Positions 1 through 64,000 of a DNA stretch of 64,000 nucleotides are shown in pieces; positions within the stretch are counted from its first letter, which is position 1; every line of letters begins with the position of its first letter. The stretch lies in the NCBI GenBank assembly GCA_965601925.1, contig OZ271854.1, positions 3,008,001-3,072,000 of the forward strand. Direction: 5' to 3'. Made by a program: the position numbers and the translations under genes. Source of the stretch: Alkalispirochaeta sp. Its GTDB lineage: Bacteria; Spirochaetota; Spirochaetia; DSM-27196; Alkalispirochaetaceae. The notes under the pieces were generated by a model. It was not told the origin of the DNA and ran no database searches. It saw only the letters and a list, made by a program, of their open reading frames with translations.

Positions 1-849
1 GGCTTCTCGTTGGGACCCTTGTTCCAGTTGCGGATGCTGTGGGCCCTGGCGATCATCGACGCTTTGGAGGATCTGCGTCTGAGACTCAGGCCGTACGAGC
101 GTGAGCAAGGGAGTATCAATCGCGCCTTCGAGGCCGGGACGGAGGCTGTCGCCGCAGCCTTGGAACATTCGATCCGCAAAGCCGTCGCCGCGTACCGCCG
201 GGCCGTCGATGCACTCTCGGCCGTGCCGCTCCGGGAGGTTCCCGACCGGCCCAAGGTCTTCGTGATCGGAGAGTTCCTGCTCAACTTTCATCCGACGAGC
301 AACTTCGACATTGTGAACTACTTAGAGGCCAACGGCATGGAGGTGATTCTCCCCAACATTCTCGACTCCTTTCGGCGCGACTTCATGCGCATGAAGACCG
401 AGCGCAAGGAGTTTTTCATCCGTTACCCGTTGGCCGACACGGTACTCGCCGGCATCACCGATACACTGTTCGACCACGTTTTGGACAAGGTCGCCTCGAT
501 AGCCGAGACAAATCCGCGGTATGAGCGCCGCGTTCCCCTACCGGAAATTGCGAAGTATTCCGAGGAGATCGTGCACCATACCTTCACCTCCGGAGAGGGG
601 TGGTTGATCGCCGGTGAGATTCTCCACCACGCGGCCCACGGCGTGCGATCCTTTCTCATTTTGCAGCCCTTCGGGTGTCTGCCCAACCATGTGACCGGGC
701 GCGGTCTCGTGAAACGGTTCAAGGAGATCCATCCCGATGCGCAGATTCTGAGTCTCGACTACGATCCCGACACGAGTTTCGCCAATATCGAAAATCGTCT
801 GCAAATGCTTATTTTGAACAGCCGCCTCGGCTCCGGCGTCACGCCGTAG
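1..849 (+). CDS. C-terminal part (5' truncated by window) of a CoA-activase/2-hydroxyacyl-CoA dehydratase-related protein, PlsA/PlsR/Ger-like
   Basis: Frame open from base 1. Motifs RLRPYE, KVFVIGEF, GEGWLIAGE, QPFGCLPNHVTGRG and LSLDYD..S.ANIENRLQML match the C-terminal reductase-like domain of this family. Confidence 0.8.
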   Translation, partial: GFSLGPLFQLRMLWALAIIDALEDLRLRLRPYEREQGSINRAFEAGTEAVAAALEHSIRKAVAAYRRAVDALSAVPLREVPDRPKVFVIGEFLLNFHPTSNFDIVNYLEANGMEVILPNILDSFRRDFMRMKTERKEFFIRYPLADTVLAGITDTLFDHVLDKVASIAETNPRYERRVPLPEIAKYSEEIVHHTFTSGEGWLIAGEILHHAAHGVRSFLILQPFGCLPNHVTGRGLVKRFKEIHPDAQILSLDYDPDTSFANIENRLQMLILNSRLGSGVTP

Positions 850-928
850 TCTCTGTCAAACAGGCGTCTGCGTCGTGTGTCACGGTGCCGCCGTCGGTGA
901 ATGCGTCGCCCCCCTCTACGGGAAGCGG

Positions 929-957
929 TTGCCGTCACGCGTCCCGAGCGCTACACT
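929..957 (+). promoter_or_regulatory. sigma70-type promoter of pgmB, probably leaderless
   Basis: TTGCCG-17 nt-TACACT, ATG 7 nt downstream, no SD. Confidence 0.55.
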
Positions 958-964
958 GCCTTGC

Positions 965-1618
965 ATGAAGGCCGTACTATTCGATCTCGACGGCGTCGTC
1001 GTCTACACCGACGCCTATCACTATCGAGCGTGGAAGCGTCTCGCGGATGAGGAAGGATGGCGTTTCGACGAGACGCAGAACGATCGGCTGCGAGGTGTCT
1101 CGCGCCTCGCTTCGCTGCAGATCATCCTCGATCTCAACGGCGTCGAGCTTACGCCGGAGCGCAAAGAGGAGCTCGCTACGCGCAAGAACGAGTATTACAA
1201 GGCGCTCCTCGAAACGATCGACGAGACGGCCCTCGTGCCCGGTGCACTCGATTTTATCCGCGCCCTTCGCCGCGAGAGTATTCTGATCGGCCTGGGTAGC
1301 AGCAGCCGCAACGCTCAGATGGTCCTGGACAAGCTCGGTATCGCGGATCTCTTCGACGCAACGGTCACCGGTCACGATATCAAACGCTCCAAGCCCGATC
1401 CCGAGATATTTCTCCTCGGGGCGCGCACGTTGGGTGTAGAGCCCGCCGAGTGCGTCGTCTTCGAGGATGCGCCGAGCGGTGTCGAGGCGGCCTTGGCCGG
1501 CGGTATGATCGCCGTCGGCTTCGGACCTACCGAGGGGCTGGACGCCGCCGATATCCTCGTCGCCTCCTACGACGGACTCGATTACGCCGAGTTTCTGCGC
1601 CGTCTCGACGCGCGTTGA
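965..1618 (+). CDS. pgmB: beta-phosphoglucomutase (HAD family)
   Basis: MKAVLFDLDGV, HYRAWK, LRGVSR, SSSRNA, KPDPEIF, VFEDA. Start moved to ATG 965. Confidence 0.85.
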   Translation: MKAVLFDLDGVVVYTDAYHYRAWKRLADEEGWRFDETQNDRLRGVSRLASLQIILDLNGVELTPERKEELATRKNEYYKALLETIDETALVPGALDFIRALRRESILIGLGSSSRNAQMVLDKLGIADLFDATVTGHDIKRSKPDPEIFLLGARTLGVEPAECVVFEDAPSGVEAALAGGMIAVGFGPTEGLDAADILVASYDGLDYAEFLRRLDAR

Positions 1619-1641
1619 CTTCCCCGCCGAGGAGGTGTTTC

Positions 1642-3051
1642 ATGGCCGATACCGCTGCCGCGCCGACGGTAGATATCGACGCGTTGGTCGAACGACAACG
1701 CACCTTTTTTCGCAGTGCCGCGACGCTGCCCCGCGCTTATCGCCTCGGTGCGCTCTCCACCCTCGCGGCGGCGATCGAGTCTCGAGAGGACGCGATCACC
1801 GATGCGCTGAAGAGCGACCTGGGAAAGGGCGCGTTCGAGGCGTACACCAGCGAGATCGCGCTTCTTTACGAGGAGATCCGTCTCGCGAGAAGGAGTCTGC
1901 GCCGCTGGATGCGTACCGAGCGCGTCTCGACACCGATCGTTCACGCGCCGGGGCGAAGTCGCATTATCCGTCGCCCCCGCGGCGTCTCGGCGGTGTTGAG
2001 CCCGTGGAACTATCCGTTTCAACTCGCCCTTGCGCCGGTCGTCGCCTCGATCGCCGCGGGCAACTGCACCATTCTCAAGCCTTCGGAGTTCGCTCCGGCT
2101 ACCTCGCGGGTCATTGCACGGATGATTCGAGAGCACTTCGACGAGGCGTATCTGGCGTGTGTGGAGGGTGCCGGTGCGCTCGCCGCCCGCCTCACCGCCG
2201 CGGAAGTGGACCACATTTTTTACACCGGAAGCACGCGCATCGGCCGTATCGTCATGCGCACCGCCGCAGAACGTCTCGTGCCGGTATCCCTTGAGCTCGG
2301 CGGCAAGTCGCCGGCAATTGTGAGTTCGACGGCGCGTATCGATGTAGCGGCGCGCAGGGTCATGTGGGGCAAGGTGTTGAACGCCGGACAGACGTGCGTC
2401 GCCCCCGACTACGTGTGCGTCCACCGAACGGTACTCGATGCGTTTCTCGACGGCCTTTCGGCGGCGTTGCACGCCTTTTACCCGAAAGGGCCGGCCGGGA
2501 CCACCGACTACGGACGCATCGTGAACGAGGCCCACTTCGACCGCCTCTCCCAACTTATGGATCGCCAGGCCGATCGGGTGAGCGCCGGAATCGGCGGGAC
2601 GAGAGATCGCGACGAGCGCTATATCGCGCCCACCGTCTACGCACCGGTCGCGTGGGACGATCCCATCATGGAAGACGAGATTTTCGGACCTCTGTTGCCC
2701 GTCATAGTCTACGACGACTTCGAGCGACTGATAGAGACGATCGCGGTACGTCCGACGCCGTTGGCGGCGTATATGTTCAGTGAGGATCGCGCCGAGATAC
2801 GACGCTTCGAGCGCCGGCTACCCTTCGGGGGCGCGACGATTAACGATACGGTGGTGCACCTGACCAATCCCAAGCTCCCGTTCGGAGGGAGCGGTCCGAG
2901 CGGCATGGGAAGTTACCACGGCGTGGCCGGTTTTCGCGAGTTCAGCCATACTGCCGCGGTTCTAAGACGCTCCTCGCGCTTCGACGTGCCGCTCAAATAT
3001 CCGCCCTACGGAGACTCTCTCAAGCTGGTTCGCCGTTTGATGAAGCCGTAA
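1642..3051 (+). CDS. NAD(P)-dependent aldehyde dehydrogenase, ALDH3/fatty-aldehyde type
   Basis: PWNYP, FYTGS, LELGGKSP, NAGQTCVAPDY, EIFGP, PFGG, C-terminal KYPPY. GGAGG SD before ATG 1642. Confidence 0.9.
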   Translation: MADTAAAPTVDIDALVERQRTFFRSAATLPRAYRLGALSTLAAAIESREDAITDALKSDLGKGAFEAYTSEIALLYEEIRLARRSLRRWMRTERVSTPIVHAPGRSRIIRRPRGVSAVLSPWNYPFQLALAPVVASIAAGNCTILKPSEFAPATSRVIARMIREHFDEAYLACVEGAGALAARLTAAEVDHIFYTGSTRIGRIVMRTAAERLVPVSLELGGKSPAIVSSTARIDVAARRVMWGKVLNAGQTCVAPDYVCVHRTVLDAFLDGLSAALHAFYPKGPAGTTDYGRIVNEAHFDRLSQLMDRQADRVSAGIGGTRDRDERYIAPTVYAPVAWDDPIMEDEIFGPLLPVIVYDDFERLIETIAVRPTPLAAYMFSEDRAEIRRFERRLPFGGATINDTVVHLTNPKLPFGGSGPSGMGSYHGVAGFREFSHTAAVLRRSSRFDVPLKYPPYGDSLKLVRRLMKP

Positions 3052-4081
3052 CGGGGTGGGAGGAGTCTTCCACGCGGGCGCGCTCGATGAGCCGGAGTGC
3101 CGACCGAGCGTCGGCGGTGGCGTAGAGTCGTTCGAGAAGTGCCCGACCCGCTGCGTGATGAACCGGGACGTAGTTGCGATAGAACTTCTTCAAAACCTCG
3201 TAGTTGCGCGTCTTACCCCACCTCATCGTATAGCGCTCAATGTGTTCGGCCGCCATCGACAGACGCGTATCCCAATCGACCTCGGCCCACGCCGCCAGGC
3301 CGGGCGTCACGTCGCGGACAAAGAGCCACGGATCGCGGAATATGCCGCGTCCGACCATGACGCCGTCGATTCCCGTTTGCTCGATGAGCCGTCGGGCGTG
3401 GGAGAGACTTCGCACATCGCCGTTGCCGAGGATCACCGTTTCGGGCGCGAGCTCGTCTCGCAGCAGAACGACGCGCGCCATTTCCCTCCAATCGGCCCAA
3501 CCGTCGGACATTTGCGTCGCCGTGCGCGGATGCACCGTAAGCGCGTCCGGACGTTGGTCGAGCAGAAAGGCGCACCACTGCTCGGTACGGCGATGCTCGA
3601 CGCCGATGCGCGTCTTGACGCTTACCGGTAGCGAGCCGCCCTCGCGACACGCGTGGATGATCTCCGCCGCCAGCGGCGGATCGTCGATCAATGCGGCGCC
3701 GGAGCGCGCTTTTCTGATTTTGCGTACCGGGCATCCCATGTTGATATCGACACCGTCGAAACCCACCGTCTCCAGCGCCGAGGCGGCGCGAAGGAACTCT
3801 TCGGGACGAGTCCCCCACAGTTGGGCGATCAGCGGTCTCTCGTCTTCGGTGAACTGAAGTCGTCCGTTGATCGGCCGCCCGGCAGCCCGATCGTCTACGG
3901 CGCGAAACGCCGCGTCCACCCGCGTAAACTCGGTAAACATCACCGCGGGGCCGCGACTCGCGTCACCGGAGACGCGTAACGACCACAGCCGTACCAAGTG
4001 TCGAAACACCGTGTCGGTGACGTCTTCCATCGGTGCCAGTGAGAATATCGGTTTGGGAAGCTCTTTCCATACGTTGCACAC
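3020..4081 (-). CDS. tRNA-dihydrouridine synthase (Dus family)
   Basis: LAPMEDVTD, AQLWG, DINMGCP, VSVKTRIG, VHPRT, GNGDV, GVMVGRG. 3' end overlaps the ALDH gene by 32 nt. Confidence 0.9.
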   Translation of the reverse strand: MCNVWKELPKPIFSLAPMEDVTDTVFRHLVRLWSLRVSGDASRGPAVMFTEFTRVDAAFRAVDDRAAGRPINGRLQFTEDERPLIAQLWGTRPEEFLRAASALETVGFDGVDINMGCPVRKIRKARSGAALIDDPPLAAEIIHACREGGSLPVSVKTRIGVEHRRTEQWCAFLLDQRPDALTVHPRTATQMSDGWADWREMARVVLLRDELAPETVILGNGDVRSLSHARRLIEQTGIDGVMVGRGIFRDPWLFVRDVTPGLAAWAEVDWDTRLSMAAEHIERYTMRWGKTRNYEVLKKFYRNYVPVHHAAGRALLERLYATADARSALRLIERARVEDSSHPVTASSNGEPA

Positions 4082-4170
4082 GCGCGGTAATCATACGGCA
4101 ATGACTTGAGCGTTCCAAGGCGAAGTACAATACTTACAGTACGCGTCTCGGTGGATACTGCAAAAGGAGC

Positions 4171-5331
4171 GTGTCGGTGGACTCCTATATCGTATTGGTT
4201 GATGATGAGCAGTCGATTCTCAACGCCCTCAGGCGAGAGTTGAGGAAGTGGGCCAAAGAGCGGGGGCTTCAGTTTTTTCTCGCCAACTCGGGTGAGGAGG
4301 CGCTCGAGTTTCTGGGCGAGCACTACCTCGACGTTGTTCTCCTGATGTCGGATCAGAAGATGCCGGGAGTCAAGGGACACGAGCTCCTCTCGACGTGCGC
4401 CCAGCGGTACCCCAACATCATCTTGATGATGCTGACCGGATATACCGATATCAACGACATCGTGAAGACGATCCGCGCCGGGGTGTACAGCTTCATCTTG
4501 AAACCGTGGGATCACGACGATCTGATCTACGAGGTCACCAAGGCGTACAACGTTCACGAGGCGCGGGAAAAGAACGCCGCCTATCTCAAGCGCATAAAAA
4601 ATGAAGTCTCGTTGGCGCGGGCTATCGGAGAGCGTCTGAGTCCTCGGGAGTCGCGCGCAATCGGCCCGCATCGCCTTGTGTCCTACACTGCCCATTCCGC
4701 CGATCATAACGGCACATCCAAAGAGTACTTTCGGTGTCTCGATACCGGCGAGCGTTTGTCGGTGATCTTCTCGATACATGTACAGGCGAATCCGGTGCAG
4801 GGAGCGCTCGTCGGTGCCACCGCCGCGCTGGAGCTTCAGCGGGCGGTATTGGAACCGGCCGAGGCGGAGCCGGCATCCGGCGCGCTTCTCACGAGACTCT
4901 CGAAGACCATGGACGAGGTCTTTACGGTGCAACCCGACCTCCTCGTGGGAATGTCTCTTGCAGTGTTCGATCGAGAGAGCGGGACACTCACCTTCAGTGC
5001 CGAGGGATATCCGCCCTGGGTGCTTATCCGCTCCGACGGGTTCGCCGAAATCGAACCTACCGACGCCTCGGCGGGCGAGTTGGAAGAGCAAACGGTACGT
5101 CTCGACAGCGGCGATATCGTCGCTATACCGGGGCCGGGGCTTCGGGAGGTGTTGGTGGACACCGAGGACGATCCGCGACCGTCACGCAGCCTCGCCCGTT
5201 TGGTGCGCGAGCATCTGGAACGCGAGAGCCCCGAGGAGGCGTGTCGCGCCATCTGTGACGATTCCGGCGCCGAAGACGGTACCCCCCGGGGCGCCACCGA
5301 TCGAAGTCTCGCGCTTCTCATGGTGCAATGA
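4171..5331 (+). CDS. Response regulator (REC) with a degenerate SpoIIE/PP2C-like C-terminal domain
   Basis: LVDDE, SDQKMP, LTGY, ILKPW. C-terminal FDRESGTLTFSAEGYPP and LDSGDIV resemble SpoIIE. AAGGAG SD before GTG. Confidence 0.75.
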   Translation: MSVDSYIVLVDDEQSILNALRRELRKWAKERGLQFFLANSGEEALEFLGEHYLDVVLLMSDQKMPGVKGHELLSTCAQRYPNIILMMLTGYTDINDIVKTIRAGVYSFILKPWDHDDLIYEVTKAYNVHEAREKNAAYLKRIKNEVSLARAIGERLSPRESRAIGPHRLVSYTAHSADHNGTSKEYFRCLDTGERLSVIFSIHVQANPVQGALVGATAALELQRAVLEPAEAEPASGALLTRLSKTMDEVFTVQPDLLVGMSLAVFDRESGTLTFSAEGYPPWVLIRSDGFAEIEPTDASAGELEEQTVRLDSGDIVAIPGPGLREVLVDTEDDPRPSRSLARLVREHLERESPEEACRAICDDSGAEDGTPRGATDRSLALLMVQ

Positions 5332-7046
5332 AGAGGTTCGAGACGGGGGCGTTCCAGGCGTTCCTTCGGACACTTCCCGATCCGTGCGTCGTGCGCGGCG
5401 AGGATGGTCGTATCGTAGGATGTAACGAGTTGGCCGAGCGACTTTTCGGTCGGTCCGCGCCCGAGCTCCTCCGGTGCCGTCTCACGGACCTCGTATCGAA
5501 ATCGGCGAGACGGCAGTGGCGGTACGCCGACGAGGTGTGTTTACGCGGCGAGAAGGTCATTAAGTTTTCCGTCTCGATGCCCGGACCGTCCGGAACGGTG
5601 CGCGTTCTGGCGGTGCGACAGCGTCGGTCGGTAGATGCTGCGGGCGCGGCGGTACTCGTATCCACCTTGCGAGAGGCCACCGTAGAGCACGAGATTCGGC
5701 ACGAACTCAATCAGCGCGAGCAGTTCGAAGGTATTCTCCTCGGTATCACATCGGAGTTCGTTAATCGAAGCTCGCGGGAGGTCGCACACTCCTTCTCCGG
5801 TGTTCTCGCCGCTGTGGCCCAAGCCCTCGGTGCCGGTGTCGGGCTCTTTTTCGCCTACGACCGAACGCATCACAACTTGGAACCGGAGAGTGCGTGGGTC
5901 GTAGACGGAGACCCGGATGAGCTGGTCGCGAACATCGGCGCGATAGAGACCGGCGAGCTACCGTGGTGGGAGCCGATCGGCCGTCAGGATACGTCGCGAG
6001 AGTCGAACACGCACATTTCGTTTCTTGATGCTCGGTACACCTCCTACGCGGTGTATCCCGTGCATACCCAATACGAGACCCTGGGAGCGCTCTTCTTTGC
6101 TTCGACTGAGGACGAGGTCGTACGGCGTTACGATGAGAGCCTCCATGTGATGAAAGTCGTCGCGCTCCTGTTCGCCAACGTTCTGGCGCGGCGCGAGATC
6201 GAAAAGTTGCTTAACAACTACTCCATCAATCTCGAAAAGAAGGTCCAGGAGCGGACGCAGGATCTGAACGTCGCCTACGAAACGCTCAAGCAAACGCAGA
6301 GTCAACTCCTGCAGGCCGGCAAGATGGCCTCCATCGGCCAACTCGCCGCCGGCGTGGCGCACGAAATCAACAATCCCGTAGGATTCGTCAAGAGCAATCT
6401 TCACAGCCTGCGGGAGTATGCCGATGACTTGCGAAAAACGATGGGAGAGGGGCACGACGAGCTGTTGGACGAGATGGACGAGATCATCGCCGAAAGTATC
6501 GAGGGAACGCGCCGCGTCGACTCGATTGTAAAGAATCTACGCACCTTTTCACGCATGGATCGCGGAGACAGGAGCCTCGGGAACATTAACGATCTTCTGG
6601 AAAATACGCTGACGGTCATTTGGAACGAGTTGAAATACAAAGCCGACGTCGTCAAAGAGTACGGTGAGATTCCGGAAATATACTGTTCTATCGATCAGCT
6701 GAATCAGGTGTTCGTTAATCTGCTGGTAAACGCGGCACAGGCTATCGAAGAGAAGGGGGAAATACGGATCAATACGGGCCTTGACGAGGGGGTAGTGATG
6801 ATCCAGATCGCCGATACCGGCCACGGCATAGAACCGAATAACCTGGAGCGCATATTCGACCCCTTCTTCACGACCAAAGACGTCGGGCAGGGCACCGGAT
6901 TGGGACTCTCGATCGTCTACGACATCATTCGCGCCCACCACGGCACGATCTCCGTGGACAGCACTCCCGGTGAGGGCACCGTGTTTACGATCAGTCTGCC
7001 CACCGATGCCCGGCCGTCCGATCGACTTTCCGACGCAGTCCTGTAG
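5328..7046 (+). CDS. PAS/GAF sensor histidine kinase (NtrB-like HisKA-HATPase)
   Basis: KMASIGQLAAGVAHEINNP H-box, QVFVNLLVNA, DTGHG, FDPFFTTK, GTGLGLS. ATGA overlap with the response regulator. Confidence 0.9.
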   Translation: MKRFETGAFQAFLRTLPDPCVVRGEDGRIVGCNELAERLFGRSAPELLRCRLTDLVSKSARRQWRYADEVCLRGEKVIKFSVSMPGPSGTVRVLAVRQRRSVDAAGAAVLVSTLREATVEHEIRHELNQREQFEGILLGITSEFVNRSSREVAHSFSGVLAAVAQALGAGVGLFFAYDRTHHNLEPESAWVVDGDPDELVANIGAIETGELPWWEPIGRQDTSRESNTHISFLDARYTSYAVYPVHTQYETLGALFFASTEDEVVRRYDESLHVMKVVALLFANVLARREIEKLLNNYSINLEKKVQERTQDLNVAYETLKQTQSQLLQAGKMASIGQLAAGVAHEINNPVGFVKSNLHSLREYADDLRKTMGEGHDELLDEMDEIIAESIEGTRRVDSIVKNLRTFSRMDRGDRSLGNINDLLENTLTVIWNELKYKADVVKEYGEIPEIYCSIDQLNQVFVNLLVNAAQAIEEKGEIRINTGLDEGVVMIQIADTGHGIEPNNLERIFDPFFTTKDVGQGTGLGLSIVYDIIRAHHGTISVDSTPGEGTVFTISLPTDARPSDRLSDAVL

Positions 7047-7075
7047 ATCCGAGGCGCGTCGGCGACCGGGTGAGG

Positions 7076-7225
7076 TCACTTCCGCCGTTTGAGCCACACG
7101 AGAAGTGCACCGAGGAGCCAGAATCCCACCGTTGCCAACAGCGCAGGCCATACGGCGCCGGAGTCTCCCGACAAACGGGAGATCCAAACGAGTGCGGTAC
7201 CGACGACGGCGATCACGATTCCCAT
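7076..7225 (-). CDS. Small 49-aa two-helix membrane protein (below ORF-track cutoff)
   Basis: Manual translation: MGIVIAVVGTALVWISRLSGDSGAVWPALLATVGFWLLGALLVWLKRRK*. Two hydrophobic stretches and a basic tail. Confidence 0.55.
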   Translation of the reverse strand: MGIVIAVVGTALVWISRLSGDSGAVWPALLATVGFWLLGALLVWLKRRK

Positions 7226-7268
7226 AACGCTTTGACAGTACACCACGAGCTCTCATAAAATGACAATC

Positions 7269-7511
7269 ATGCCCGTGGGAGAGTGGTTTCGGGCGTTTGG
7301 TACTACATCTCCGGAGGACTACTTCGAAGTCGCTCGTCGCGGAGACGACCGTCGTCTCCTGATTCGACACTTTCAATACGACTCACGATTTCGCCGGGTT
7401 TTACGGTCGTCGGAGCATTACGTGGAAGAGCGAGAGTGGCTCGATCTTATCGCCGCCAACGAGATCGTGCGGGTTGAGCGCGATCGAGTGCCCTTTCTCA
7501 TGCCGATGTGA
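7269..7511 (+). CDS. Hypothetical protein, 80 aa
   Basis: Protein-like ORF preceded by TTGACA(7232)-18-TAAAAT(7256) with ATG 7 nt later. Alternative start at 7260. Confidence 0.55.
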   Translation: MPVGEWFRAFGTTSPEDYFEVARRGDDRRLLIRHFQYDSRFRRVLRSSEHYVEEREWLDLIAANEIVRVERDRVPFLMPM

Positions 7512-7597
7512 CGCGCTGCGGTCATCGTAGTTCGAGTGTATCGGAAATCGTCGCATTAACATGCCCATCACGACACGTCCGCTCACACTGATTACCC

Positions 7598-7755
7598 ATG
7601 AGCGAGGATACACAAAGCGAAGAGGTCTTCATTCTCGGTGCCGGTTTTTTTAGAAGTGGCTACACGGCGCAATGCTTGTTATGGCGGATCTCGCGGCAGT
7701 CATCCAAGGGACCGCCGAGATATCGAGTCGCCTTGAGGATTTGAGCAGCGCTTAA
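7598..7755 (+). pseudogene. Probable frameshifted/truncated remnant of a SIR2-like gene N-terminus
   Basis: MSEDTQSEEVFILGAGF, then after a T7 run another frame reads GAMLVMADLAAVI. This resembles the VFILGAGFS...MPxMxDL start of SIR2-like proteins. Confidence 0.4.
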
Positions 7756-7798
7756 TGATCCGGTCGAACTGAAGTGTGCGGCGCACAGTCGATTTTTC

Positions 7799-7860
7799 TT
7801 GACGAGACCGACATTCAGTTTGATAATACTGATGAAACGTTTCATGAAACGTTTCATCAG
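7799..7860 (+). promoter_or_regulatory. sigma70 promoter plus tandem LacI-family operator
   Basis: TTGACG-17-GATAAT followed by the perfect 32-bp palindrome CTGATGAAACGTTTCATGAAACGTTTCATCAG (7829-7860). Confidence 0.85.
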
Positions 7861-7920
7861 AAATCGGTAATTTCGATGCGTACCGTCGGTATGCGCGTTT
7901 CTGCCGACGGCGAGGAGTAT

Positions 7921-8934
7921 ATGACCCGAAGGATTACGATCAGAGACATCGCCAAACACGCCGGGGTATCGGTAGGTACGGTCTCCAACGTCCTCAATGA
8001 ACGGCCCAAGGTCGACGAGACGCTCCGGGACCGGGTGCGCACTGCCGTGGCGGAGTTGAACTATCGTGTGAATGTCCACGCCCGGGGCATGATCCTGCGT
8101 CGTAGCTTCAACATCGGTGTCGTTATCCCCTCGTTGACCGATCCGTTCTTCCCGCAGTTCGCGTCGTCCCTCGAACAGGCGATCGAAGATCGGGGGTCTC
8201 ACGTCATCATCGCCTCATCTCGCAGCGATGCGTCGCGCGAACGGGCGGTGTGCGAATCCCTCGTCGCAAAGCAGATTGACGGTCTCATCCTCACGCCCTG
8301 TTGCCGGGAGAACTGCGAATACTTCAACGGCTTGGTTGCCGACGGGCTCCCGATCGTGCAACTCGGGCGCTACTTTGAGGAGATTCACGCTCCAATCGTC
8401 AGGGCGGAGAACTTCGAGACCGGGCGGGCGGTCGTCGAACGCCTCTATCGTCTCGGACATCGCCGGATATTGCACCTCGCGGGTGTACCCGACAGCAATC
8501 CGGACATCGAACGGGCGCGGGGTTTTCGAGAAACGGTTGCGACCCTCGGTATCCGATCGGGGTGTACCGTCCTCGACGCCGACGACCCGATGTGGCGGGA
8601 GCGTATCACTCGGCTGTTCGCCTCCGACGATCCGCCGACCGCCGTGTTCGCCGTAGACGACCTGATCGCGTTCTCGTTTCTCAAGCTCGCGCGTCGGCTC
8701 GGGGTCGAGGTGCCGAGCGACGCGTCCCTCGTCTCCGTCGGACCCTTCTTTCCCCCTGAAGCCATGGTGATGGACCTCAGTACCTATACACTCGATCCGA
8801 AGCATATGAGCGGCGCTGCGTCCGAACTCCTGTTCTCCCGGATCGACGGAACGGATTCGGGTGCGGCGGATCGCGCGACCGGCGTTGTGGCTCCTACGCT
8901 CTACGTTGAAGGAGAGACAACCCAATCGTTGTAG
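7921..8934 (+). CDS. LacI-family transcriptional regulator
   Basis: TIRDIAKHAGVSVGTVSNVLN HTH and periplasmic-binding-like core. GAGGAG SD before ATG 7921. Confidence 0.93.
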   Translation: MTRRITIRDIAKHAGVSVGTVSNVLNERPKVDETLRDRVRTAVAELNYRVNVHARGMILRRSFNIGVVIPSLTDPFFPQFASSLEQAIEDRGSHVIIASSRSDASRERAVCESLVAKQIDGLILTPCCRENCEYFNGLVADGLPIVQLGRYFEEIHAPIVRAENFETGRAVVERLYRLGHRRILHLAGVPDSNPDIERARGFRETVATLGIRSGCTVLDADDPMWRERITRLFASDDPPTAVFAVDDLIAFSFLKLARRLGVEVPSDASLVSVGPFFPPEAMVMDLSTYTLDPKHMSGAASELLFSRIDGTDSGAADRATGVVAPTLYVEGETTQSL

Positions 8935-8985
8935 GAACTTTCCGATGTGATCGGCAAGAAACGTACCAAAAGGAGGAGACGGCGT

Positions 8986-10260
8986 ATGCGCAAGTCAATC
9001 GCTTGGTTTTTTGTACTGATGGTTTCCGCTGCAATGCTGTTCGCCGCCGGCGAACAGGAGGGCGGGGTGGCGGACGAGGTGACCACTCTCCGCGTGTGGG
9101 GGTGGTTGTTCAGCCAGGGAGAGGGCCCCGTGCTGCGCGACCTGATCGCGGAGTTCGACGAGTCTCGGGAAGACATCGTCGTAGAGATCATGGAGATACC
9201 GTGGAACCAGGCCCGCGACCAAATCCTCGTAATGAGTCAGGCCGGAGACCTGCCCGATCTCATCGGCGTGAACCGTAACTGGTTGTTGGAGTTCATCTCG
9301 CTGGGATTGATCGCAGACCTGACGCCCTACGTAGAGCGGGTGCCGGGGCTGCGAACTCAGTTTTTTGAGGCCGTGCGTGGTGAGTACGACGGGCGCGTGT
9401 GGGTCATGCCGTACAGCGGCGGAAACTCGGCTCTGGTGTACAACAAGACGCTTTTTGACGAGCTCGGGTTGGAACCTCCGACGACGATGGACGAGTTCGT
9501 GGAGATCGGACGGCAGATCGCCGATCCGGCTTCAAACCGATTCGCAACGCAGTTCGGTATATCGGAAGCGAATACTACCGGCGCCAACGTCTGCAACATC
9601 GGTCCGATCCTATACAGTTTCGGAGGCGCGTACATCGAGAACCGGCGAGCCGCGTTCAACGGCCCGGCGGGTGTCGCCGCGCTGGAATGGATGATCGAGC
9701 TGGAGCGAAGCGGCATTGCCGCTCCCGGTTCGACGACCGTTGATGCGCGTGGTATGCGCGAGATGATGGCCGGAAATATCGCCGCCATGACCTTCGACGG
9801 TGCATGGGGCACGCCGTTTTACACCAACTACCCCGAGATCGAGATCGGTGTCGCGCCGATGCCGCGCGGCGCCAATGTCGGGACGGTAGTCAATATTGCG
9901 AACTGGGGCATCGCGGAACAGTCGGAGAACAAGGAAGAGGCGTGGGATCTCCTATCCTTCCTGATGGAACCGGAGAATATGCTGCGCCTCTTCCGGGAGG
10001 CCGAAGCCATGCCGATCATCTCGGAGTACGCACAGCTGCCGGAGTTCGCCGAGAAGGCCGGGTTCCTGGATACCCTCGCGGCGTCCGACAACTACTTCCA
10101 GACCGGGTCGGTCCCACGGGAAAGCGAACTCTATCGCCTCGTCGTGCGGGCGTATCAGGAGGCGTTTCTCGGCGTAAAGACGCCGCAGGAAGCGCTCGAC
10201 GATGCGGCTGCTGAGTATGACGCGATCCTCGCCGAGTTTTTCTCGCAGACTCGGTCGTAG
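8986..10260 (+). CDS. Carbohydrate ABC transporter substrate-binding protein
   Basis: Signal peptide ending LFAAGEQE, LPDL, LVYNKTLF, PPTTMDE, TPQEALD. AGGAGG SD. Confidence 0.9.
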   Translation: MRKSIAWFFVLMVSAAMLFAAGEQEGGVADEVTTLRVWGWLFSQGEGPVLRDLIAEFDESREDIVVEIMEIPWNQARDQILVMSQAGDLPDLIGVNRNWLLEFISLGLIADLTPYVERVPGLRTQFFEAVRGEYDGRVWVMPYSGGNSALVYNKTLFDELGLEPPTTMDEFVEIGRQIADPASNRFATQFGISEANTTGANVCNIGPILYSFGGAYIENRRAAFNGPAGVAALEWMIELERSGIAAPGSTTVDARGMREMMAGNIAAMTFDGAWGTPFYTNYPEIEIGVAPMPRGANVGTVVNIANWGIAEQSENKEEAWDLLSFLMEPENMLRLFREAEAMPIISEYAQLPEFAEKAGFLDTLAASDNYFQTGSVPRESELYRLVVRAYQEAFLGVKTPQEALDDAAAEYDAILAEFFSQTRS

Positions 10261-10345
10261 AGTCGGAATGGTCCGTCGGTCGAACACGCGCCCGTGCGGC
10301 GTCGATCGGCGGAGCGTCGTCGAATAGGCCGAACAGGGGCGTAGC

Positions 10346-11236
10346 GTGCGAACATCAGATGCAAAACACCCGGAGCGCGGATTCATCGTCCCGATGTTGG
10401 TCTTTCTTCTCATGACGACCTTCGTGCCGATCGTGTACGTGGTCGGACTGAGTCTCTTTGACCACTACCTTCCCGCGAATCGCATGACCTTTGCCGGTCT
10501 CGGGAACTATGCACGCTCTCTCCACGACGCGGATTTCTGGCGATCGGTCGGAAACAGTGCGGTCTACGTCGCGGCGTCGACCGTGTTCCATCTGGTCGTC
10601 GCAATCGTGTTGGCGCTCCTCCTGGACCGAACACGCAAGGGGTTCGCACGGACGGCGGCCGGGGTGCGCAACCTCCTCATTGTGCCATGGCTTCTTTCGT
10701 GGGCCGTTGCGGCCGCGTTGTGGCGCCTGATTTTGAGTCCCTCAGGTGTGTTAAACGCGTACCTGATGCGGATCGGCTTGATTGAACGTCGCATTCCGTG
10801 GTTCGGTACGCCCGGCGCGGCCATGGCCTGGATTGTCGCCATCACGGTGTGGAAGGCCTTTCCCTTCTTCATGATGCTGGTCTACGCTGCCGTGACCACC
10901 GTTCCGAACGAGTTGTACGAGTCGGCGGAGATCGACGGTGCCGGCCGCCTGCGACGTTTCGTGCATATCACCCTGCCGGGGATCTACCCGACCGTATTGA
11001 CCCTCGTTGTGCTCGACGTGATCTGGTCGCTGCGGCAGTACGACATCATCTTTCTGACGACGGCGGGCGGACCGTTGGATACGACCCGCACATTGACCCT
11101 CCACGTCTACTTCAGCGCGTACGAGCAGCTTCGATTCGGTCTTGCGGCGGCTCAAGGCGTGTTTATTCTGGCGGCGGCGAGTCTGCTCTCGTTCATATAC
11201 ATCGTGTTGTACGAGCGGTTGGAGGAGGAGCGATGA
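10346..11236 (+). CDS. Carbohydrate ABC transporter permease
   Basis: Six hydrophobic segments, EAA motif ELYESAEIDGA, TAGGP. Confidence 0.9.
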   Translation: MRTSDAKHPERGFIVPMLVFLLMTTFVPIVYVVGLSLFDHYLPANRMTFAGLGNYARSLHDADFWRSVGNSAVYVAASTVFHLVVAIVLALLLDRTRKGFARTAAGVRNLLIVPWLLSWAVAAALWRLILSPSGVLNAYLMRIGLIERRIPWFGTPGAAMAWIVAITVWKAFPFFMMLVYAAVTTVPNELYESAEIDGAGRLRRFVHITLPGIYPTVLTLVVLDVIWSLRQYDIIFLTTAGGPLDTTRTLTLHVYFSAYEQLRFGLAAAQGVFILAAASLLSFIYIVLYERLEEER

Positions 11237-12075
11237 GGCGGACGACGAAATACTCCCCCGGTGGTGAGGTGCTCTGGTTCGTCTCCGTAGGCCTTACCCT
11301 GATCGTCGTGTTTCTACCGATCTACTGGATGATCGTCGGTTCGCTCCGTCCGAACACCGAACTGTTCCGGTTTCCGCCGCCGCTCTGGCCACAGGACTTC
11401 ACGTTCGAGGCGTATGGCTCCATACTCGCGGACTTCGGGTTCGTTCGATCGCTGACGAACACGGTGCTGGTTGCCGGTCTGACGACCGCGTCGGCCCTCG
11501 CGATCGCAACCTCCGGTGCGTACGGGATGTCGCGCTACCGGTTTCGCGGGCGAAAAGCCCTGCAGTACTATATCCTGGCGACGCAGATGCTGCCGGTCGT
11601 CCTACTGACCCTACCGTTCTTCGTCGCATACTCGGGTCTGGGGCTCTACAACACGCGTATCGGCCTAGTCATTGCCTACGTCTCCTTTACCGTGCCGTTC
11701 TGCGCATTGACGATGCTCGGATTCATCAACGGTATTCCCCGGAGCATGGACGAAGCGGCGTGGATCGACGGCGCCGGCCCGTTCCGCACCTTTGTCGTGG
11801 TCATCGTCCCCCTTAGCAAAGCGGGGATCGTCGGAACCGGTGTGTTTGCGTTCGTCAACGCCTGGAACGAGTACCTCATGGCGGTCGTGCTCACCTCCTC
11901 CGACCGTGCCCGGATGTTGGTCGTCTGGATCGGAAACAAGATAGGGCAGTACGACATCCAATGGAACGAGTTGCTCGCCGCGACCGTCGTTGCCTCGATA
12001 CCGCTCATCGTCCTGTACGGAATCGTGCAAAAATCCTTCGTTCGGGGCGTCACTGCAGGGGCCGTGAAAATGTAG
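11233..12075 (+). CDS. Carbohydrate ABC transporter permease
   Basis: IPRSMDEAAWIDGA, AWNEY, GVTAGAVK. ATGA overlap with the previous permease. Confidence 0.9.
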   Translation: MRRTTKYSPGGEVLWFVSVGLTLIVVFLPIYWMIVGSLRPNTELFRFPPPLWPQDFTFEAYGSILADFGFVRSLTNTVLVAGLTTASALAIATSGAYGMSRYRFRGRKALQYYILATQMLPVVLLTLPFFVAYSGLGLYNTRIGLVIAYVSFTVPFCALTMLGFINGIPRSMDEAAWIDGAGPFRTFVVVIVPLSKAGIVGTGVFAFVNAWNEYLMAVVLTSSDRARMLVVWIGNKIGQYDIQWNELLAATVVASIPLIVLYGIVQKSFVRGVTAGAVKM

Positions 12076-12133
12076 GAGACGGGTCCGACGCACGCCTACG
12101 GGAGTAGAACCGAAAACGGGGAAAGGGATAGAT

Positions 12134-13585
12134 ATGGCGCAACCGAACATCGTCCTGCTGCTGGCCGACGACATGGGCTACGGCGACATCAGTCACTACG
12201 GAACGTCTCGATTCGCCACACCGAACATGGACTATGTGGCGCGTCGCGGCATGACGTTCACCGATATGCACTCGACCTCCGCGGTGTGTACGCCGAGTCG
12301 CTATGGTCTTCTCACGGGACGCTACTGTTGGCGTACATGGCTGCAGAGTTTCGTCCTCGGAGGGTTCGGTGCCCCACTGATCGAACCCCAGCGACCGACG
12401 TTGGCGTCGGTGCTCAAAGGCGTGGGGTATCGCACCGCGGCGGTCGGCAAGTGGCACTTGGGTCTCGAATGGTACACCCGGGGCGGCGCGCCGCTACGGG
12501 AGAGTGACCGCGACGGCTGGAATACCGATGGGTTCGATGTCGACTACGAGCGCGGCTTCGGCGGCGGTCCGTGCGCCCTCGGGTTCGATAGCTGGTTCGG
12601 TATCTCCGGATCGCTCGATATGCCGCCGTACTGCTACCTTCGGGACGATCGCGTGCCGACCATACCGGAGGAAGAGAAGCGGACGTACTACGCCCAACAG
12701 CGTAGAGGGTTGGCTGCGGATGGGTTCGACGACTATCGCGTCGACCTGGACTTCGCCGATCGCGCCGAGGCGATCATCGATCGGCACGCGGCGGCGCACT
12801 CGGACGAGCCGCTTTTCCTGTACTTCGCCACGCCGGCGCCCCATCGCCCGTGCCTCCCTCCTGCCTGGCTCAAGGGGCGTTCCGGCGCCGGGCACCGGGG
12901 GGACATGGTGTTGATGGTCGATCACATCGTCGGGCGTCTGACCGCCGCGCTGGGACGAAACGGGATGGTTGAGGACACGATCTTCATTGTCACGAGCGAC
13001 AACGGCGGCCGCCTGACAAATTACGACGGTAGGGACTACGGACACAAAACGAACGGCGACCTCCGGGGACAGAAGGGTGACATCTACGACGGGGGCCATC
13101 GGGAACCGTTCCTGCTCATGTGGCCGCGGATAGTCGCGCCGGGATCCCGGTGTGACGAGCTACTCTCCCTGGCCGACGTTATGGCGACCTGTGCGGAGCT
13201 GGTCGGCGCTCCCATATCCGACGACGCGGCTGAGGACAGTCGGAGTTTTCTGCGGCTGCTTCAGGGGCAACCTTCCGATGAGCCCATCCACGAGGCCGTC
13301 ATCCACCACGCCCTCGACGGGATGTTTGCCGTGCGTATGGGCCCCTGGAAGGCGGTTCTTGGGATGGGGTCCGGTGGATTCAGCGAGCCCCGCCGATACA
13401 CTCCCGGCGACGGTGAGCCGGAGGGACAGTTGTTCCACATCGTCGACGACATCCGCGAAACAAACAACCTGTGGAAGAGTCGGCCGGACGTTGTAGACCG
13501 TTTGAGAGCGATATTGGATCGTTATCAACGGGACGGACGGAGCAGGCCGACGTATCCGTTGCGGAGCGACCGGCAAAGCCTTTGA
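12134..13585 (+). CDS. Arylsulfatase (formylglycine-dependent S1 sulfatase), cytoplasmic
   Basis: PNIVLLLADDMGYGD, CTPSRYGLLTGRY (CxPxR), VGKWHLG, TSDNG, KGDIYDGGHREP. Confidence 0.92.
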   Translation: MAQPNIVLLLADDMGYGDISHYGTSRFATPNMDYVARRGMTFTDMHSTSAVCTPSRYGLLTGRYCWRTWLQSFVLGGFGAPLIEPQRPTLASVLKGVGYRTAAVGKWHLGLEWYTRGGAPLRESDRDGWNTDGFDVDYERGFGGGPCALGFDSWFGISGSLDMPPYCYLRDDRVPTIPEEEKRTYYAQQRRGLAADGFDDYRVDLDFADRAEAIIDRHAAAHSDEPLFLYFATPAPHRPCLPPAWLKGRSGAGHRGDMVLMVDHIVGRLTAALGRNGMVEDTIFIVTSDNGGRLTNYDGRDYGHKTNGDLRGQKGDIYDGGHREPFLLMWPRIVAPGSRCDELLSLADVMATCAELVGAPISDDAAEDSRSFLRLLQGQPSDEPIHEAVIHHALDGMFAVRMGPWKAVLGMGSGGFSEPRRYTPGDGEPEGQLFHIVDDIRETNNLWKSRPDVVDRLRAILDRYQRDGRSRPTYPLRSDRQSL

Positions 13586-13700
13586 CATCGGTGTGGGAGT
13601 ACTCACCGCGTCGGGGCGGCAAAGACTGGCGAAAATGCCAGTTCTTGCGATACCGTTCACACCCCCGTGCGAGGATGGCATTATCGCGCTTGTCGGCATA

Positions 13701-13734
13701 TAAAGAAATGGCCACGTAAATATCTACGTGGCCA
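13701..13734 (-). terminator. Intrinsic terminator downstream of tRNA-Asp
   Basis: Perfect 10-bp stem TGGCCACGTA/TACGTGGCCA (13709-13734), followed on the minus strand by TTTCTTTA. Confidence 0.75.
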
Positions 13735-13751
13735 ATGCTTATGGTTATATG

Positions 13752-13825
13752 CGGGAGTGACGGGGATCGAACCCGCGATCTCCGGCTTGACAGGCCGGCG
13801 CGATAACCAACTTCGCTACACCCCC
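13752..13825 (-). tRNA. tRNA-Asp(GTC), CCA not encoded
   Basis: Minus strand GGGGGTGTAGCGAAGTTGGTTATCGCGCCGGCCTGTCAAGCCGGAGATCGCGGGTTCGATCCCCGTCACTCCCG folds as a cloverleaf with GTC anticodon and TTCGA T-loop. Upstream TTGACA-17-TACAAC (13872-13900). Confidence 0.96.
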
Positions 13826-14017
13826 TCATCGTTACGTCACCGATGGTGTCGTAGCGACTCGTGTGGATGGTGTTGTACCCCGTTTGGACAGGAGTGTCAA
13901 GTCGGTTTTGTCCCTTTGTGCGGGCCTCTGCGTCCCACCCACCGAAGCGTGGCCTCGCTCTTCACCGAGTTATCATTCTCCGGCGGGATCATCCCGTCGA
14001 ATCACCGCAACGTCGCC

Positions 14018-14722
14018 TTACCGCCGCCGAAATACCAACTCATCGCCCTCGCGGTGATGGATGAGGCGCAGCGCATGGTGCTCCTCGATCCATCGGATCG
14101 TCGCGGCGGTGAGAAACCACACGTGCGTCGAATCGCGGCGATACCACCATCGCAGAAACTGTTCGGCATCGGTCGCGCCGTTCGTCGATCTCTCGCGGGG
14201 ACGAAAAACGCCGGTTCGCACCATGAGCGTGCCCGACGGCCGAAGTAATCGGAGCACGCCCTTCAACTCTCGATCCGGGTCGTGTAAGTGTTCCAGTACC
14301 TCGAGGGCGACGATCGCATCGTATCGGCTTGTCCCTTCCAGACACGATCGGTCCGCGGCAAAAAAAGGGTCGAAGCTCTGCACGGACACTCCTTCCTCGG
14401 TGAGCAGTGCACTCAACATCGGCGTCGGACCCGATCCGAAATCGAGCACATCCGCTCCGGCGGGCAGATAGGGAAGAATCGACGACACCATATAGCGATG
14501 TACATACCGCCGGTAATCGGTGTTGTCCGGATCGTTATCGTGCAGGAGATACCGTGCGCGCTCCTCTGCGGGCGAGGGTAGATGAGGCGCAGCCAGCTGT
14601 ACCGCGCCGCATTGCGGGCACCGCTCGTAGCGTCGCGCGGCCTCGTCGCAAACCCAAAAAGCGGCCCCGCCGCCGCAGAGACGGCATGCACTATATGACT
14701 GCGTTGACCGAGATAGCTCCAC
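14018..14722 (-). CDS. Class I SAM-dependent methyltransferase with N-terminal Zn ribbon
   Basis: CRLC and CPQC pairs, VLDFGSGP, FDPFF, EVLEHL, WWYRRDSTHV. Confidence 0.85.
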   Translation of the reverse strand: MELSRSTQSYSACRLCGGGAAFWVCDEAARRYERCPQCGAVQLAAPHLPSPAEERARYLLHDNDPDNTDYRRYVHRYMVSSILPYLPAGADVLDFGSGPTPMLSALLTEEGVSVQSFDPFFAADRSCLEGTSRYDAIVALEVLEHLHDPDRELKGVLRLLRPSGTLMVRTGVFRPRERSTNGATDAEQFLRWWYRRDSTHVWFLTAATIRWIEEHHALRLIHHREGDELVFRRR

Positions 14723-14738
14723 TTACTATATTGTAACC

Positions 14739-15161
14739 GTGGCCCCCAAGCTGAGAAAGAGCAAACAACGCGATCGCATACTCACACTTCTCCAGTCGCA
14801 GCGCGTGCATGTGACGGCAAACTGGTTGTACGATCAGCTCCGAGTCGACTTTCCGACCCTCAGTTTGGGCAACGTGTACCGGAATCTCAACATTCTCGTT
14901 GAGCAAGGCCTTATAAACCGTCTCGGTTTCGGAAGTACTTTCGACGTATACGAGGCCAAGCGCGAGCCGCATTACCACTTCGTCTGCGACTCCTGCGGCA
15001 CGATCGAAGATGTGCATACACCCAAAGAGCTCCAGGAAGAGGTCGGGCGGTGGGTCGAGCAGCAAGAGGGGCACGTGATTTCCAGCACGACGGTGGAGTT
15101 CCACGGTATCTGCCGTCGGTGCCGTAAGAAGGAAGAGATCGCCGGCAACGACGATTTGTAG
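14739..15161 (+). CDS. Fur/PerR-family transcriptional repressor
   Basis: SKQRDRIL, HVTA, LSLGNVYRNL, HYHFVCDSCG, GICRRC. Confidence 0.92.
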   Translation: MAPKLRKSKQRDRILTLLQSQRVHVTANWLYDQLRVDFPTLSLGNVYRNLNILVEQGLINRLGFGSTFDVYEAKREPHYHFVCDSCGTIEDVHTPKELQEEVGRWVEQQEGHVISSTTVEFHGICRRCRKKEEIAGNDDL

Positions 15162-15191
15162 CCACGACACGTGCGCTCCTTGCAACGCGTT

Positions 15192-15575
15192 TCATCCGTT
15201 TGTCTTTCTGATGTGTCCTCCCGTGTAGACTCGCCCCGACCGAGCTTCCGTATAGGTGATGAATAGATTGCCGTTCAGACCGAGTGAGTCCGAGAGAGAG
15301 CGTGAGATCTCCTCAATGACCGCTGCGATCTGTCCGTCGTCTTTTCCTTCAAAGGCGATGATATCCACGAGGGGAGGGTGCGTGCTTTTCGGCTGAGCGA
15401 ATGCGGGATCGGCCCCCTCCACGTAGAATCCCGGCCGTATCTCGTCCCACGTTGCCCACACCCGGCTCGCGCGGCAGCCGTAAACGCGAGCGACATCAAC
15501 GCATACTGCGGTAAGGGCGGCTTGAATGTCACACCCGGCGTGCTGGGGGAGCCCTCTGATCCGTATGACCGGCAT
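15192..15575 (-). CDS. Tautomerase/MIF-superfamily-like protein
   Basis: Starts Met-Pro (MPVIRI) after a GGAGGAG SD. 127 aa with a twofold beta-alpha-beta-like pattern. Confidence 0.6.
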   Translation of the reverse strand: MPVIRIRGLPQHAGCDIQAALTAVCVDVARVYGCRASRVWATWDEIRPGFYVEGADPAFAQPKSTHPPLVDIIAFEGKDDGQIAAVIEEISRSLSDSLGLNGNLFITYTEARSGRVYTGGHIRKTNG

Positions 15576-15690
15576 GTTTCTCCTCCCCTCGTATTGTACC
15601 CCCTTCGTTCCGAGTGCACCGTACACTCGATATCGGCCCCGTGGAGAAATAGCTTTTCCGGCCGACGACACAGTGCTACCTTGTGTAGTA

Positions 15691-16893
15691 ATGGCAAATA
15701 CACTGGATGCTTCCGTCGGCTTCTATCGTTCCCTCGACCCCGTCTTGTCATTCGATCACGTTTTGGATAGCACGCGCTATCGACCGGTTCCCGACGACTG
15801 GTTCGTCGCAATCACCGACGTCGTTGATTCGACACGGGCGATCGAAGAGGGGCGCTACAAAGAGGTGAACGCCGCCGGAGCCGTTGCCGCGGTAGCGATC
15901 GGTAACGAACTCGGTTCTCTGGAGTTTCCGTTCAGTTTCGGCGGCGACGGTATGTTTTATCTCTTGCCCGGTTCTCTCGCAGCGCGGGTGCGCGACATAC
16001 TCGCCGACACGCGCTCGGTGGTCCGCTCCGCCTACGGTCTCGAGCTGCGTGCGGGCATCGTTCCCATGGCGGACGTTCGCGCCGCCGGCCACGAGATTCG
16101 CGTCTCGAAACTCGCCGTAACGGATCGATACGTACAGGCGGTCATCGACGGAGACGGCGTCGATTTTGCCGAGTCTCGTGTGAAACACGCAAGTCTGGGC
16201 AAGCGGTATCGCATCTCGGATGATTACGTCGTGGAGAAGGGCGCAAACTTCGAGGGGTTCACGTGTCGGTGGCAAGGCATCCCCACCGAGAAGGACGAGA
16301 TCGTATCGATTATCGTGAAACCCATGGGCGACAGCGACGAGGAGCGCCGCGAGACGGTTCGACGGGCGATGGCAGAGATCACCGGGACGTTGGGAACCGA
16401 GCAGGAGTATCGTCCCCTTACCGTCGCATCTCACGATCTGAAGAGCTACGGTGACCCAAACGGCGTCGAGGCTGCCGTTCATTCCCGCGGGCGGAGCGGA
16501 ATCGTGTGGCTCTTCAATCGATTTCGCATCTGGTTTGAGTCCAACGTGTTCAAGTTTGTCGTCTCTCACAAACTATCGGTCAAAGTCGAGGGCAAGAATA
16601 TCGGACAAGCGCGCGAGGATAACGTCATGCACTCCGACTTCAGGAAGTACGACGGCACGCTTAAGCTCGTCGCCTCGACGACCTACGCCGCACGCGAACA
16701 GCTCGAGGCGGCGCTCGGCCGTCTGGAGCGGGACGGGAAGATCGTATACGGCCTTCATCGATCGGATCGCGCGCTTTTGACCTGCCTCGTACGACGGCCG
16801 AGCGTCGGTGAGGTGCATTTTGTCGATGCGGCCGACGGAGGATACGCCCTCGCGGCGCGCGCGCTCAAGGCGAAGTTGATTCAGACGCGGTAA
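15691..16893 (+). CDS. DUF3095-family protein (nucleotidyl-cyclase-like fold)
   Basis: PDDWFVAITDVVDSTRAI..GRYKEVN, FSFGGDG, GFTCRW, DFRKYDGTL, HFVDAADGGYALAA. Confidence 0.8.
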   Translation: MANTLDASVGFYRSLDPVLSFDHVLDSTRYRPVPDDWFVAITDVVDSTRAIEEGRYKEVNAAGAVAAVAIGNELGSLEFPFSFGGDGMFYLLPGSLAARVRDILADTRSVVRSAYGLELRAGIVPMADVRAAGHEIRVSKLAVTDRYVQAVIDGDGVDFAESRVKHASLGKRYRISDDYVVEKGANFEGFTCRWQGIPTEKDEIVSIIVKPMGDSDEERRETVRRAMAEITGTLGTEQEYRPLTVASHDLKSYGDPNGVEAAVHSRGRSGIVWLFNRFRIWFESNVFKFVVSHKLSVKVEGKNIGQAREDNVMHSDFRKYDGTLKLVASTTYAAREQLEAALGRLERDGKIVYGLHRSDRALLTCLVRRPSVGEVHFVDAADGGYALAARALKAKLIQTR

Positions 16894-17000
16894 AACGCAC
16901 TCGTTCACAGTATGCGCCTTGCCCGATATATGCGGGGCCTCCGGAACGCGAACCGGGGGGAGGGTGCGCGACGATTTGCCTCTGGAGCCGTCGTCCGACG

Positions 17001-17077
17001 TTGCGTTGTGCGACACGTGCGTGTAGAATAGATACGTACCAACTACAGTAACACGTGCTTCGGAGGCGTATACGTGG
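17001..17077 (+). promoter_or_regulatory. sigma70 promoter overlaid by four AYACGTR boxes at 19-bp spacing
   Basis: TTGCGT(17001)-17-TAGAAT(17024). Boxes start at 17013, 17032, 17051 and 17070. Confidence 0.65.
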
Positions 17078-17547
17078 CTCATAAGATTACTCTCACGGTC
17101 CCGGACGGCATATACCTCAAGATCGAACGGTGGAGATCGGCTTTCAACCTCTCTCGGGTCTTTCAGGAAGCGATCGAAGAGGCGATCGAACGGAAAGAGG
17201 AGTTTCAGAAGCGACTCGCCCAGGATGTGAGCCTCGCCGATGTCGTCCGCCGGTTGCGCCGAGAGAAGCGAAACTACGAACGGAAGACGTTTCGTAAGGC
17301 GGAGGAGGAGGGGCGTAGGTGGGCCTCTCACGCCCACTACGAGGACTTGGTTGTGATCGCCGGCACTCCCGTTGAGGAGATCGCCGACAATCAAACCGTT
17401 CAGATTCACGTTGCCGATGCGGTCCGCCGGCTTTCGTCGGACCACGAGCGCACCTTTCGTTCTCGTGACGCCTTCCGCGAGACGGTCGTTACCGGCTGGC
17501 ACGCGGGCGTTCGCGCCCTTTGGTCCGCCGTGGAGGATCGGTTATGA
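17074..17547 (+). CDS. Hypothetical protein with N-terminal ribbon-helix-helix-like region, probable regulator
   Basis: KITLTVPDGIY...FNLSRVFQEAIEEAI fits the RHH pattern. GGAGG SD; ATGA coupling to the next gene. Confidence 0.6.
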   Translation: MAHKITLTVPDGIYLKIERWRSAFNLSRVFQEAIEEAIERKEEFQKRLAQDVSLADVVRRLRREKRNYERKTFRKAEEEGRRWASHAHYEDLVVIAGTPVEEIADNQTVQIHVADAVRRLSSDHERTFRSRDAFRETVVTGWHAGVRALWSAVEDRL

Positions 17548-20500
17548 GTGCCGCCGGCGCCGTTCTGGGAGTCGACGTCGGTTCCGTGGCGCTCTCCGCC
17601 GTGGTTTTGGAGCGCGACGGGACGATTCGCGGTCGCCACTATGCAATCCACGAGGGCGACATCGGTAACGCCCTCAACGGTATGGAGCGGTGTCTGGATC
17701 TCTCCGACGTCACGGCGTGCGCCCTGACCGGTCGCGCCTCGCACAAGATTCAACACGACTACTTCGCCGATTCGCGCCTGGCGTGCATTCGTTCGGTCAA
17801 AGAACGTTATCCCGAAGTGCGCTCGATGCTTCTGGTCGGCGGTGAGTTTTTTTCTCTCATCCGTTTGGACGCTGAGGGGCGCTACGAGAGCGTACGGACG
17901 AACACCTCCTGCGCCGCAGGGACCGGTAGCTTTCTCGACCAACAGGCGGGCCGCCTAAACATGGCCGACAGCGCCGAGTTGAGCGCCACTGCGTTGGGCA
18001 ATACCGATCCCGTTCCTCCGGTGGCTACGCGCTGCGCGGTGTTCGCCAAGACCGATCTTATCCACGCCCAGCAGGAGGGCTACTCCCTCTCCGGCATCGC
18101 CGAGGGGCTGTGCGTGGGATTGGCGCGTAATCTGGTGGATACGCTCTTTAAGGACGCCGACATGGACGGACCGGTGCTCCTCACCGGCGGCGTTGCGCGA
18201 AACGAGGCGGTTGCTCGTCACATCGATGCGTTGGTGCCGCAGCGTATCGTCGTAGACGCCGACGGCCCGTTTCAGGGAGCGATCGGCGCGGCGTTATCCT
18301 TCCTGGACGAACGGAGCGACGGCGCCGTGACGGACGGGGTCGTCGGTACGGCCGCGTTCGACGTCGTCGATACTCACCGGGAAGAACCGTCGCGTCCGAC
18401 TCTGTCGACCGCGGCGGTCGGCTGCGAGCGTGTAACGGAACGCCACGATCACGGAGCGGTCGATCATCCCGGGAGCGCGGCCGATGTATCCGACGGTTCA
18501 GCGACGCCGTGTTCCGTTGCGGCCTTTCGTGCTCGCAGGCCGGATCGAGGCGGGTTCTATCCGCCGCTCACCCTTCGGTACTCCGACTATCCCTCGTTCG
18601 CCGCCTACAAGCGTTACGAACAGACTATAGAGGGACGGCCCGGGCAACCCTTTGTAGAGGTCGATCTCTATCGTCCGTGGGCGGAGTCGCTGGACGCCTA
18701 CCTCGGTGTAGACATCGGCTCCACGAGCACCAAAGCGGTCGTTACCGACCTACACGGCGAGGTCCTGGGCGGCTTCTACACGCGCACCGCCGGGCGGCCT
18801 CTATCCGCGGCGCAGGCGCTCTTTGATGCGATCGATGCGGCCGCCGGTGCGGAGCAATGCACGCTTGCGATTCACGGAAGTGCGACCACCGGGTCGGGGC
18901 GCAAGTTCATCGGTGAGATCATCCATGCCGACGAGGTTCTGGACGAGATCAGCGCCCACGCCCGCGCGGCGTGCGCGTTGGACCCGCGGGTCGATACGAT
19001 CTTGGAGATCGGCGGCCAGGACGCGAAGTTTACCACCCTCAAACACGGTCGCGTCACCTTGTCGGTGATGAACAACGTCTGCGCCGCCGGGACCGGCAGC
19101 TTCCTGGAAGAGCAGGCCAAACGTCTGGGTGTAGCGGTTCGCGACTATGCGCGGTATACCGCCGATATCCGCGCTCCACGGGTGAGCGACCGTTGTACGG
19201 TGTTCATGGAGCGTGATATCAACCATCTCCTCTCCGAGGGGCATACCGTGCCGGAAGTTCTGGCGGCGGCGCTCCATGCGGTACGCGAGAACTATCTGCA
19301 CAAGGTCGCGGTGGAGAAGAACATCGGTGAGGTGGTCTTTTTTCAGGGTGCCACCGCCAAAAACCGCTCTCTGGTAGCCGCGTTCGAACAGAGATTGAAT
19401 CGCCCCATCCTCGTGTCTCCCTACTGCCACCTCACCGGCGCCCTGGGTGCGGCTCTCACACTCGTCGATCGCGGTGTCGTTTCGACCGAGTTCGCGGGGC
19501 TTGATCTCCACCGCACGTCGATACCGGTCGGGCGCGAGGTCTGTCGGCTATGTGCCAACCATTGCAAACTCTCGGTGGTGGAGGTCGATGGTCGGACCGT
19601 CGCTTTCGGATTTCTCTGCGGGCGGGATTACCGGACCGAGCGGTACGTCGATCGCAATACGAGCGGTTTCGACCTTCTTACGGCGCGGCGCAATGTGGAG
19701 CGCACGCTTCAGGGAAACGTCTCGTCGGAGCCGATTGAAGAAAAGACGCTCGGCGCCGGTGCTGCCTCTCCCACGATCGGCCTTCCCGACGGCCTCTTCA
19801 TGACGGAGGATCTCGCCTACTGGCAGGTGTTCTTCCGCGTACTGGGCATCACTACCAAGACCGGTCGCGGGTTGAAGAATCCGATTCAGCGGGGTAAGCC
19901 GCTGGTGGGTGCCGAGTTCTGTGCGCCGATGTCGGCGCTCCACGGCCGGGCGGCGGCGCTCCTGGAGGAGGTCGATTATCTCTTTCTCCCGACCTACCTC
20001 GAACGCAAGCCGGAGAAGAGCGGCGCGTTGCGTAAGTTCTGCTACTTCTCGCAGTTTGCCGCGTCGTTGATCCGTTACATCGGCGACGACAAGCGCGTTC
20101 TTACGCCGCTCGCAGCCACACGCTATTCGTCCTTTCACCTCGTCGGTGAGCTCCACAAGACGCTGGGTGTGCTCGCCGACCGCCGGCCTACCATCTTGAA
20201 GATCTCGGCCGCCTTGGAAAAAGCGGACGCCTTCCGTCGCAGTCTGACGCGGTCGTTTAAAGAGCTGTATCGCGAGTATATGACCGCCGCGGATACCGTT
20301 GATGTCGTACTACTCGGCCGACCCTACTCGGTGCTGCCGAAAGAGATGAACAAAGGGATTCCCGACATTTTTTCTTCCCTCGGCGTGCGCGTCTTTTACC
20401 AAGACATGATCGACTACGAGCCGCACGATGTGGCCGCGATCGAGCCGCTTCTGCGGGAGATCAACTGGGCGTACGGCGCAAAGATTCTGGAAGCGGCGGA

Positions 20501-22007
20501 GGTTGCGGCTCGGACACCGGGACTGTATCCCGTTTTCCTAACCTCGTTCAAATGCGGTCCCGACTCCTTCATTACCGAGTACGTGAGGCGTATATTGGAC
20601 GCCCACGACAAACCGTATTTGATTCTTGAACTGGACGAGCACGATTCGGCGGTGGGATACGAGACGCGCATCGAAGCTGCGATCCGTTCGTTTCGCAATC
20701 ACATCGAGGAGGGCTCCGGGACGCGATGCGTGTCGGTTGACGGATCGAACTATCGGGGCGTTAATCCGCGCTACGTTCGCGAGCTCACGAGGGACAAGAC
20801 GCTCATTATTCCCAATTGGGACGATTACTCGATCCCTCTGATCGCCGCCGTATTGAACGGCCAGGGATACCGGACGCTCATCATGGAGGAGACCGACGAG
20901 ACCATTCGCCGGAGCCTGAGATGGAACAATGGGCAGTGCATTCCAATGAACGCTCTGGTGGAGGGGTGCGTGGCCACTATCAGGAGCCACATGGTTCAGC
21001 CGGAACGGTGCCTCCTCTGGATACCGATGGCCGCCTTTTCGTGCAACATTCGCCTCTTTCCCCACCACGTGCAGGAGATCCTCAAAGGATACGGTGATGG
21101 AATGGACAAGGTCGGCGTATATCTCGGCGACATGACCTATACCGACCTTTCGCCGGTCGTCACCGCCAACGCCTATCTGGCCTACATGTTCTCCGGCCTC
21201 ATCCGACGGATCGCCTGTCGCATTCGACCGTACGAGCACCACCCCGGAGAAACGGACGAAGTGGTACGGGAGGCGTTGGAAGTATTGAGCGGGGCGTTTC
21301 GGGACGCGGGCGGAAACAAGACGCAGGCGGTGCGAGACATCATGGATCGGTTCGAGCGTATTCCGTACGACCGCGATCGAGAACGGCCCAAGGTAGCTCT
21401 TTTCGGCGACATTTACGTCCGCGACAATCCCGTTATGAACCAGGACGTAATTCGCTATATCGAACGGAACGGCGGGGAGGTCGTTACCATGCCGTTCCAC
21501 GAGTTCACTCGCATGACCGCGAATACGTACTTTTACCGCTGGTTTCGAGAGCGGCGACTCGGGCGCCTTCTGACGTTGAAACCCCTCATGGCGGGGCTGG
21601 CTGCGATGGAGAAATGGTACTACCGTCACTTCGAGCGAGTGATTCGGGAGCCGGCTCCGCAATTTGAGGATGATCCGGCCGAAGTTCTGGGGAGATTCGG
21701 TGTGAGTATCGACCACGAGGGAGAGTCGCAGGACAATCTGCTCAAGACGTGGTACATCAGTCGACAGCACCCCGACCTGTCGCTCTTCGTCCAGCTCAAT
21801 CCGGGATTTTGCTGCGCCGGCCTGGTAACCGAGGCGATGTCAAAGAAGATTCGTGAGGTTACCGGTGTCCCGGTCCTCCCGATCACCTACGACGGTACCG
21901 GCGGCCTCAAAAACGACGCGATCCTGCCTTACTTGAGGTATCCCAGGGACGTCAAGGAGCAACGTGTCTCACCGGAAAAGCGGTCGGACACGTTACGGGT
22001 CGGCTAA
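17544..22007 (+). CDS. Multidomain CoA-activase/reductase (2x BadF/BadG ASKHA + DUF2229 + dehydratase-like), PlsA/Ger-like
   Basis: GVDVGS and GVDIGSTSTK, two CAAGTGSFL motifs, RCAVF and RCTVF, IGGQDAK, CRLCANHC, EFCAP, FKCGPD, ELDEH...GYETRIEA, GQCIP, GFCCAG. Confidence 0.85.
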   Translation: MSAAGAVLGVDVGSVALSAVVLERDGTIRGRHYAIHEGDIGNALNGMERCLDLSDVTACALTGRASHKIQHDYFADSRLACIRSVKERYPEVRSMLLVGGEFFSLIRLDAEGRYESVRTNTSCAAGTGSFLDQQAGRLNMADSAELSATALGNTDPVPPVATRCAVFAKTDLIHAQQEGYSLSGIAEGLCVGLARNLVDTLFKDADMDGPVLLTGGVARNEAVARHIDALVPQRIVVDADGPFQGAIGAALSFLDERSDGAVTDGVVGTAAFDVVDTHREEPSRPTLSTAAVGCERVTERHDHGAVDHPGSAADVSDGSATPCSVAAFRARRPDRGGFYPPLTLRYSDYPSFAAYKRYEQTIEGRPGQPFVEVDLYRPWAESLDAYLGVDIGSTSTKAVVTDLHGEVLGGFYTRTAGRPLSAAQALFDAIDAAAGAEQCTLAIHGSATTGSGRKFIGEIIHADEVLDEISAHARAACALDPRVDTILEIGGQDAKFTTLKHGRVTLSVMNNVCAAGTGSFLEEQAKRLGVAVRDYARYTADIRAPRVSDRCTVFMERDINHLLSEGHTVPEVLAAALHAVRENYLHKVAVEKNIGEVVFFQGATAKNRSLVAAFEQRLNRPILVSPYCHLTGALGAALTLVDRGVVSTEFAGLDLHRTSIPVGREVCRLCANHCKLSVVEVDGRTVAFGFLCGRDYRTERYVDRNTSGFDLLTARRNVERTLQGNVSSEPIEEKTLGAGAASPTIGLPDGLFMTEDLAYWQVFFRVLGITTKTGRGLKNPIQRGKPLVGAEFCAPMSALHGRAAALLEEVDYLFLPTYLERKPEKSGALRKFCYFSQFAASLIRYIGDDKRVLTPLAATRYSSFHLVGELHKTLGVLADRRPTILKISAALEKADAFRRSLTRSFKELYREYMTAADTVDVVLLGRPYSVLPKEMNKGIPDIFSSLGVRVFYQDMIDYEPHDVAAIEPLLREINWAYGAKILEAAEVAARTPGLYPVFLTSFKCGPDSFITEYVRRILDAHDKPYLILELDEHDSAVGYETRIEAAIRSFRNHIEEGSGTRCVSVDGSNYRGVNPRYVRELTRDKTLIIPNWDDYSIPLIAAVLNGQGYRTLIMEETDETIRRSLRWNNGQCIPMNALVEGCVATIRSHMVQPERCLLWIPMAAFSCNIRLFPHHVQEILKGYGDGMDKVGVYLGDMTYTDLSPVVTANAYLAYMFSGLIRRIACRIRPYEHHPGETDEVVREALEVLSGAFRDAGGNKTQAVRDIMDRFERIPYDRDRERPKVALFGDIYVRDNPVMNQDVIRYIERNGGEVVTMPFHEFTRMTANTYFYRWFRERRLGRLLTLKPLMAGLAAMEKWYYRHFERVIREPAPQFEDDPAEVLGRFGVSIDHEGESQDNLLKTWYISRQHPDLSLFVQLNPGFCCAGLVTEAMSKKIREVTGVPVLPITYDGTGGLKNDAILPYLRYPRDVKEQRVSPEKRSDTLRVG

Positions 22008-22176
22008 GCTCAGATGTCACGGGTACCTCTCCGCGTACTGCCGCCGCACGTTCGTCCGTCCGGCGATACCGGCGTGCAGCGCAATCCGACCAAACGGCGT
22101 CTGCGACGATCGCCGACTCGCTCCCGCCGCGGCAAGCTTCGGTGGAGGAACGGTGCGACCGCGCAGACGTGAGGCG

Positions 22177-23457
22177 TCAGATTTTCGTGTCGTCGGGAAT
22201 GACGGCGTTCTTCGGTACGATGATGATACCGTCGCGCACGAAATAGCGGTCGTAGTCGCCTTCCGGTGGAATGCCGTCCCAGCCGATCGAGCAACCGTTT
22301 CCGATACGGGCGTTTTTATCGATGATGGCGCCTTTGATGCGGCAGTTCGCGCCAATTCCGATCGGCGGTAACGCCTTGCCCTTGTCCGTGCGCTTCGGGC
22401 CCGGCTCCTCGTAGTAGTCGGCCCCCATACATATGACGCCGTCCAGTTTGCAACCCTCGCGGATGATGGTGCGAATGCCCACGACCGAGCGGTTGATTTC
22501 GCTTTCGGTGATAATGCACCCGTCGGCGGCAAGGGAGCGCGATATCGTACACGAGTTGAACTTACCCGGCGGCAGATCGCGACGATGCGTATAGATGGGC
22601 ATCCCCTCGTCAAAGAGGTTGAAGGCCGGGTAAATTTCGGCGAGCTCCAAACTCGTCTTGTAGAAGCTCTCGATCGTCCCTATGTCCTCCCAGAAGCCGT
22701 CGAACATGTAGGCGTTGACGTGCATCGTCTCGATCATCATCGGGATTACCTCTTTCCCGAAGTCGGTGTACGTGTTGTCGAGCGCTCGTTCCAACGCCTC
22801 GGCCTTGAAGGCGTAAATCCCCATCGACGCCAAGTAATCGCGTCCTTCATGGTAGTTGGGAAGGTCGTCTCGCGCCGCTTCCGGGATTTTCATCGATGTG
22901 ATATCGACATCGAGGGGCGGCTTTTCGGTGAACTCACGGATACGCAGCGACTCATCGACGGTGAGAATCCCGAATCCGACGGCATCCTCACGCGTCACCG
23001 GGAGCACCGCCACACTTGCGTCCGCGCCGCTTTCCACGTGCCGGTCGTAGAAGTCGCGCAGATCCATCCGATAGAGCTGATCGCCGGAGAGAATCAGATA
23101 GTGGCTCGGTTTTTGCGTTCGAAAGTGAACTAAGTTCTTGCGCACCGCATCGGCGGTGCCCTCGTACCAGCCCGAGTGCGCGAACGTCTGCTCGGCGGCG
23201 AGAATCTCGACGTAACCTTTCGAAAAGGAGTCGAAAATGTAGGTGTTGGCTATGTGCAGGTGGAGCGACGCGGAGTTGAATTGCGTCAACACGTAGATCT
23301 GTTTGAAGTTGGCGGCAATACTGTTGGAGAGCGGGATATCCACCAGGCGATACTTTCCCCCGAACGGGACCGCCGGCTTCGAGCGCTCCGCGGTGAGTGG
23401 GTACAGACGGGTACCTTTCCCGCCTCCCATAACTACTGTCAATACATCGTCTGCCAT
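22177..23457 (-). CDS. glgC: Glucose-1-phosphate adenylyltransferase
   Basis: GGGKGTRLYPLT, KPAVPFGGKYRLVD, GTADAV, SGDQLYRMD, EKP, DFGKEVIP, WEDIGTI. Confidence 0.96.
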   Translation of the reverse strand: MADDVLTVVMGGGKGTRLYPLTAERSKPAVPFGGKYRLVDIPLSNSIAANFKQIYVLTQFNSASLHLHIANTYIFDSFSKGYVEILAAEQTFAHSGWYEGTADAVRKNLVHFRTQKPSHYLILSGDQLYRMDLRDFYDRHVESGADASVAVLPVTREDAVGFGILTVDESLRIREFTEKPPLDVDITSMKIPEAARDDLPNYHEGRDYLASMGIYAFKAEALERALDNTYTDFGKEVIPMMIETMHVNAYMFDGFWEDIGTIESFYKTSLELAEIYPAFNLFDEGMPIYTHRRDLPPGKFNSCTISRSLAADGCIITESEINRSVVGIRTIIREGCKLDGVICMGADYYEEPGPKRTDKGKALPPIGIGANCRIKGAIIDKNARIGNGCSIGWDGIPPEGDYDRYFVRDGIIIVPKNAVIPDDTKI

Positions 23458-23543
23458 ATGAGTTGAGTGTACGCCCGCCCCGACGGCCGGTCAAGGAATA
23501 GCTTTTGTCTCCGAGGGCTTCGGTATGGTATTCTCATCCCGTC

Positions 23544-25868
23544 ATGGTCAGCGAACTGGTAGACGAACTACGCGACGACGGAACCTTCTTCGAAAACGTG
23601 AGTCATTGGGAGACAATCCCGAAGCGCGACGGAGTCTATGCACCGATTCCCGACGCGATCGACGAGCGCATCGTCGCCGCACTGAAGCGGCGCGGCATCA
23701 CGCAGCTGTACTCCCACCAGAGCGAGGTGATCGCCCACGCCCAGGCGGGTCGCAACGCCGTCGTCGTTACGCCGACCGCCTCCGGTAAGACGTTGTGTTA
23801 CAACCTGCCGGTCCTCGACGCCATACTCAAGGATCCCGACACACGTTCGTTGTACCTCTTTCCCACCAAAGCGCTCAGTCAAGACCAGCAAGCGGAGCTC
23901 AACATGACCGTCGGGGAGGGTGGGCTCGAGGTGGCGGTGATGACATACGACGGTGATACACCGCGCTCCGTGCGCTCTTCCGCGCGGACGCGGGGCCAAA
24001 TCATCATCTCGAATCCCGACATGTTGCACGCCGGGATACTCCCCAACCACACCAAATGGGTGCAGTTTTTTCAGAACCTGCGCTATGTGGTGATCGACGA
24101 GCTTCACGTCTACCGCGGGATTTTCGGATCCCACGTATGCAACGTCATTCGAAGGCTGAAGCGGATCGCCGCGTTTTACGGATCGAGTCCGCAGTTCATC
24201 CTGTGTTCGGCGACGATCGGCAATCCGAAGGAGCTCGCCGAGGCGGTCATTGAGGAGTCGGTCGAAGCGGTCGACCGTAACGGCGCACCCGCCGGCGAGA
24301 AGCATCTCGTACTCTACAATCCGCCGCTTGTGGACCGAGTCCAAGGGATCAGGCAGGGCATTGTCCACGCGTCGAGGCTCCTGGCGCTCCGCTTTCTGCG
24401 GCGCGGCATCAAGACGATCGTCTTTGCCCGCTCGCGGCAGCGTACGGAACTCATTGCGAGTTACATTCGATCCAGCTTACGAAACGTGTACAACGCCGAC
24501 GAGGGAATCCGCGTAGAGTCGTACCGCGGCGGATACCTTCCCACCGAGCGCCGGGCGATTGAGAGGGGGCTGCGGGAGGGGACGATTCAGGGGGTGGTGA
24601 GCACCAACGCTCTGGAGCTCGGGATCGATATCGGGGGACTCGACGCGGCGATTTTGGGCGGGTTTCCGGGAACCGTGGCCAGTAGTCTCCAGCAGGCGGG
24701 GAGAGCGGGCCGACGGCAATCGATCTCTCTGGCCGTTTTGGTGGCGAACGCGTCGCCCCTCGACCAGTTCGTCGTGGACCATCCCGAGTACTTCTTGGAG
24801 CGCTCGCCCGAGAGCGCATATATCAACCCCGACAATCCGTTCGTCCTCTTCGATCAGCTCAAGAGCGCCGTATTCGAGCTCCCGATGCGCATCGACGAAC
24901 CGTTTGCACCGGGGGTCGGAGATATGCTCGCCGTACTCGAGGAGCACGGTGTCATTCGACGCAGCGGCGAGACCTTCCATTGGTCCGACCAGTCCTACCC
25001 CGCCGAAGGGACGAGCTTGCGCAGCGCCACGACCGACAACGTCGTCATCGTCGACGTAACCGACGGAGCCGATCGGGTAATCGGTGAGATGGATCGACCG
25101 TCGGCAAAGGAGCTCCTGTTCGACAACGCGATTTATATTCATCGCGGGGAACAGTACGTCGTGAAGCGCCTGGACATCGATAACAGGCGGTGTACGGTAG
25201 AGCGTACGGATGTGAACTACTTTACCGACGCACTGGTCAAGCTCGACGTCAAGATACTGACGGAGGACGACAGAAGCGAGGTCGCCGGAGTAGAGGTGAC
25301 CGTCGGCGATATCCTCGTGCGCAGCATCGTTGCCAAGTTCAAGAAGATTCGATTTCAGAGCCACGAAAACGTCGGCTACGGCGATATCAGCCTCCCGGAG
25401 GAGCAGATGCATACACGCTCGGCGATGATCGTGTTGCGACCCGGTCGCCCGCCGCGCGCGGTCTACGACTCGCTGCCGGCCCCTGCGCGCCCGGTGGCGT
25501 TAGCGCGGCTGGGGCGGCTCCTGCGCGACGTCGCCCCGGTGTACCTGATGTCCGTCGTACAGGACCTCGGTGTACACCACACGGTGCGCGATCCGCATTT
25601 CGGGGAGCCGGCGTTGTATCTCTACGATCGGTACCCCGGTGGGAGCGGTCTGTCCGACGCCTTAGCGAGCATCCTTCCCGACATCATCGCCGCTGCCGAC
25701 GAGCGTGTTCTCGGCTGTAGCTGTAGCTCGGGGTGTCCTTCGTGCGTCGGCCCCGTCGACGCCGCCGACGGATGGGAGGGCAGCCCGAAAGAGGCGGTTG
25801 CGGCGCTTTTGGCGGCGTGGCGCGACGTCCCGCGGCACGGAGACGAGGCGGGTGTCGGATCTCTATAG
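23544..25868 (+). CDS. mrfA: DEAH-box helicase with DUF1998 Zn domain (MrfA/YprA/SftH family)
   Basis: LYSHQ, PTASGKT, PTKAL, DELH, SATIGN, ALELGIDIG, QQAGRAGR, LYDRYPGGSG, CSCSSGCPSC. Confidence 0.88.
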   Translation: MVSELVDELRDDGTFFENVSHWETIPKRDGVYAPIPDAIDERIVAALKRRGITQLYSHQSEVIAHAQAGRNAVVVTPTASGKTLCYNLPVLDAILKDPDTRSLYLFPTKALSQDQQAELNMTVGEGGLEVAVMTYDGDTPRSVRSSARTRGQIIISNPDMLHAGILPNHTKWVQFFQNLRYVVIDELHVYRGIFGSHVCNVIRRLKRIAAFYGSSPQFILCSATIGNPKELAEAVIEESVEAVDRNGAPAGEKHLVLYNPPLVDRVQGIRQGIVHASRLLALRFLRRGIKTIVFARSRQRTELIASYIRSSLRNVYNADEGIRVESYRGGYLPTERRAIERGLREGTIQGVVSTNALELGIDIGGLDAAILGGFPGTVASSLQQAGRAGRRQSISLAVLVANASPLDQFVVDHPEYFLERSPESAYINPDNPFVLFDQLKSAVFELPMRIDEPFAPGVGDMLAVLEEHGVIRRSGETFHWSDQSYPAEGTSLRSATTDNVVIVDVTDGADRVIGEMDRPSAKELLFDNAIYIHRGEQYVVKRLDIDNRRCTVERTDVNYFTDALVKLDVKILTEDDRSEVAGVEVTVGDILVRSIVAKFKKIRFQSHENVGYGDISLPEEQMHTRSAMIVLRPGRPPRAVYDSLPAPARPVALARLGRLLRDVAPVYLMSVVQDLGVHHTVRDPHFGEPALYLYDRYPGGSGLSDALASILPDIIAAADERVLGCSCSSGCPSCVGPVDAADGWEGSPKEAVAALLAAWRDVPRHGDEAGVGSL

Positions 25869-27222
25869 CCGGCTCCGCGAGATTCGCGACCGTCGTTCGC
25901 ACGCTCCGTATGGGAACGCAGAAGACGCCGCGCAGAATCGGCGTTCAAGTCCGTCGCCGCCGCCCGGGCCCGATTGGCGCGAGATTACCCATGGAGTGTT
26001 TACCCGTACCGCGTCGGTGCCGCTGCCGTACGGCGCCGATCAGTTCGACAGTGACGGGCGGTGGCGCGCTCTGTCGCCCCTGGCACGCGCGGGCGCGAGT
26101 CCGACTCCCCTGTTCATCGATATCGAGACGAGCGGGCGCTCCGGAGGCGCCGGTAGCGTGGCCTTTCTCATCGGGGTCGGCCGCATCGCGGTAGGCACCG
26201 GCGCGTGCGACGTCGTGGTAACGCAGCTGTTCCTTACCGATTTTGCGTCGGAGGCGGACCAGCTCGACGAGTTGGATCGACTTCTTTCCACCGCACCTCG
26301 CGCCGTCGGGGCCGCCGCCGCAGGGGCGCGAGGTGGAGCGGCGGAGGGTCCGCAGGGCCGCGTGTTGTACGTGACCTACAACGGCGCGGGATTCGATCTG
26401 CCGGTACTGCGCACGCGCCACATCATGCACCGCCGCCGCTTCAGCGAGGCGGACCACTTCGATCTCCTCCATCCGACGCGTCGTCTGTTCGCTCCGATAA
26501 TCGGAAGCTGCACCCTCTCGGCGGTCGAGCGTTCCGTTCTCGGTGTCGGACGGGAGACGGATGTTCCCGGTATCGAGGTGCCGGGCCGGTACCACCAATT
26601 TCTCATGAGCGGTGATGCGAGCGTACTCACCGACGTGGTTGCCCACCACCATTACGATGTCGCCCACCTCGCTCTGCTTGGAGTGCGTATCAACGCCATA
26701 TTGCTTGGCGTCGACGACCGGCGCCCCGCCGCCGACCGGCTCGGCCTCGTCGCGCTATTGCTTCGCGGCGGTGACGAGTACGAGGATCGCGCCGTTCGGC
26801 TCCTTGACGAGGAGGTCGACGAGAGTCGTCGGCGCCGAGAGGAGATAGGGCGCCTTGCACAACGCGGCGGGTTGACTGCGCGTCTCGCCTCGCGCCCGTC
26901 GAGCAGTTGGGGAGCGGCCCGAGAGTTGCGTGCCCGTCTCGCACGCCGGCGGGGAGAGGGCGCACGTCTGTTGGAGCTGCGGCGCGAACTCTTTCGCGTC
27001 CGCGCCACCCGGCATGATCTCGTGGAGCTCGCGAAGGTCCTGGAGCATCGGGAGAACGACTTCGCCGCGGCGATCGATCTCATCGCGATGTGGGAGGCCG
27101 AGCACCCAATGGACGACGAGTTGACCCACCGCCTGGCGCGATTGCGACGGAAAGCGAAGCGTGCGATCAGCGCGCGCTCCGGTACAGCGCCTCGTACTCC
27201 TCGGCGGAGTGGCGCCAGCTGA
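25852..27222 (+). CDS. mrfB: RNase_H_2/DEDD exonuclease with C-terminal TPR-like region (MrfB/YprB family)
   Basis: FIDIETSG, AFLIGVG, TYNGAGFDLP, HFDLLHP, HHHYDV, VELAKVLEH. GTG 25852 overlaps the end of the helicase. Confidence 0.8.
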   Translation: MSDLYSRLREIRDRRSHAPYGNAEDAAQNRRSSPSPPPGPDWREITHGVFTRTASVPLPYGADQFDSDGRWRALSPLARAGASPTPLFIDIETSGRSGGAGSVAFLIGVGRIAVGTGACDVVVTQLFLTDFASEADQLDELDRLLSTAPRAVGAAAAGARGGAAEGPQGRVLYVTYNGAGFDLPVLRTRHIMHRRRFSEADHFDLLHPTRRLFAPIIGSCTLSAVERSVLGVGRETDVPGIEVPGRYHQFLMSGDASVLTDVVAHHHYDVAHLALLGVRINAILLGVDDRRPAADRLGLVALLLRGGDEYEDRAVRLLDEEVDESRRRREEIGRLAQRGGLTARLASRPSSSWGAARELRARLARRRGEGARLLELRRELFRVRATRHDLVELAKVLEHRENDFAAAIDLIAMWEAEHPMDDELTHRLARLRRKAKRAISARSGTAPRTPRRSGAS

Positions 27223-28588
27223 AGTCGCGGCCCATCGCGCGTCGTCGCATCGTCTCGATCTCGCCGAGGCGTTGCGCGGCCTTCGTTACGGTCCGAACGA
27301 TGCCCTCGCTGCTATTGTCTTCGATGAAGAAACCGGTCTCGACATCGACCGTATCGGCGAGCCCGCCGGTGCGTGTCACGATCGGCAGGGTGCCGTATCG
27401 CATCGAGTACATCTGGTTGAGGCCGCACGGCTCGTACACGCTCGGCATGAGAAAGAAGTCGCTTCCCGCCTCGATTCTATGGGCGAGGTCGGCATCGTAT
27501 CCGATGCGCGCCGCCATGGTCGGATACGTATCGCGCAACACTTCGATCTCCCGTTCGCACCACCGCTCGCCGCTACCCAGTAGGGCAATCTGGACGGGCA
27601 GCTCGTCGAGGAGCGTGCGAATCGCGCCGTGTCGCCGGTCGAAGAGGGGAATGATTCCCTTCTGATCGACCAAACGCGTTATCATTCCCACCAGCGGCAC
27701 ACGCGAATCGACGGGTAAGCCGAGCTCCCGCTGGAGCGCCTCTTTGCACACCGCCTTTCCCGAAAGGTCGTCCGCGGAGAACCGTTCCGGTATCCGTGCG
27801 TCGGTCTCGGGATTCCACTCGTCGATGTCGATCCCGTTGAGAATCCCCGAAACGCGTTCGGTGTGGCGTTGAATCTCCAAGTGCAGACCGAATCCGAATC
27901 GTGGTTGTTGTATCTCCTGTGCATAGCGCGGGCTGACGGCGACCAAGCGATCGCTGTGGCGGATGGCTCCGCGCATCATGTTAATGTCCTCCCCCTGCCG
28001 GAGATCGCTCTCCCCCAGTTGCTTCTCAGTAAGGCCGATCTCCTCTCCGTCTCGACCCGCGAATATACCCTGATAGCCGAAGTTGTGGATCGAGAAGACC
28101 ATCCCCGTATCGCGAAAAAAACCGCGGGGACGATAGATCTGATCGACATAGACCGGGACCAGGGCGGTCGGCCAATCGTGGGCGTGGATGATATCCGGCG
28201 TTATGCGAAGGGCGAGGGCGAGTTGTAGCGCTCCGCGAGAGAGGAACGCGAAACGGCGCGCATTATCGTGAAACGCCGACGCCGGGCCGCCTCCGTAGAG
28301 TCCGTTGCGCTCGCCGAAGAGTGCCAGGTGCTCCAAAAAATAGAGTTCGACTCCGTTGTGGACGGTGTGGAAGACGTCGCACCACTCCTCGCGTCGGCCC
28401 ATGGGCACCCCGAGGGGCATCGCGAGACGACGGAGGTTCGCGTCGTCGATACTTCGATAACGGGGAAGCACGACGGTGAGACGGTGCCCCTTATCCGCGA
28501 GGGCCTGTGCCAGAGCCGCGACCGCGTCGGCAAGGCCTCCCGCCTTCGCAAATGGATGATACTCACTGGTGACAAAGAAGACGTTCAC
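27167..28588 (-). CDS. glgA: Glycogen synthase
   Basis: PFAKAGGLAD, HAHDW, SIHNFGYQG, GILNGID, RLVDQKG, PSVYEPCGLNQM, TGGLADTV. Confidence 0.95.
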   Translation of the reverse strand: MNVFFVTSEYHPFAKAGGLADAVAALAQALADKGHRLTVVLPRYRSIDDANLRRLAMPLGVPMGRREEWCDVFHTVHNGVELYFLEHLALFGERNGLYGGGPASAFHDNARRFAFLSRGALQLALALRITPDIIHAHDWPTALVPVYVDQIYRPRGFFRDTGMVFSIHNFGYQGIFAGRDGEEIGLTEKQLGESDLRQGEDINMMRGAIRHSDRLVAVSPRYAQEIQQPRFGFGLHLEIQRHTERVSGILNGIDIDEWNPETDARIPERFSADDLSGKAVCKEALQRELGLPVDSRVPLVGMITRLVDQKGIIPLFDRRHGAIRTLLDELPVQIALLGSGERWCEREIEVLRDTYPTMAARIGYDADLAHRIEAGSDFFLMPSVYEPCGLNQMYSMRYGTLPIVTRTGGLADTVDVETGFFIEDNSSEGIVRTVTKAAQRLGEIETMRRRAMGRDFSWRHSAEEYEALYRSAR

Positions 28589-28590
28589 GC

Positions 28591-29451
28591 CTACAGATAG
28601 TAACTGATGCGGAAGTCTGACTCAAACAAAAAATTCAAGCTTCGATAGAGCGCCTGAGCGGCTTCGTTGTCCAATTTCACGAATAGTGACGCGTTGCGAC
28701 GCGTTTTTTGCATCTCCGTCAGCAGATGCGTCATGAGCCACCGCGCGACGCCCTTGCCGCGCCACGCCGGATCGGTGAACACGCCGCCGAGTTGGTCGCC
28801 GGCGTATCCGCGCGCGTTCGTCGCGACTCTGGCGATCGCCTCGCCGCGATAGACCGCCACCAACACGAGCTGTGTGTTGAGGCTGTGGGTAAGACTGGTT
28901 TTGCTCGTCGAGAGGCTCGGACTTCTACCCGGCAGGAGGACCTCCTCGACTTCGTAGGCGATTTGTAGCTGGAGGAGGCGTCGCCACTCGGAGGGCGACG
29001 GTTGAACGATCCGCAGGCCCGGATCCGGAGGTGAGTCCGGCGGCGGAAAGCGGCGCCAATCGAGGCTCAATAACGCGTAATCGATGCTATGGCGCGGTGT
29101 CGAGGCGAAACTATCGGCCAACAGTTCTACGTCCTCCCGGTTTCCCATGATCGAGTGCAGTCGAACAAAAGAACCGGTCGCCCGCCGGAGTTCATCTTGG
29201 AGATCGATACGCGCGCCGTGTCGCCTCAGGGCCGAGGCGAAGCCTGCGGTGTAGAAGAAACCGCCGGGGCCGTGATACACCACCGCCGCGTCGGGAAGAT
29301 AGTAGAATCGCCCGCCGTTTCTAAGCGTGCGATCCAGCCGTCCGTGTCGGAGCTTTTCGCTCATGACGACCGATGCCGGCTCGCTCGCCGCGAGAAATCG
29401 CTCGAGGGCCGCCGCCTCGTGGTGTGCGATGACCTGCCAGGTGGAGCCCAT
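28591..29451 (-). CDS. GNAT-family N-acetyltransferase
   Basis: QLGGVFTDPAWRGKGVA acetyl-CoA motif, NEAAQALYRSLNF. Confidence 0.85.
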   Translation of the reverse strand: MGSTWQVIAHHEAAALERFLAASEPASVVMSEKLRHGRLDRTLRNGGRFYYLPDAAVVYHGPGGFFYTAGFASALRRHGARIDLQDELRRATGSFVRLHSIMGNREDVELLADSFASTPRHSIDYALLSLDWRRFPPPDSPPDPGLRIVQPSPSEWRRLLQLQIAYEVEEVLLPGRSPSLSTSKTSLTHSLNTQLVLVAVYRGEAIARVATNARGYAGDQLGGVFTDPAWRGKGVARWLMTHLLTEMQKTRRNASLFVKLDNEAAQALYRSLNFLFESDFRISYYL

Positions 29452-29457
29452 CGGAAC

Positions 29458-31266
29458 CTACCGATCGGGCGGCGCAGTAAGCTCGATGGGCAGGCGGCCG
29501 ACGGCGGGAATGTCTCCGCCGAGGGCTGCGAATCCCCCCTCGAAACTCTCGACGCCCCATCCGTAGACCGCAAGGGCGCTGTCCACCCAGGGAAGCTGGG
29601 CGAGGTAAATCGGCGTCAGGATACTGTATACGATGACGTTTGCAGGCGTTGAGCGCGCCGCCTGGAGCACCTCCAGGGAGGCTTGGTCGCTCAGGAGAAA
29701 GATCACCGTATCGTAGGCGTCGGCCATGCGCGCGAAGCGGTCCCGATCGGCCGCCGCCGAGGCGTAGGGAAAGAAGTCGGTAAATCTGAACTCGCCCGCC
29801 CCCGGGAAGAAGCGTCGTCCCACACGAAAGAAGTCCGGATCCTTTCCCGCCAAGAGGATACGCTCGCCGCTGTCCGGGGCAAACGGTATCGATGCATCGC
29901 GAATGACCGTCACGCTTCGCCCGGCCTGGTCGAGAAAGAACTCCCGCGCCTCGGCGGTGCGCATGAATCGTTCGATACCACGATGGTCGGGGAAGAGCGG
30001 GACACGCCAAGAGGGGGTGAGGTAGCCGAGCTTCACGCGCAAAATGCGGCGCACCGATTCGTCGACTTGGTTGCGAAAAGAGGGCTCCTCGCGATATGCG
30101 GTGATGAGCGTGTTCCAAATCGGGCCGTCGAACTCGGGAGTCTGGGAGAGCATGACGATGTCGTTACCCGCCTCTATCGCCTGTTTTACGATTCGTGCAA
30201 AGCTCCAACCTCGCACACGGCCGTACTCCAACGCGCCGCCCATGTACAGATCGTCGGTAATGACCACTCCCTCGAACTCGAGCTCGTCTCGCAGTATCCG
30301 TTGCTTGAAGTACGGAGAGATGCTCGCGGGCGTGTCGTTTCCGGCGATAACCGGAAAGCTGAGGTGTCCCGAGAGCACCGCCGGCACGCCCTCGCGAATG
30401 AGCATACGAAAGGGAACCATGTCGCGATTCCACAACGTCTCGAAGTCGTCCTCGATAACCGGCAGAACACCGTGACTGTCACCGACGGCGTTGCCGTGCC
30501 CCGGAAAGTGTTTCGCCGTCGCGATCACACCGGTCTGCTCGAGTCCGTGGAAGAAGGCGGTGCCGAGTATTCCGCTTTGGACGGCGTCGCCTGAGAAGGC
30601 GCGCGGCCCGATCACGTGCGCCTCGGGGTTGATGTAGACGTCCACCGTCGGGGCAAAGTTCATGTTGATCCCCAACGCGCGGAGCTCCAATCCGATATAC
30701 CGAGCCGTCATAAGGGCGTCGTACGGTAGATCGCTCGCGCCGATCGCCATGTTTCCGGGAGTGATGGACGTGCCGCCCTTTACGTGGCGCACCCACCCAC
30801 CCTCTTGGTCGGTGGCGGTAAAGAGGGGAATCGCCGTCCCGGTCGAGAGACTCGCGGCTTGCATCTCGGTAATGGTACGTGCAAGGGTGGCGAGATTGTT
30901 GCCGTTCCAGCCGAATACCTTCACCCCGCCGATGTTCCGTTCGGTAATCCAACGCATGATCTCGGGATTCGTCGTTTCGGTATTCCATCCGACCAACAAC
31001 AGTTGCGCAACGCGCTCCTCGTCGCTCATTCCTTCGAGTATGCTCTCGATGTGGTGCTCTACCGCGGGCGTCACGGCGCGCCAATCGACGGCCACGCCGG
31101 TATCGGGGAGTTGCCAGAACAGTCCGTCCGAGGGCCGCTCGACCGCCGAGTCGACGGGAATCGCAATGCGCTCTTGCGTTAGGGCGACCGTGAGGGCGCA
31201 CGCGGTAAGAAGTGTGAGTGACAGGAGCGCCACCGGTCGGCGGCGGGGTTGAGCGCGACTCGCCAT
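29458..31266 (-). CDS. nagZ: GH3 beta-N-acetylhexosaminidase (NagZ-like) with signal peptide
   Basis: DQEGG, NMNFAPTVD, IGPRAFS, KHFPGHG...DSH, VITDDL, N-terminal hydrophobic signal. Confidence 0.8.
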   Translation of the reverse strand: MASRAQPRRRPVALLSLTLLTACALTVALTQERIAIPVDSAVERPSDGLFWQLPDTGVAVDWRAVTPAVEHHIESILEGMSDEERVAQLLLVGWNTETTNPEIMRWITERNIGGVKVFGWNGNNLATLARTITEMQAASLSTGTAIPLFTATDQEGGWVRHVKGGTSITPGNMAIGASDLPYDALMTARYIGLELRALGINMNFAPTVDVYINPEAHVIGPRAFSGDAVQSGILGTAFFHGLEQTGVIATAKHFPGHGNAVGDSHGVLPVIEDDFETLWNRDMVPFRMLIREGVPAVLSGHLSFPVIAGNDTPASISPYFKQRILRDELEFEGVVITDDLYMGGALEYGRVRGWSFARIVKQAIEAGNDIVMLSQTPEFDGPIWNTLITAYREEPSFRNQVDESVRRILRVKLGYLTPSWRVPLFPDHRGIERFMRTAEAREFFLDQAGRSVTVIRDASIPFAPDSGERILLAGKDPDFFRVGRRFFPGAGEFRFTDFFPYASAAADRDRFARMADAYDTVIFLLSDQASLEVLQAARSTPANVIVYSILTPIYLAQLPWVDSALAVYGWGVESFEGGFAALGGDIPAVGRLPIELTAPPDR

Positions 31267-31380
31267 GGCCGGACCATATCACGCTATAACCGAACGTCTC
31301 AACTAACGCACGATCGGCTGCACGGTCCCGTCTCGCCCGTGGGGCGATACGGAGCCCACGTTCCATTGTCGAGCGAGACT

Positions 31381-31407
31381 TAACAAGGCGCCGTTGTCGG
31401 CCGATAC
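31381..31407 (+). promoter_or_regulatory. sigma28 (FliA) promoter of the flgN-flgK-flgL-fliW-csrA operon
   Basis: TAAC-N15-GCCGATAC. Confidence 0.75.
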
Positions 31408-31422
31408 ACAAAACGGAGGCAT

Positions 31423-31920
31423 GTGGTGAAAGATACGAACGCTATCCGTACGTTTGTCACTCTTCTTGAGCGACAAGCGACGTTAATCGAGGCGCTCGCT
31501 GAGCGCGAGGCCGATCTGCAGGAGCTCGTAACCAAGCGGGCGTGGGATGACCTTGAAACCTTGATCCCTCAAATGACCGATCTCGGCGAGGCGATCAATC
31601 ACGCCGAGGAGGAACGCAGCGCAGTGTACGAGGAGATCGTCGCGGCCGTCGGTGGAGAGCGCTCCTTCGCGTATATTCTCTCCCATCTGCCGATAGAGGT
31701 GCGTACGACCCTCTCCGGGGCGTACCGACGCCTCAAGGTCGCCGTCCTCAGACTACAAAGTCGGACCTCCAGCGTCGATACCTATCTCAACTCGACGATC
31801 TCCACGACCCGCGGCGTCCTTCGGGAGCTCTATCCCGAGCACGCGTCGGTCGGGTATTCGCGTAGCGGCCGCAATCGCTTCGGGAACGGCTCGCCCGTCA
31901 TGGTCGATCGCGCGCTCTAG
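31423..31920 (+). CDS. flgN: Flagellar export chaperone FlgN
   Basis: Helical 165-aa protein directly upstream of flgK, with the GYSRSG...VDRAL C-terminus typical of FlgN. Confidence 0.7.
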   Translation: MVKDTNAIRTFVTLLERQATLIEALAEREADLQELVTKRAWDDLETLIPQMTDLGEAINHAEEERSAVYEEIVAAVGGERSFAYILSHLPIEVRTTLSGAYRRLKVAVLRLQSRTSSVDTYLNSTISTTRGVLRELYPEHASVGYSRSGRNRFGNGSPVMVDRAL

Positions 31921-31946
31921 AAGGGCGGGCGCGAAGGGAGGAGGAT

Positions 31947-33857
31947 ATGCAGTCGACGTTTTCCGGAATCGAACTCGGTAAAAGAGGCGTCTTTGCCCAT
32001 CAGCGGGCGCTCCAGACCGTCGGTCACAACTTGACGAACGCCTCTACCGAGGGCTATAGCCGCCAACGGGTCCATCTCGAGGCTACCCCTCCGATTTATC
32101 GGCCTCAACTCAACCGTGCCGAAACGCCGGGACAGATCGGCCAGGGCGTCGACATTGCGCGAATCGAGCGCGTCAGAGACGGTCTTCTGGAGCGTCGTAT
32201 CATCACCGCTTCGGGCGATCAGAGTTACTGGGAGACGCGCGACCGCTACATCCTCCAGATGGAACAGGTGTACAACGAGGTCGGCGAATCCTCAGTCCGT
32301 AATCTTATGGATCGCTTCTGGGACGGATGGCAGGAGTTGTCGCTCTATCCCGAACAGCGCGCCGCCCGAGAGGCGGTCCTACAGCGTGGCGAGGCGCTCG
32401 TGGAGGGTATCCGCCTGCGTTATAACAACCTCGACCGCATCCGCGCCATGGTGGAAGAGGAGATCCAAGGGAACGTCCATCAGGCCAACACGTTGATCCG
32501 CGACATCGCGGCGCTCAACGAGGAGATCACCAACGTGAAGGCCGCAGGAGACAGTCCCAACGATCTGTTGGATCGACGAGACTTGTTGGTCGAGCGTCTC
32601 TCACAACACCTCGATATTACCGTCGACGATCGTGATCCCGATGAGTTCAGCGTTTACACCGCCGGATTCCACATCGTACAGGGACGTATATCGCGCCCGT
32701 TCGACATCGAGCCCAATCGTCTCAACGAGGGATACAGCGAGGTCGTGTGGCGCCATAACAGCGAAGAGGCGGTACGGTTTCGCGGCGGCACGCTCGGCGC
32801 GTTGCAGGAGTTGCGAGATGCGGATCTGCGGACCGAGATTCAGGCGCTCGACACGATGACGATAAACGTCGTAGACCTCGTGAATGAGATCCACCGCGAC
32901 GGATACGGTATCAACGGTCGCACCGGACGGGACTTTTTCGTAGAGTATCCGGCGATTCTCAACGCCCAGGGCAATTACGACCGCGACCAGGACGGTGAGT
33001 TCGACTCCAGCTTCATCTTTCGTATCAACGGTTCCAACCGCCTCGAACTTCAAGCGCAGGTAGGGCTCGAAGGTGTGATACGACTGTCGGCGGGAAGTGA
33101 AATCGTCGACGGCGGCATCCTCGAGGTGCCGTACCGAGCCGTAGACACCGTCGAGGACATTATCGCACGCATCAATAACGCGGGAGCCGACGTAACGGCA
33201 CGTCTCGACCGCGAGGGGCGTATCGAGTTTAAGGCGACGACGTCTCGCGACCTCGATCAGCCCGACTTCGTGCTCCGGCACGTCGAAGACAGCGGCCAGT
33301 TCCTGACCGGGTACGCCGGTCTCCTGGCGGAAAGCGGCGAGGAGGGCGCCTTTCGGTGGGATCAACAGGACGCGATTCTGGCGTTGCGCGGCGAGACCGC
33401 CACGCGCGAGGGGGCCGGGTTCGCCGTGGCGCCTCTGTTGCACCCCTCGGGGTGGATGGAGGTCAATCCCGAAATTGTGCGTGAACCGACCTCGATCGCC
33501 GGCTCCTTTTCCGTCGTCGGCGAGCCCGGAGAGACCGGTGACGGTCGCGCCGCCGGCGCGATTGCGGCAATACGAAACTCGCCGGTAGGGATCGGACGCG
33601 TCGAGTCGCTCGACGACTACTTTGCCGATACGGTGGCGCGAATCGGTCTCAAGGGCGAGGAGTCGGAGTTGGCTCTCAGCACTTCGGAACGCATATTGAA
33701 GGATCTCACCGACCTGCGCCAGTCGATAAGCGGCGTCAATCTCGACGAAGAGTTGGCGGAGATGATCAAATTTCAACACGGGTATCAGGCGGCGGCGCGA
33801 TTTATATCCAACGTCAACCAGATGCTCGATACCATCATAAACAGGATGGGAGTGTAG
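31947..33857 (+). CDS. flgK: Flagellar hook-associated protein 1
   Basis: GHNLTNASTEGYSRQRV, PNDLLDRRD, SISGVNLDEE, FQHGYQAAA. Confidence 0.96.
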   Translation: MQSTFSGIELGKRGVFAHQRALQTVGHNLTNASTEGYSRQRVHLEATPPIYRPQLNRAETPGQIGQGVDIARIERVRDGLLERRIITASGDQSYWETRDRYILQMEQVYNEVGESSVRNLMDRFWDGWQELSLYPEQRAAREAVLQRGEALVEGIRLRYNNLDRIRAMVEEEIQGNVHQANTLIRDIAALNEEITNVKAAGDSPNDLLDRRDLLVERLSQHLDITVDDRDPDEFSVYTAGFHIVQGRISRPFDIEPNRLNEGYSEVVWRHNSEEAVRFRGGTLGALQELRDADLRTEIQALDTMTINVVDLVNEIHRDGYGINGRTGRDFFVEYPAILNAQGNYDRDQDGEFDSSFIFRINGSNRLELQAQVGLEGVIRLSAGSEIVDGGILEVPYRAVDTVEDIIARINNAGADVTARLDREGRIEFKATTSRDLDQPDFVLRHVEDSGQFLTGYAGLLAESGEEGAFRWDQQDAILALRGETATREGAGFAVAPLLHPSGWMEVNPEIVREPTSIAGSFSVVGEPGETGDGRAAGAIAAIRNSPVGIGRVESLDDYFADTVARIGLKGEESELALSTSERILKDLTDLRQSISGVNLDEELAEMIKFQHGYQAAARFISNVNQMLDTIINRMGV

Positions 33858-33864
33858 GGACCGG

Positions 33865-35112
33865 ATGGACCGTATAAGCACCAATTTACCGAACGACAAC
33901 ATGCAGTTTTATCTGCGTGAACGTCAGGACATGATGACGCAGATTCAGAATCAGATGGCTTCGCAGACACGTATTCAGAATCTGCGTGACGATCCCTTAG
34001 CGGCGGCGCACGCTACGCGGTATCGCTCCTACACCGTGCGCCTACAACGGTTCAGCGAAAATATCGAGACGATTCGCGACCGTAATCGAATCGCCGAGGG
34101 CTATGTGCAGGAAGCGAACGGCCTCCTCCAGCGGGCACGCGAGCTGGCGGTCCAAGGGGCGCACGGAACCTATGCGCCGGAAGATCTTCGGTACATGGCG
34201 ACGGAGGTCGACGAGATTCTCAAGCAGATGGTGGAGGTCGCCAACGCCCGTGACTCCGACGGAACGACGATCTTCTCCGGCGACAGAACGCAACAGCTGC
34301 CCTTTCGAGCTTTGACCGGTATCAGGTCCGCCGGAGAGCGCGAGTTGATCACCGACATTCAGTATCGCGGTACGATCAATCTTCAGTCGGCGGAAGTTGC
34401 CGAGCAATCCTTTATCCCGACCAACTTTCCGGGAAATCGAGTCTTCTGGGCGGAGAGCGAGCAGATTCAATCCCGCGTCGACGCCCAGGATTACCAGGTC
34501 AATCAGGACGGCTCGATTCATATTAACGGGGTCGAGATCGAACTACGTGAGGGCGATACCGCATTTTCTATCATCCAGAAGGTCAACGAGTCCGGCTCGG
34601 CGGTGCGGGCGAGCTTCGATCCGGTCTATTCGAGCGTCGTCCTGCAGGGCACGACGCCGGGTCAGTTGTGGCTCCAAGACGGCCCCAACTCCTCGACGCT
34701 CCAAGACCTCGGACTCGTCGTATCCGCCGATGCGCACCCGCCGCAGAACATCGCCCCGTCGGCGGTGCACAGCGGGAGCTCGGTATTCGACACCTTGATT
34801 ACCCTGAGAGATCAACTCGCCGCCGGCGACCAAGAGGCGATCGGGAGTCGCGGTATTTACGGACTCGACCTCGCCATCGATACGATGGCGGCCACCCTGG
34901 GGCGCCTCGGCGCGGTCGACGCGAGACTCGCCGGAACGTTCGAGCGTACGGAGATGGAGATCCCCGAGGTGATGGCCCAGGACTCCCGCAACACCGACAT
35001 AGACTTTGCCGAGGCGATTATCGACTTGCGACTGTTGGAGACGACGCATCGCGCCGCGCTCGGCGTGTCGGCGCGTATTATTCAGCCGACACTGCTCGAT
35101 TTTCTGAGATAA
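33865..35112 (+). CDS. flgL: Flagellar hook-associated protein 3
   Basis: RIQNLRDDP, RARELAVQGA, IIQPTLLDFLR. Follows flgK. Confidence 0.95.
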   Translation: MDRISTNLPNDNMQFYLRERQDMMTQIQNQMASQTRIQNLRDDPLAAAHATRYRSYTVRLQRFSENIETIRDRNRIAEGYVQEANGLLQRARELAVQGAHGTYAPEDLRYMATEVDEILKQMVEVANARDSDGTTIFSGDRTQQLPFRALTGIRSAGERELITDIQYRGTINLQSAEVAEQSFIPTNFPGNRVFWAESEQIQSRVDAQDYQVNQDGSIHINGVEIELREGDTAFSIIQKVNESGSAVRASFDPVYSSVVLQGTTPGQLWLQDGPNSSTLQDLGLVVSADAHPPQNIAPSAVHSGSSVFDTLITLRDQLAAGDQEAIGSRGIYGLDLAIDTMAATLGRLGAVDARLAGTFERTEMEIPEVMAQDSRNTDIDFAEAIIDLRLLETTHRAALGVSARIIQPTLLDFLR

Positions 35113-35134
35113 GCGAGGACGGGAGCTTCGTACT

Positions 35135-35572
35135 ATGGTGAGGCGCATTACGACGAAGGCGTACGGTGAAGTGGAGATCCAGGAGCAGCAGGTCGTACAG
35201 TTTCCCCGAGGAATTTTCGGATTCGGCCACATCCACGAGTACGCGTTGCTCGACTCGGCGACGCCGCCGTTCTATTGGCTTCAGAGTACGACGGACCGGG
35301 ACCTCGCCTTCGTACTGATCAATCCGTACATCGTTGCCGAGGATTACGTACTTGACATCGCTACCGAGGATCTCGAGGCGGTCGGGTCCCCCGAGCCCGA
35401 CGATTTATTGGTGTTTGCGATCGTGACGATTCCCCCGGAGCGTCACAAGATGAGTTGTAATCTTCAAGGGCCGCTCATCATCAACCGTCGCAACCGTATC
35501 GCCCTCCAGGCGATCTCTCTCGATCAACGGTGGAGGATAAAACACTATCTCTTTACCGGGGAAGGGGAGTAG
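35135..35572 (+). CDS. fliW: Flagellar assembly factor FliW
   Basis: [30 protein letters not shown]. Confidence 0.95.
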
Positions 35573-35576
35573 GACG

Positions 35577-35846
35577 GTGCTGATACTCAGCCGCAAGGTC
35601 AACGAGCGTATCGTTATCGGAGACGATATCGAGGTCTCGGTCGTCGAGATCCGCGGCGATCAAGTGAAGCTGGGAATCGTTGCCCCTCGAAGCGTCAAGG
35701 TCTATCGGCGAGAGGTCTTCGACGCGATCCAGGAGGAGAATCGGGCCGCTGCCCGTGAATCTACCGTCGATCTCCCCGATCTATCGGATCTCTTTTCCTC
35801 CGGCACGGCGCCCGACGAACAAGACGACGGTCCCCCCTCCGAGTAG
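35577..35846 (+). CDS. csrA: Carbon storage regulator CsrA with C-terminal extension
   Basis: [18 protein letters not shown]...[18 protein letters not shown]...IQEENR. Confidence 0.97.
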
Positions 35847-35879
35847 CGATCGGTGGGTTCGACACCGTGCATACCGATG

Positions 35880-36698
35880 CTATCTCTTCGTATCGCCGTG
35901 CGGCGTCTCTTTGAACACCGGTCGAGGACGTCGCGAGCCGATGTCGCCTTCCCGCAGATAGAACGGCCCATGATACGCATCGTCGACGATTCCATCACGC
36001 AGGAGCTGACTTCCCCGTAGTGCTACACCGACGACGGCGGAGCCTCCGGCCGCCCGCGCCGCCGCGGCGCCCCACGACGGGCCGAGCTCACGAGAGTGCG
36101 GCCCGGGGGCGCACCACGGCTCGCCGTGCACATCACGCGCCTCCTCGACCATGGTGAGGAGCTCCGGCGCGGAGATGTCGCGGTCCTCGGTGATGCGCAG
36201 CACGGAGAGGTAGTCATTCGGCGACGCTGCGCGGAAGGCCGCGGTATAGAAACGCCGTTTACGCGCATCGAGGACCGGTACGATCAGCGACGCCCACGAG
36301 GTCTTTGTTTCTTCCGTATCGTGATCGTCCGTTCCCGCGTCGCCTCGCATATCGCCCGTCGGCGCCGTGCGTGAGCGCAGAAAGAGTTCGGTAATCGCCC
36401 ACGCCTCCAAGGTACGCACCGATACGACCGCCGCGTCGTGGGCGAGGGCGATCGCCTTTGCGGCCGCCATACCGACGCGCAGACCCGTGAAACTCCCGGG
36501 ACCCTCGGCGACCGCCACGGCCTCCACATCGACGTCTCTCCATTCGCACCGTCTCATGAGTGTGTCCAACAGTGGAACGATAGTTTCGACGTGCCGCGAG
36601 GCCTCAGGCTCCTCGACGTGATCGACAATTTCACCGTCTGCGAGTGCGGCCAGTCCGAGCGTCGGGCCCGAGGACTCAATCGCCAGCAGTCGTCGCAT
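35880..36698 (-). CDS. tsaB: tRNA t6A modification protein TsaB
   Basis: LLAIESS, GPGSFTGLRVG, VLDARKRRFY, PFYLR. Confidence 0.92.
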   Translation of the reverse strand: MRRLLAIESSGPTLGLAALADGEIVDHVEEPEASRHVETIVPLLDTLMRRCEWRDVDVEAVAVAEGPGSFTGLRVGMAAAKAIALAHDAAVVSVRTLEAWAITELFLRSRTAPTGDMRGDAGTDDHDTEETKTSWASLIVPVLDARKRRFYTAAFRAASPNDYLSVLRITEDRDISAPELLTMVEEARDVHGEPWCAPGPHSRELGPSWGAAAARAAGGSAVVGVALRGSQLLRDGIVDDAYHGPFYLREGDIGSRRPRPVFKETPHGDTKR

Positions 36699-37110
36699 CG
36701 TCTCTCCAGGTAATGGTGATCGTTCTTCCGTCGGGATCTTCGTGTTTCAGAGCAAATGAAATGATGACGTGAGCCTCTTTCAAGAGATTCGGTGCGCGCT
36801 CCGGCCACTCTACGAGCGAGATGGAGCGGTCCATCTCCTCCTCGATGCCCAGCATGGTGAACTCCGCCTCGTCGGCGATGCGATAGAGATCGATGTGCAA
36901 CACCGGAAGGCGCCCGACGTAGTCCTCCACCAAAGTATAACTGGGGCTCGGCATGCGGTCCTGCACACCCAAAGCGCGGGCGATCCCTCTGGCAAGCACG
37001 CTCTTGCCGGTTCCAAGCTCCCCGGAGAGGCACACGATCGAACCGGGTGCAAGTCGTGAGGCGATCGACAACCCGAGCGCTTCGGTCTCTTCGGGAGAGC
37101 GAGTCTGCAT
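36676..37110 (-). CDS. tsaE: tRNA t6A ATPase TsaE
   Basis: LSGELGTGKS, PSPSYTLV, HIDLYRI, VEWPE. Confidence 0.93.
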   Translation of the reverse strand: MQTRSPEETEALGLSIASRLAPGSIVCLSGELGTGKSVLARGIARALGVQDRMPSPSYTLVEDYVGRLPVLHIDLYRIADEAEFTMLGIEEEMDRSISLVEWPERAPNLLKEAHVIISFALKHEDPDGRTITITWRDDATTAGD

Positions 37111-37123
37111 AGTACCGTCGGAA

Positions 37124-37387
37124 TCAGGGAAGCTGTCCGTCACGGTCCAGGTTCTTAATGAATTCTTTGAGAAGTTTGATCGCCGGTACCAGCGGATACT
37201 CCGTCGTTTCCAAAAAATTGACCGAGACCTCGTGGTTTCCGAAGGGGGACATTTCCAAAGCAAACTCTATGCGGGACCTCGACGTCATGCGTTGACCGAT
37301 CGCAAGCATCACCGTGCCCCGGTACATTCGTCGATAATCAATGGCCAGCGGCACTCGTTCGATGTTTTCTATAGTATCGACTTTCAT
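37124..37387 (-). CDS. Hypothetical protein (spirochaete-type, 87 aa)
   Basis: ORF in operon context: MKVDTIENIER..DYRRMY..IEFALEMSPFG..YPLVPAI. Confidence 0.7.
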   Translation of the reverse strand: MKVDTIENIERVPLAIDYRRMYRGTVMLAIGQRMTSRSRIEFALEMSPFGNHEVSVNFLETTEYPLVPAIKLLKEFIKNLDRDGQLP

Positions 37388-37432
37388 GAACTTACTAGTA
37401 GAGAGTGTAGTGGAGCGATTGGTCTTTGACAA

Positions 37433-38308
37433 TCATACGCGTGTCAGCTGCCGGGTAAGCATGGCGCTGAGATTGGAAAAATGGGGTAGGAGCTCATACT
37501 CCAAAAGATCACCTACCAAAACCAAGTCTTGATCGTGCATGGCCGACTCCAGCTCGAGAAATAGACCGTTGAGTGCGGGAATGACGTCCGACAAAGTGCC
37601 GTCTCCGACCTTCGCGTCGTAGAGCGGCGGTCGAGTCTCGATCAACAGCGGTATGATTCTCAGCATTCGTGAGGCCAGCTCCGAGAATCGCGCCACCGCC
37701 GCCATAGCCGTGCGTTGTTGACCCGTTTGGAGCTGCGTCGGTACCTCTTCAAAGGCGGGTAGTACCGCATCCAGCGCCGAGATCGTCGCGCGCATCTCAT
37801 GCTCAGGGTCCAACAGCTCTCGCTGGCGCTGCTCCAAGAGCGGGGCCAGTTCTTCGGCTCGGCGCGCCGCGAGTTTCCTCGTGGTGGGATCCGAAAGATC
37901 GGCGCCTTCCCGCACCGGTTCGTCCAGGAGGCCTCCCAGATCGGGTGCAATGCGTTCGATTCCGCCGGTCACAAAGGGCAACTCCTCCATCACCGAGGCG
38001 ATCTGATCGGCATTTCCCTCCGTCATAACGCGTCGAAAGAGGTCTACGTACGTCATAATCGTCTCCAACTGCTCCACCTCCGACTGGTGGATGCTGTGGG
38101 CACGAACGGCGATGGTATCGACGGTGGCGATCTCCATGTCGCGCCACTCCAAATCCGTATCGGAAACTCGTTTCCCGTTTACCATCGTGTACTCGACGTG
38201 GTGGCCGCTACCGTTTAACCACTGTACTACGCCGTCGTAGATCTCTCCGGCGCGCGTCTCGTCCTCCAGCTCGAACGAGATCGGTACGTCGTTGATGAGA
38301 ATTTTCAC
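37433..38308 (-). CDS. Hypothetical helical protein downstream of fliD
   Basis: 291-aa ORF with consistent codon usage and C-terminal DLVLVGDLLEYELLP. Confidence 0.75.
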   Translation of the reverse strand: MKILINDVPISFELEDETRAGEIYDGVVQWLNGSGHHVEYTMVNGKRVSDTDLEWRDMEIATVDTIAVRAHSIHQSEVEQLETIMTYVDLFRRVMTEGNADQIASVMEELPFVTGGIERIAPDLGGLLDEPVREGADLSDPTTRKLAARRAEELAPLLEQRQRELLDPEHEMRATISALDAVLPAFEEVPTQLQTGQQRTAMAAVARFSELASRMLRIIPLLIETRPPLYDAKVGDGTLSDVIPALNGLFLELESAMHDQDLVLVGDLLEYELLPHFSNLSAMLTRQLTRV

Positions 38309-38345
38309 GTGTCCACCCCGCCTTTCTACGTGTTTACAGAGTCTG

Positions 38346-40313
38346 TCATTGATCCGACGGTCCGCCGAGGCGATCCAGGGCTTGAGAGTTTTCCTGAAGT
38401 TGCTGCATCAAGCCCTCCATCCGTCCGAAGTCGGTACGTAACTGTTGCTCGTAGTCCTCCAAGCGTTCGTTGTACTGAGCGATCCGATCCTCGGTTTGGT
38501 CGATTCTGGTGTTGAGGCTGTCGGTCCGACCGGCGACGATGCCGCCGGTTCTCACGTACGGCGCGACGAACTGTTCCAGCGCGACGGCCACGCCGGTGTC
38601 CATCACCAAATCGCCGTCCGTATCGCGGCCGAAGAGCCGACCCATCGCTTCGAAGTTACTCGCCAACGCGTCGTCGAGAACGCTCTCGTTAATCTCGAGA
38701 TAGCCGCGTAAACGGCTTGCATCGAATCCTCCCCCGGCGCCGGAGGCGTTGGTTGAGATACCGATTTGCGCCAACACCCTGACGGGGCTATCGTTACCGG
38801 TATCGTAAGGATTCATCATGATCGTCTGCATACGAGTACGAAGCTGGTTGAGACTACTGTCTCCTTGGAAGATTCCCAACCGCTCCTGCATCGTCTCCCG
38901 CTCCGAATCGTCGAAATACTCGATTTGATCGATGAGGTCCTGGTCGGTGCGCGTATAGATATTGATATCGCGGACAACCTGGTTATAAAAACCGATAAAC
39001 TCGATGATCGAATCTTTGGCAAATTCGCGATCCGGCTGAATATCGATCTCAACCGGGTCGTCCGAGGCGCGACGCAGATTGAGCGTTACACCGGGAATAA
39101 GGTCGTCGATCTCGTTGGAGCTGCGCTGAATCTCAATGCCGCTGTATAGAATCCGCGCATCCCGCGCCGTGTCGAGCGCGTTGCGCGGCGCGCTGTCTCC
39201 GCGTTGCGTCGGGTCCAGGATCTCGATGTTCCGAACTTCGATCGCGCGATCGCTGTTGCGATTGTAAAACGCGAAGCCGGTAGTACTGCTCACCAGATCG
39301 GCCGCGGCGATCTCCACCGTCTGAAAGGCGGCGCTTTCCGGGAGTGGGGGCAGGCTCTGATTGACTCCACCGCCGACGATACTCATGGCACGGTTGTCTT
39401 CTACGACCGGCTGCGGCGCGGGTATCTCGGGCTCGGGAATGTCGAAACCCAACCGATCGTCGGTGACCGTAACCTCACCGAATGTCACCGAACCCGGCGG
39501 GGGGAGAGTGGGGCCGGTCGGTAGAGCCTGTTCAGTCCACGGCTCACGAGCGACCTCTTCGGTCCGCGCTTCAAAACGGAGCACCATACCGGGGCGAATC
39601 GCAAAGGGCCGTTCCAAAGGTAGCTCCCGACGGCCTCCCGGCTCGAGACGCAACGGTTCGTTCTGTAGAAGGGCGACCGACTCCTCGGGACGCGCCGAGG
39701 CCAACATGCCGATCTCCTCCAGGAGAGCTACCGCGTCACCCCCAAACTCGAGGCGTGCCGCTTCTCCCTCCTGCTGACCTTCGATGACCAGTACGTGCGT
39801 ATTTGCCGTGTCGGGAACGACCGTCCCCCGCACGAGGTCCTCTACGCGACTGTTCATCTCCTCGGCGAACCGTCTGATATCGCCTCCGCCGAACCGGAAC
39901 GACCGGGTCTCGTCTCCTACGGTGAACTCGTAATACCCCGACGGAACGCGAAACTCTCGGTCGATTGAGGACGATGCGAAGCGGTCGCGGCCAGCCGTTT
40001 GTAAGACCGTGAGCTCCTCGATACCCTCTTCGGCTTGACGCGTTGCAACGGCGCCGAGGATCGACTCGTCGCTGGATGCGGCGATGCGCTCTCGGAAGGG
40101 ATTCTCGAAGCCGTACAACGTTCTGGACGTGTCTCTGAGGCGCGTGAGTGCCCGCCCCATCGATTGCCACGCCTCCCTTTGCTCCTCAAAGGTCTCGACC
40201 TGGGTCTCCATGCGGCGTACGGGAATGCGCTCCACCTCCATGAGGTCTTCGACCATTCGGGAGGTGTTGATCCCGTTGTTGTTTGAGATGCCTGGAATGG
40301 AAATGTCAGACAC
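38346..40313 (-). CDS. fliD: Flagellar filament cap protein
   Basis: MSDISIPGI, LMEVERIP, SNEIDDLIPGVTLNL, LAQIGIST, C-terminal coiled coil. Confidence 0.93.
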   Translation of the reverse strand: MSDISIPGISNNNGINTSRMVEDLMEVERIPVRRMETQVETFEEQREAWQSMGRALTRLRDTSRTLYGFENPFRERIAASSDESILGAVATRQAEEGIEELTVLQTAGRDRFASSSIDREFRVPSGYYEFTVGDETRSFRFGGGDIRRFAEEMNSRVEDLVRGTVVPDTANTHVLVIEGQQEGEAARLEFGGDAVALLEEIGMLASARPEESVALLQNEPLRLEPGGRRELPLERPFAIRPGMVLRFEARTEEVAREPWTEQALPTGPTLPPPGSVTFGEVTVTDDRLGFDIPEPEIPAPQPVVEDNRAMSIVGGGVNQSLPPLPESAAFQTVEIAAADLVSSTTGFAFYNRNSDRAIEVRNIEILDPTQRGDSAPRNALDTARDARILYSGIEIQRSSNEIDDLIPGVTLNLRRASDDPVEIDIQPDREFAKDSIIEFIGFYNQVVRDINIYTRTDQDLIDQIEYFDDSERETMQERLGIFQGDSSLNQLRTRMQTIMMNPYDTGNDSPVRVLAQIGISTNASGAGGGFDASRLRGYLEINESVLDDALASNFEAMGRLFGRDTDGDLVMDTGVAVALEQFVAPYVRTGGIVAGRTDSLNTRIDQTEDRIAQYNERLEDYEQQLRTDFGRMEGLMQQLQENSQALDRLGGPSDQ

Positions 40314-40349
40314 GTCCCCTCCCGTGCCCGCATTGAGTCGGCCCGCCCG

Positions 40350-40712
40350 TTAGGCGGACTCGTCGAGCAGCAGGCCGATCGCCTCTCGAATACGAAGGTG
40401 CACCCGCTGCAACTCGCTGGGCGGCAGTTCCTTGATCACCTTATCGGTATCGCGGTCGATGACCTTGACGATCATTTGCCCGAGTTCCTCGTTGTAGTTG
40501 AAGCTCAAGCGCTTGTTGAACGCCTGAGAGACGCGGCGGAGTTCTTCGGTGTACTGACGAACCTGCTCGCGGGTGAGCTCTAAGTGCTGCTGTCGAGCCT
40601 GTTCACGTAACGCAGCCGCCTCTCGCATCTGGTTCGAGGAATCCGAACCGAGCACATCGGCGTGAACGACGGGCTGAGAGCCCTGCAAGACTTGGGTAAT
40701 CTCCATAGCCAT
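40350..40712 (-). CDS. flaG: Flagellar protein FlaG
   Basis: LSFNYNEELGQMIVKVIDRDTDKVIKELPP..GLLLDESA. GGAGG SD. Confidence 0.92.
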   Translation of the reverse strand: MAMEITQVLQGSQPVVHADVLGSDSSNQMREAAALREQARQQHLELTREQVRQYTEELRRVSQAFNKRLSFNYNEELGQMIVKVIDRDTDKVIKELPPSELQRVHLRIREAIGLLLDESA

Positions 40713-40820
40713 ATGGTACCTCCATGTACACACAGCCAGTCAGGAGGGGAGAGCGCGCGCCCCCTCCTGTGGCTGAGTGGAAGATGACGTCCAGAAATCT
40801 TCCACCATGATTGAACGGCT

Positions 40821-41675
40821 TTACCCGAGCAGCTGCAATACGGACTGCGTTTGCGTATTGGCCTGAGCCAACATCGCCGTATTCGACTGCAACAAAATCT
40901 GATTGCGAGTGTAGTCCACAACCTCTGCTGCCATGTTTGCATCACGGATAATCGACTCGGAGGCAGCCAAATTCTCCGATGCAATGGCGACGCCTTGCTG
41001 CGCAGTCTCAAAACGGTTCTGATACGCACCCAAGTCCGCGCGTTGCCGCGAGACTCGTCTGAGCGCCGAATCGATAACGCCGATCGCCGTGTTGGCCGAT
41101 TCGGGGGTCGAAATACTAACGATTCCTTCCACTCCTTGAGCGTTCTCGATACCAAGCGCCTGGGCGGTCATCGTTCCAATGAACATCTGCTCGTTCTGAT
41201 CCATGTTCGCTCCGACCTGGAACTGCATGATCTGTCCGACCGCACTGTCCTGAGCGAAAGCTCCGGTCAGGATGTTCATTCCGTTAAACTGTGCATGGGA
41301 GGCGATACGATTGATCTCGTCGACGAGCTGCGAAACCTCGACCTGGATCTGCATACGATCCTCGGCGGTGTAGATTCCGTTTGCCGATTGAACGGCAAGC
41401 TCTCGTAGGCGCTGCAAAATATCCTGCGACGTCTGGAGATATCCTTCGGTGGTCTGAATGAACGACACCGCATTCTGGATATTCCGCTCCGCCTGATTGA
41501 GACCGCGTACCTGACTGCGAAGCTTTTCGCTTACCGCAAGCCCGCTCGCATCGTCTCCGGCGCGGTTGATGCGTTGACCGGAACTGAGCGACTCGATGTT
41601 CTGCGTTACCGCCGAATTACGAGTACCCAAGGTCCGATTGGCAAACGCCGCGCTCGCATTGTGATTGATGATCAT
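40821..41675 (-). CDS. flaB: Flagellin FlaB (filament core)
   Basis: [49 protein letters not shown]. 284 aa. Confidence 0.97.
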
Positions 41676-41895
41676 GTGATCCTCCTTGATACGTGTTAAC
41701 CGGCAATCATTGCCGGAACCCTCACGACGAAGGGGGTCGAAGGAGTCCTTGCGCGCTTCCTCCGAACCGTTCTCCCCGCACATGAAGGGATACGCCCGAC
41801 TCATCCGTGAGCCGGGCTATCCCTGCTTGCTCGTCGTCAAGCTGGATCACACACTGTCAAAGATCATTCACTCGGTTAGAGTAAAAGGTACTACG

Positions 41896-42750
41896 CTACC
41901 CCAACAATTGCAACACGGACTGAGTCTGCGTGTTCGCCTGGGCAAGCATCGCGGTGCTGGACTGTATCAGGATCTGACTTCGCGTATAATCCACCACCTC
42001 CGCGGCCATATCGGCATCGCGAATCCGCGACTCGGCGGCCTGGAGATTCTCTGCGGCGATGTCGATGCCCTGAGTCGCCATCTCAAGACGGTTCTGATAC
42101 GCTCCCAAGTCGGCGCGTTGCTTGTTGATCCGACGCAATGCGGCGTCGACGGTACCGATCGACGAGTTGGCCGAATCGGGGGTCGACAAGGATAGGATGT
42201 CCTGCTGCGTCCTGACTCCCAGCGCCTCGGCGGTCATCGTGCCGATATATACGCGCTCACGTTGATCCATGTTGGCTCCAATGTGGAAGTACATCGATGC
42301 GGTAACGACGTTGTTCCCCTCTTCGCGGGCAAATCGACCGGTGATGAGGTTCATACCGTTGAACTGGGCGTGCGATGCGATACGATCGAGCTCGTCCACG
42401 AGTTGCGAAACCTCTACCTGAATCTGCATCCGATCCTCTGCGGTGTAGATTCCGTTGGCCGATTGCACGGCGAGCTCGCGCATGCGCTGTAGGATATCCT
42501 GACTCTGTTGCAGGAACCCTTCGGTCGTCTGGATGAAGGAGACGCCGTTCCCGGCGTTACGCGACGCCTGGTTTAGGCCGCGGATCTGTGATCGCATCTT
42601 TTCGCTGACCGCAAGACCGCTCGCGTCGTCACCCGCGCGGTTGATGCGCAGACCGGAGCTGAGCTTCTCGATGCCGCCCATCGCCTCTTGGTTGTTGAGA
42701 CCCTGCTGTCGCCGGGCGAACATGGCGCTCATGTTGTGATTGATAATCAT
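41896..42750 (-). CDS. flaB: Flagellin FlaB (filament core)
   Basis: [49 protein letters not shown]. 284 aa. Confidence 0.97.
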
Positions 42751-42754
42751 CTCT

Positions 42755-42793
42755 CGTCCTCCTTGGACGTGTTCCGCGGGCGTCCTTGCCCGC
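42755..42793 (-). promoter_or_regulatory. Two CsrA-type GGA hairpins in the flaB leader, one containing the SD
   Basis: Minus strand GCGGGC-AAGGAC-GCCCGC and CGTCC-AAGGA-GGACG. Confidence 0.7.
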
Positions 42794-42846
42794 AGACGGT
42801 CCCGGTAGCGGCTGCGCATCGAATCCACGTACGCTGCAATCGGTGC

Positions 42847-42873
42847 TCAAGTCCGATGCCGGGATGCCGATAA
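42847..42873 (+). promoter_or_regulatory. sigma28-like promoter pointing antisense to the flaB leader
   Basis: TCAA-N15-GCCGATAA on the plus strand. Confidence 0.5.
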
Positions 42874-42937
42874 TCAGATTAGGGAGGTTCCAGTCGCAAC
42901 GCCGGCCGAACGTCGGAAAAGACTCTCCCTATACTGT

Positions 42938-42965
42938 TTGTCGGCATACGGGCCTGTAATCTTGA
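42938..42965 (-). promoter_or_regulatory. sigma28 promoter of the flaB-flaB-flaG-fliD operon
   Basis: Minus strand TCAAG-N15-GCCGACAA. Confidence 0.7.
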
Positions 42966-43258
42966 GAGGAAATCCGAAAAAACATCGGTGTTCCGTCCCG
43001 CCGATCCGGCAATGGAAAGAGGCGGGAAGCCTTTTAGGTGATCGCCCGAAGGTGTGGAGCATCGGATGACGACCGCCCTGTCGGTATGGTCCGTGAGAGA
43101 CGCGGCGAACCGATCGGCGGGACGCGCAGCGCGCCTTTTTTCTCTACGGTATCCGCTCGCACGAACACGTCCCGAGAGCTCGTGGTGCAAAGACGGCACC
43201 TCAACCGGCGGCTGAGTCGCGAGTAACCGGTGCGCGGCCTGGTATTTGTCGAGAGCGA

Positions 43259-44380
43259 TTACGGGGAGGAGTCGAGGAGTTCCAGGTACTGTTGCGCGAC
43301 CGGATCGTCGGGCTCGATCGCCAGCACGGTTTGGAAAAAGCGGCGCGCCTCCTCGGGATCGTCCCGTTTGAGGGCGAGTACGCCGAAGTTCGACATGATT
43401 TTTGTATTGTCCGGCTCGAGACGGAGCGCCCGGTCGAGGGACCGACGGCTCTCGTCGTACTCGCCGAGCTCGAGGAGGCATATGGCGAGCTCGTTGTGAG
43501 TATCGGCGTTGTTCGCACCCAGTGAGATTGCCTTGCGAAAGGCGTCGACCGCCTCGCGGTACCGACCGAGTCGGCGTCGGCCCCATCCGAGCAGAAACCA
43601 AGCGTTCCACGCATCGGGATAGCGGTCTATGAACGCCTGGATGCGCTCGATACCCTTCTCCTCGTCGCCGATCTTGATGAAATCGAACGCCTCTTTGAAT
43701 AGGCGATCCAATAGATTTTGCGACTCGATCTCCCTCAGGATGCGTGCTGCTTCCTCGATTTTCTCCTCGTCCTCACTCTCTTGCGTAAACTGCTTGAGTT
43801 GATCGTAGGCCGATTCGTAGTTTCGAATCTTGAGGAAGAAGAGACCGGCGTTGAGTCTCACATCCGGCGAGAGCGTATCCCGCTGCAGAAGGTCGCGAAA
43901 GATACGATAGGCGCGATCAAAAAACCCTTGGGCGTCCTCTTCACGACCGATGCGCTCCAGCGACTCGGCACGTTGTTGATAGACGATAGCCAGATTGACC
44001 GGACCCTCGACGCGCTCGGGTGTCAGAGCGGTCAGGGCGCGGAACATCACCTCGGCTTTGTCGAAGTCCTCGTTCCGCGCGGCGATAATGCCGGTCTGAG
44101 AGAGCTCAGCGACAATCTCCGGGCGGACGTGATTCACGAACCGGCGATAGTAGTCGGCGTCCTCGTGATCCGGCCGATAGGCGAGCACCTGAAGCATGCC
44201 CGATACGATCATCTCCCAGCTTAGTTCGGTTACGTTCCAATCGGCCGGGTCGCCGCCGGTATGGACGGGAAGCGGGACGTCGGGATCGACGATAAAGTCG
44301 CCGATAGTGTGCGAGAAGTCGTCGGGAACCGAGATGAAAAGAATCTCATTGAGGGGATCGTATTCGTTGTTGTTGTCCAT
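43259..44380 (-). CDS. Tetratricopeptide repeat protein
   Basis: Repeated TPR motifs (AWFLLGWGRRRLGRYREAVDAFRKAI, NELAICLLELGEY, ALRLEPDN). Confidence 0.88.
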   Translation of the reverse strand: MDNNNEYDPLNEILFISVPDDFSHTIGDFIVDPDVPLPVHTGGDPADWNVTELSWEMIVSGMLQVLAYRPDHEDADYYRRFVNHVRPEIVAELSQTGIIAARNEDFDKAEVMFRALTALTPERVEGPVNLAIVYQQRAESLERIGREEDAQGFFDRAYRIFRDLLQRDTLSPDVRLNAGLFFLKIRNYESAYDQLKQFTQESEDEEKIEEAARILREIESQNLLDRLFKEAFDFIKIGDEEKGIERIQAFIDRYPDAWNAWFLLGWGRRRLGRYREAVDAFRKAISLGANNADTHNELAICLLELGEYDESRRSLDRALRLEPDNTKIMSNFGVLALKRDDPEEARRFFQTVLAIEPDDPVAQQYLELLDSSP

Positions 44381-44395
44381 AGATATCGGTTCTCG

Positions 44396-45241
44396 TTAGT
44401 CCGAACCGTTGGAGCCTTCGGCTGCTCGCTTGGCTGCGGACCGCTTGATCGGTCGCAAGTACTCGCTCAAGCGCATTTTATAGGACATCGGTACGGCGGC
44501 TTCGTCGTACTGAAGGGCGAAGGCCGCAATATCCGACCGGCCTTCCACCGGCTCGAAGCGCACGATCTGGCCCGTGATCGTCACAACCTCGCGCGGATCG
44601 TCGAAGATAAACCGAATGGTCGCCGCCTTATTGACCAGAAACTGCGGAACGCCCGACATGATGACTTTGGCACCGCCGAAGGAGATGTCGCGAATCAGCA
44701 CCTTGCGGGGCACGTTGTCCACCTCGACCTGCGCCCCCTTTGAAGCGAGGCGAATTTTTTTTATCGTATCGGGCGAGATGATGATCCGCTCCTCGCGTCG
44801 GCGCTGCGAGGCGACGTTAGCCTCCAAAATATAGCCGAGCCGTTCGATGAGGTCGTCCGGCGGGCGCTGGGTATAGACCAGGTTAAGAAAGCTGAACCCC
44901 CGTTGCGGATCACCGTACGGAGAGATGCCGCTGATCTTCGCCGATACGAAAAAGGCGAGGGGATCGTTCTTGTCGCGCAGAATAAAACTGAAACGCAAGG
45001 ATACGAGGTTTTTCGATTTCTGGATGGAGTCCTTGAGCGCTCCCTGCATGGTAGTAATTACCTTGGCGCCCTTCATCGAGCTGGAGTAGATGATACACGG
45101 CCATTGATAACCGAGGCACTTTATGAATACCTGACGGGTATTCAGCAACAGCGCCTTTATCACTTCCTTCGTAAAAGTGACTTCGGTGTTCTGAAACTGG
45201 TCGTAGTACCGAGAAATCTGTTGGCTGGTTGTGACGGCCAT
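44396..45241 (-). CDS. PilZ-domain c-di-GMP receptor (spirochaete PlzA-like)
   Basis: RxxxR (QRRREER) and DxSxxG (DISFGG) motifs after an N-terminal PilZN-like domain. Confidence 0.8.
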   Translation of the reverse strand: MAVTTSQQISRYYDQFQNTEVTFTKEVIKALLLNTRQVFIKCLGYQWPCIIYSSSMKGAKVITTMQGALKDSIQKSKNLVSLRFSFILRDKNDPLAFFVSAKISGISPYGDPQRGFSFLNLVYTQRPPDDLIERLGYILEANVASQRRREERIIISPDTIKKIRLASKGAQVEVDNVPRKVLIRDISFGGAKVIMSGVPQFLVNKAATIRFIFDDPREVVTITGQIVRFEPVEGRSDIAAFALQYDEAAVPMSYKMRLSEYLRPIKRSAAKRAAEGSNGSD

Positions 45242-45277
45242 GGGCAGGATTAGATTATGCTATCGGTCGTTTCGTTG

Positions 45278-45583
45278 TCAATCTTCTGAATCGGGAAGTG
45301 TCGAGTCGATCCGTTCGATAAGGCGCGTCGTGATGCGCTCGATCTCCGCCGCGTCTTCCGGTGCGAGGGAGGCGGGCGAACGGCCCTGCTCACGCTCGCG
45401 AAAGAGCTCGTCTGTTACCAACAACGCGGCGAGAATCGCCTTTTTCAGCGGATCCCCGGTAGCCACCGTCGCCTCGATCTCATCGACGCGTTCGATGTAA
45501 TGGGCGAGGATCCGTTTTATGTATTCGGGGCTCTCGTCGGATTGTATTTGAAAAGAGGCTCCGAGGAGCTCGATCCTCATCAT
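45278..45583 (-). CDS. zapA: Cell division protein ZapA
   Basis: IELLGASFQIQSDESPEY...AILAALLVTDELF. Confidence 0.85.
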   Translation of the reverse strand: MMRIELLGASFQIQSDESPEYIKRILAHYIERVDEIEATVATGDPLKKAILAALLVTDELFREREQGRSPASLAPEDAAEIERITTRLIERIDSTLPDSED

Positions 45584-45587
45584 CTCG

Positions 45588-46109
45588 TTAGAAGATGTCG
45601 AGTTCCGGCCCCGGCTCCTCGTCTCCCTCGGTCTCTTCCGTCGACGGATCGTTCGCCGTTACGGCCGCTACCTGCTCGCCTGTCATCTGCGTCATCGGCG
45701 CCTCATCCGCCGAGGGGAGGGCGTCTTTCTCCACTATGTCCGAAGAGGCCGTCGCCTCTTCGCGTTGGACGGGGGCCGGTTCGTTCACCTCGTCGGCGAT
45801 CTCTGTGGGTGGCTCCTCGGTGTCGTCGTCCTGCCGGCCGGCGACTTCCGGCACCGTGCGGCTCTCTCCGTCTTCGGTCACCGCATCCTCAACCTCGTCG
45901 AGTTGGTGCAGCGCGTTGAGAATGCCGCGCTCGATCTCCTCTTGATTGGTGGAGAAGCTCTCGATGCGGCGTTCAAGCTCCGCAATCCGGTCCCGGTCGA
46001 CGCCGGTTTGCTCGCGGAGCTCGCGGTTCTCGGCCTGCAGCTCACCGATACGCGCGATCACCTTCTGGACGCGCTGTTCCAGGAGTCTGACTTGCTCGAT
46101 ATCTACCAT
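45588..46109 (-). CDS. zapB: ZapB-like coiled-coil protein with acidic tail
   Basis: N-terminal heptads (LLEQRVQKVIARIGELQAENREL). Directly upstream of zapA. Confidence 0.65.
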   Translation of the reverse strand: MVDIEQVRLLEQRVQKVIARIGELQAENRELREQTGVDRDRIAELERRIESFSTNQEEIERGILNALHQLDEVEDAVTEDGESRTVPEVAGRQDDDTEEPPTEIADEVNEPAPVQREEATASSDIVEKDALPSADEAPMTQMTGEQVAAVTANDPSTEETEGDEEPGPELDIF

Positions 46110-46135
46110 GTTCGCTGTTGAAAGGAGTGCGACGC

Positions 46136-46495
46136 TCAGCCGTCAAGCTGGGCGCGTGCGGTCTCGATCAGCTTGCGAAATGCGTCTTGATCTTCGATCG
46201 CCAAGTTGGATAGCGCTTTTCGATTGATCTGCACGCTCGCCTTTCCGAGTCCCTCGATGAAACGGGAGTAGGTGATACCTTCATTGCGGCACGCCGCATT
46301 AATACGGGCGATCCACAGTCTTCGGAAATCGCGCTTGCGCACCTTCCTGTCGCGATAGGCGTACTCGCCGGCCTTGGCAAGGGCGTCTTTCGCGGAACGA
46401 AACGTATTCTTGCGTCTTCCCCAATATCCCTTGGTTTGGGATGTGATCTTGCGGCGTCGATCTTTGCGCCGCGTACCGTCTATTGCTCTCGGCAT
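46136..46495 (-). CDS. rplT: 50S ribosomal protein L20
   Basis: KGYWG, YAYRDRKVRKRDFRRLWIARINAA, INRKALS. Confidence 0.98.
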   Translation of the reverse strand: MPRAIDGTRRKDRRRKITSQTKGYWGRRKNTFRSAKDALAKAGEYAYRDRKVRKRDFRRLWIARINAACRNEGITYSRFIEGLGKASVQINRKALSNLAIEDQDAFRKLIETARAQLDG

Positions 46496-46529
46496 GCTGA
46501 TTACCTCGTTCTACTGTTGAGTGAATTGA

Positions 46530-46727
46530 TTACCCGTAGGGAAGAAGCTTCCGGACGCGCTTCTCTTCCGCAGGGCTCAGAATTCCGGCCTTTCGCAGGT
46601 GCCGTTTTCGCTTGGTGGTCTTCTTGGTCAATATGTGACGAAGGCCCTGTTTCTTGTACTTCACTTTGCCGCTACCGGTTACGTGGTAGCGCTTCGCCGC
46701 GGCGCGACGCGTCTTCATTTTCGGCAT
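46530..46727 (-). CDS. rpmI: 50S ribosomal protein L35
   Basis: [14 protein letters not shown]...[14 protein letters not shown]...LLPY. Confidence 0.98.
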
Positions 46728-46746
46728 CGTATGCTCCTCGTATCTC

Positions 46747-47289
46747 TTACTTGCCCTTGCCGCTGGGTGACAAAATCATGGACATGAACCGTCCCTCCAT
46801 GGCAGGTTTCCGATCGATCTGATAAGGCGTCTCGAGCATCTCCAGGATCTTGTCGAGCACGACCCGGCCGAGTTCGGTATGCGCGAGTTCACGACCGCGA
46901 AATCGAATCGTCACCTTGACCTTGGAGCCCGCCTCCAGGAAGTCCTGAATATGCTTGGTTTTGAACTCAAGATCGTGAGTCTCGATCTTGGGTTGCATCC
47001 GGACCTCTTTTAGTTTCAATAACTTCTGTTTTTTTCGCGACTCTCGGGCATTCTTTTCCTGTTCGAATTTGAACTTCCCGTAATCAAGCACCTTACAAAC
47101 CGGTGGTTTGGCTTGCGGAGCGACTTCGACGAGGTCGACCCCCCGCTCCCGGGCAATTTTGAGCGCCTCGAGCGTGGGTACGATTCCCAACTGCTCGCCG
47201 TCGCTACCGATTAACCTGACCTCTCGTACTCGAATCGCTTCATTGGTGCGCAGATCCTGTTTGGTCGTGCGCATGTCTTGTCTGGCCAA
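46747..47289 (-). CDS. infC: Translation initiation factor IF-3
   Basis: [45 protein letters not shown]. Probable TTG start after GGAGGT. Confidence 0.96.
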
Positions 47290-47329
47290 TATACCTCCCA
47301 CGTTGTGCTTGCCTGATTACCGGTCAAAT

Positions 47330-47358
47330 ACCATATCATCGGCGTACGAAAGAGTCAA
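47330..47358 (-). promoter_or_regulatory. sigma70 promoter of infC-rpmI-rplT
   Basis: Minus strand TTGACT-17-TATGGT with extended TG. Confidence 0.6.
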
Positions 47359-47948
47359 ATCCCACGTTCGGTCGTAGTGAGAAGGCAACATACATCGGTG
47401 GCAAAAAGATTCGGCAGAAAACGGGGAATTGCGCCCGTGCGACGTAGGAATACTTCGCGCCGGATTTCGATGTTCCGTTGTCGACACAGTTCGGTGAAAT
47501 CTCGGCGGGTAAAGAAGTGAATGTTGGGCGTATCGTACCACGTATGGGGTAGGTTGCGGTTCACCGGCATGCGACCGCCGAAGCCGAACTGCAACCGATT
47601 CACCAGATACCCGAAGTTTGGAAAATTGACGATAACGTGCTTGCCCACGCGTACCATCTCCTCCAGGAGACGGCTCGGTCCGCGCACTTGCTGCAGCGTT
47701 CGACTGAGGATCACATAATCGTAACTCTTGCTCGGATAGTCTTTGAGACCTTCATCCAAATCGCCGTGAAAGACGCTGATACCTTTGCGAATACACTCCT
47801 GAATCGATGCGTCGTCGATGTCGACGCCGCGGCCCCGCACGCGCCGTTCGTCGTGGAGGCGTTCCAGGAGCGTGCAATCGTCGCACCCCAGATCCAGCAC
47901 CGTCGACCCCGGCGCCACCATATCGACGATCACGTCGAATACGTTCAT
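47355..47948 (-). CDS. metW: Methionine biosynthesis protein MetW
   Basis: VLDLGC, GDLDEGL, YDYVILSRTLQ, FPNFG, GRMP, WYDTPNIH. ATGA overlap with metX. Confidence 0.92.
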   Translation of the reverse strand: MNVFDVIVDMVAPGSTVLDLGCDDCTLLERLHDERRVRGRGVDIDDASIQECIRKGISVFHGDLDEGLKDYPSKSYDYVILSRTLQQVRGPSRLLEEMVRVGKHVIVNFPNFGYLVNRLQFGFGGRMPVNRNLPHTWYDTPNIHFFTRRDFTELCRQRNIEIRREVFLRRTGAIPRFLPNLFATDVCCLLTTTERGI

Positions 47949-49075
47949 CGCTTTTTTCCCGTCAGAAAGGCCGTGATGAGTTCGCTCTGGAGACTCGCCT
48001 CCAGCAGAAACGAGTCGTGACCGTAGGGGCTTTGAATCTCGTTGAACGAAACGTCCTTGCCCGCCGCCGCCAGTGCGTACACGACCTCCTTGGATTGGGC
48101 GGTGGTAAATAGCCAATCGGAAGAGTAGGACAATACGAGGAATGAGCTCTCCACCCGCGCCATCGCCGAGCCGAGCCCGCCCCACGATGAGGCGACATCG
48201 AAATAGTCCATCGCTTTCGTGAGATAGATATAGCTGTTCGCATCGAAGCGGTCGACAAATGTCTCTCCCTGGTGTTCCAGGTAGCTCTCCACGGCGAATT
48301 GATCGTCGAAGTCGAGACGCGCCGCGTTATCACCTTGAAAACGTCGCCCGAACTTCTGGCGCATCGATTCGGAGGAGAGATAGGTGATGTGGCCAACCAT
48401 GCGCGCGATCGCGAGGCCGTGTATCAACTCCTTACGGTCGTAGTAGTCGCCGCCGTTCCACGCCGGGTCGGAGGTGATTGCGTTGCGTCCCACCGCGTTG
48501 AAGGCGATACCCTGGGCGTTGAGGCGCGAGGTCGAAGCGAGCACGATCGTCCGCGCGACCATCGCCGGGAAACGTACCGCCCATTCGATCGCCTGCATAC
48601 CGCCCATCGATCCGCCCGCTACGGCATACAACCGTTCGATGCCGAGATGTTCTACCAGCGCACGCTGCGCCTCGACCATATCTCCGATCGTAACGATGGG
48701 AAACCCCAGACCCCAGGGCCGTCCCGTATCGGGGTTGATCGATCCGGGGCCGGTCGTTCCGCCGCATCCACCTATGACGTTGGAGCAGATGACGAAGAAC
48801 CTATCGGTATCGAACGCACCGCCGGGGCGTATCATGTCGTCCCACCATCCGGGTCGCCGATCGTCCCGGCCGTGCAGACCTGCGGCGTGGGCGTCCCCGC
48901 TGAAGGCGTGGAGAATCAGGATAGCGTTGGTTCCGTCGTCGTCGAGCTCTCCGTACGTCTCATAGCGGATGTTGACGTGCGGAAGCGTACGTCCGCTTTC
49001 GAGGCGAAAACCTTCGCTTTCGAGAGGGAGCGAGTAGTTGCGAGGCGTGACCACACCGGTAGGATTGTCCTGCAT
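47945..49075 (-). CDS. metX: Homoserine O-acetyltransferase
   Basis: YETYG, HAFSGD, NVIGGCGGTTG, GGSMGGMQ, RFDANSY, YGHDSFLL. GGAGG SD. Confidence 0.93.
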   Translation of the reverse strand: MQDNPTGVVTPRNYSLPLESEGFRLESGRTLPHVNIRYETYGELDDDGTNAILILHAFSGDAHAAGLHGRDDRRPGWWDDMIRPGGAFDTDRFFVICSNVIGGCGGTTGPGSINPDTGRPWGLGFPIVTIGDMVEAQRALVEHLGIERLYAVAGGSMGGMQAIEWAVRFPAMVARTIVLASTSRLNAQGIAFNAVGRNAITSDPAWNGGDYYDRKELIHGLAIARMVGHITYLSSESMRQKFGRRFQGDNAARLDFDDQFAVESYLEHQGETFVDRFDANSYIYLTKAMDYFDVASSWGGLGSAMARVESSFLVLSYSSDWLFTTAQSKEVVYALAAAGKDVSFNEIQSPYGHDSFLLEASLQSELITAFLTGKKR

Positions 49076-49150
49076 CCATCCTCCTGACTGAAATCCTAAC
49101 CTATTGATTGCTTGTGTTCTCTGCAAGAGTAATGGTACCGTAACGCTCCG

Positions 49151-49837
49151 ATGTTCCTCTATCTGATTATATCACCGGCCCTCATCGCCGCTACGGCGTT
49201 TCTCATGCTCGGGCGCGGTATCGACGGCGCGTCGATGCCGCGAGGGCGCGATGAGTGGGAGCGTTTGGTGCGAAACCCCGCTCTTGCGGCCGTAGGCGTT
49301 TTCGTTCCGATGTACGGTCTGTATCTCGCGCTGTCCTCCCCCGATCTCTTTCGTTATTCCCTCGGCGGGTTGTATCTTCAATTCGTCATTCGCGACTACT
49401 TCGGTTGGTTTGCGCTTCTGTGCGTCGCCGCGTACGCAACCGCCCGCTCCAGGAGACAACTCGTCGCCGGTGAGCAGTACCTGGCGCACGCAGTCTTCTT
49501 CACCGTCGCCGTTACGCTCCTGTCGATCGCGGACGTACTGCTCCACGACGGTTTGTGGACCGCCGAGGAGCTCTTTCTGCGACCGACGACGCGCGCCCTT
49601 CTACTGGTGATGTACCCCATCGCTTTTACCGTGGCCGACACGGCACGCGGAGGCGGATGGGCCGTCGTATTAATGCTGATTCAACCGTTGATCGCCGCCT
49701 TGGTGCCGATGTGGTTCGAATGGTTGCGCCCGGGGTATGCGCTCATTGCGCTGGCCGGTCTGTTTCTCGTGACCTCATGCGGCGTCGGTCTTTTGCTGTT
49801 TCGAGGTGCGGCGCGGCGAGCGGGGAGATTTGCGTAG
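49151..49837 (+). CDS. Hypothetical polytopic membrane protein
   Basis: 228 aa with about seven hydrophobic segments. Confidence 0.7.
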   Translation: MFLYLIISPALIAATAFLMLGRGIDGASMPRGRDEWERLVRNPALAAVGVFVPMYGLYLALSSPDLFRYSLGGLYLQFVIRDYFGWFALLCVAAYATARSRRQLVAGEQYLAHAVFFTVAVTLLSIADVLLHDGLWTAEELFLRPTTRALLLVMYPIAFTVADTARGGGWAVVLMLIQPLIAALVPMWFEWLRPGYALIALAGLFLVTSCGVGLLLFRGAARRAGRFA

Positions 49838-49935
49838 AACGCGCCCTCGCGACGCCCACCGGATCGCGGCCGGTTCACATGCGCCGCTTCATGTCCCGCG
49901 CCGTTCACACCGATACTCTATAATGAATCGATGGT

Positions 49936-49965
49936 TTGACAAAGGCAACGGGCGATTCCTATAAT
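49936..49965 (+). promoter_or_regulatory. Consensus sigma70 promoter of the flaA pair
   Basis: TTGACA-18-TATAAT. Confidence 0.8.
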
Positions 49966-50026
49966 GCTCGGGGAGTGACATCCTACCATCGTTACTTCTA
50001 TGAGGATCGCGATAAAGGAGTGGAGC

Positions 50027-50794
50027 ATGAAAATAGGCCGCCTACTCGGTATCGGCCTTCTCGCTGTGCTGTTGATTCCGTCGGTGATCGTTGCGCAGCA
50101 GCAGGCAACGACCAACTATCAATCGGTCGTGATTGAGAGTTTCGACAGTCCCGAGGAGAGTCCGTGGATCGTTCAGGCCAGCAGATTCGTGGCCGAGGGC
50201 TACCCGCAGCCAGGATGGGTGAGGACCTGGCCGGCAGCGTTGTATCGGAACGAGCCTGAGGGAGTGACGCTACGGTCTCTCGGCGTTCAGGCGGCGTTCA
50301 ACCGGCAGGGGTACAACTTTTTGGAGTTCATCCCGGTCGAGCAGAATGAAGACGGGGAGACGGTTCCCCGCGGTATTCCCATTCCCGGGCAGGTAAACAA
50401 CATCGACATGTGGGTGTGGGGATCGAACTTCGACTACTACATCGATATTCACGTCAGAGACTTCCGAGGTATGACGCACGTGCTCAATCTCGGCGACATC
50501 GGATTTCGAGGCTGGCGCAATCTGCGCATCGCGATTCCCTCCTGGATTCCGCAGACGGCGCGGTACGTCGCCGAGTTACGCAACGGGGAGTTTACCTCGG
50601 ACCTGCGGAGTCTCGAGCTGACCAAGATCGTACTGTGGACGCGGCCGGAGGAGCGAGTCAACGGATTTTTCGTCTACTTGGATGAGATCAAGGTCGAGAC
50701 GGACATGTACCGCGATCCGTTCGACGGCGAGGAGCTGCGTGATCCGGAAGCCGTACAAGAACTCTGGGCCGGCGCGGAAGGCGGGGGGCTGTAA
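50027..50794 (+). CDS. flaA: Flagellar filament outer layer (sheath) protein FlaA
   Basis: Signal peptide, LGVQAAFNRQGYN, IDMWVWGSNFDY, LGDIGFRGWRNL, PFDGEEL. Confidence 0.88.
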   Translation: MKIGRLLGIGLLAVLLIPSVIVAQQQATTNYQSVVIESFDSPEESPWIVQASRFVAEGYPQPGWVRTWPAALYRNEPEGVTLRSLGVQAAFNRQGYNFLEFIPVEQNEDGETVPRGIPIPGQVNNIDMWVWGSNFDYYIDIHVRDFRGMTHVLNLGDIGFRGWRNLRIAIPSWIPQTARYVAELRNGEFTSDLRSLELTKIVLWTRPEERVNGFFVYLDEIKVETDMYRDPFDGEELRDPEAVQELWAGAEGGGL

Positions 50795-50797
50795 ACG

Positions 50798-51502
50798 ATG
50801 AAAAAGAGCGCATTTCTCTCGGCATTACTGATATGTGCAATGGCGCTGTCGCTTGCGGCGCAAGAGACCTTGCCCGATCCCGCCGAACTGGGATTGGATA
50901 CGGCGCAGCAGAATCTCCAGGAGATCTCCATCGACCGTTTCGAGGATCCGGGATTTTGGCTCTCGTCCATACCGGCGGATCGCGGCTTGATACTGCATCG
51001 CCGCGTCGCGGGCGGACCCGACGATAAGCAGCCGATCCCCGGCGAGGTCGAGGCCGGTGTTGAGGCTACCGATGAGAACGTGATCGGTATGCGGGTAAAC
51101 TTTTACCGGCGCGGTGCGACGACCATTTCGCTTCGTCCCGCGCGTCCCTTGGCGGTTCCCGGAATCGTGAAGACGCTCTCTCTGTGGGTCGTCGGACGCA
51201 ATACCAACCACCACTTGAGCATCGTGCTTGAAGACTACTTCGGGAATGTAAACGTGCTTCCCCTCGGGCGCCTTAACTTCAGCGGTTGGAAGCAACTGAC
51301 CGTCGCCGTTCCCCCGTCGCTCCGTCAACGGGACACCCACTACACCGTAGAAACGGGAATTCGGGTTATCGGTCTCGTGATAGATACGGATATCAACGAG
51401 GCGTACGGAACGTTCTACGTCTACTTTGACGATCTACGGGCGATCACCGACCTCTTTGCCGAGGAGAGTCGCGATCCCGACGATATGGTCGACAACTGGT
51501 AA
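50798..51502 (+). CDS. flaA: Flagellar filament outer layer protein FlaA
   Basis: Signal peptide, IDRFEDPGFW, SLWVVGRN, GRLNFSGWKQL, YFDDLRAITDLF, DDMVDNW. Confidence 0.9.
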   Translation: MKKSAFLSALLICAMALSLAAQETLPDPAELGLDTAQQNLQEISIDRFEDPGFWLSSIPADRGLILHRRVAGGPDDKQPIPGEVEAGVEATDENVIGMRVNFYRRGATTISLRPARPLAVPGIVKTLSLWVVGRNTNHHLSIVLEDYFGNVNVLPLGRLNFSGWKQLTVAVPPSLRQRDTHYTVETGIRVIGLVIDTDINEAYGTFYVYFDDLRAITDLFAEESRDPDDMVDNW

Positions 51503-51523
51503 TGGAATCGGTGTGAAGAGACA

Positions 51524-51551
51524 GGCCTCCCCCGCGGGAGGCCCTTTTTTT
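51524..51551 (+). terminator. Intrinsic terminator after the flaA genes
   Basis: GGCCTCCC-ccgc-GGGAGGCC followed by C and T7. Confidence 0.9.
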
Positions 51552-51630
51552 GTCATCCGTCGCGCCGAGAGCCGAAAAGAGGCCGTCTGAGTCGGTGGCG
51601 ATCTCAGACGGCCGATATACGGAGGACGAA

Positions 51631-52809
51631 ATGGTACAGGAGGGGCGGCGATTTCTCAGACTCGCGTATTTTTTCCGTAATCTCGAGGACGAAGCGCTGG
51701 ACGCCGTAGCCCGGGTGTGTCATCCGGAGGTACACGACGCCGGTGAGATCATTTTCCGCGAGGACGATCAGGGTGATCGGCTCTTTATCGTGCTCTCGGG
51801 GGAGGTGCAGGTGTGGAAACACCGCGGGCGCGAGGACGAGAACCTCCTCGCCGTGCACGGCACCGGACGGTTCTTCGGCGAGATGGCCCTCGTCGACGAG
51901 TTACCGCGGAGCGCCACCGCCGTTGCAGCGCGACGAAGCGAGCTGTTGTGTCTGCGCCGTGAGGACTTTCGCGGCCTAGTGAAGCGGTACCCGGAGCTCG
52001 CCATTTCCGTCATGCGATCGCTCTCGGCGATTGTGAGGGAAAGTAACGACAGTTTTGTCGCCGACCTGTACCACCGTAATCGGGAGTTGGAGCGCGCCTA
52101 TCTCGAGTTGGAAAAGGCGCAGCGCGATCTCCTCCGCAACGAACGCCTCTCCAACCTCGGGAAAATGTCGAACATGATTCTGCACGATATCCGCAATCCC
52201 GTATCGGTCCTGAAAGGGTACGCCGAGATGCTGCTACGTGGGGCCGACGATCCGGAGCGTGTGCGCGACGCCGCTCGCCGTATCGCGACCCAAGCGGAAG
52301 GGCTGAACCATTTGGCCGGTGAGCTTATGGATTACGCCCGCGGCGAGGTGCGTCTCGACGCATCGATCGTCGCTCCCTCCGAGATCGTCAAGGCGGCGTG
52401 TCATTACCTCACGGAGCGTCGTCAAATCCAGGATATCGAGCTTACCGTCGGTATCGAGGACGACAGTCCCGTGATCGTCGATTTCCAGCGAATGGTCCGA
52501 GCACTTCTCAACGTTTTGGATAACGCGCGCAAGGCGTGCGGGGCCGACGGGACGATTCGCGTTACGGTGCGTCGCAGCGGTGGAATGCTCGATATCGTGG
52601 TGGAAGACTCGGGCGAGGGTATGAGTCCGGAGGTCGCCGACAGCGTCTTTGAACCCTTTTTCAGCGGTTCCTCGGAGGGCGGTACCGGGCTGGGCATGGT
52701 CGTGGTACGCAATGTCGTCGACGCACACCACGGCACCTTGTCCGTTGAGTCGCAGATGGGGTTGGGCACACGAATTACGATCACCATCCCCGAGAAGATG
52801 GGTAGATAG
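51631..52809 (+). CDS. Cyclic-nucleotide-binding domain histidine kinase
   Basis: IIFREDDQGD, FFGEMAL..PRSATA (cNMP), ILHDIRNP (H-box), NVLDNA, DSGEG, GTGLG. Confidence 0.88.
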   Translation: MVQEGRRFLRLAYFFRNLEDEALDAVARVCHPEVHDAGEIIFREDDQGDRLFIVLSGEVQVWKHRGREDENLLAVHGTGRFFGEMALVDELPRSATAVAARRSELLCLRREDFRGLVKRYPELAISVMRSLSAIVRESNDSFVADLYHRNRELERAYLELEKAQRDLLRNERLSNLGKMSNMILHDIRNPVSVLKGYAEMLLRGADDPERVRDAARRIATQAEGLNHLAGELMDYARGEVRLDASIVAPSEIVKAACHYLTERRQIQDIELTVGIEDDSPVIVDFQRMVRALLNVLDNARKACGADGTIRVTVRRSGGMLDIVVEDSGEGMSPEVADSVFEPFFSGSSEGGTGLGMVVVRNVVDAHHGTLSVESQMGLGTRITITIPEKMGR

Positions 52810-52822
52810 CCGTATCGCGCTC

Positions 52823-53629
52823 CTACCGGTGGTCTGCGGCCGCGGCGAGCATGCGGTTGAGATTGGCCGCCGTTCGGCGCGCCAGGTCTTCCGGGCGCTC
52901 TCCCCGGAGCTCAGCCGCGACTCGCAGCGTGTAGGAGAGGAGTCCCGGATGGTTGGCCGTTCCGCGGTGGGGGTGGGGAGCGAGAAACGGCGCATCGGTC
53001 TCCAGTAGGATACGGTCGTGCGGAACGAGACGGACCGCCTCGCGAAGTGAGCCCGCGTTACGAAATGTGAGATTTCCCGCAAAGCTGATGTACATACCGG
53101 CGTCGAGAAACGGTGCGATCCACTCCGGAGACGAGCTGAAGCAGTGCATTACTCCGCCTCGGGGGAGCGCCGCATGAACGAGACGATCGAGGCAGTCGCG
53201 GTCGGCCTCACGATTGTGCACGATAACGGGGAGATCGAAGCGTGCCGCAAGGTCGAGGTGTCGTTCAAAAAGCGTAACTTGCGTCTCTCGGGGCGCGTAC
53301 ATGCGAAACCAGTCCAGCCCCGTCTCCCCGACGGCACGATAGTGCCCGCCGTGGAGCTCTCTCTCGACCGTATCAAGCGCCTTCTCACGATCGTCGCGCC
53401 CCGTTTTGCCGGGATGGAGTCCGCAGGAGTGATACACGCCGTCAACCGTACCGGTCAAGCGGCGTATGAGCGGTCCGTCCTCGGGTTCGATGGCGACGTC
53501 GAGCATCGGGCCCGCTCCCTTCTCGCGGAGTTCGGTGAGTATCTCGACCGGGTCCAGACCGCGGGCGGCCATCGCGACGCTGTGAAAGTGACTGTCAGCG
53601 AGCATCGGTACGACTTCAGGTATAATCAT
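52823..53629 (-). CDS. tatD: TatD-family deoxyribonuclease
   Basis: DSHFH, GLHP, VGETGLD, IVHNREA, VMHCFS, LETDAPFLAP. Confidence 0.92.
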   Translation of the reverse strand: MIIPEVVPMLADSHFHSVAMAARGLDPVEILTELREKGAGPMLDVAIEPEDGPLIRRLTGTVDGVYHSCGLHPGKTGRDDREKALDTVERELHGGHYRAVGETGLDWFRMYAPRETQVTLFERHLDLAARFDLPVIVHNREADRDCLDRLVHAALPRGGVMHCFSSSPEWIAPFLDAGMYISFAGNLTFRNAGSLREAVRLVPHDRILLETDAPFLAPHPHRGTANHPGLLSYTLRVAAELRGERPEDLARRTAANLNRMLAAAADHR

Positions 53630-53757
53630 GGGAGGTTCACCTTAGGTCGGTGTATCGCCGCAGTACAAGTACCACCCATCCGCCGCCGTCCTTTCTCCCG
53701 ACGGACCCGTCTTCGGTATTATGAAAATTTGATAGGATCTCTATCGAGGGGTGTACG

Positions 53758-54420
53758 ATGTGTTCGGATTACGGGAAGACGAACCGACACGACGAGAAAC
53801 GATCTCGCGATGCGGACGCACTCGTTGCAATCCTGCGATCCGACGGGATTCGCAGCGCTCCCGTTCTCAAGGCTCTGCGTGACGTACCGCGCGATCACTT
53901 CGTTCCGGCGGAGCGGCGAAGTGAGGCGTGGGATAATCGGCCCCTCCCTATCGGAGAGGGCCAGACGATCAGCCAGCCTTTTACCGTTGCATACATGATG
54001 CAGCTGGCCGGCGTATCGCCGGGGCAGCGAGTGCTCGAGGTCGGAACAGGCTCGGGCTACATGGCGGCTCTCCTCGCCCACGCCGTCGCCTCGCCGCGTG
54101 CGGTCGTGACCATAGAAACCAATGCCGTGCTGTACCGGTATGCGGTCGAGCGACTCGGTGCGGTCGGGCTCGAGGGTGTCACGGTGATACATGGAGACGG
54201 CCGTGGAGGCTGGGCGGATCGTGCGCCGTACGACGTCATCATCGTAAGCGCCCAAGGGCCCGACGTTCCCGAGGCGCTGAAGGAGCAACTCGCCCCGGAG
54301 GGTCGGCTTGTCATGCCGGTCGACTTCGGTACCCATGCGGTGATGACCCGTCTACAGCGCGTGTCCGACGGATTTCGCGAGGAACGCCGAGGGTTTTTTC
54401 AGTTTGTTCCGCTTGTCTGA
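53758..54420 (+). CDS. pcm: Protein-L-isoaspartate O-methyltransferase
   Basis: VPRDHFVP, PIGEGQTISQP, VLEVGTGSGY, GDGRGG, APYDVI, FVPLV. Start uncertain. Confidence 0.92.
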   Translation: MCSDYGKTNRHDEKRSRDADALVAILRSDGIRSAPVLKALRDVPRDHFVPAERRSEAWDNRPLPIGEGQTISQPFTVAYMMQLAGVSPGQRVLEVGTGSGYMAALLAHAVASPRAVVTIETNAVLYRYAVERLGAVGLEGVTVIHGDGRGGWADRAPYDVIIVSAQGPDVPEALKEQLAPEGRLVMPVDFGTHAVMTRLQRVSDGFREERRGFFQFVPLV

Positions 54421-54443
54421 TGTTCCGCGATCGGGAGGCCGTG

Positions 54444-54728
54444 ATGAGTGTTGTGCGACGGTATGGAGTAGCAATGATGCGCGGCTTGGCGCTGTGCGGC
54501 TGGGCCTGCGGGGTGACTCTGATCCTCTTGCCTCCGTTGAGAGAGCCGGTCGGCACCGTACGGCCGTGGGGAATCGGGCTCCTCGTCGCGATGGCGGTCA
54601 TTCATTGCGCCGAAATCCCGATCGGCGTGCGGATCGGCACCCGCTGCCGAGTATCGACGGCGCGTTCGGCATTCATGACGGCGGTATTCGGTTTTACGTG
54701 GTGGCTTCCGCTCAAACGCGGTTGGTAA
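54444..54728 (+). CDS. Small membrane protein
   Basis: Three hydrophobic segments, HCAE..FGFTWWLPLK. GGGAGG SD. Confidence 0.6.
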   Translation: MSVVRRYGVAMMRGLALCGWACGVTLILLPPLREPVGTVRPWGIGLLVAMAVIHCAEIPIGVRIGTRCRVSTARSAFMTAVFGFTWWLPLKRGW

Positions 54729-54995
54729 ACGCGCCGACACGCCGTCTTCGGGAGAATGCGGTTCTCCGCGGACGCCCCATGCAGTGCCGTGCGCGCGGTA
54801 GTCACCCGTCGCTCATACACCCGGCTGGTGTACGAACCCGCCTCACGTTGGGCGGTCCGTACCGCCGATGTTCCAATCTCCGGCGATCTGGTACGCTACC
54901 GTCGCGGCCCCTGAACGAAACCGGGTGAGAGTTTGCGTGTCACGGCCGGTGGTGCGCGGGGGCGATGCCCATTGCCGATAGACGGGAGCGAGACG

Positions 54996-55295
54996 GTGAC
55001 GAGTAATGTGAGCCTTCAGGTGATACCGCACGTCGCGGGCGACGCGGAGGATGCGGTCTATGCAGTCGTAGACAGGGTGATTGAGTACATACGGAGTACC
55101 GGACTCCCATTCGAAGTGGGGCCGATGGAGACGACCATCGAGGGCGAGTTGTCTCAACTCCTCGATATCGTCGCTGAGGCGCAACGGATCTGCGTAGAAC
55201 ACGGCGCTCATCGCGTGTTGTCGGTCGTCAAAATCGACTATCGCCCGGGAGGAATCACTATGGCCGAAAAGACCGCGCGGCACCGCGCGGGATGA
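54996..55295 (+). CDS. Thiamine-binding protein (MTH1187/YkoF, DUF77)
   Basis: SLQVIP, VDRVIEYIRSTGLPFEVGPMETTIEGE, VKIDYRP. Confidence 0.88.
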   Translation: MTSNVSLQVIPHVAGDAEDAVYAVVDRVIEYIRSTGLPFEVGPMETTIEGELSQLLDIVAEAQRICVEHGAHRVLSVVKIDYRPGGITMAEKTARHRAG

Positions 55296-55336
55296 GGCGC
55301 ACGACGTTCGTGCAAGAACGCGATGTCCGAGCGCGG

Positions 55337-57565
55337 TTATGATCCTTCCTCGGTCGGGGCGTCGGTCGTTCGGTCGCGTAGCCACTCAAAGAACAGGACG
55401 GCGGCGGCGAAGAAGACCGTACGGCCTCTCCCCGAAAGTCGGCCGACCTCCTCAAGAGTAGGCCTCGCAGCACCGCGCCGCGCGACGACCGCCGGCTCCC
55501 CGAGGTACTCGACCAGCGACCGCTGCGCCGCCTTCCCGTCGTGCGACCGATCGACCAGACGGATTGCGTGGGCGAGGCGATCAGGCGTCGCCGATACGAG
55601 ATGATGTTCCAGACGGTCCTGCTTCACGGCGTCGTTCCGGACGAACGAGGCGTACAGCGGGTATAACCAATCGTACATCTCGAGAATGCGCGAGGCGGCG
55701 AATACCAGCTCGTCGAGTACGTAGCCCGGTAGATCGTCGCGGGCGAGGGCGCTCCACAGTACGGGGAGATGGTCGCGGGAGCCGGCGATCTGGAGCGCCA
55801 CCGCGGCGTGCAGCACCGCGGTAAACAGATCGCTCGGGTTCGTCGATACGCCGGGCTCGAACGTGAGAATGCGCCGCACCTCGCCGTCGACCGTCGTCGA
55901 AGCGAGGCGCGCCAGGGCGACCAATGCGCGGCCCGCGAGCACTCGATCGTCGGAGGTAAGGACGCCTTCCAGCGCCGGTATCGCCGCGCCGCTACCGCGT
56001 AGACCCAGCAATCGTGCCGCCATGGACGCGGTAGTGTGTCGCCCGACCGCGAGATGCTCGATCAGCGACTCTTCCACCTCCCGCGTGTAGGGAAGGCTCG
56101 ACAGGGCCTCCAACGTCTCTTGACGCACCGCGTAGCTCGGCGACGCCAGCCGTCCTCTGAGATCGGCGAGCGCCAACGACGAGCCCGAGCTTGCCAAGTC
56201 GCGGATCGCACGCCGTTCTTCGTCCTGACTCCGGCTGCGAACCAACCGGTTGAGGAGGTTTGCCGCCCTCAGGTCGCGGGGAGAGAAAATTACCTCCAGG
56301 GCACCGCGGAACGTCTCGGCCCCGAGAGGCTCCAGTTTCCAGGCGCGAAATAGCGCCGTTGCGATGATCGCGATCGTAACGAAGAACAGAGCGCGAAACG
56401 ACCATACCTCGCCGACAAGCGTCGATGCGAGGTCGAGAAAGAGACCACCGGCAAAAGACCCGATGACTCCCCCGAGACCCAAGGCGATGAAGTAGACGAT
56501 GCCCAAGTTAAAGCGCGCATCGCGCTGCGTGATTCCATAGAAGTACGCTTGATTCGCATTTTCCGCCCCGGAAAATCCGAGGGTAGCGAATGAGAAGACG
56601 GCGCCCATCATGATGAAGGTCGCGATCTCTCCGGTTTGCGGCAGCACGACGGCGGGTATGAGGCTGATGGCGTACGCCGTGAGAGAAAAGAGAATGATCG
56701 GCTTTGCTCCAAGTCGGTCCAGGAGAATGCTTCCCAACAAGCCGGCGACGAAGTTGCCCACGCTACCGACCGCGACCATCATAAACGCGGCACGATCGGT
56801 AAAGTCGTAGGCTTGCTTCGCGAAGACGACGAGAAAACTGCGCCCCACGCCGGAGGCGATCGCTACGAGAAGAAAGGCGGTCACGAAATTACGAAATGCC
56901 GGGTTTTCCGCCGCACGTTTCAGAGTCGGAAAGAGCGGCTCCCTCGCGCTCTGCCGTTCGTCTTCGAGCTCCGGGAGTGAGAAAACGAGCCCGGTGGCGA
57001 TAAGTCCGGCGGCGACGCCCGCGCCGAGAAAGAGCACGTACCGACCGAGTGACGCCTCGGGGCCCAACAGAAACGCGACCGCGCTTCCGGCAACGATCGA
57101 CATAACCGACGCGAGCATTTGGAATTGACTCAACAGGCGGCCGCGATCGGCGCCGCCGGCGAAGCCCGAGAACATCGGCGCGTTGGCGACGATACCGACG
57201 CCTCGCGCGGCGTGAAATCCGAAGGCTCCCGCCGCGACAAGGAAAAACGAGACGGTCGTACGCCCGGCGGCGATGAAGACCGGTGCAAAGAGCATGGGCA
57301 GGACGGCGATGTACCGAATGAGCCACGCCCACGCGAACATGCGAATGACACCGACCGCCGGCACCAACTGCTTTCCGACCACGAGAAAGAAGAACGCGAC
57401 GTAGCTGAAGGAGGCGACGATACCGATCAGCGCGTTGCCCGCGCCCAAGCGCAGGAGATACAACGAGACCAGATTACCGGTAAGCAGAGTGAAGCTCAGG
57501 GCGTTGAAGAAGCCGAACCTCAACAGTGTTTTGCGCGCGCGCTCGCGATCGGCATGACTCAGCAT
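55337..57565 (-). CDS. MFS transporter fused to C-terminal HEAT repeats
   Basis: About 12 TM segments with LDRLGAKP, then repeats such as SPSYAVRQETLEAL, AARLLG..AIPALE, RALVALARL. Confidence 0.82.
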   Translation of the reverse strand: MLSHADRERARKTLLRFGFFNALSFTLLTGNLVSLYLLRLGAGNALIGIVASFSYVAFFFLVVGKQLVPAVGVIRMFAWAWLIRYIAVLPMLFAPVFIAAGRTTVSFFLVAAGAFGFHAARGVGIVANAPMFSGFAGGADRGRLLSQFQMLASVMSIVAGSAVAFLLGPEASLGRYVLFLGAGVAAGLIATGLVFSLPELEDERQSAREPLFPTLKRAAENPAFRNFVTAFLLVAIASGVGRSFLVVFAKQAYDFTDRAAFMMVAVGSVGNFVAGLLGSILLDRLGAKPIILFSLTAYAISLIPAVVLPQTGEIATFIMMGAVFSFATLGFSGAENANQAYFYGITQRDARFNLGIVYFIALGLGGVIGSFAGGLFLDLASTLVGEVWSFRALFFVTIAIIATALFRAWKLEPLGAETFRGALEVIFSPRDLRAANLLNRLVRSRSQDEERRAIRDLASSGSSLALADLRGRLASPSYAVRQETLEALSSLPYTREVEESLIEHLAVGRHTTASMAARLLGLRGSGAAIPALEGVLTSDDRVLAGRALVALARLASTTVDGEVRRILTFEPGVSTNPSDLFTAVLHAAVALQIAGSRDHLPVLWSALARDDLPGYVLDELVFAASRILEMYDWLYPLYASFVRNDAVKQDRLEHHLVSATPDRLAHAIRLVDRSHDGKAAQRSLVEYLGEPAVVARRGAARPTLEEVGRLSGRGRTVFFAAAVLFFEWLRDRTTDAPTEEGS

Positions 57566-57635
57566 TGGCCGATTATAATCCGCGGAGGCGATCGTTGGCA
57601 CCTCTCCGTATGTTTCAGCATCCGGTATTTTTCTA

Positions 57636-57690
57636 TTGACGGATGATTATATACCGAGTAATCTAAAAATATACTTTGATAAATCAAAAA
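57636..57690 (+). promoter_or_regulatory. Promoter and DtxR/TroR-type operator
   Basis: TTGACG-17-TAATCT, then the dyad TTTGAT-AA-ATCAAA (57675-57688). Confidence 0.7.
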
Positions 57691-57716
57691 TAGCGCGTGC
57701 GAGTCGTGGAGGCACC

Positions 57717-58757
57717 ATGGGTTCCGGATGGTTGTTTTGGGGTGGTCTTGCTTCAATTGCCGGTTTGGTGGCTGTTCTTTGGCCTCAGAGAGGAGCGGCG
57801 GCGATCCTGCGTAGGAACATGCGCCTTTCGGAGCGCGTTCTGATTGAGGATGCGCTTAAGCACGTTCACGAATGTCGATATCAAGATCGGAAGGCTCAGG
57901 TGGAGGGGATAGCGGGAAAGCTTTCCATATCTATGAATAGGGCCACATCGCTCGTTTCCCGTATGACCCGCGACGAGCTCTTGGTCGCCGATGCGGAGGG
58001 GCTCGATCTAACCGACACGGGTAGTGACGCGGCGATCCATCTGATCCGAGCACACCGTCTGTGGGAGCGGTACTTGTCGGAGGAGACCGGATACGACGAA
58101 AGAGAGTGGCATGAACGGGCGGAGATCATGGAGCACGACCTCTCCCGCGAAGCGATCGAGGAGCTGGCGGTTCGATTGGGCAATCCGCGCTACGATCCGC
58201 ACGGTGATCCGATACCCGCCACCGACGGTGAGGGACCGATTCGTAGCCGCGGCGTCCCGCTCAATGCGGTCGAAGAGGGGCGGTCCGTCAGAGTGGTCCA
58301 CGTTGAGGACGAGCCGGCTACGGTGTATGCGCAGTTGGCGGCCCTGGAGATGTTCCCGGGGGTGCACGTTCGCATTGTGGAACGGAGCGCCAAACGAATT
58401 CGCGTGCGCGCTCACGGTGAGACACACACGTTGGCGCCGATCGTAGCGCGCAATCTGACGGTGGTAGCGGCTGATTCCGACAACGACATCGAGGCGGAGG
58501 AGGATGTGTACCCGCTCTCGCGCTTGTCGCCGGGGGATGTGGGGCGGGTCGTCGCCATCGATCGAGCCTGTCGTGGCGCGGAGCGGCGTCGACTCCTGGA
58601 TTTCGGGATTGTTCCCGGTACCCGCATTTTCGCGGAGATGAGAAGTCCGGGCGGCGATCCCACCGCATACCGCGTTCGCGAGACGTTGGTCGCCCTGCGC
58701 GAGGCTCAGGCGCGCCACGTGAAAGTACGGCGACCGCAACGGTCGGAGATGCAATGA
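57717..58757 (+). CDS. DtxR/MntR-family metalloregulator with N-terminal TM helix and two FeoA domains
   Basis: EDALKH, LTDTG, HRLWERYL, AEIMEH, LGNPRYDPHGDPIP, and C-terminal RRLLDFGIVPG..SPGGDP.AYRVR..VALR. Confidence 0.88.
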   Translation: MGSGWLFWGGLASIAGLVAVLWPQRGAAAILRRNMRLSERVLIEDALKHVHECRYQDRKAQVEGIAGKLSISMNRATSLVSRMTRDELLVADAEGLDLTDTGSDAAIHLIRAHRLWERYLSEETGYDEREWHERAEIMEHDLSREAIEELAVRLGNPRYDPHGDPIPATDGEGPIRSRGVPLNAVEEGRSVRVVHVEDEPATVYAQLAALEMFPGVHVRIVERSAKRIRVRAHGETHTLAPIVARNLTVVAADSDNDIEAEEDVYPLSRLSPGDVGRVVAIDRACRGAERRRLLDFGIVPGTRIFAEMRSPGGDPTAYRVRETLVALREAQARHVKVRRPQRSEMQ

Positions 58758-59566
58758 TGGTCGCGAAAGCCCGCCGAGCGTGTAACGCGTGCCGTGGTGA
58801 CGATGGGGGGCGTCTTCGCCGTCTCGGTATCAACATGACCAACTACGACCACGTTGTCGCGCTGGCCGGAAATCCCAATACCGGAAAGAGTACCGTCTTT
58901 AACGCCCTCACCGGACTTCGACAACATACCGGTAACTGGCCCGGTAAGACGGTAGCTCGTGCCGAGGGCGCCTTTCGGTTTGGAGAGAGGCACTACAAGT
59001 TGATAGACCTTCCGGGCACGTACTCGCTTCTGGCCGCGAGTACCGATGAGGAGGTCGCCCGCGACTTCATTCTTTTCGGTCGGCCGGACGCGACGGTCAT
59101 CGTCGTCGATGCGACGCGATTGGAGCGAAATCTGAATCTGGTACTTCAGGTCCTTGAGATCACCGACCGGGTCGTTGTCTGTCTCAACCTCATGGATGAG
59201 GCGAAACGTAACGACATCCGCGTGGACGATCGGACGTTGGCCCGGGACTTGGGCGTTCCCGTCGTACCTACTTCGGCTCGAAACGGCGCGGGACTCACCG
59301 AACTGCTACAGGTAGTCCACGATACGGCGCGGGGTGTCGTTGAGACTCGCCCGCGGCGCATTCCCGTGCGCAGTCCAATGCTGAAACGCTACTTGGACGC
59401 CATGATACCCCGTATTCGCCGGTTCTATCCCGATCTTCCAAACGCGCGATGGGTCGCGTTACGAATGTTGGAAGAGGATCGACGCATTGTGGAGAGCTTT
59501 CGTTCCGGCGAGTTGGGTTCATTCGCCGATGAGCGAAGGGTGAAGGGGCGCAAGACAAAAGCATGA
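58754..59566 (+). CDS. feoB: FeoB N-terminal GTPase, encoded separately
   Basis: [31 protein letters not shown] overlaps at both ends. Confidence 0.9.
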
Positions 59567-61008
59567 ACGACGCGAGATCAACCGCCGGTCGTAACGATGT
59601 TATCGAACACGCGCGCTCGTTTCGGTGGAGTATCGGCCAGAATTACCAAGATGAGCTGATGGAGGACGTTTACTCCGAGGCTGCTCGGATCGCCGACCGT
59701 TCGGTAGCGCGCGGGGCCGAAAAAGGATCGTTTGCGTGGGGGCGTGCCGTTGACCGCGTCGTGACCGGCAAAGTATGGGGATTTCCCCTCATGATATTAC
59801 TCTTCTCGATGGTGTTCTGGATAACAATTTCCGGCGCCAATGTACCGTCGAGTATGCTGGCACATCTCTTTCTCGACGGCGGACACCCCCTTCTCAGGAG
59901 TCTTGCCGACCGAATCGGCATGGTGTGGTGGCTCAAGGGACTTCTCATAGACGGGTGTTACTTAGCGACCGCCTGGGTCGTGAGCGTAATGCTTCCACCC
60001 ATGGCGATCTTCTTTCCGCTGTTTACCCTTCTGGAGGATCTTGGTTATCTACCCCGTGTAGCCTTCAACTTGGACAAGAGCTTTCAGCGGGCGGGGGCTC
60101 ACGGTAAGCAATCTCTCACGATGATGATGGGATTCGGCTGCAACGCCGCCGGGGTCGTTGCGGCGCGCGTTATCGACAGCCCTAGAGAACGGCTCATTGC
60201 GATCATAACGAATAACTTCGCGCTGTGTAACGGCCGGTGGCCGACGCAGATTCTGGTCGCATCCCTCTTTGTTGGGGCGACGGCACCGGCGTACCTCGCG
60301 GGTTTCCTTTCCGCCGCGGCGGTTGTCGGCGTGGCACTTCTGGGCGTTCTTTTGAGCTTCGGATCATCGTGGCTGCTCTCCAAGACCGTGCTCCGTGGGG
60401 AGGTCTCATCGTTCAGTCTGGAGCTTCCTCCGTATCGCCCTCCACGGATTCTTCAAACGATATACACATCACTAATCGACCGCACGCTCTTCGTCCTGTG
60501 GCGAGCGGTCGTGTTTGCGGTACCCGCCGGCGCCGTCATTTGGCTCATCTCCAACGCAACAATCTGGGGAATGAGTCCCGCGGAGCACGTCATCGAGTTT
60601 CTCGATCCCTTCGGATGGCTTCTGGGACTCAATGGAGTGATTCTACTCGCCTACGTCGTCGCCGTTCCGGCGAACGAGATCGTCGTCCCTACGGTGCTGA
60701 TGTTGACCGTGCTTACCGCCCCCGGACTGACGGGCGTGGGTGACGGAGCCGGGGTGATGTTTGAGCTGGAGAACTTGGATGATACCATGCACGTACTGCG
60801 CGCCGGCGGATGGACGCTTCTCACCGGGATCAACGTTATGCTCTTTTCTTTGATCCATAACCCGTGTTCGACGACGTTGTATACGATCTACAAGGAGACC
60901 GGCAGCGTGAAATGGACGGTGGTCTCCGCCCTCGCACCGCTCGGGTTGGGTTTCGTCGTGACGTTTCTCGTTGCTCAGGGTTGGCGCTTCTTTGCAGGAC
61001 CGTCGTAA
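59563..61008 (+). CDS. feoB: FeoB membrane (Gate) domain, encoded separately
   Basis: [45 protein letters not shown]. Confidence 0.9.
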
Positions 61009-61204
61009 CGGTCGACCCCGCCGTTCGCCGATGTGGAGAGGTACGAGAATGCACGAGCCGGAACGGCATCCGTCGTGATATGATGAAGGTGTCCGCTCTG
61101 TATCCAAAAATCATGACCAGAATAGTTGTTTTGGGGAACGAGTGATCCGCTGTATTCGATACGGTCCCTGTGTGTGCTGCCAACGAAACAATGAGACAGC
61201 TTGT

Positions 61205-61225
61205 TATTCGGAATGATTCTTAATA
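61205..61225 (+). promoter_or_regulatory. Fur/PerR/Irr-like dyad upstream of the P1B ATPase
   Basis: TATT-cg-GAAT-G-ATTC-tt-AATA in an AT-rich patch. Confidence 0.5.
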
Positions 61226-61252
61226 TTATAGTGAACAACAGAGAGGTGTTCC

Positions 61253-63598
61253 ATGGCTGTGTGTCGGACGCTCATGCAAAAGACCATCGAGACCGTGCCG
61301 GGAGTCCATTGTATCCAATTTGACCCGCTCACGAGAAATCTCTTGTGGCGCTACAATAAGGAAGAACTGCCCGACGGTGTGCTTCCGAGCGACCGGTTGA
61401 AGCGTCAAATCGCCGACAATTTGCGCCAGTGTCGTGGCAAGGGCGATATCGATCCTCACACCTGCGATTCCTGTCGTCTCCAAGCGATGGGGCAGGACCG
61501 TTGCTCCCACATACGGCATCTCGCGGAAGAGGGCGTCATCGCGGTCTTCCGGGATGAACGGTGTCCCGGAGACGAGCGGTGTACGGGTCTCTCCACCGCG
61601 TTGGAGCGGGTGGAAGTCGAGGCTCCCGGCGTTCTCGATGGCGTTGCCTCGGTGCGGGAAGTAGCGGCGCGACGCATCGCCACACTGCCCTGGGAGCCGA
61701 TCGCCGTATGCATCACGTTGATTGCTTTGGTAACCGGGCGCGTTCTGGAGTCGTTTTACGTCGGGAGTGCAGCGCGGACGGTCGCCTACGGAATCGCGTA
61801 TCTGACCGGCGGCTTCTTCGGTCTTCGCGCCGGCATCGAATCGCTTAAAGAGCGTAGGATCGATATCGATCTCCTGATGATTCTCGCGGCGATGGGTGCG
61901 GCGGCGATCGGAGCGCCCTTTGAGGGGGCGCTACTCTTGTTCCTCTTTTCCCTCTCCAATGTCCTGCAAGACTTTGCCATGGACCGTACGCGCAACGCGA
62001 TTCGTTCTCTCATGACCTTACGTCCCGCCCGAGCGGAGGTGGAACGCGAGGGAGAACGCGTCGTCGTGCCGGTCGATTCGGTCACTGTAGGAGAGACGTT
62101 TTTTGTGAAGCCGGGCGATCGAATACCGTTGGACGGCGTGATCGCGACCGGAGAGGCGGGCATGGACGAGTCGCTTCTGACCGGCGAGTCTCGCCCGGTC
62201 AGAAAAGGACCCGAGGACCTCGTGCTCGCGGGATCGATCAATACCAACGGTAGCCTTACCGTGCGAGTTACCAAAGAGTCGGCCGACTCTACCATCGCGA
62301 AGATCATCCGCCTCGTGGAGGATGCGCAGAGTCGGAAAGCGAAAACGGAGCGCTTCTTGGACACCTTCGAGCAGTACTACGCCCTCGTCGTCATCGTCAT
62401 GACCGCCGCCTTTGCCGCCGTACCGACGCTGTTCTGGGGCGAGGCGTTCGATACGGCCTTCTACCGCGCCATCACCGTTATGGTCGCCGCGAGTCCGTGT
62501 GCCCTCATCATCAGCACTCCCGCCTCGATTCTCTCGGCGATCGGAGCCGGAGCCAGGCGGGGCGTACTTTTCAAAGGCGGCGTCTACGTGGAGCGGGCGG
62601 GAGCGGTCCGTGTCGTCGCGTTTGACAAGACCGGCACCCTCACCCACGGCAAACCGGTAGTGACCGACGTCGTGAGCCTGGATGCCGATCTGGACGGCGA
62701 GCGGCTCATCGCGTTGGCCGCCGCGGTGGAGCAGCACTCGGAGCACGCCCTGGCCAAGGCGACGGTGGACGCACTGCACGTCGATTCCGCGGGGGAGACG
62801 GCGGTGCTGGACGAGAGCGTCGCCTTTCGGGCGGTGGCCGGTCGCGGTGTGGAGGCTACGGTGGCCGGGCGACGCATCCGAATCGGTGCTCCGTCCTACT
62901 TCGACGACCTCGGAATCGATAACCGGGGCGAGGCGGACGGACCGATCGACCGCCTACGGGGCGAATGTAAGACGGTCGTTGCGGTGACGCAGATGGACGG
63001 AGAGGCGACCGGACGCTATCTCGGCGTCATCGGTTTCTCCGATTCCATTCGTCACGACGCCCGCGAGGTTGTCGCCTCTTTGAGGGGCCTGGGTATATCC
63101 AAGGTAGTCATGCTTACCGGCGACAACGACGAGACGGCGCGTGCCGTCGCACGCGAGGCGGGAGTGGACGAGGTCTACTCCGAGCTCACTCCGGATGCCA
63201 AACTGGCGGCGATCGAGGAGCTCGAGGAGCGCTTCGGCCCGACCGCGATGGTCGGCGATGGAGTGAACGACGCACCCTCCCTCGCCCGCGCCTCCGTCGG
63301 CGTCGCCATGGGAGCCGGCGGGACCGATGTGGCGCTCGAGACGGCCGACGTCGTGCTTATGGCCGACGAACTGCGGAAGATACCGTATCTCGTGGAGTTG
63401 AGCCGCAAAACGCGACGGACGCTGATGTTTAACCTTGCCCTGGCGATTAGCCTCATCGTTGTGATGATCGTCGGCGTCGTGCTCATCGAGTTGCCGCTTC
63501 CACTGGCGGTGGTCGGCCACGAAGGGGGAACGGTGCTGGTATCCCTCAACGGCTTGAGGTTGCTCTTCTTCCGCGGTTCTCGATCATCGATTCGATAA
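61253..63598 (+). CDS. Heavy-metal P1B-4-type ATPase (Fe2+/Co2+/Zn2+ exporter)
   Basis: LTGES, SPC in TM4, DKTGTLT, SEHALA, TGD, GDGVNDAP, HEGGT in TM6. Confidence 0.92.
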   Translation: MAVCRTLMQKTIETVPGVHCIQFDPLTRNLLWRYNKEELPDGVLPSDRLKRQIADNLRQCRGKGDIDPHTCDSCRLQAMGQDRCSHIRHLAEEGVIAVFRDERCPGDERCTGLSTALERVEVEAPGVLDGVASVREVAARRIATLPWEPIAVCITLIALVTGRVLESFYVGSAARTVAYGIAYLTGGFFGLRAGIESLKERRIDIDLLMILAAMGAAAIGAPFEGALLLFLFSLSNVLQDFAMDRTRNAIRSLMTLRPARAEVEREGERVVVPVDSVTVGETFFVKPGDRIPLDGVIATGEAGMDESLLTGESRPVRKGPEDLVLAGSINTNGSLTVRVTKESADSTIAKIIRLVEDAQSRKAKTERFLDTFEQYYALVVIVMTAAFAAVPTLFWGEAFDTAFYRAITVMVAASPCALIISTPASILSAIGAGARRGVLFKGGVYVERAGAVRVVAFDKTGTLTHGKPVVTDVVSLDADLDGERLIALAAAVEQHSEHALAKATVDALHVDSAGETAVLDESVAFRAVAGRGVEATVAGRRIRIGAPSYFDDLGIDNRGEADGPIDRLRGECKTVVAVTQMDGEATGRYLGVIGFSDSIRHDAREVVASLRGLGISKVVMLTGDNDETARAVAREAGVDEVYSELTPDAKLAAIEELEERFGPTAMVGDGVNDAPSLARASVGVAMGAGGTDVALETADVVLMADELRKIPYLVELSRKTRRTLMFNLALAISLIVVMIVGVVLIELPLPLAVVGHEGGTVLVSLNGLRLLFFRGSRSSIR

Positions 63599-63741
63599 CG
63601 CGGCGATACGCGGCGGTCGTACCTTTTTGCGGCACGGAAGAGCTATCTGTGTCGCGTTCTATCGTCCGGTACCTTATGGATTAAAGATTCCTCTTCTGTC
63701 ATGATTGTCGAACATAATCGATTCGATTACTCGGAGGTCTC

Positions 63742-64000
63742 ATGGGCGATACAACGAGGATAGTTGTTCTCGGCGGTGGCTACAGCGGCGTGCACGTCGC
63801 AAAGAAGTTGTATAAACGGTACAAACGAAGGGACGACATTGAGATAACGCTCATCGACAAGAATCCCTACCACACGTTGATGACGGAGCTGCACGAAATT
63901 GCCGGTTCGCGTACCGAACCCGAGGCCGTACAGGTCAGTTTTCACAAGATATTCGGCGGCAAGCGCGTAAACGTCATTGTCGACGAGATCACGGGAGTTG
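63742..64000 (+). CDS. NDH-2-like FAD-dependent oxidoreductase (3' truncated by window)
   Basis: Manual translation: MGDTTRIVVLGGGYSGVHVAKKL..ITLIDKNPYHTLMTELHEIAG. GGAGG SD. Confidence 0.85.
   Translation, partial: MGDTTRIVVLGGGYSGVHVAKKLYKRYKRRDDIEITLIDKNPYHTLMTELHEIAGSRTEPEAVQVSFHKIFGGKRVNVIVDEITGV

Follow-up and report, generated by a model that had tools for sequence, protein, structure and literature searches.

Bacterial ether lipids bear on the 'lipid divide', on brGDGT palaeoclimate proxies and on the plasmalogens of gut microbes. The closest described enzymes are PlsA/PlsR of C. perfringens (CPE1194-1195), the fused PlsA proteins of E. faecalis (EF1327), L. cremoris and B. longum subsp. 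suis, and Ger of Desulfatibacillum alkenivorans, which forms 1-O-alkyl and dialkyl glycerols experimentally. Anaerobic plasmalogen production has been described for Listeria and E. faecalis, with a TetR gene (EF1326) directly upstream of E. faecalis pls, in the cited part of the study (PMC9702350). D. alkenivorans also encodes Ger2 (SHK01260.1 / WP_073476658.1). According to the cited sections of PMC11150832, Ger2 did not produce ether lipids when expressed in E. coli by itself or together with Ger, and the diether yield was not raised; the protein was mostly insoluble, and inclusion bodies or lack of a cofactor were the causes that the authors suspected. What additional paralogs of the Ger2 kind do is stated to be unknown (PMC13274423, PMC11868695). 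That paralogs may be split between vinyl and alkyl ethers, or that one may serve sn-2, is a hypothesis already in print (PMC13274423, PMC11150832).

The window, that is, the whole stretch of 64,000 nucleotides of Alkalispirochaeta sp. DNA analysed here, holds two members of this family. As the preliminary description had proposed, P0001 is a complete protein in a single open frame, and the first nucleotides of the window encode the end of a second paralog, P0003. An identical protein of 1487 aa in the public collection fits the later of the two possible P0001 starts, the ATG at 17544. The complete P0003 gene (G000:C1:3004392-3008849) encodes 1485 aa with the same domain set as P0001. The earlier count of two paralogs applies to the window but not to the genome, in which a third, P0004 (1457 aa), lies outside the window at about G000:C1:502,3xx-506,7xx. 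No further large gene of the PlsA/Ger family was found in the genome. The features of the window are collected in the table.

Features of the window at the predicted ether-lipid loci
Feature	Position	Strand	Basis or remark
P0003, last 282 codons; PlsA-clade member, predicted ester reductase	1..849	+	Ends QPFGCLPNH
HAD-family beta-phosphoglucomutase-like gene	875..1618	+	Directly after P0003; TIGR01990 (NCBIfam equivalog), 231 bits (cut-off 189.4)
Class-3 aldehyde dehydrogenase, longest ORF	1450..3051	+	PF00171, 1e-89
Predicted operator array, four YACGTR palindromes	17014..17075	.	Sequence, and motif and spacing in relatives
157-aa RHH-like gene	17074..17547	+	Strand-helix-helix N-terminus (residues 1-50), helical C-terminal domain
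P0001, 1487 aa, Ger2-type member of the PlsA/Ger family	17544..22007	+	Single open frame (17520/17544-22007)

Two PF01869 (BcrAD_BadFG) domains and one PF09989 (DUF2229) domain were found above the Pfam cut-off in P0001, P0003 and P0004, although the open 282-aa C-terminus of P0003 within the window has no Pfam match of its own. Each paralog contains tandem HgdC-type activase domains with two cluster cysteines apiece and a CxxCxxxC..C motif; six cysteines are invariant in its two HgdB-like halves (3+3). The activase domains match the solved HgdC-type activators 1hux, 4eht and 9gai (E 1e-25 to 1e-31), and for the reductase halves no relative of known structure was found at E ≤ 0.001. Across all clades of an 83-row alignment, C131, C172, C521, C559, C675/678/682/700, C801, C841, C1012, C1140, C1175 and C1431 are conserved, and by analogy these residues are putative cluster ligands. 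In P0003 and P0004 the ATP motifs of the two activase domains are canonical. In P0001 the first activase domain is degenerate, with the GSTTxK and GGQDAK motifs lost, and the second is canonical. Ger has the domain order and conserved cysteines of the paralogs; its first activase domain is degenerate, as in P0001, and its end motif GPFGCMPNR resembles the ends of P0003 and P0004.

The architecture described earlier, with two PF01869 domains and PF09989 in one chain, together with full-length homology to Ger, marks the paralogs as members of the PlsA/Ger family. The 2-hydroxyacyl-CoA dehydratases (HgdC/HgdAB, HadI/HadBC) and benzoyl-CoA reductases share with the paralogs the activase domains and the expected ATP-driven electron injection. 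However, the dehydratase systems consist of a separate activator of about 260 aa and HgdA/HgdB-type subunits (PF06050), whereas each paralog is one fused chain of 1450-1500 aa. A placement among the amino-acid-fermentation dehydratases was therefore rejected: the chain is fused, only its activase domains match HgdC-type activators, and PF06050 stays below threshold, with 18.6 bits in P0001 against a cut-off of 28.4 and nothing in P0003 and P0004.

Exact look-up identified two proteins of the data set as Ger (P0262 = SHJ90043.1) and Ger2 (P0263 = SHK01260.1), both from D. alkenivorans. P0001 is 44% identical to Ger2 over 1480 columns (1214 bits) and 27% identical to Ger, and each of the three paralogs shares 24-27% identity with Ger; blastp against Ger gave E values of 1e-81 to 1e-86 for P0001 and P0003 and 4e-61 for P0004. 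P0003 and P0004 are 47% identical to each other, and P0003 is 35% identical to the L. monocytogenes protein over 99% of its length. A FastTree tree (83 rows, 1294 columns) and a quick IQ-TREE tree (35 rows, 647 columns) both recovered a PlsA clade, a Ger2-type clade and a separate Ger-type clade. In these trees PlsA was anchored by the L. monocytogenes protein in place of the characterised proteins of C. perfringens, E. faecalis, L. cremoris and B. longum; plasmalogens are reported for L. monocytogenes, the gene itself not being expressed in the cited sections of the papers. The T. maritima Ger (Tmari_0479, AGL49404) is absent from the best 120 matches of Ger, P0001 or P0003.

The PlsA clade (SH support 1.0 in FastTree, 100 in IQ-TREE) includes P0003 and P0004 together with proteins of Clostridium, Peptacetobacter and L. 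monocytogenes and with split PlsA/PlsR-type genes of Fusobacterium animalis and 'Ca. Heteroruminococcus'. It is through these proxy clade members that P0003 and P0004 are likened to the characterised PlsA/PlsR, and the spirochaete subclade that they form is a sister group, not nested among the Firmicutes PlsA. P0001 falls outside this clade, in the Ger2-type clade with Ger2 (support 0.97 and 100). Ger itself groups with proteins of genomes G002 and G004 in its own clade, which contains none of the three paralogs. Two deeply diverged subtypes (25-28% identity) are present. The existence of these subtypes stands as previously suggested; the idea that they act at different positions or yield different ethers is not new, given the hypothesis in print noted above. 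The differing end motifs pointed out before (LQPFGCLPNH in P0003, NPGFCCAG in P0001) are clade signatures rather than chance. The resulting clade map comprises PlsA, Ger-type and Ger2-type clades and two smaller groups, each with residue signatures beside the cluster cysteines; P0001 carries the Ger2-type signatures D.GSVS, VGGEkF, CN and FCC.

Taken from sequence, P0001 is of the Ger2 orthologue type: both proteins belong to the same clade, and in both the first activase motifs are degenerate and the CN pair and FCC end are present. P0003 and P0004 are predicted to be plasmalogen synthases. Because PlsA and Ger are said not yet to be distinguishable by sequence (PMC13274423, PMC11868695), the vinyl-ether assignment is drawn from clade membership alone. 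In the proposed mechanism, three fused ATP-driven iron-sulfur enzymes are predicted to reduce a membrane glycerolipid ester bond to an ether under anoxic conditions. The activase pair would deliver a low-potential electron to the reductase clusters, as 2-hydroxyacyl-CoA dehydratases and the published PlsA/PlsR model suggest by analogy. The likely products of P0003 and P0004 would be sn-1 vinyl ethers (plasmalogens), and P0001 would likely catalyse a further ester-to-ether reduction of membrane lipid under separate control. As a whole, this proposal of PlsA/Ger-family ester-to-ether enzymes, with plasmalogens from P0003 and P0004, a separately controlled second reduction by P0001 and a ribbon-helix-helix (RHH) repressor, appears reasonably probable to us.

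The chemistry of P0001 leaves most room for other readings. The Ger2-type clade may represent a third class of lipid ester reductase, neither PlsA nor known Ger, which would be switched on by a dedicated RHH repressor reading a YACGTR operator array and would supply a step that PlsA and Ger alone do not explain, such as an sn-2 ether, vinyl-ether saturation or glycolipids. We regard this as a tentative and somewhat doubtful extension; if it were true, the published negative result for Ger2 would reflect missing conditions, not an absent function. P0001 and its clade could also be ATP-driven radical reductases or dehydratases that keep the scaffold but act on a substrate other than membrane ester lipids. 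The E. coli result for Ger2 is in keeping with such a role, as are the distance of the clade from Ger and PlsA (24-28% identity, as great as that between Ger and PlsA), the signatures peculiar to it (degeneracy of the first ATPase domain, CN replacing CR at the fifth cysteine of the reductase, and FCC in the end motif) and its neighbourhoods, which vary outside one Desulfobacteraceae subgroup. However, the clade retains every cluster cysteine and the whole domain order, the first ATPase domain of the active Ger is degenerate too, so that this trait is compatible with activity, and the negative result was obtained with the mostly insoluble protein. Moreover, Ger2-type genes adjoin lipid genes: an mlaEFD(C)A operon for phospholipid transport stands beside them in divergent orientation in nine of the scanned loci (L010, L020, L114, L116, L138 and L141-L144), which are close kin of one related subgroup and not independent, and a GT4 gene resembling glycolipid synthases lies near the Ger2-type gene in L018. 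A substrate other than membrane ester lipids is considered unlikely.

It is also conceivable that the three paralogs duplicate one another as plasmalogen or ether synthases with the same chemistry, differing only in their regulation by oxygen, growth phase or temperature. The putative regulator context does differ among them, being a TetR gene for P0004, an RHH-like gene for P0001 and none seen for P0003. In the literature, Ger alone is reported to reduce both sn-1 and sn-2, and PlsA-type strains are reported to make minor alkyl ethers as well. In contrast, 25% identity and clade-specific residues beside the cluster cysteines suggest different active sites, and the same trio of deep clades occurs in distant genomes, among them those of Marispirochaeta (G004) and a Desulfobacterales member (G002), which argues for non-redundant roles. 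We consider full redundancy very unlikely and favour the proposal of plasmalogen formation by P0003 and P0004 with a distinct reduction by P0001.

A dedicated regulator had been postulated for the locus, and such a candidate is present for the second subtype, P0001, but none was seen for P0003. It is the 157-aa gene listed in the table, the TGA of which overlaps the ATG of P0001 as ATGA. Its family comprises 337 representatives. The window protein has no Pfam match at E ≤ 10; among 54 relatives, RHH-clan families were matched at E ≤ 1 (CcdA 16, RHH_5 11, RHH_1 6, VapB 4 and RHH_3 4). In the structure model (pLDDT 92), residues 1-49 align to the RHH antitoxin TacA1 (7zg6_B) with Z 5.1 and rmsd 2.3, a modest match, and VIA-align gave Z 5.1 and 5.0 to RHH antitoxins over residues 1-51. 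The best fold match of the helical C-terminal domain of about 100 residues has Z 6.9, which is in the noise range for helical proteins. The strand-helix-helix N-terminus resembles that of RHH autoregulators and antitoxins (CopG, CcdA, VapB, TacA), from which the protein differs in having no Pfam family of its own and a 160-kDa enzyme, not a toxin, as downstream partner. It is a likely DNA-binding regulator. The preliminary description gave no coordinates for its regulator, and the 157-aa gene is the only candidate beside a paralog inside the window.

The linkage of the small gene to Ger2-type genes was close. In metagenome loci with small-gene relatives, a Ger2-type gene follows 3-383 nt downstream on the same strand in 31 of the 32 informative loci. 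Among the 41 relatives scanned, the small gene was found only in G000 (the genome of the window) and G423, both times beside a Ger2-type gene; in G423 a different contig carries a further, partial match. Twenty of the 26 Ger2-type loci lack the small gene, and in genomes whose Ger2-type gene lacks it, it was not found elsewhere. The Ger2 gene of Desulfatibacillum, unlike P0001, has neither the 157-aa partner gene nor an upstream YACGTR array.

In the window, four palindromes start at 17014 (CACGTG), 17033 (TACGTA), 17052 (CACGTG) and 17070 (TACGTG), with spacings of 19, 19 and 18 nt, and the fourth overlaps the GTG start of the 157-aa gene. Repeated palindromes over the TTGACA box upstream of this gene are a further likeness to RHH systems. 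In 45 regions upstream of small-gene relatives, 99 YACGTR sites were counted (5.9 ± 2.4 in shuffles), compared with 0.06 per 160 nt elsewhere in the same loci. At least two sites are present in 39 of these 45 regions, and 51 of the 57 spacings measure 18-19 nt. Ger2-type genes without the small gene have two sites in 19 upstream regions. The array is therefore a predicted operator that the 157-aa protein would bind, although another factor could bind it, and the protein is proposed to act as an RHH repressor over its own promoter.

The 157-aa protein might instead serve the Ger2-type enzyme as an accessory subunit or bind it in the manner of an antitoxin, through contacts of its helical C-terminal domain, and not act as a transcription factor. 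The ATGA overlap implies translational coupling with P0001, the linkage (31 of 32 loci) is strict, and in fold and Pfam comparisons the protein comes closest to RHH antitoxins (TacA1, CcdA, VapB), the C-termini of which bind a partner protein; the C-terminal domain of the family is also well conserved. However, in only one of the 13 other relatives with a Ger2-type gene was the small gene found, which therefore cannot encode an essential subunit, and the palindrome array travels with the small gene, as expected of a DNA-binding autoregulator. A subunit role in place of regulation is judged improbable, and the two roles are not mutually exclusive.

The 157-aa RHH-like gene, its linkage to Ger2-type genes and the YACGTR palindromes are new in this analysis. 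The locus and its relatives add a clade map with signatures for PlsA, Ger-type and Ger2-type proteins and place the Ger2 type as a widespread, conserved lineage, for which the small RHH-like gene and the conserved predicted operator array provide a first regulatory handle. What Ger2 does, and when it is made, becomes directly testable. With two PlsA-clade genes, one Ger2-type gene and no member of the Ger-type clade, this spirochaete offers a clean test background.

The surroundings of the PlsA-clade genes were also compared. A TetR gene (PF00440, TetR_N; L007:12824-13414) lies on the same strand about 130 nt upstream of P0004 and may control it, as at E. faecalis pls; no TetR/AcrR gene is present directly upstream of P0003 or P0001. 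Near P0003, an ALDH3-type gene two genes after the paralog had been reported, and its class is borne out by its best solved relatives, 6k0z, rat ALDH3 (1ad3) and human fatty aldehyde dehydrogenase (4qgk). Its true start is probably later than that of the longest ORF, since the Pfam domain is matched only from residue 57 onward and the ORF and the preceding gene overlap. The synteny suggested for this gene exists but is shallow: an ALDH follows P0003 orthologues in four of 15 loci of relatives, and lies near a Ger2-type gene in one locus (L017) among those scanned. The enzyme may dispose of fatty aldehyde, which could plausibly arise by breakdown or as a by-product; the link is weak. In addition, P0003 orthologues are followed by a beta-phosphoglucomutase-like gene in six of 15 loci and adjoined by a GT4 gene in eight of 15, the best NCBIfam match of which is monoglucosyl-diacylglycerol synthase at 112 bits, well short of the cut-off (400). 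No such linkage to GT4, beta-phosphoglucomutase and ALDH genes is described for pls in the cited parts of the literature. In the window, a sugar-phosphate mutase gene stands between P0003 and the ALDH.

The source genome, in which the window spans G000:C1:3008001–3072000, is a single contig of 5.05 Mb with about 60% G+C, and a homology search placed the closest named relatives of the window proteins in Alkalispirochaeta and other Spirochaetales MAGs. Three paralogs of the PlsA/Ger family (plasmalogen synthase/glycerol ester reductase) were located in it: P0001, which is complete in the window and present in a public protein collection at a length of 1487 aa, P0003, of which the window holds the end, and P0004. 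Two BcrAD_BadFG activase domains and DUF2229 were found in one chain in P0001, and the same domains in P0003, bearing out the PlsA/Ger architecture proposed in the preliminary description; the differing Cys end motifs it had noted for P0001 and P0003 were also confirmed in the sequences. P0003 and P0004 share 47% identity, and either is 25–28% identical to P0001. Solved structures related to the activase domains are HgdC 1hux, HadI 4eht, and MbdQ 9gai; structure–sequence comparison of the reductase halves found none at E ≤ 0.001, and PF06050 matched below threshold only. The Pfam-letter architecture code of the literature was tried as a guide to function and set aside, as it did not separate functions (at the sub-threshold level, BBD+H+D for P0001, BBD+D for P0003, and BBD for P0004).

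The literature assigns the fused activase–reductase architecture to PlsA/Ger, with plasmalogens made by C. perfringens PlsA/PlsR and the fused E. faecalis PlsA, and alkyl ethers by T. maritima and D. alkenivorans Ger, only under anoxia (PMC13159169, PMC12838417, PMC8788747, PMC9702350). Ger homologues are already on record in Spirochaetes. Judged from its sequences, the gene set found here is a genuine PlsA/Ger-family set of known kind. The suggestion that its two subtypes may act on different sn positions or give vinyl- versus alkyl-ethers is a hypothesis already in print.

Coordinates of the paralogs and associated features (window positions unless a locus or genome is named)
Feature	Coordinates	Strand	Remark
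P0001	17520/17544–22007	+	intact frame
P0003	1–849		C-terminus of 1485 aa; start 3.6 kb before window
P0004	2.5 Mb from window		third paralog, 1457 aa
Small gene, 157 aa	17074–17547	+	end overlaps P0001 start as ATGA
YACGTR sites	17014, 17033, 17052, 17070		four palindromes upstream of small gene
DUF3095 gene	15526–16893		directly upstream of YACGTR array
Beta-phosphoglucomutase gene	875–1618		downstream of P0003
Class-3 ALDH gene	1450–3051		two genes after P0003
Response regulator–SpoIIE/PP2C phosphatase fusion, then PAS histidine kinase	4171–7046		between ALDH/Dus genes and the next cluster
LacI sugar ABC and sulfatase cluster	7774–13585
674-aa protein gene	L006:8985–11009 = G000:C1:3000985–3003009		upstream of window; no Pfam/NCBIfam match
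Amino-acid permease fused to PTS EIIA domain; DisA-type diadenylate cyclase domain protein, also with PTS EIIA domain	L007:4971–8223		downstream of P0004
Broken P0003 orthologue	G405:C26:54996–59087		same-genus relative; two TGA and one TAG

The paralogs were anchored to the two proteins of D. alkenivorans, whose mutual similarity is given as 25.9% in the supplement of PMC11150832. That paper describes Ger (SHJ90043, 1458 aa) as active, whereas Ger2 (SHK01260) alone yielded no ether lipid and together with Ger no gain; the D. aliphaticivorans counterpart of Ger2 has 1401 aa. In a search of 401 genomes from the order surrounding a Desulfobacter locus, 323 gave a P0001 match at 1e-60. Two of these genomes (G010 and G095, 6.5 Mb each) carry a P0001-like frame of 1401 aa alongside a second gene of 1458 aa, which exact sequence look-up identified as SHK01260.1/WP_028315991.1 and SHJ90043.1/WP_084511289.1, respectively; the assignment to Ger2 or Ger rests on this look-up, protein length being a lead only. 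P0001 is 44% identical to Ger2 over its full length (1214 bits) and 27% identical to Ger, and P0003 and P0004 show 24–26% identity to either.

The phylogeny proposed in the preliminary description was built with 83 full-length proteins and 1294 columns (MAFFT alignment, FastTree LG+G; an earlier version had 86 rows), comprising the three paralogs, Ger, Ger2, named matches, named and unnamed locus proteins, and three PLSDB records, after removal of six near-identical Collinsella rows. A second tree was calculated with IQ-TREE in quick mode from 35 rows and 647 columns. Both trees recovered the same groups, without a settled order of the deep branches. Of the characterised proteins, Ger and Ger2 were included; T. 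maritima Ger (AGL49404), E. faecalis PlsA (Q835P9), and C. perfringens PlsA/PlsR (Q8XL48/Q8XL47) were neither among the best 120 matches of three homology searches nor in the 80 named loci, and stand outside the tree. The plasmalogen anchor of the PlsA clade is L. monocytogenes, taken from the literature.

The complete window gene P0001 is now placed in the Ger2-type lineage, and the other two paralogs in the PlsA clade. The PlsA clade has full support (SH 1.0 in FastTree, 100 in IQ-TREE) and a long stem; one half contains Firmicutes, Fusobacterium, and Listeria, including split PlsA/PlsR-type genes (L031 and F. animalis), and the other, which holds P0003 and P0004, groups spirochaetes, Collinsella, and Haliovirga. 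The Ger2-type clade (0.97 and 100) unites P0001 and SHK01260 with numerous proteins from Desulfobacterota, Nitrospirota, Spirochaetota, and Bacteroidota. A small group is sister to this clade, and a further deep group, B1, includes Armatimonadota, Clostridia, and Desulfobacterales members; the loci of these two groups are L021 and L098–L100, and L022, L042, L044, L083, and L101–L103. We know of no tested member of either. The Ger-type clade comprises SHJ90043 and one protein each from a Desulfobacterales MAG and from Marispirochaeta, and a genome search found no member of it in the source genome. The Marispirochaeta genome G004 carries one Ger2-type, one Ger-type, and one PlsA-clade gene. Plasmalogen synthesis by P0003 and P0004 is a prediction, and P0001 is a putative lipid ester reductase. 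The three PLSDB records (NZ_CP030101.1, NZ_CP154629.1, and NZ_CP084075.1; 2.1–2.9 Mb), from L. monocytogenes, Acetoanaerobium noterae, and Fusobacterium vincentii, are filed as plasmids and chromosome-like in appearance, and the Listeria PlsA-like gene surfaced in a plasmid search because of this filing.

Residue signatures were compared in the 83-row alignment. Every clade keeps the pair of cluster cysteines in each activase domain, a CxxCxxxC..C motif, and three cysteines per reductase half. In the first activase domain, canonical ATP motifs (D.GSTT.K and ELGG[QE]DAK) are retained only in the PlsA clade, being degenerate in the Ger2-type clade (D.GSVS and VGGEkF) and likewise in the Ger-type clade. 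Furthermore, the Ger2-type clade shows CN in place of CR after the fifth reductase cysteine and an FCC end motif. These signatures are clade-level features, the tested enzymes being too few to make them diagnostic of product type.

A further addition is a small gene for a ribbon-helix-helix (RHH)-like protein, a gene strictly linked to Ger2-type genes, together with a conserved predicted operator array. The protein matches no Pfam or NCBIfam family; its representative relatives number 337 at E ≤ 0.001 and 101 at 1e-10. Among 41 relatives, its gene was found only in G000 (the source genome) and G423, each time adjoining a Ger2-type gene, with an extra partial match in G423. It lies upstream of the Ger2-type gene in six of 26 genome loci (the window's own, L009, L020, L023, L065, and L114) and is absent upstream of the Desulfatibacillum Ger2 genes; given its absence from most Ger2-type loci, no subunit role is claimed. 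Metagenome loci were scanned from a 6-row alignment of its relatives, a 54-row alignment having no conserved stretch. Seven of the 39 loci obtained have at most 174 nt downstream; in 31 of the remaining 32, a Ger2-type gene starts 3–383 nt downstream on the same strand, and the sole exception (L169) shows no match, with just 513 nt available.

The AlphaFold model of the small protein has a pLDDT of 92, and its residues 1–50 aligned with RHH antitoxins in VIA-align (Z 5.0–5.1, rmsd 2.3–2.4). Foldseek found no PDB structure similar to the 157-aa model at E ≤ 0.001, and the hits that VIA-align gave for the C-terminal domain (best Z 6.9) were dismissed, since unrelated helical proteins are expected to score in that range. 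RHH-clan Pfam families occurred among 54 relatives (CcdA 16, RHH_5 11, RHH_1 6, VapB 4, and RHH_3 4). DNA binding by the protein is a prediction. Among the papers listed in a literature search on glycerol ester reductase, plasmalogen synthase, and PlsA, none mentions 'ribbon-helix-helix'.

Upstream of small-gene relatives, 99 YACGTR palindromes were counted in 45 regions (two region pairs are duplicates), compared with 5.9 ± 2.4 in 200 shuffles (maximum 17) and a background of 0.06 per 160 nt elsewhere in the same loci. At least two sites are present in 39 of the 45 regions, with a spacing of 18–19 nt in 51 of 57 cases, and 28 regions have a TTGACA box overlapping the array. For 19 Ger2-type genes that lack the small gene, the upstream regions hold only two sites in total. 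A repeat search at the window locus gave only the 8-nt direct repeat ACACGTGC in two copies, which alone may be chance; the motif is convincing only through its recurrence across loci. A sigma-70 consensus scan of window positions 16700–17700 found no promoter. No fetched Ger2-type locus contains a relative of the DUF3095 gene, which was therefore considered outside the module.

P0001-type genes are patchy, with matches at 1e-100 in 14 of 41 relatives and, among the 16 other genomes of the same genus, in just one. With P0003 as query, 32 of the 41 matched at 1e-50, cross-hits being part of that count, and the broken orthologue in G405 is probably a pseudogene. Among 15 loci of relatives that carry a P0003 orthologue, a GT4 gene adjoins it in eight, a beta-phosphoglucomutase gene follows in six, and a 674-aa spirochaete-specific protein is encoded upstream of GT4–P0003 in four. 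The best NCBIfam match of GT4 is monoglucosyl-diacylglycerol synthase, far under the cut-off, and the nearest ESM Atlas clusters of the 674-aa protein are spirochaete hypotheticals, one with Caps_assemb_Wzi in 13%. The preliminary description had suggested that the ALDH could recycle fatty aldehydes released from plasmalogens. The ALDH is of class 3. A synteny survey found its gene after the beta-phosphoglucomutase gene at four of the 15 loci, all in the window's own family, and a relative (43% identity) near one Ger2-type gene (L017), giving the idea weak and shallow support. No link of the phosphatase fusion and histidine kinase to the paralogs was seen in the window.

In nine scanned loci of one Desulfobacteraceae-like subgroup (L010, L020, L114, L116, L138, and L141–L144), a divergent mlaE-mlaF-mlaD-(mlaC)-mlaA phospholipid-transport operon lies beside the Ger2-type gene, whether or not the small gene is present. 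A DUF4416 gene is found near the Ger2-type gene in the related Desulfobacterales loci L016, L111, and L113, and a B12-binding radical SAM gene adjoins it in L115, with a B12-binding fragment in L113.
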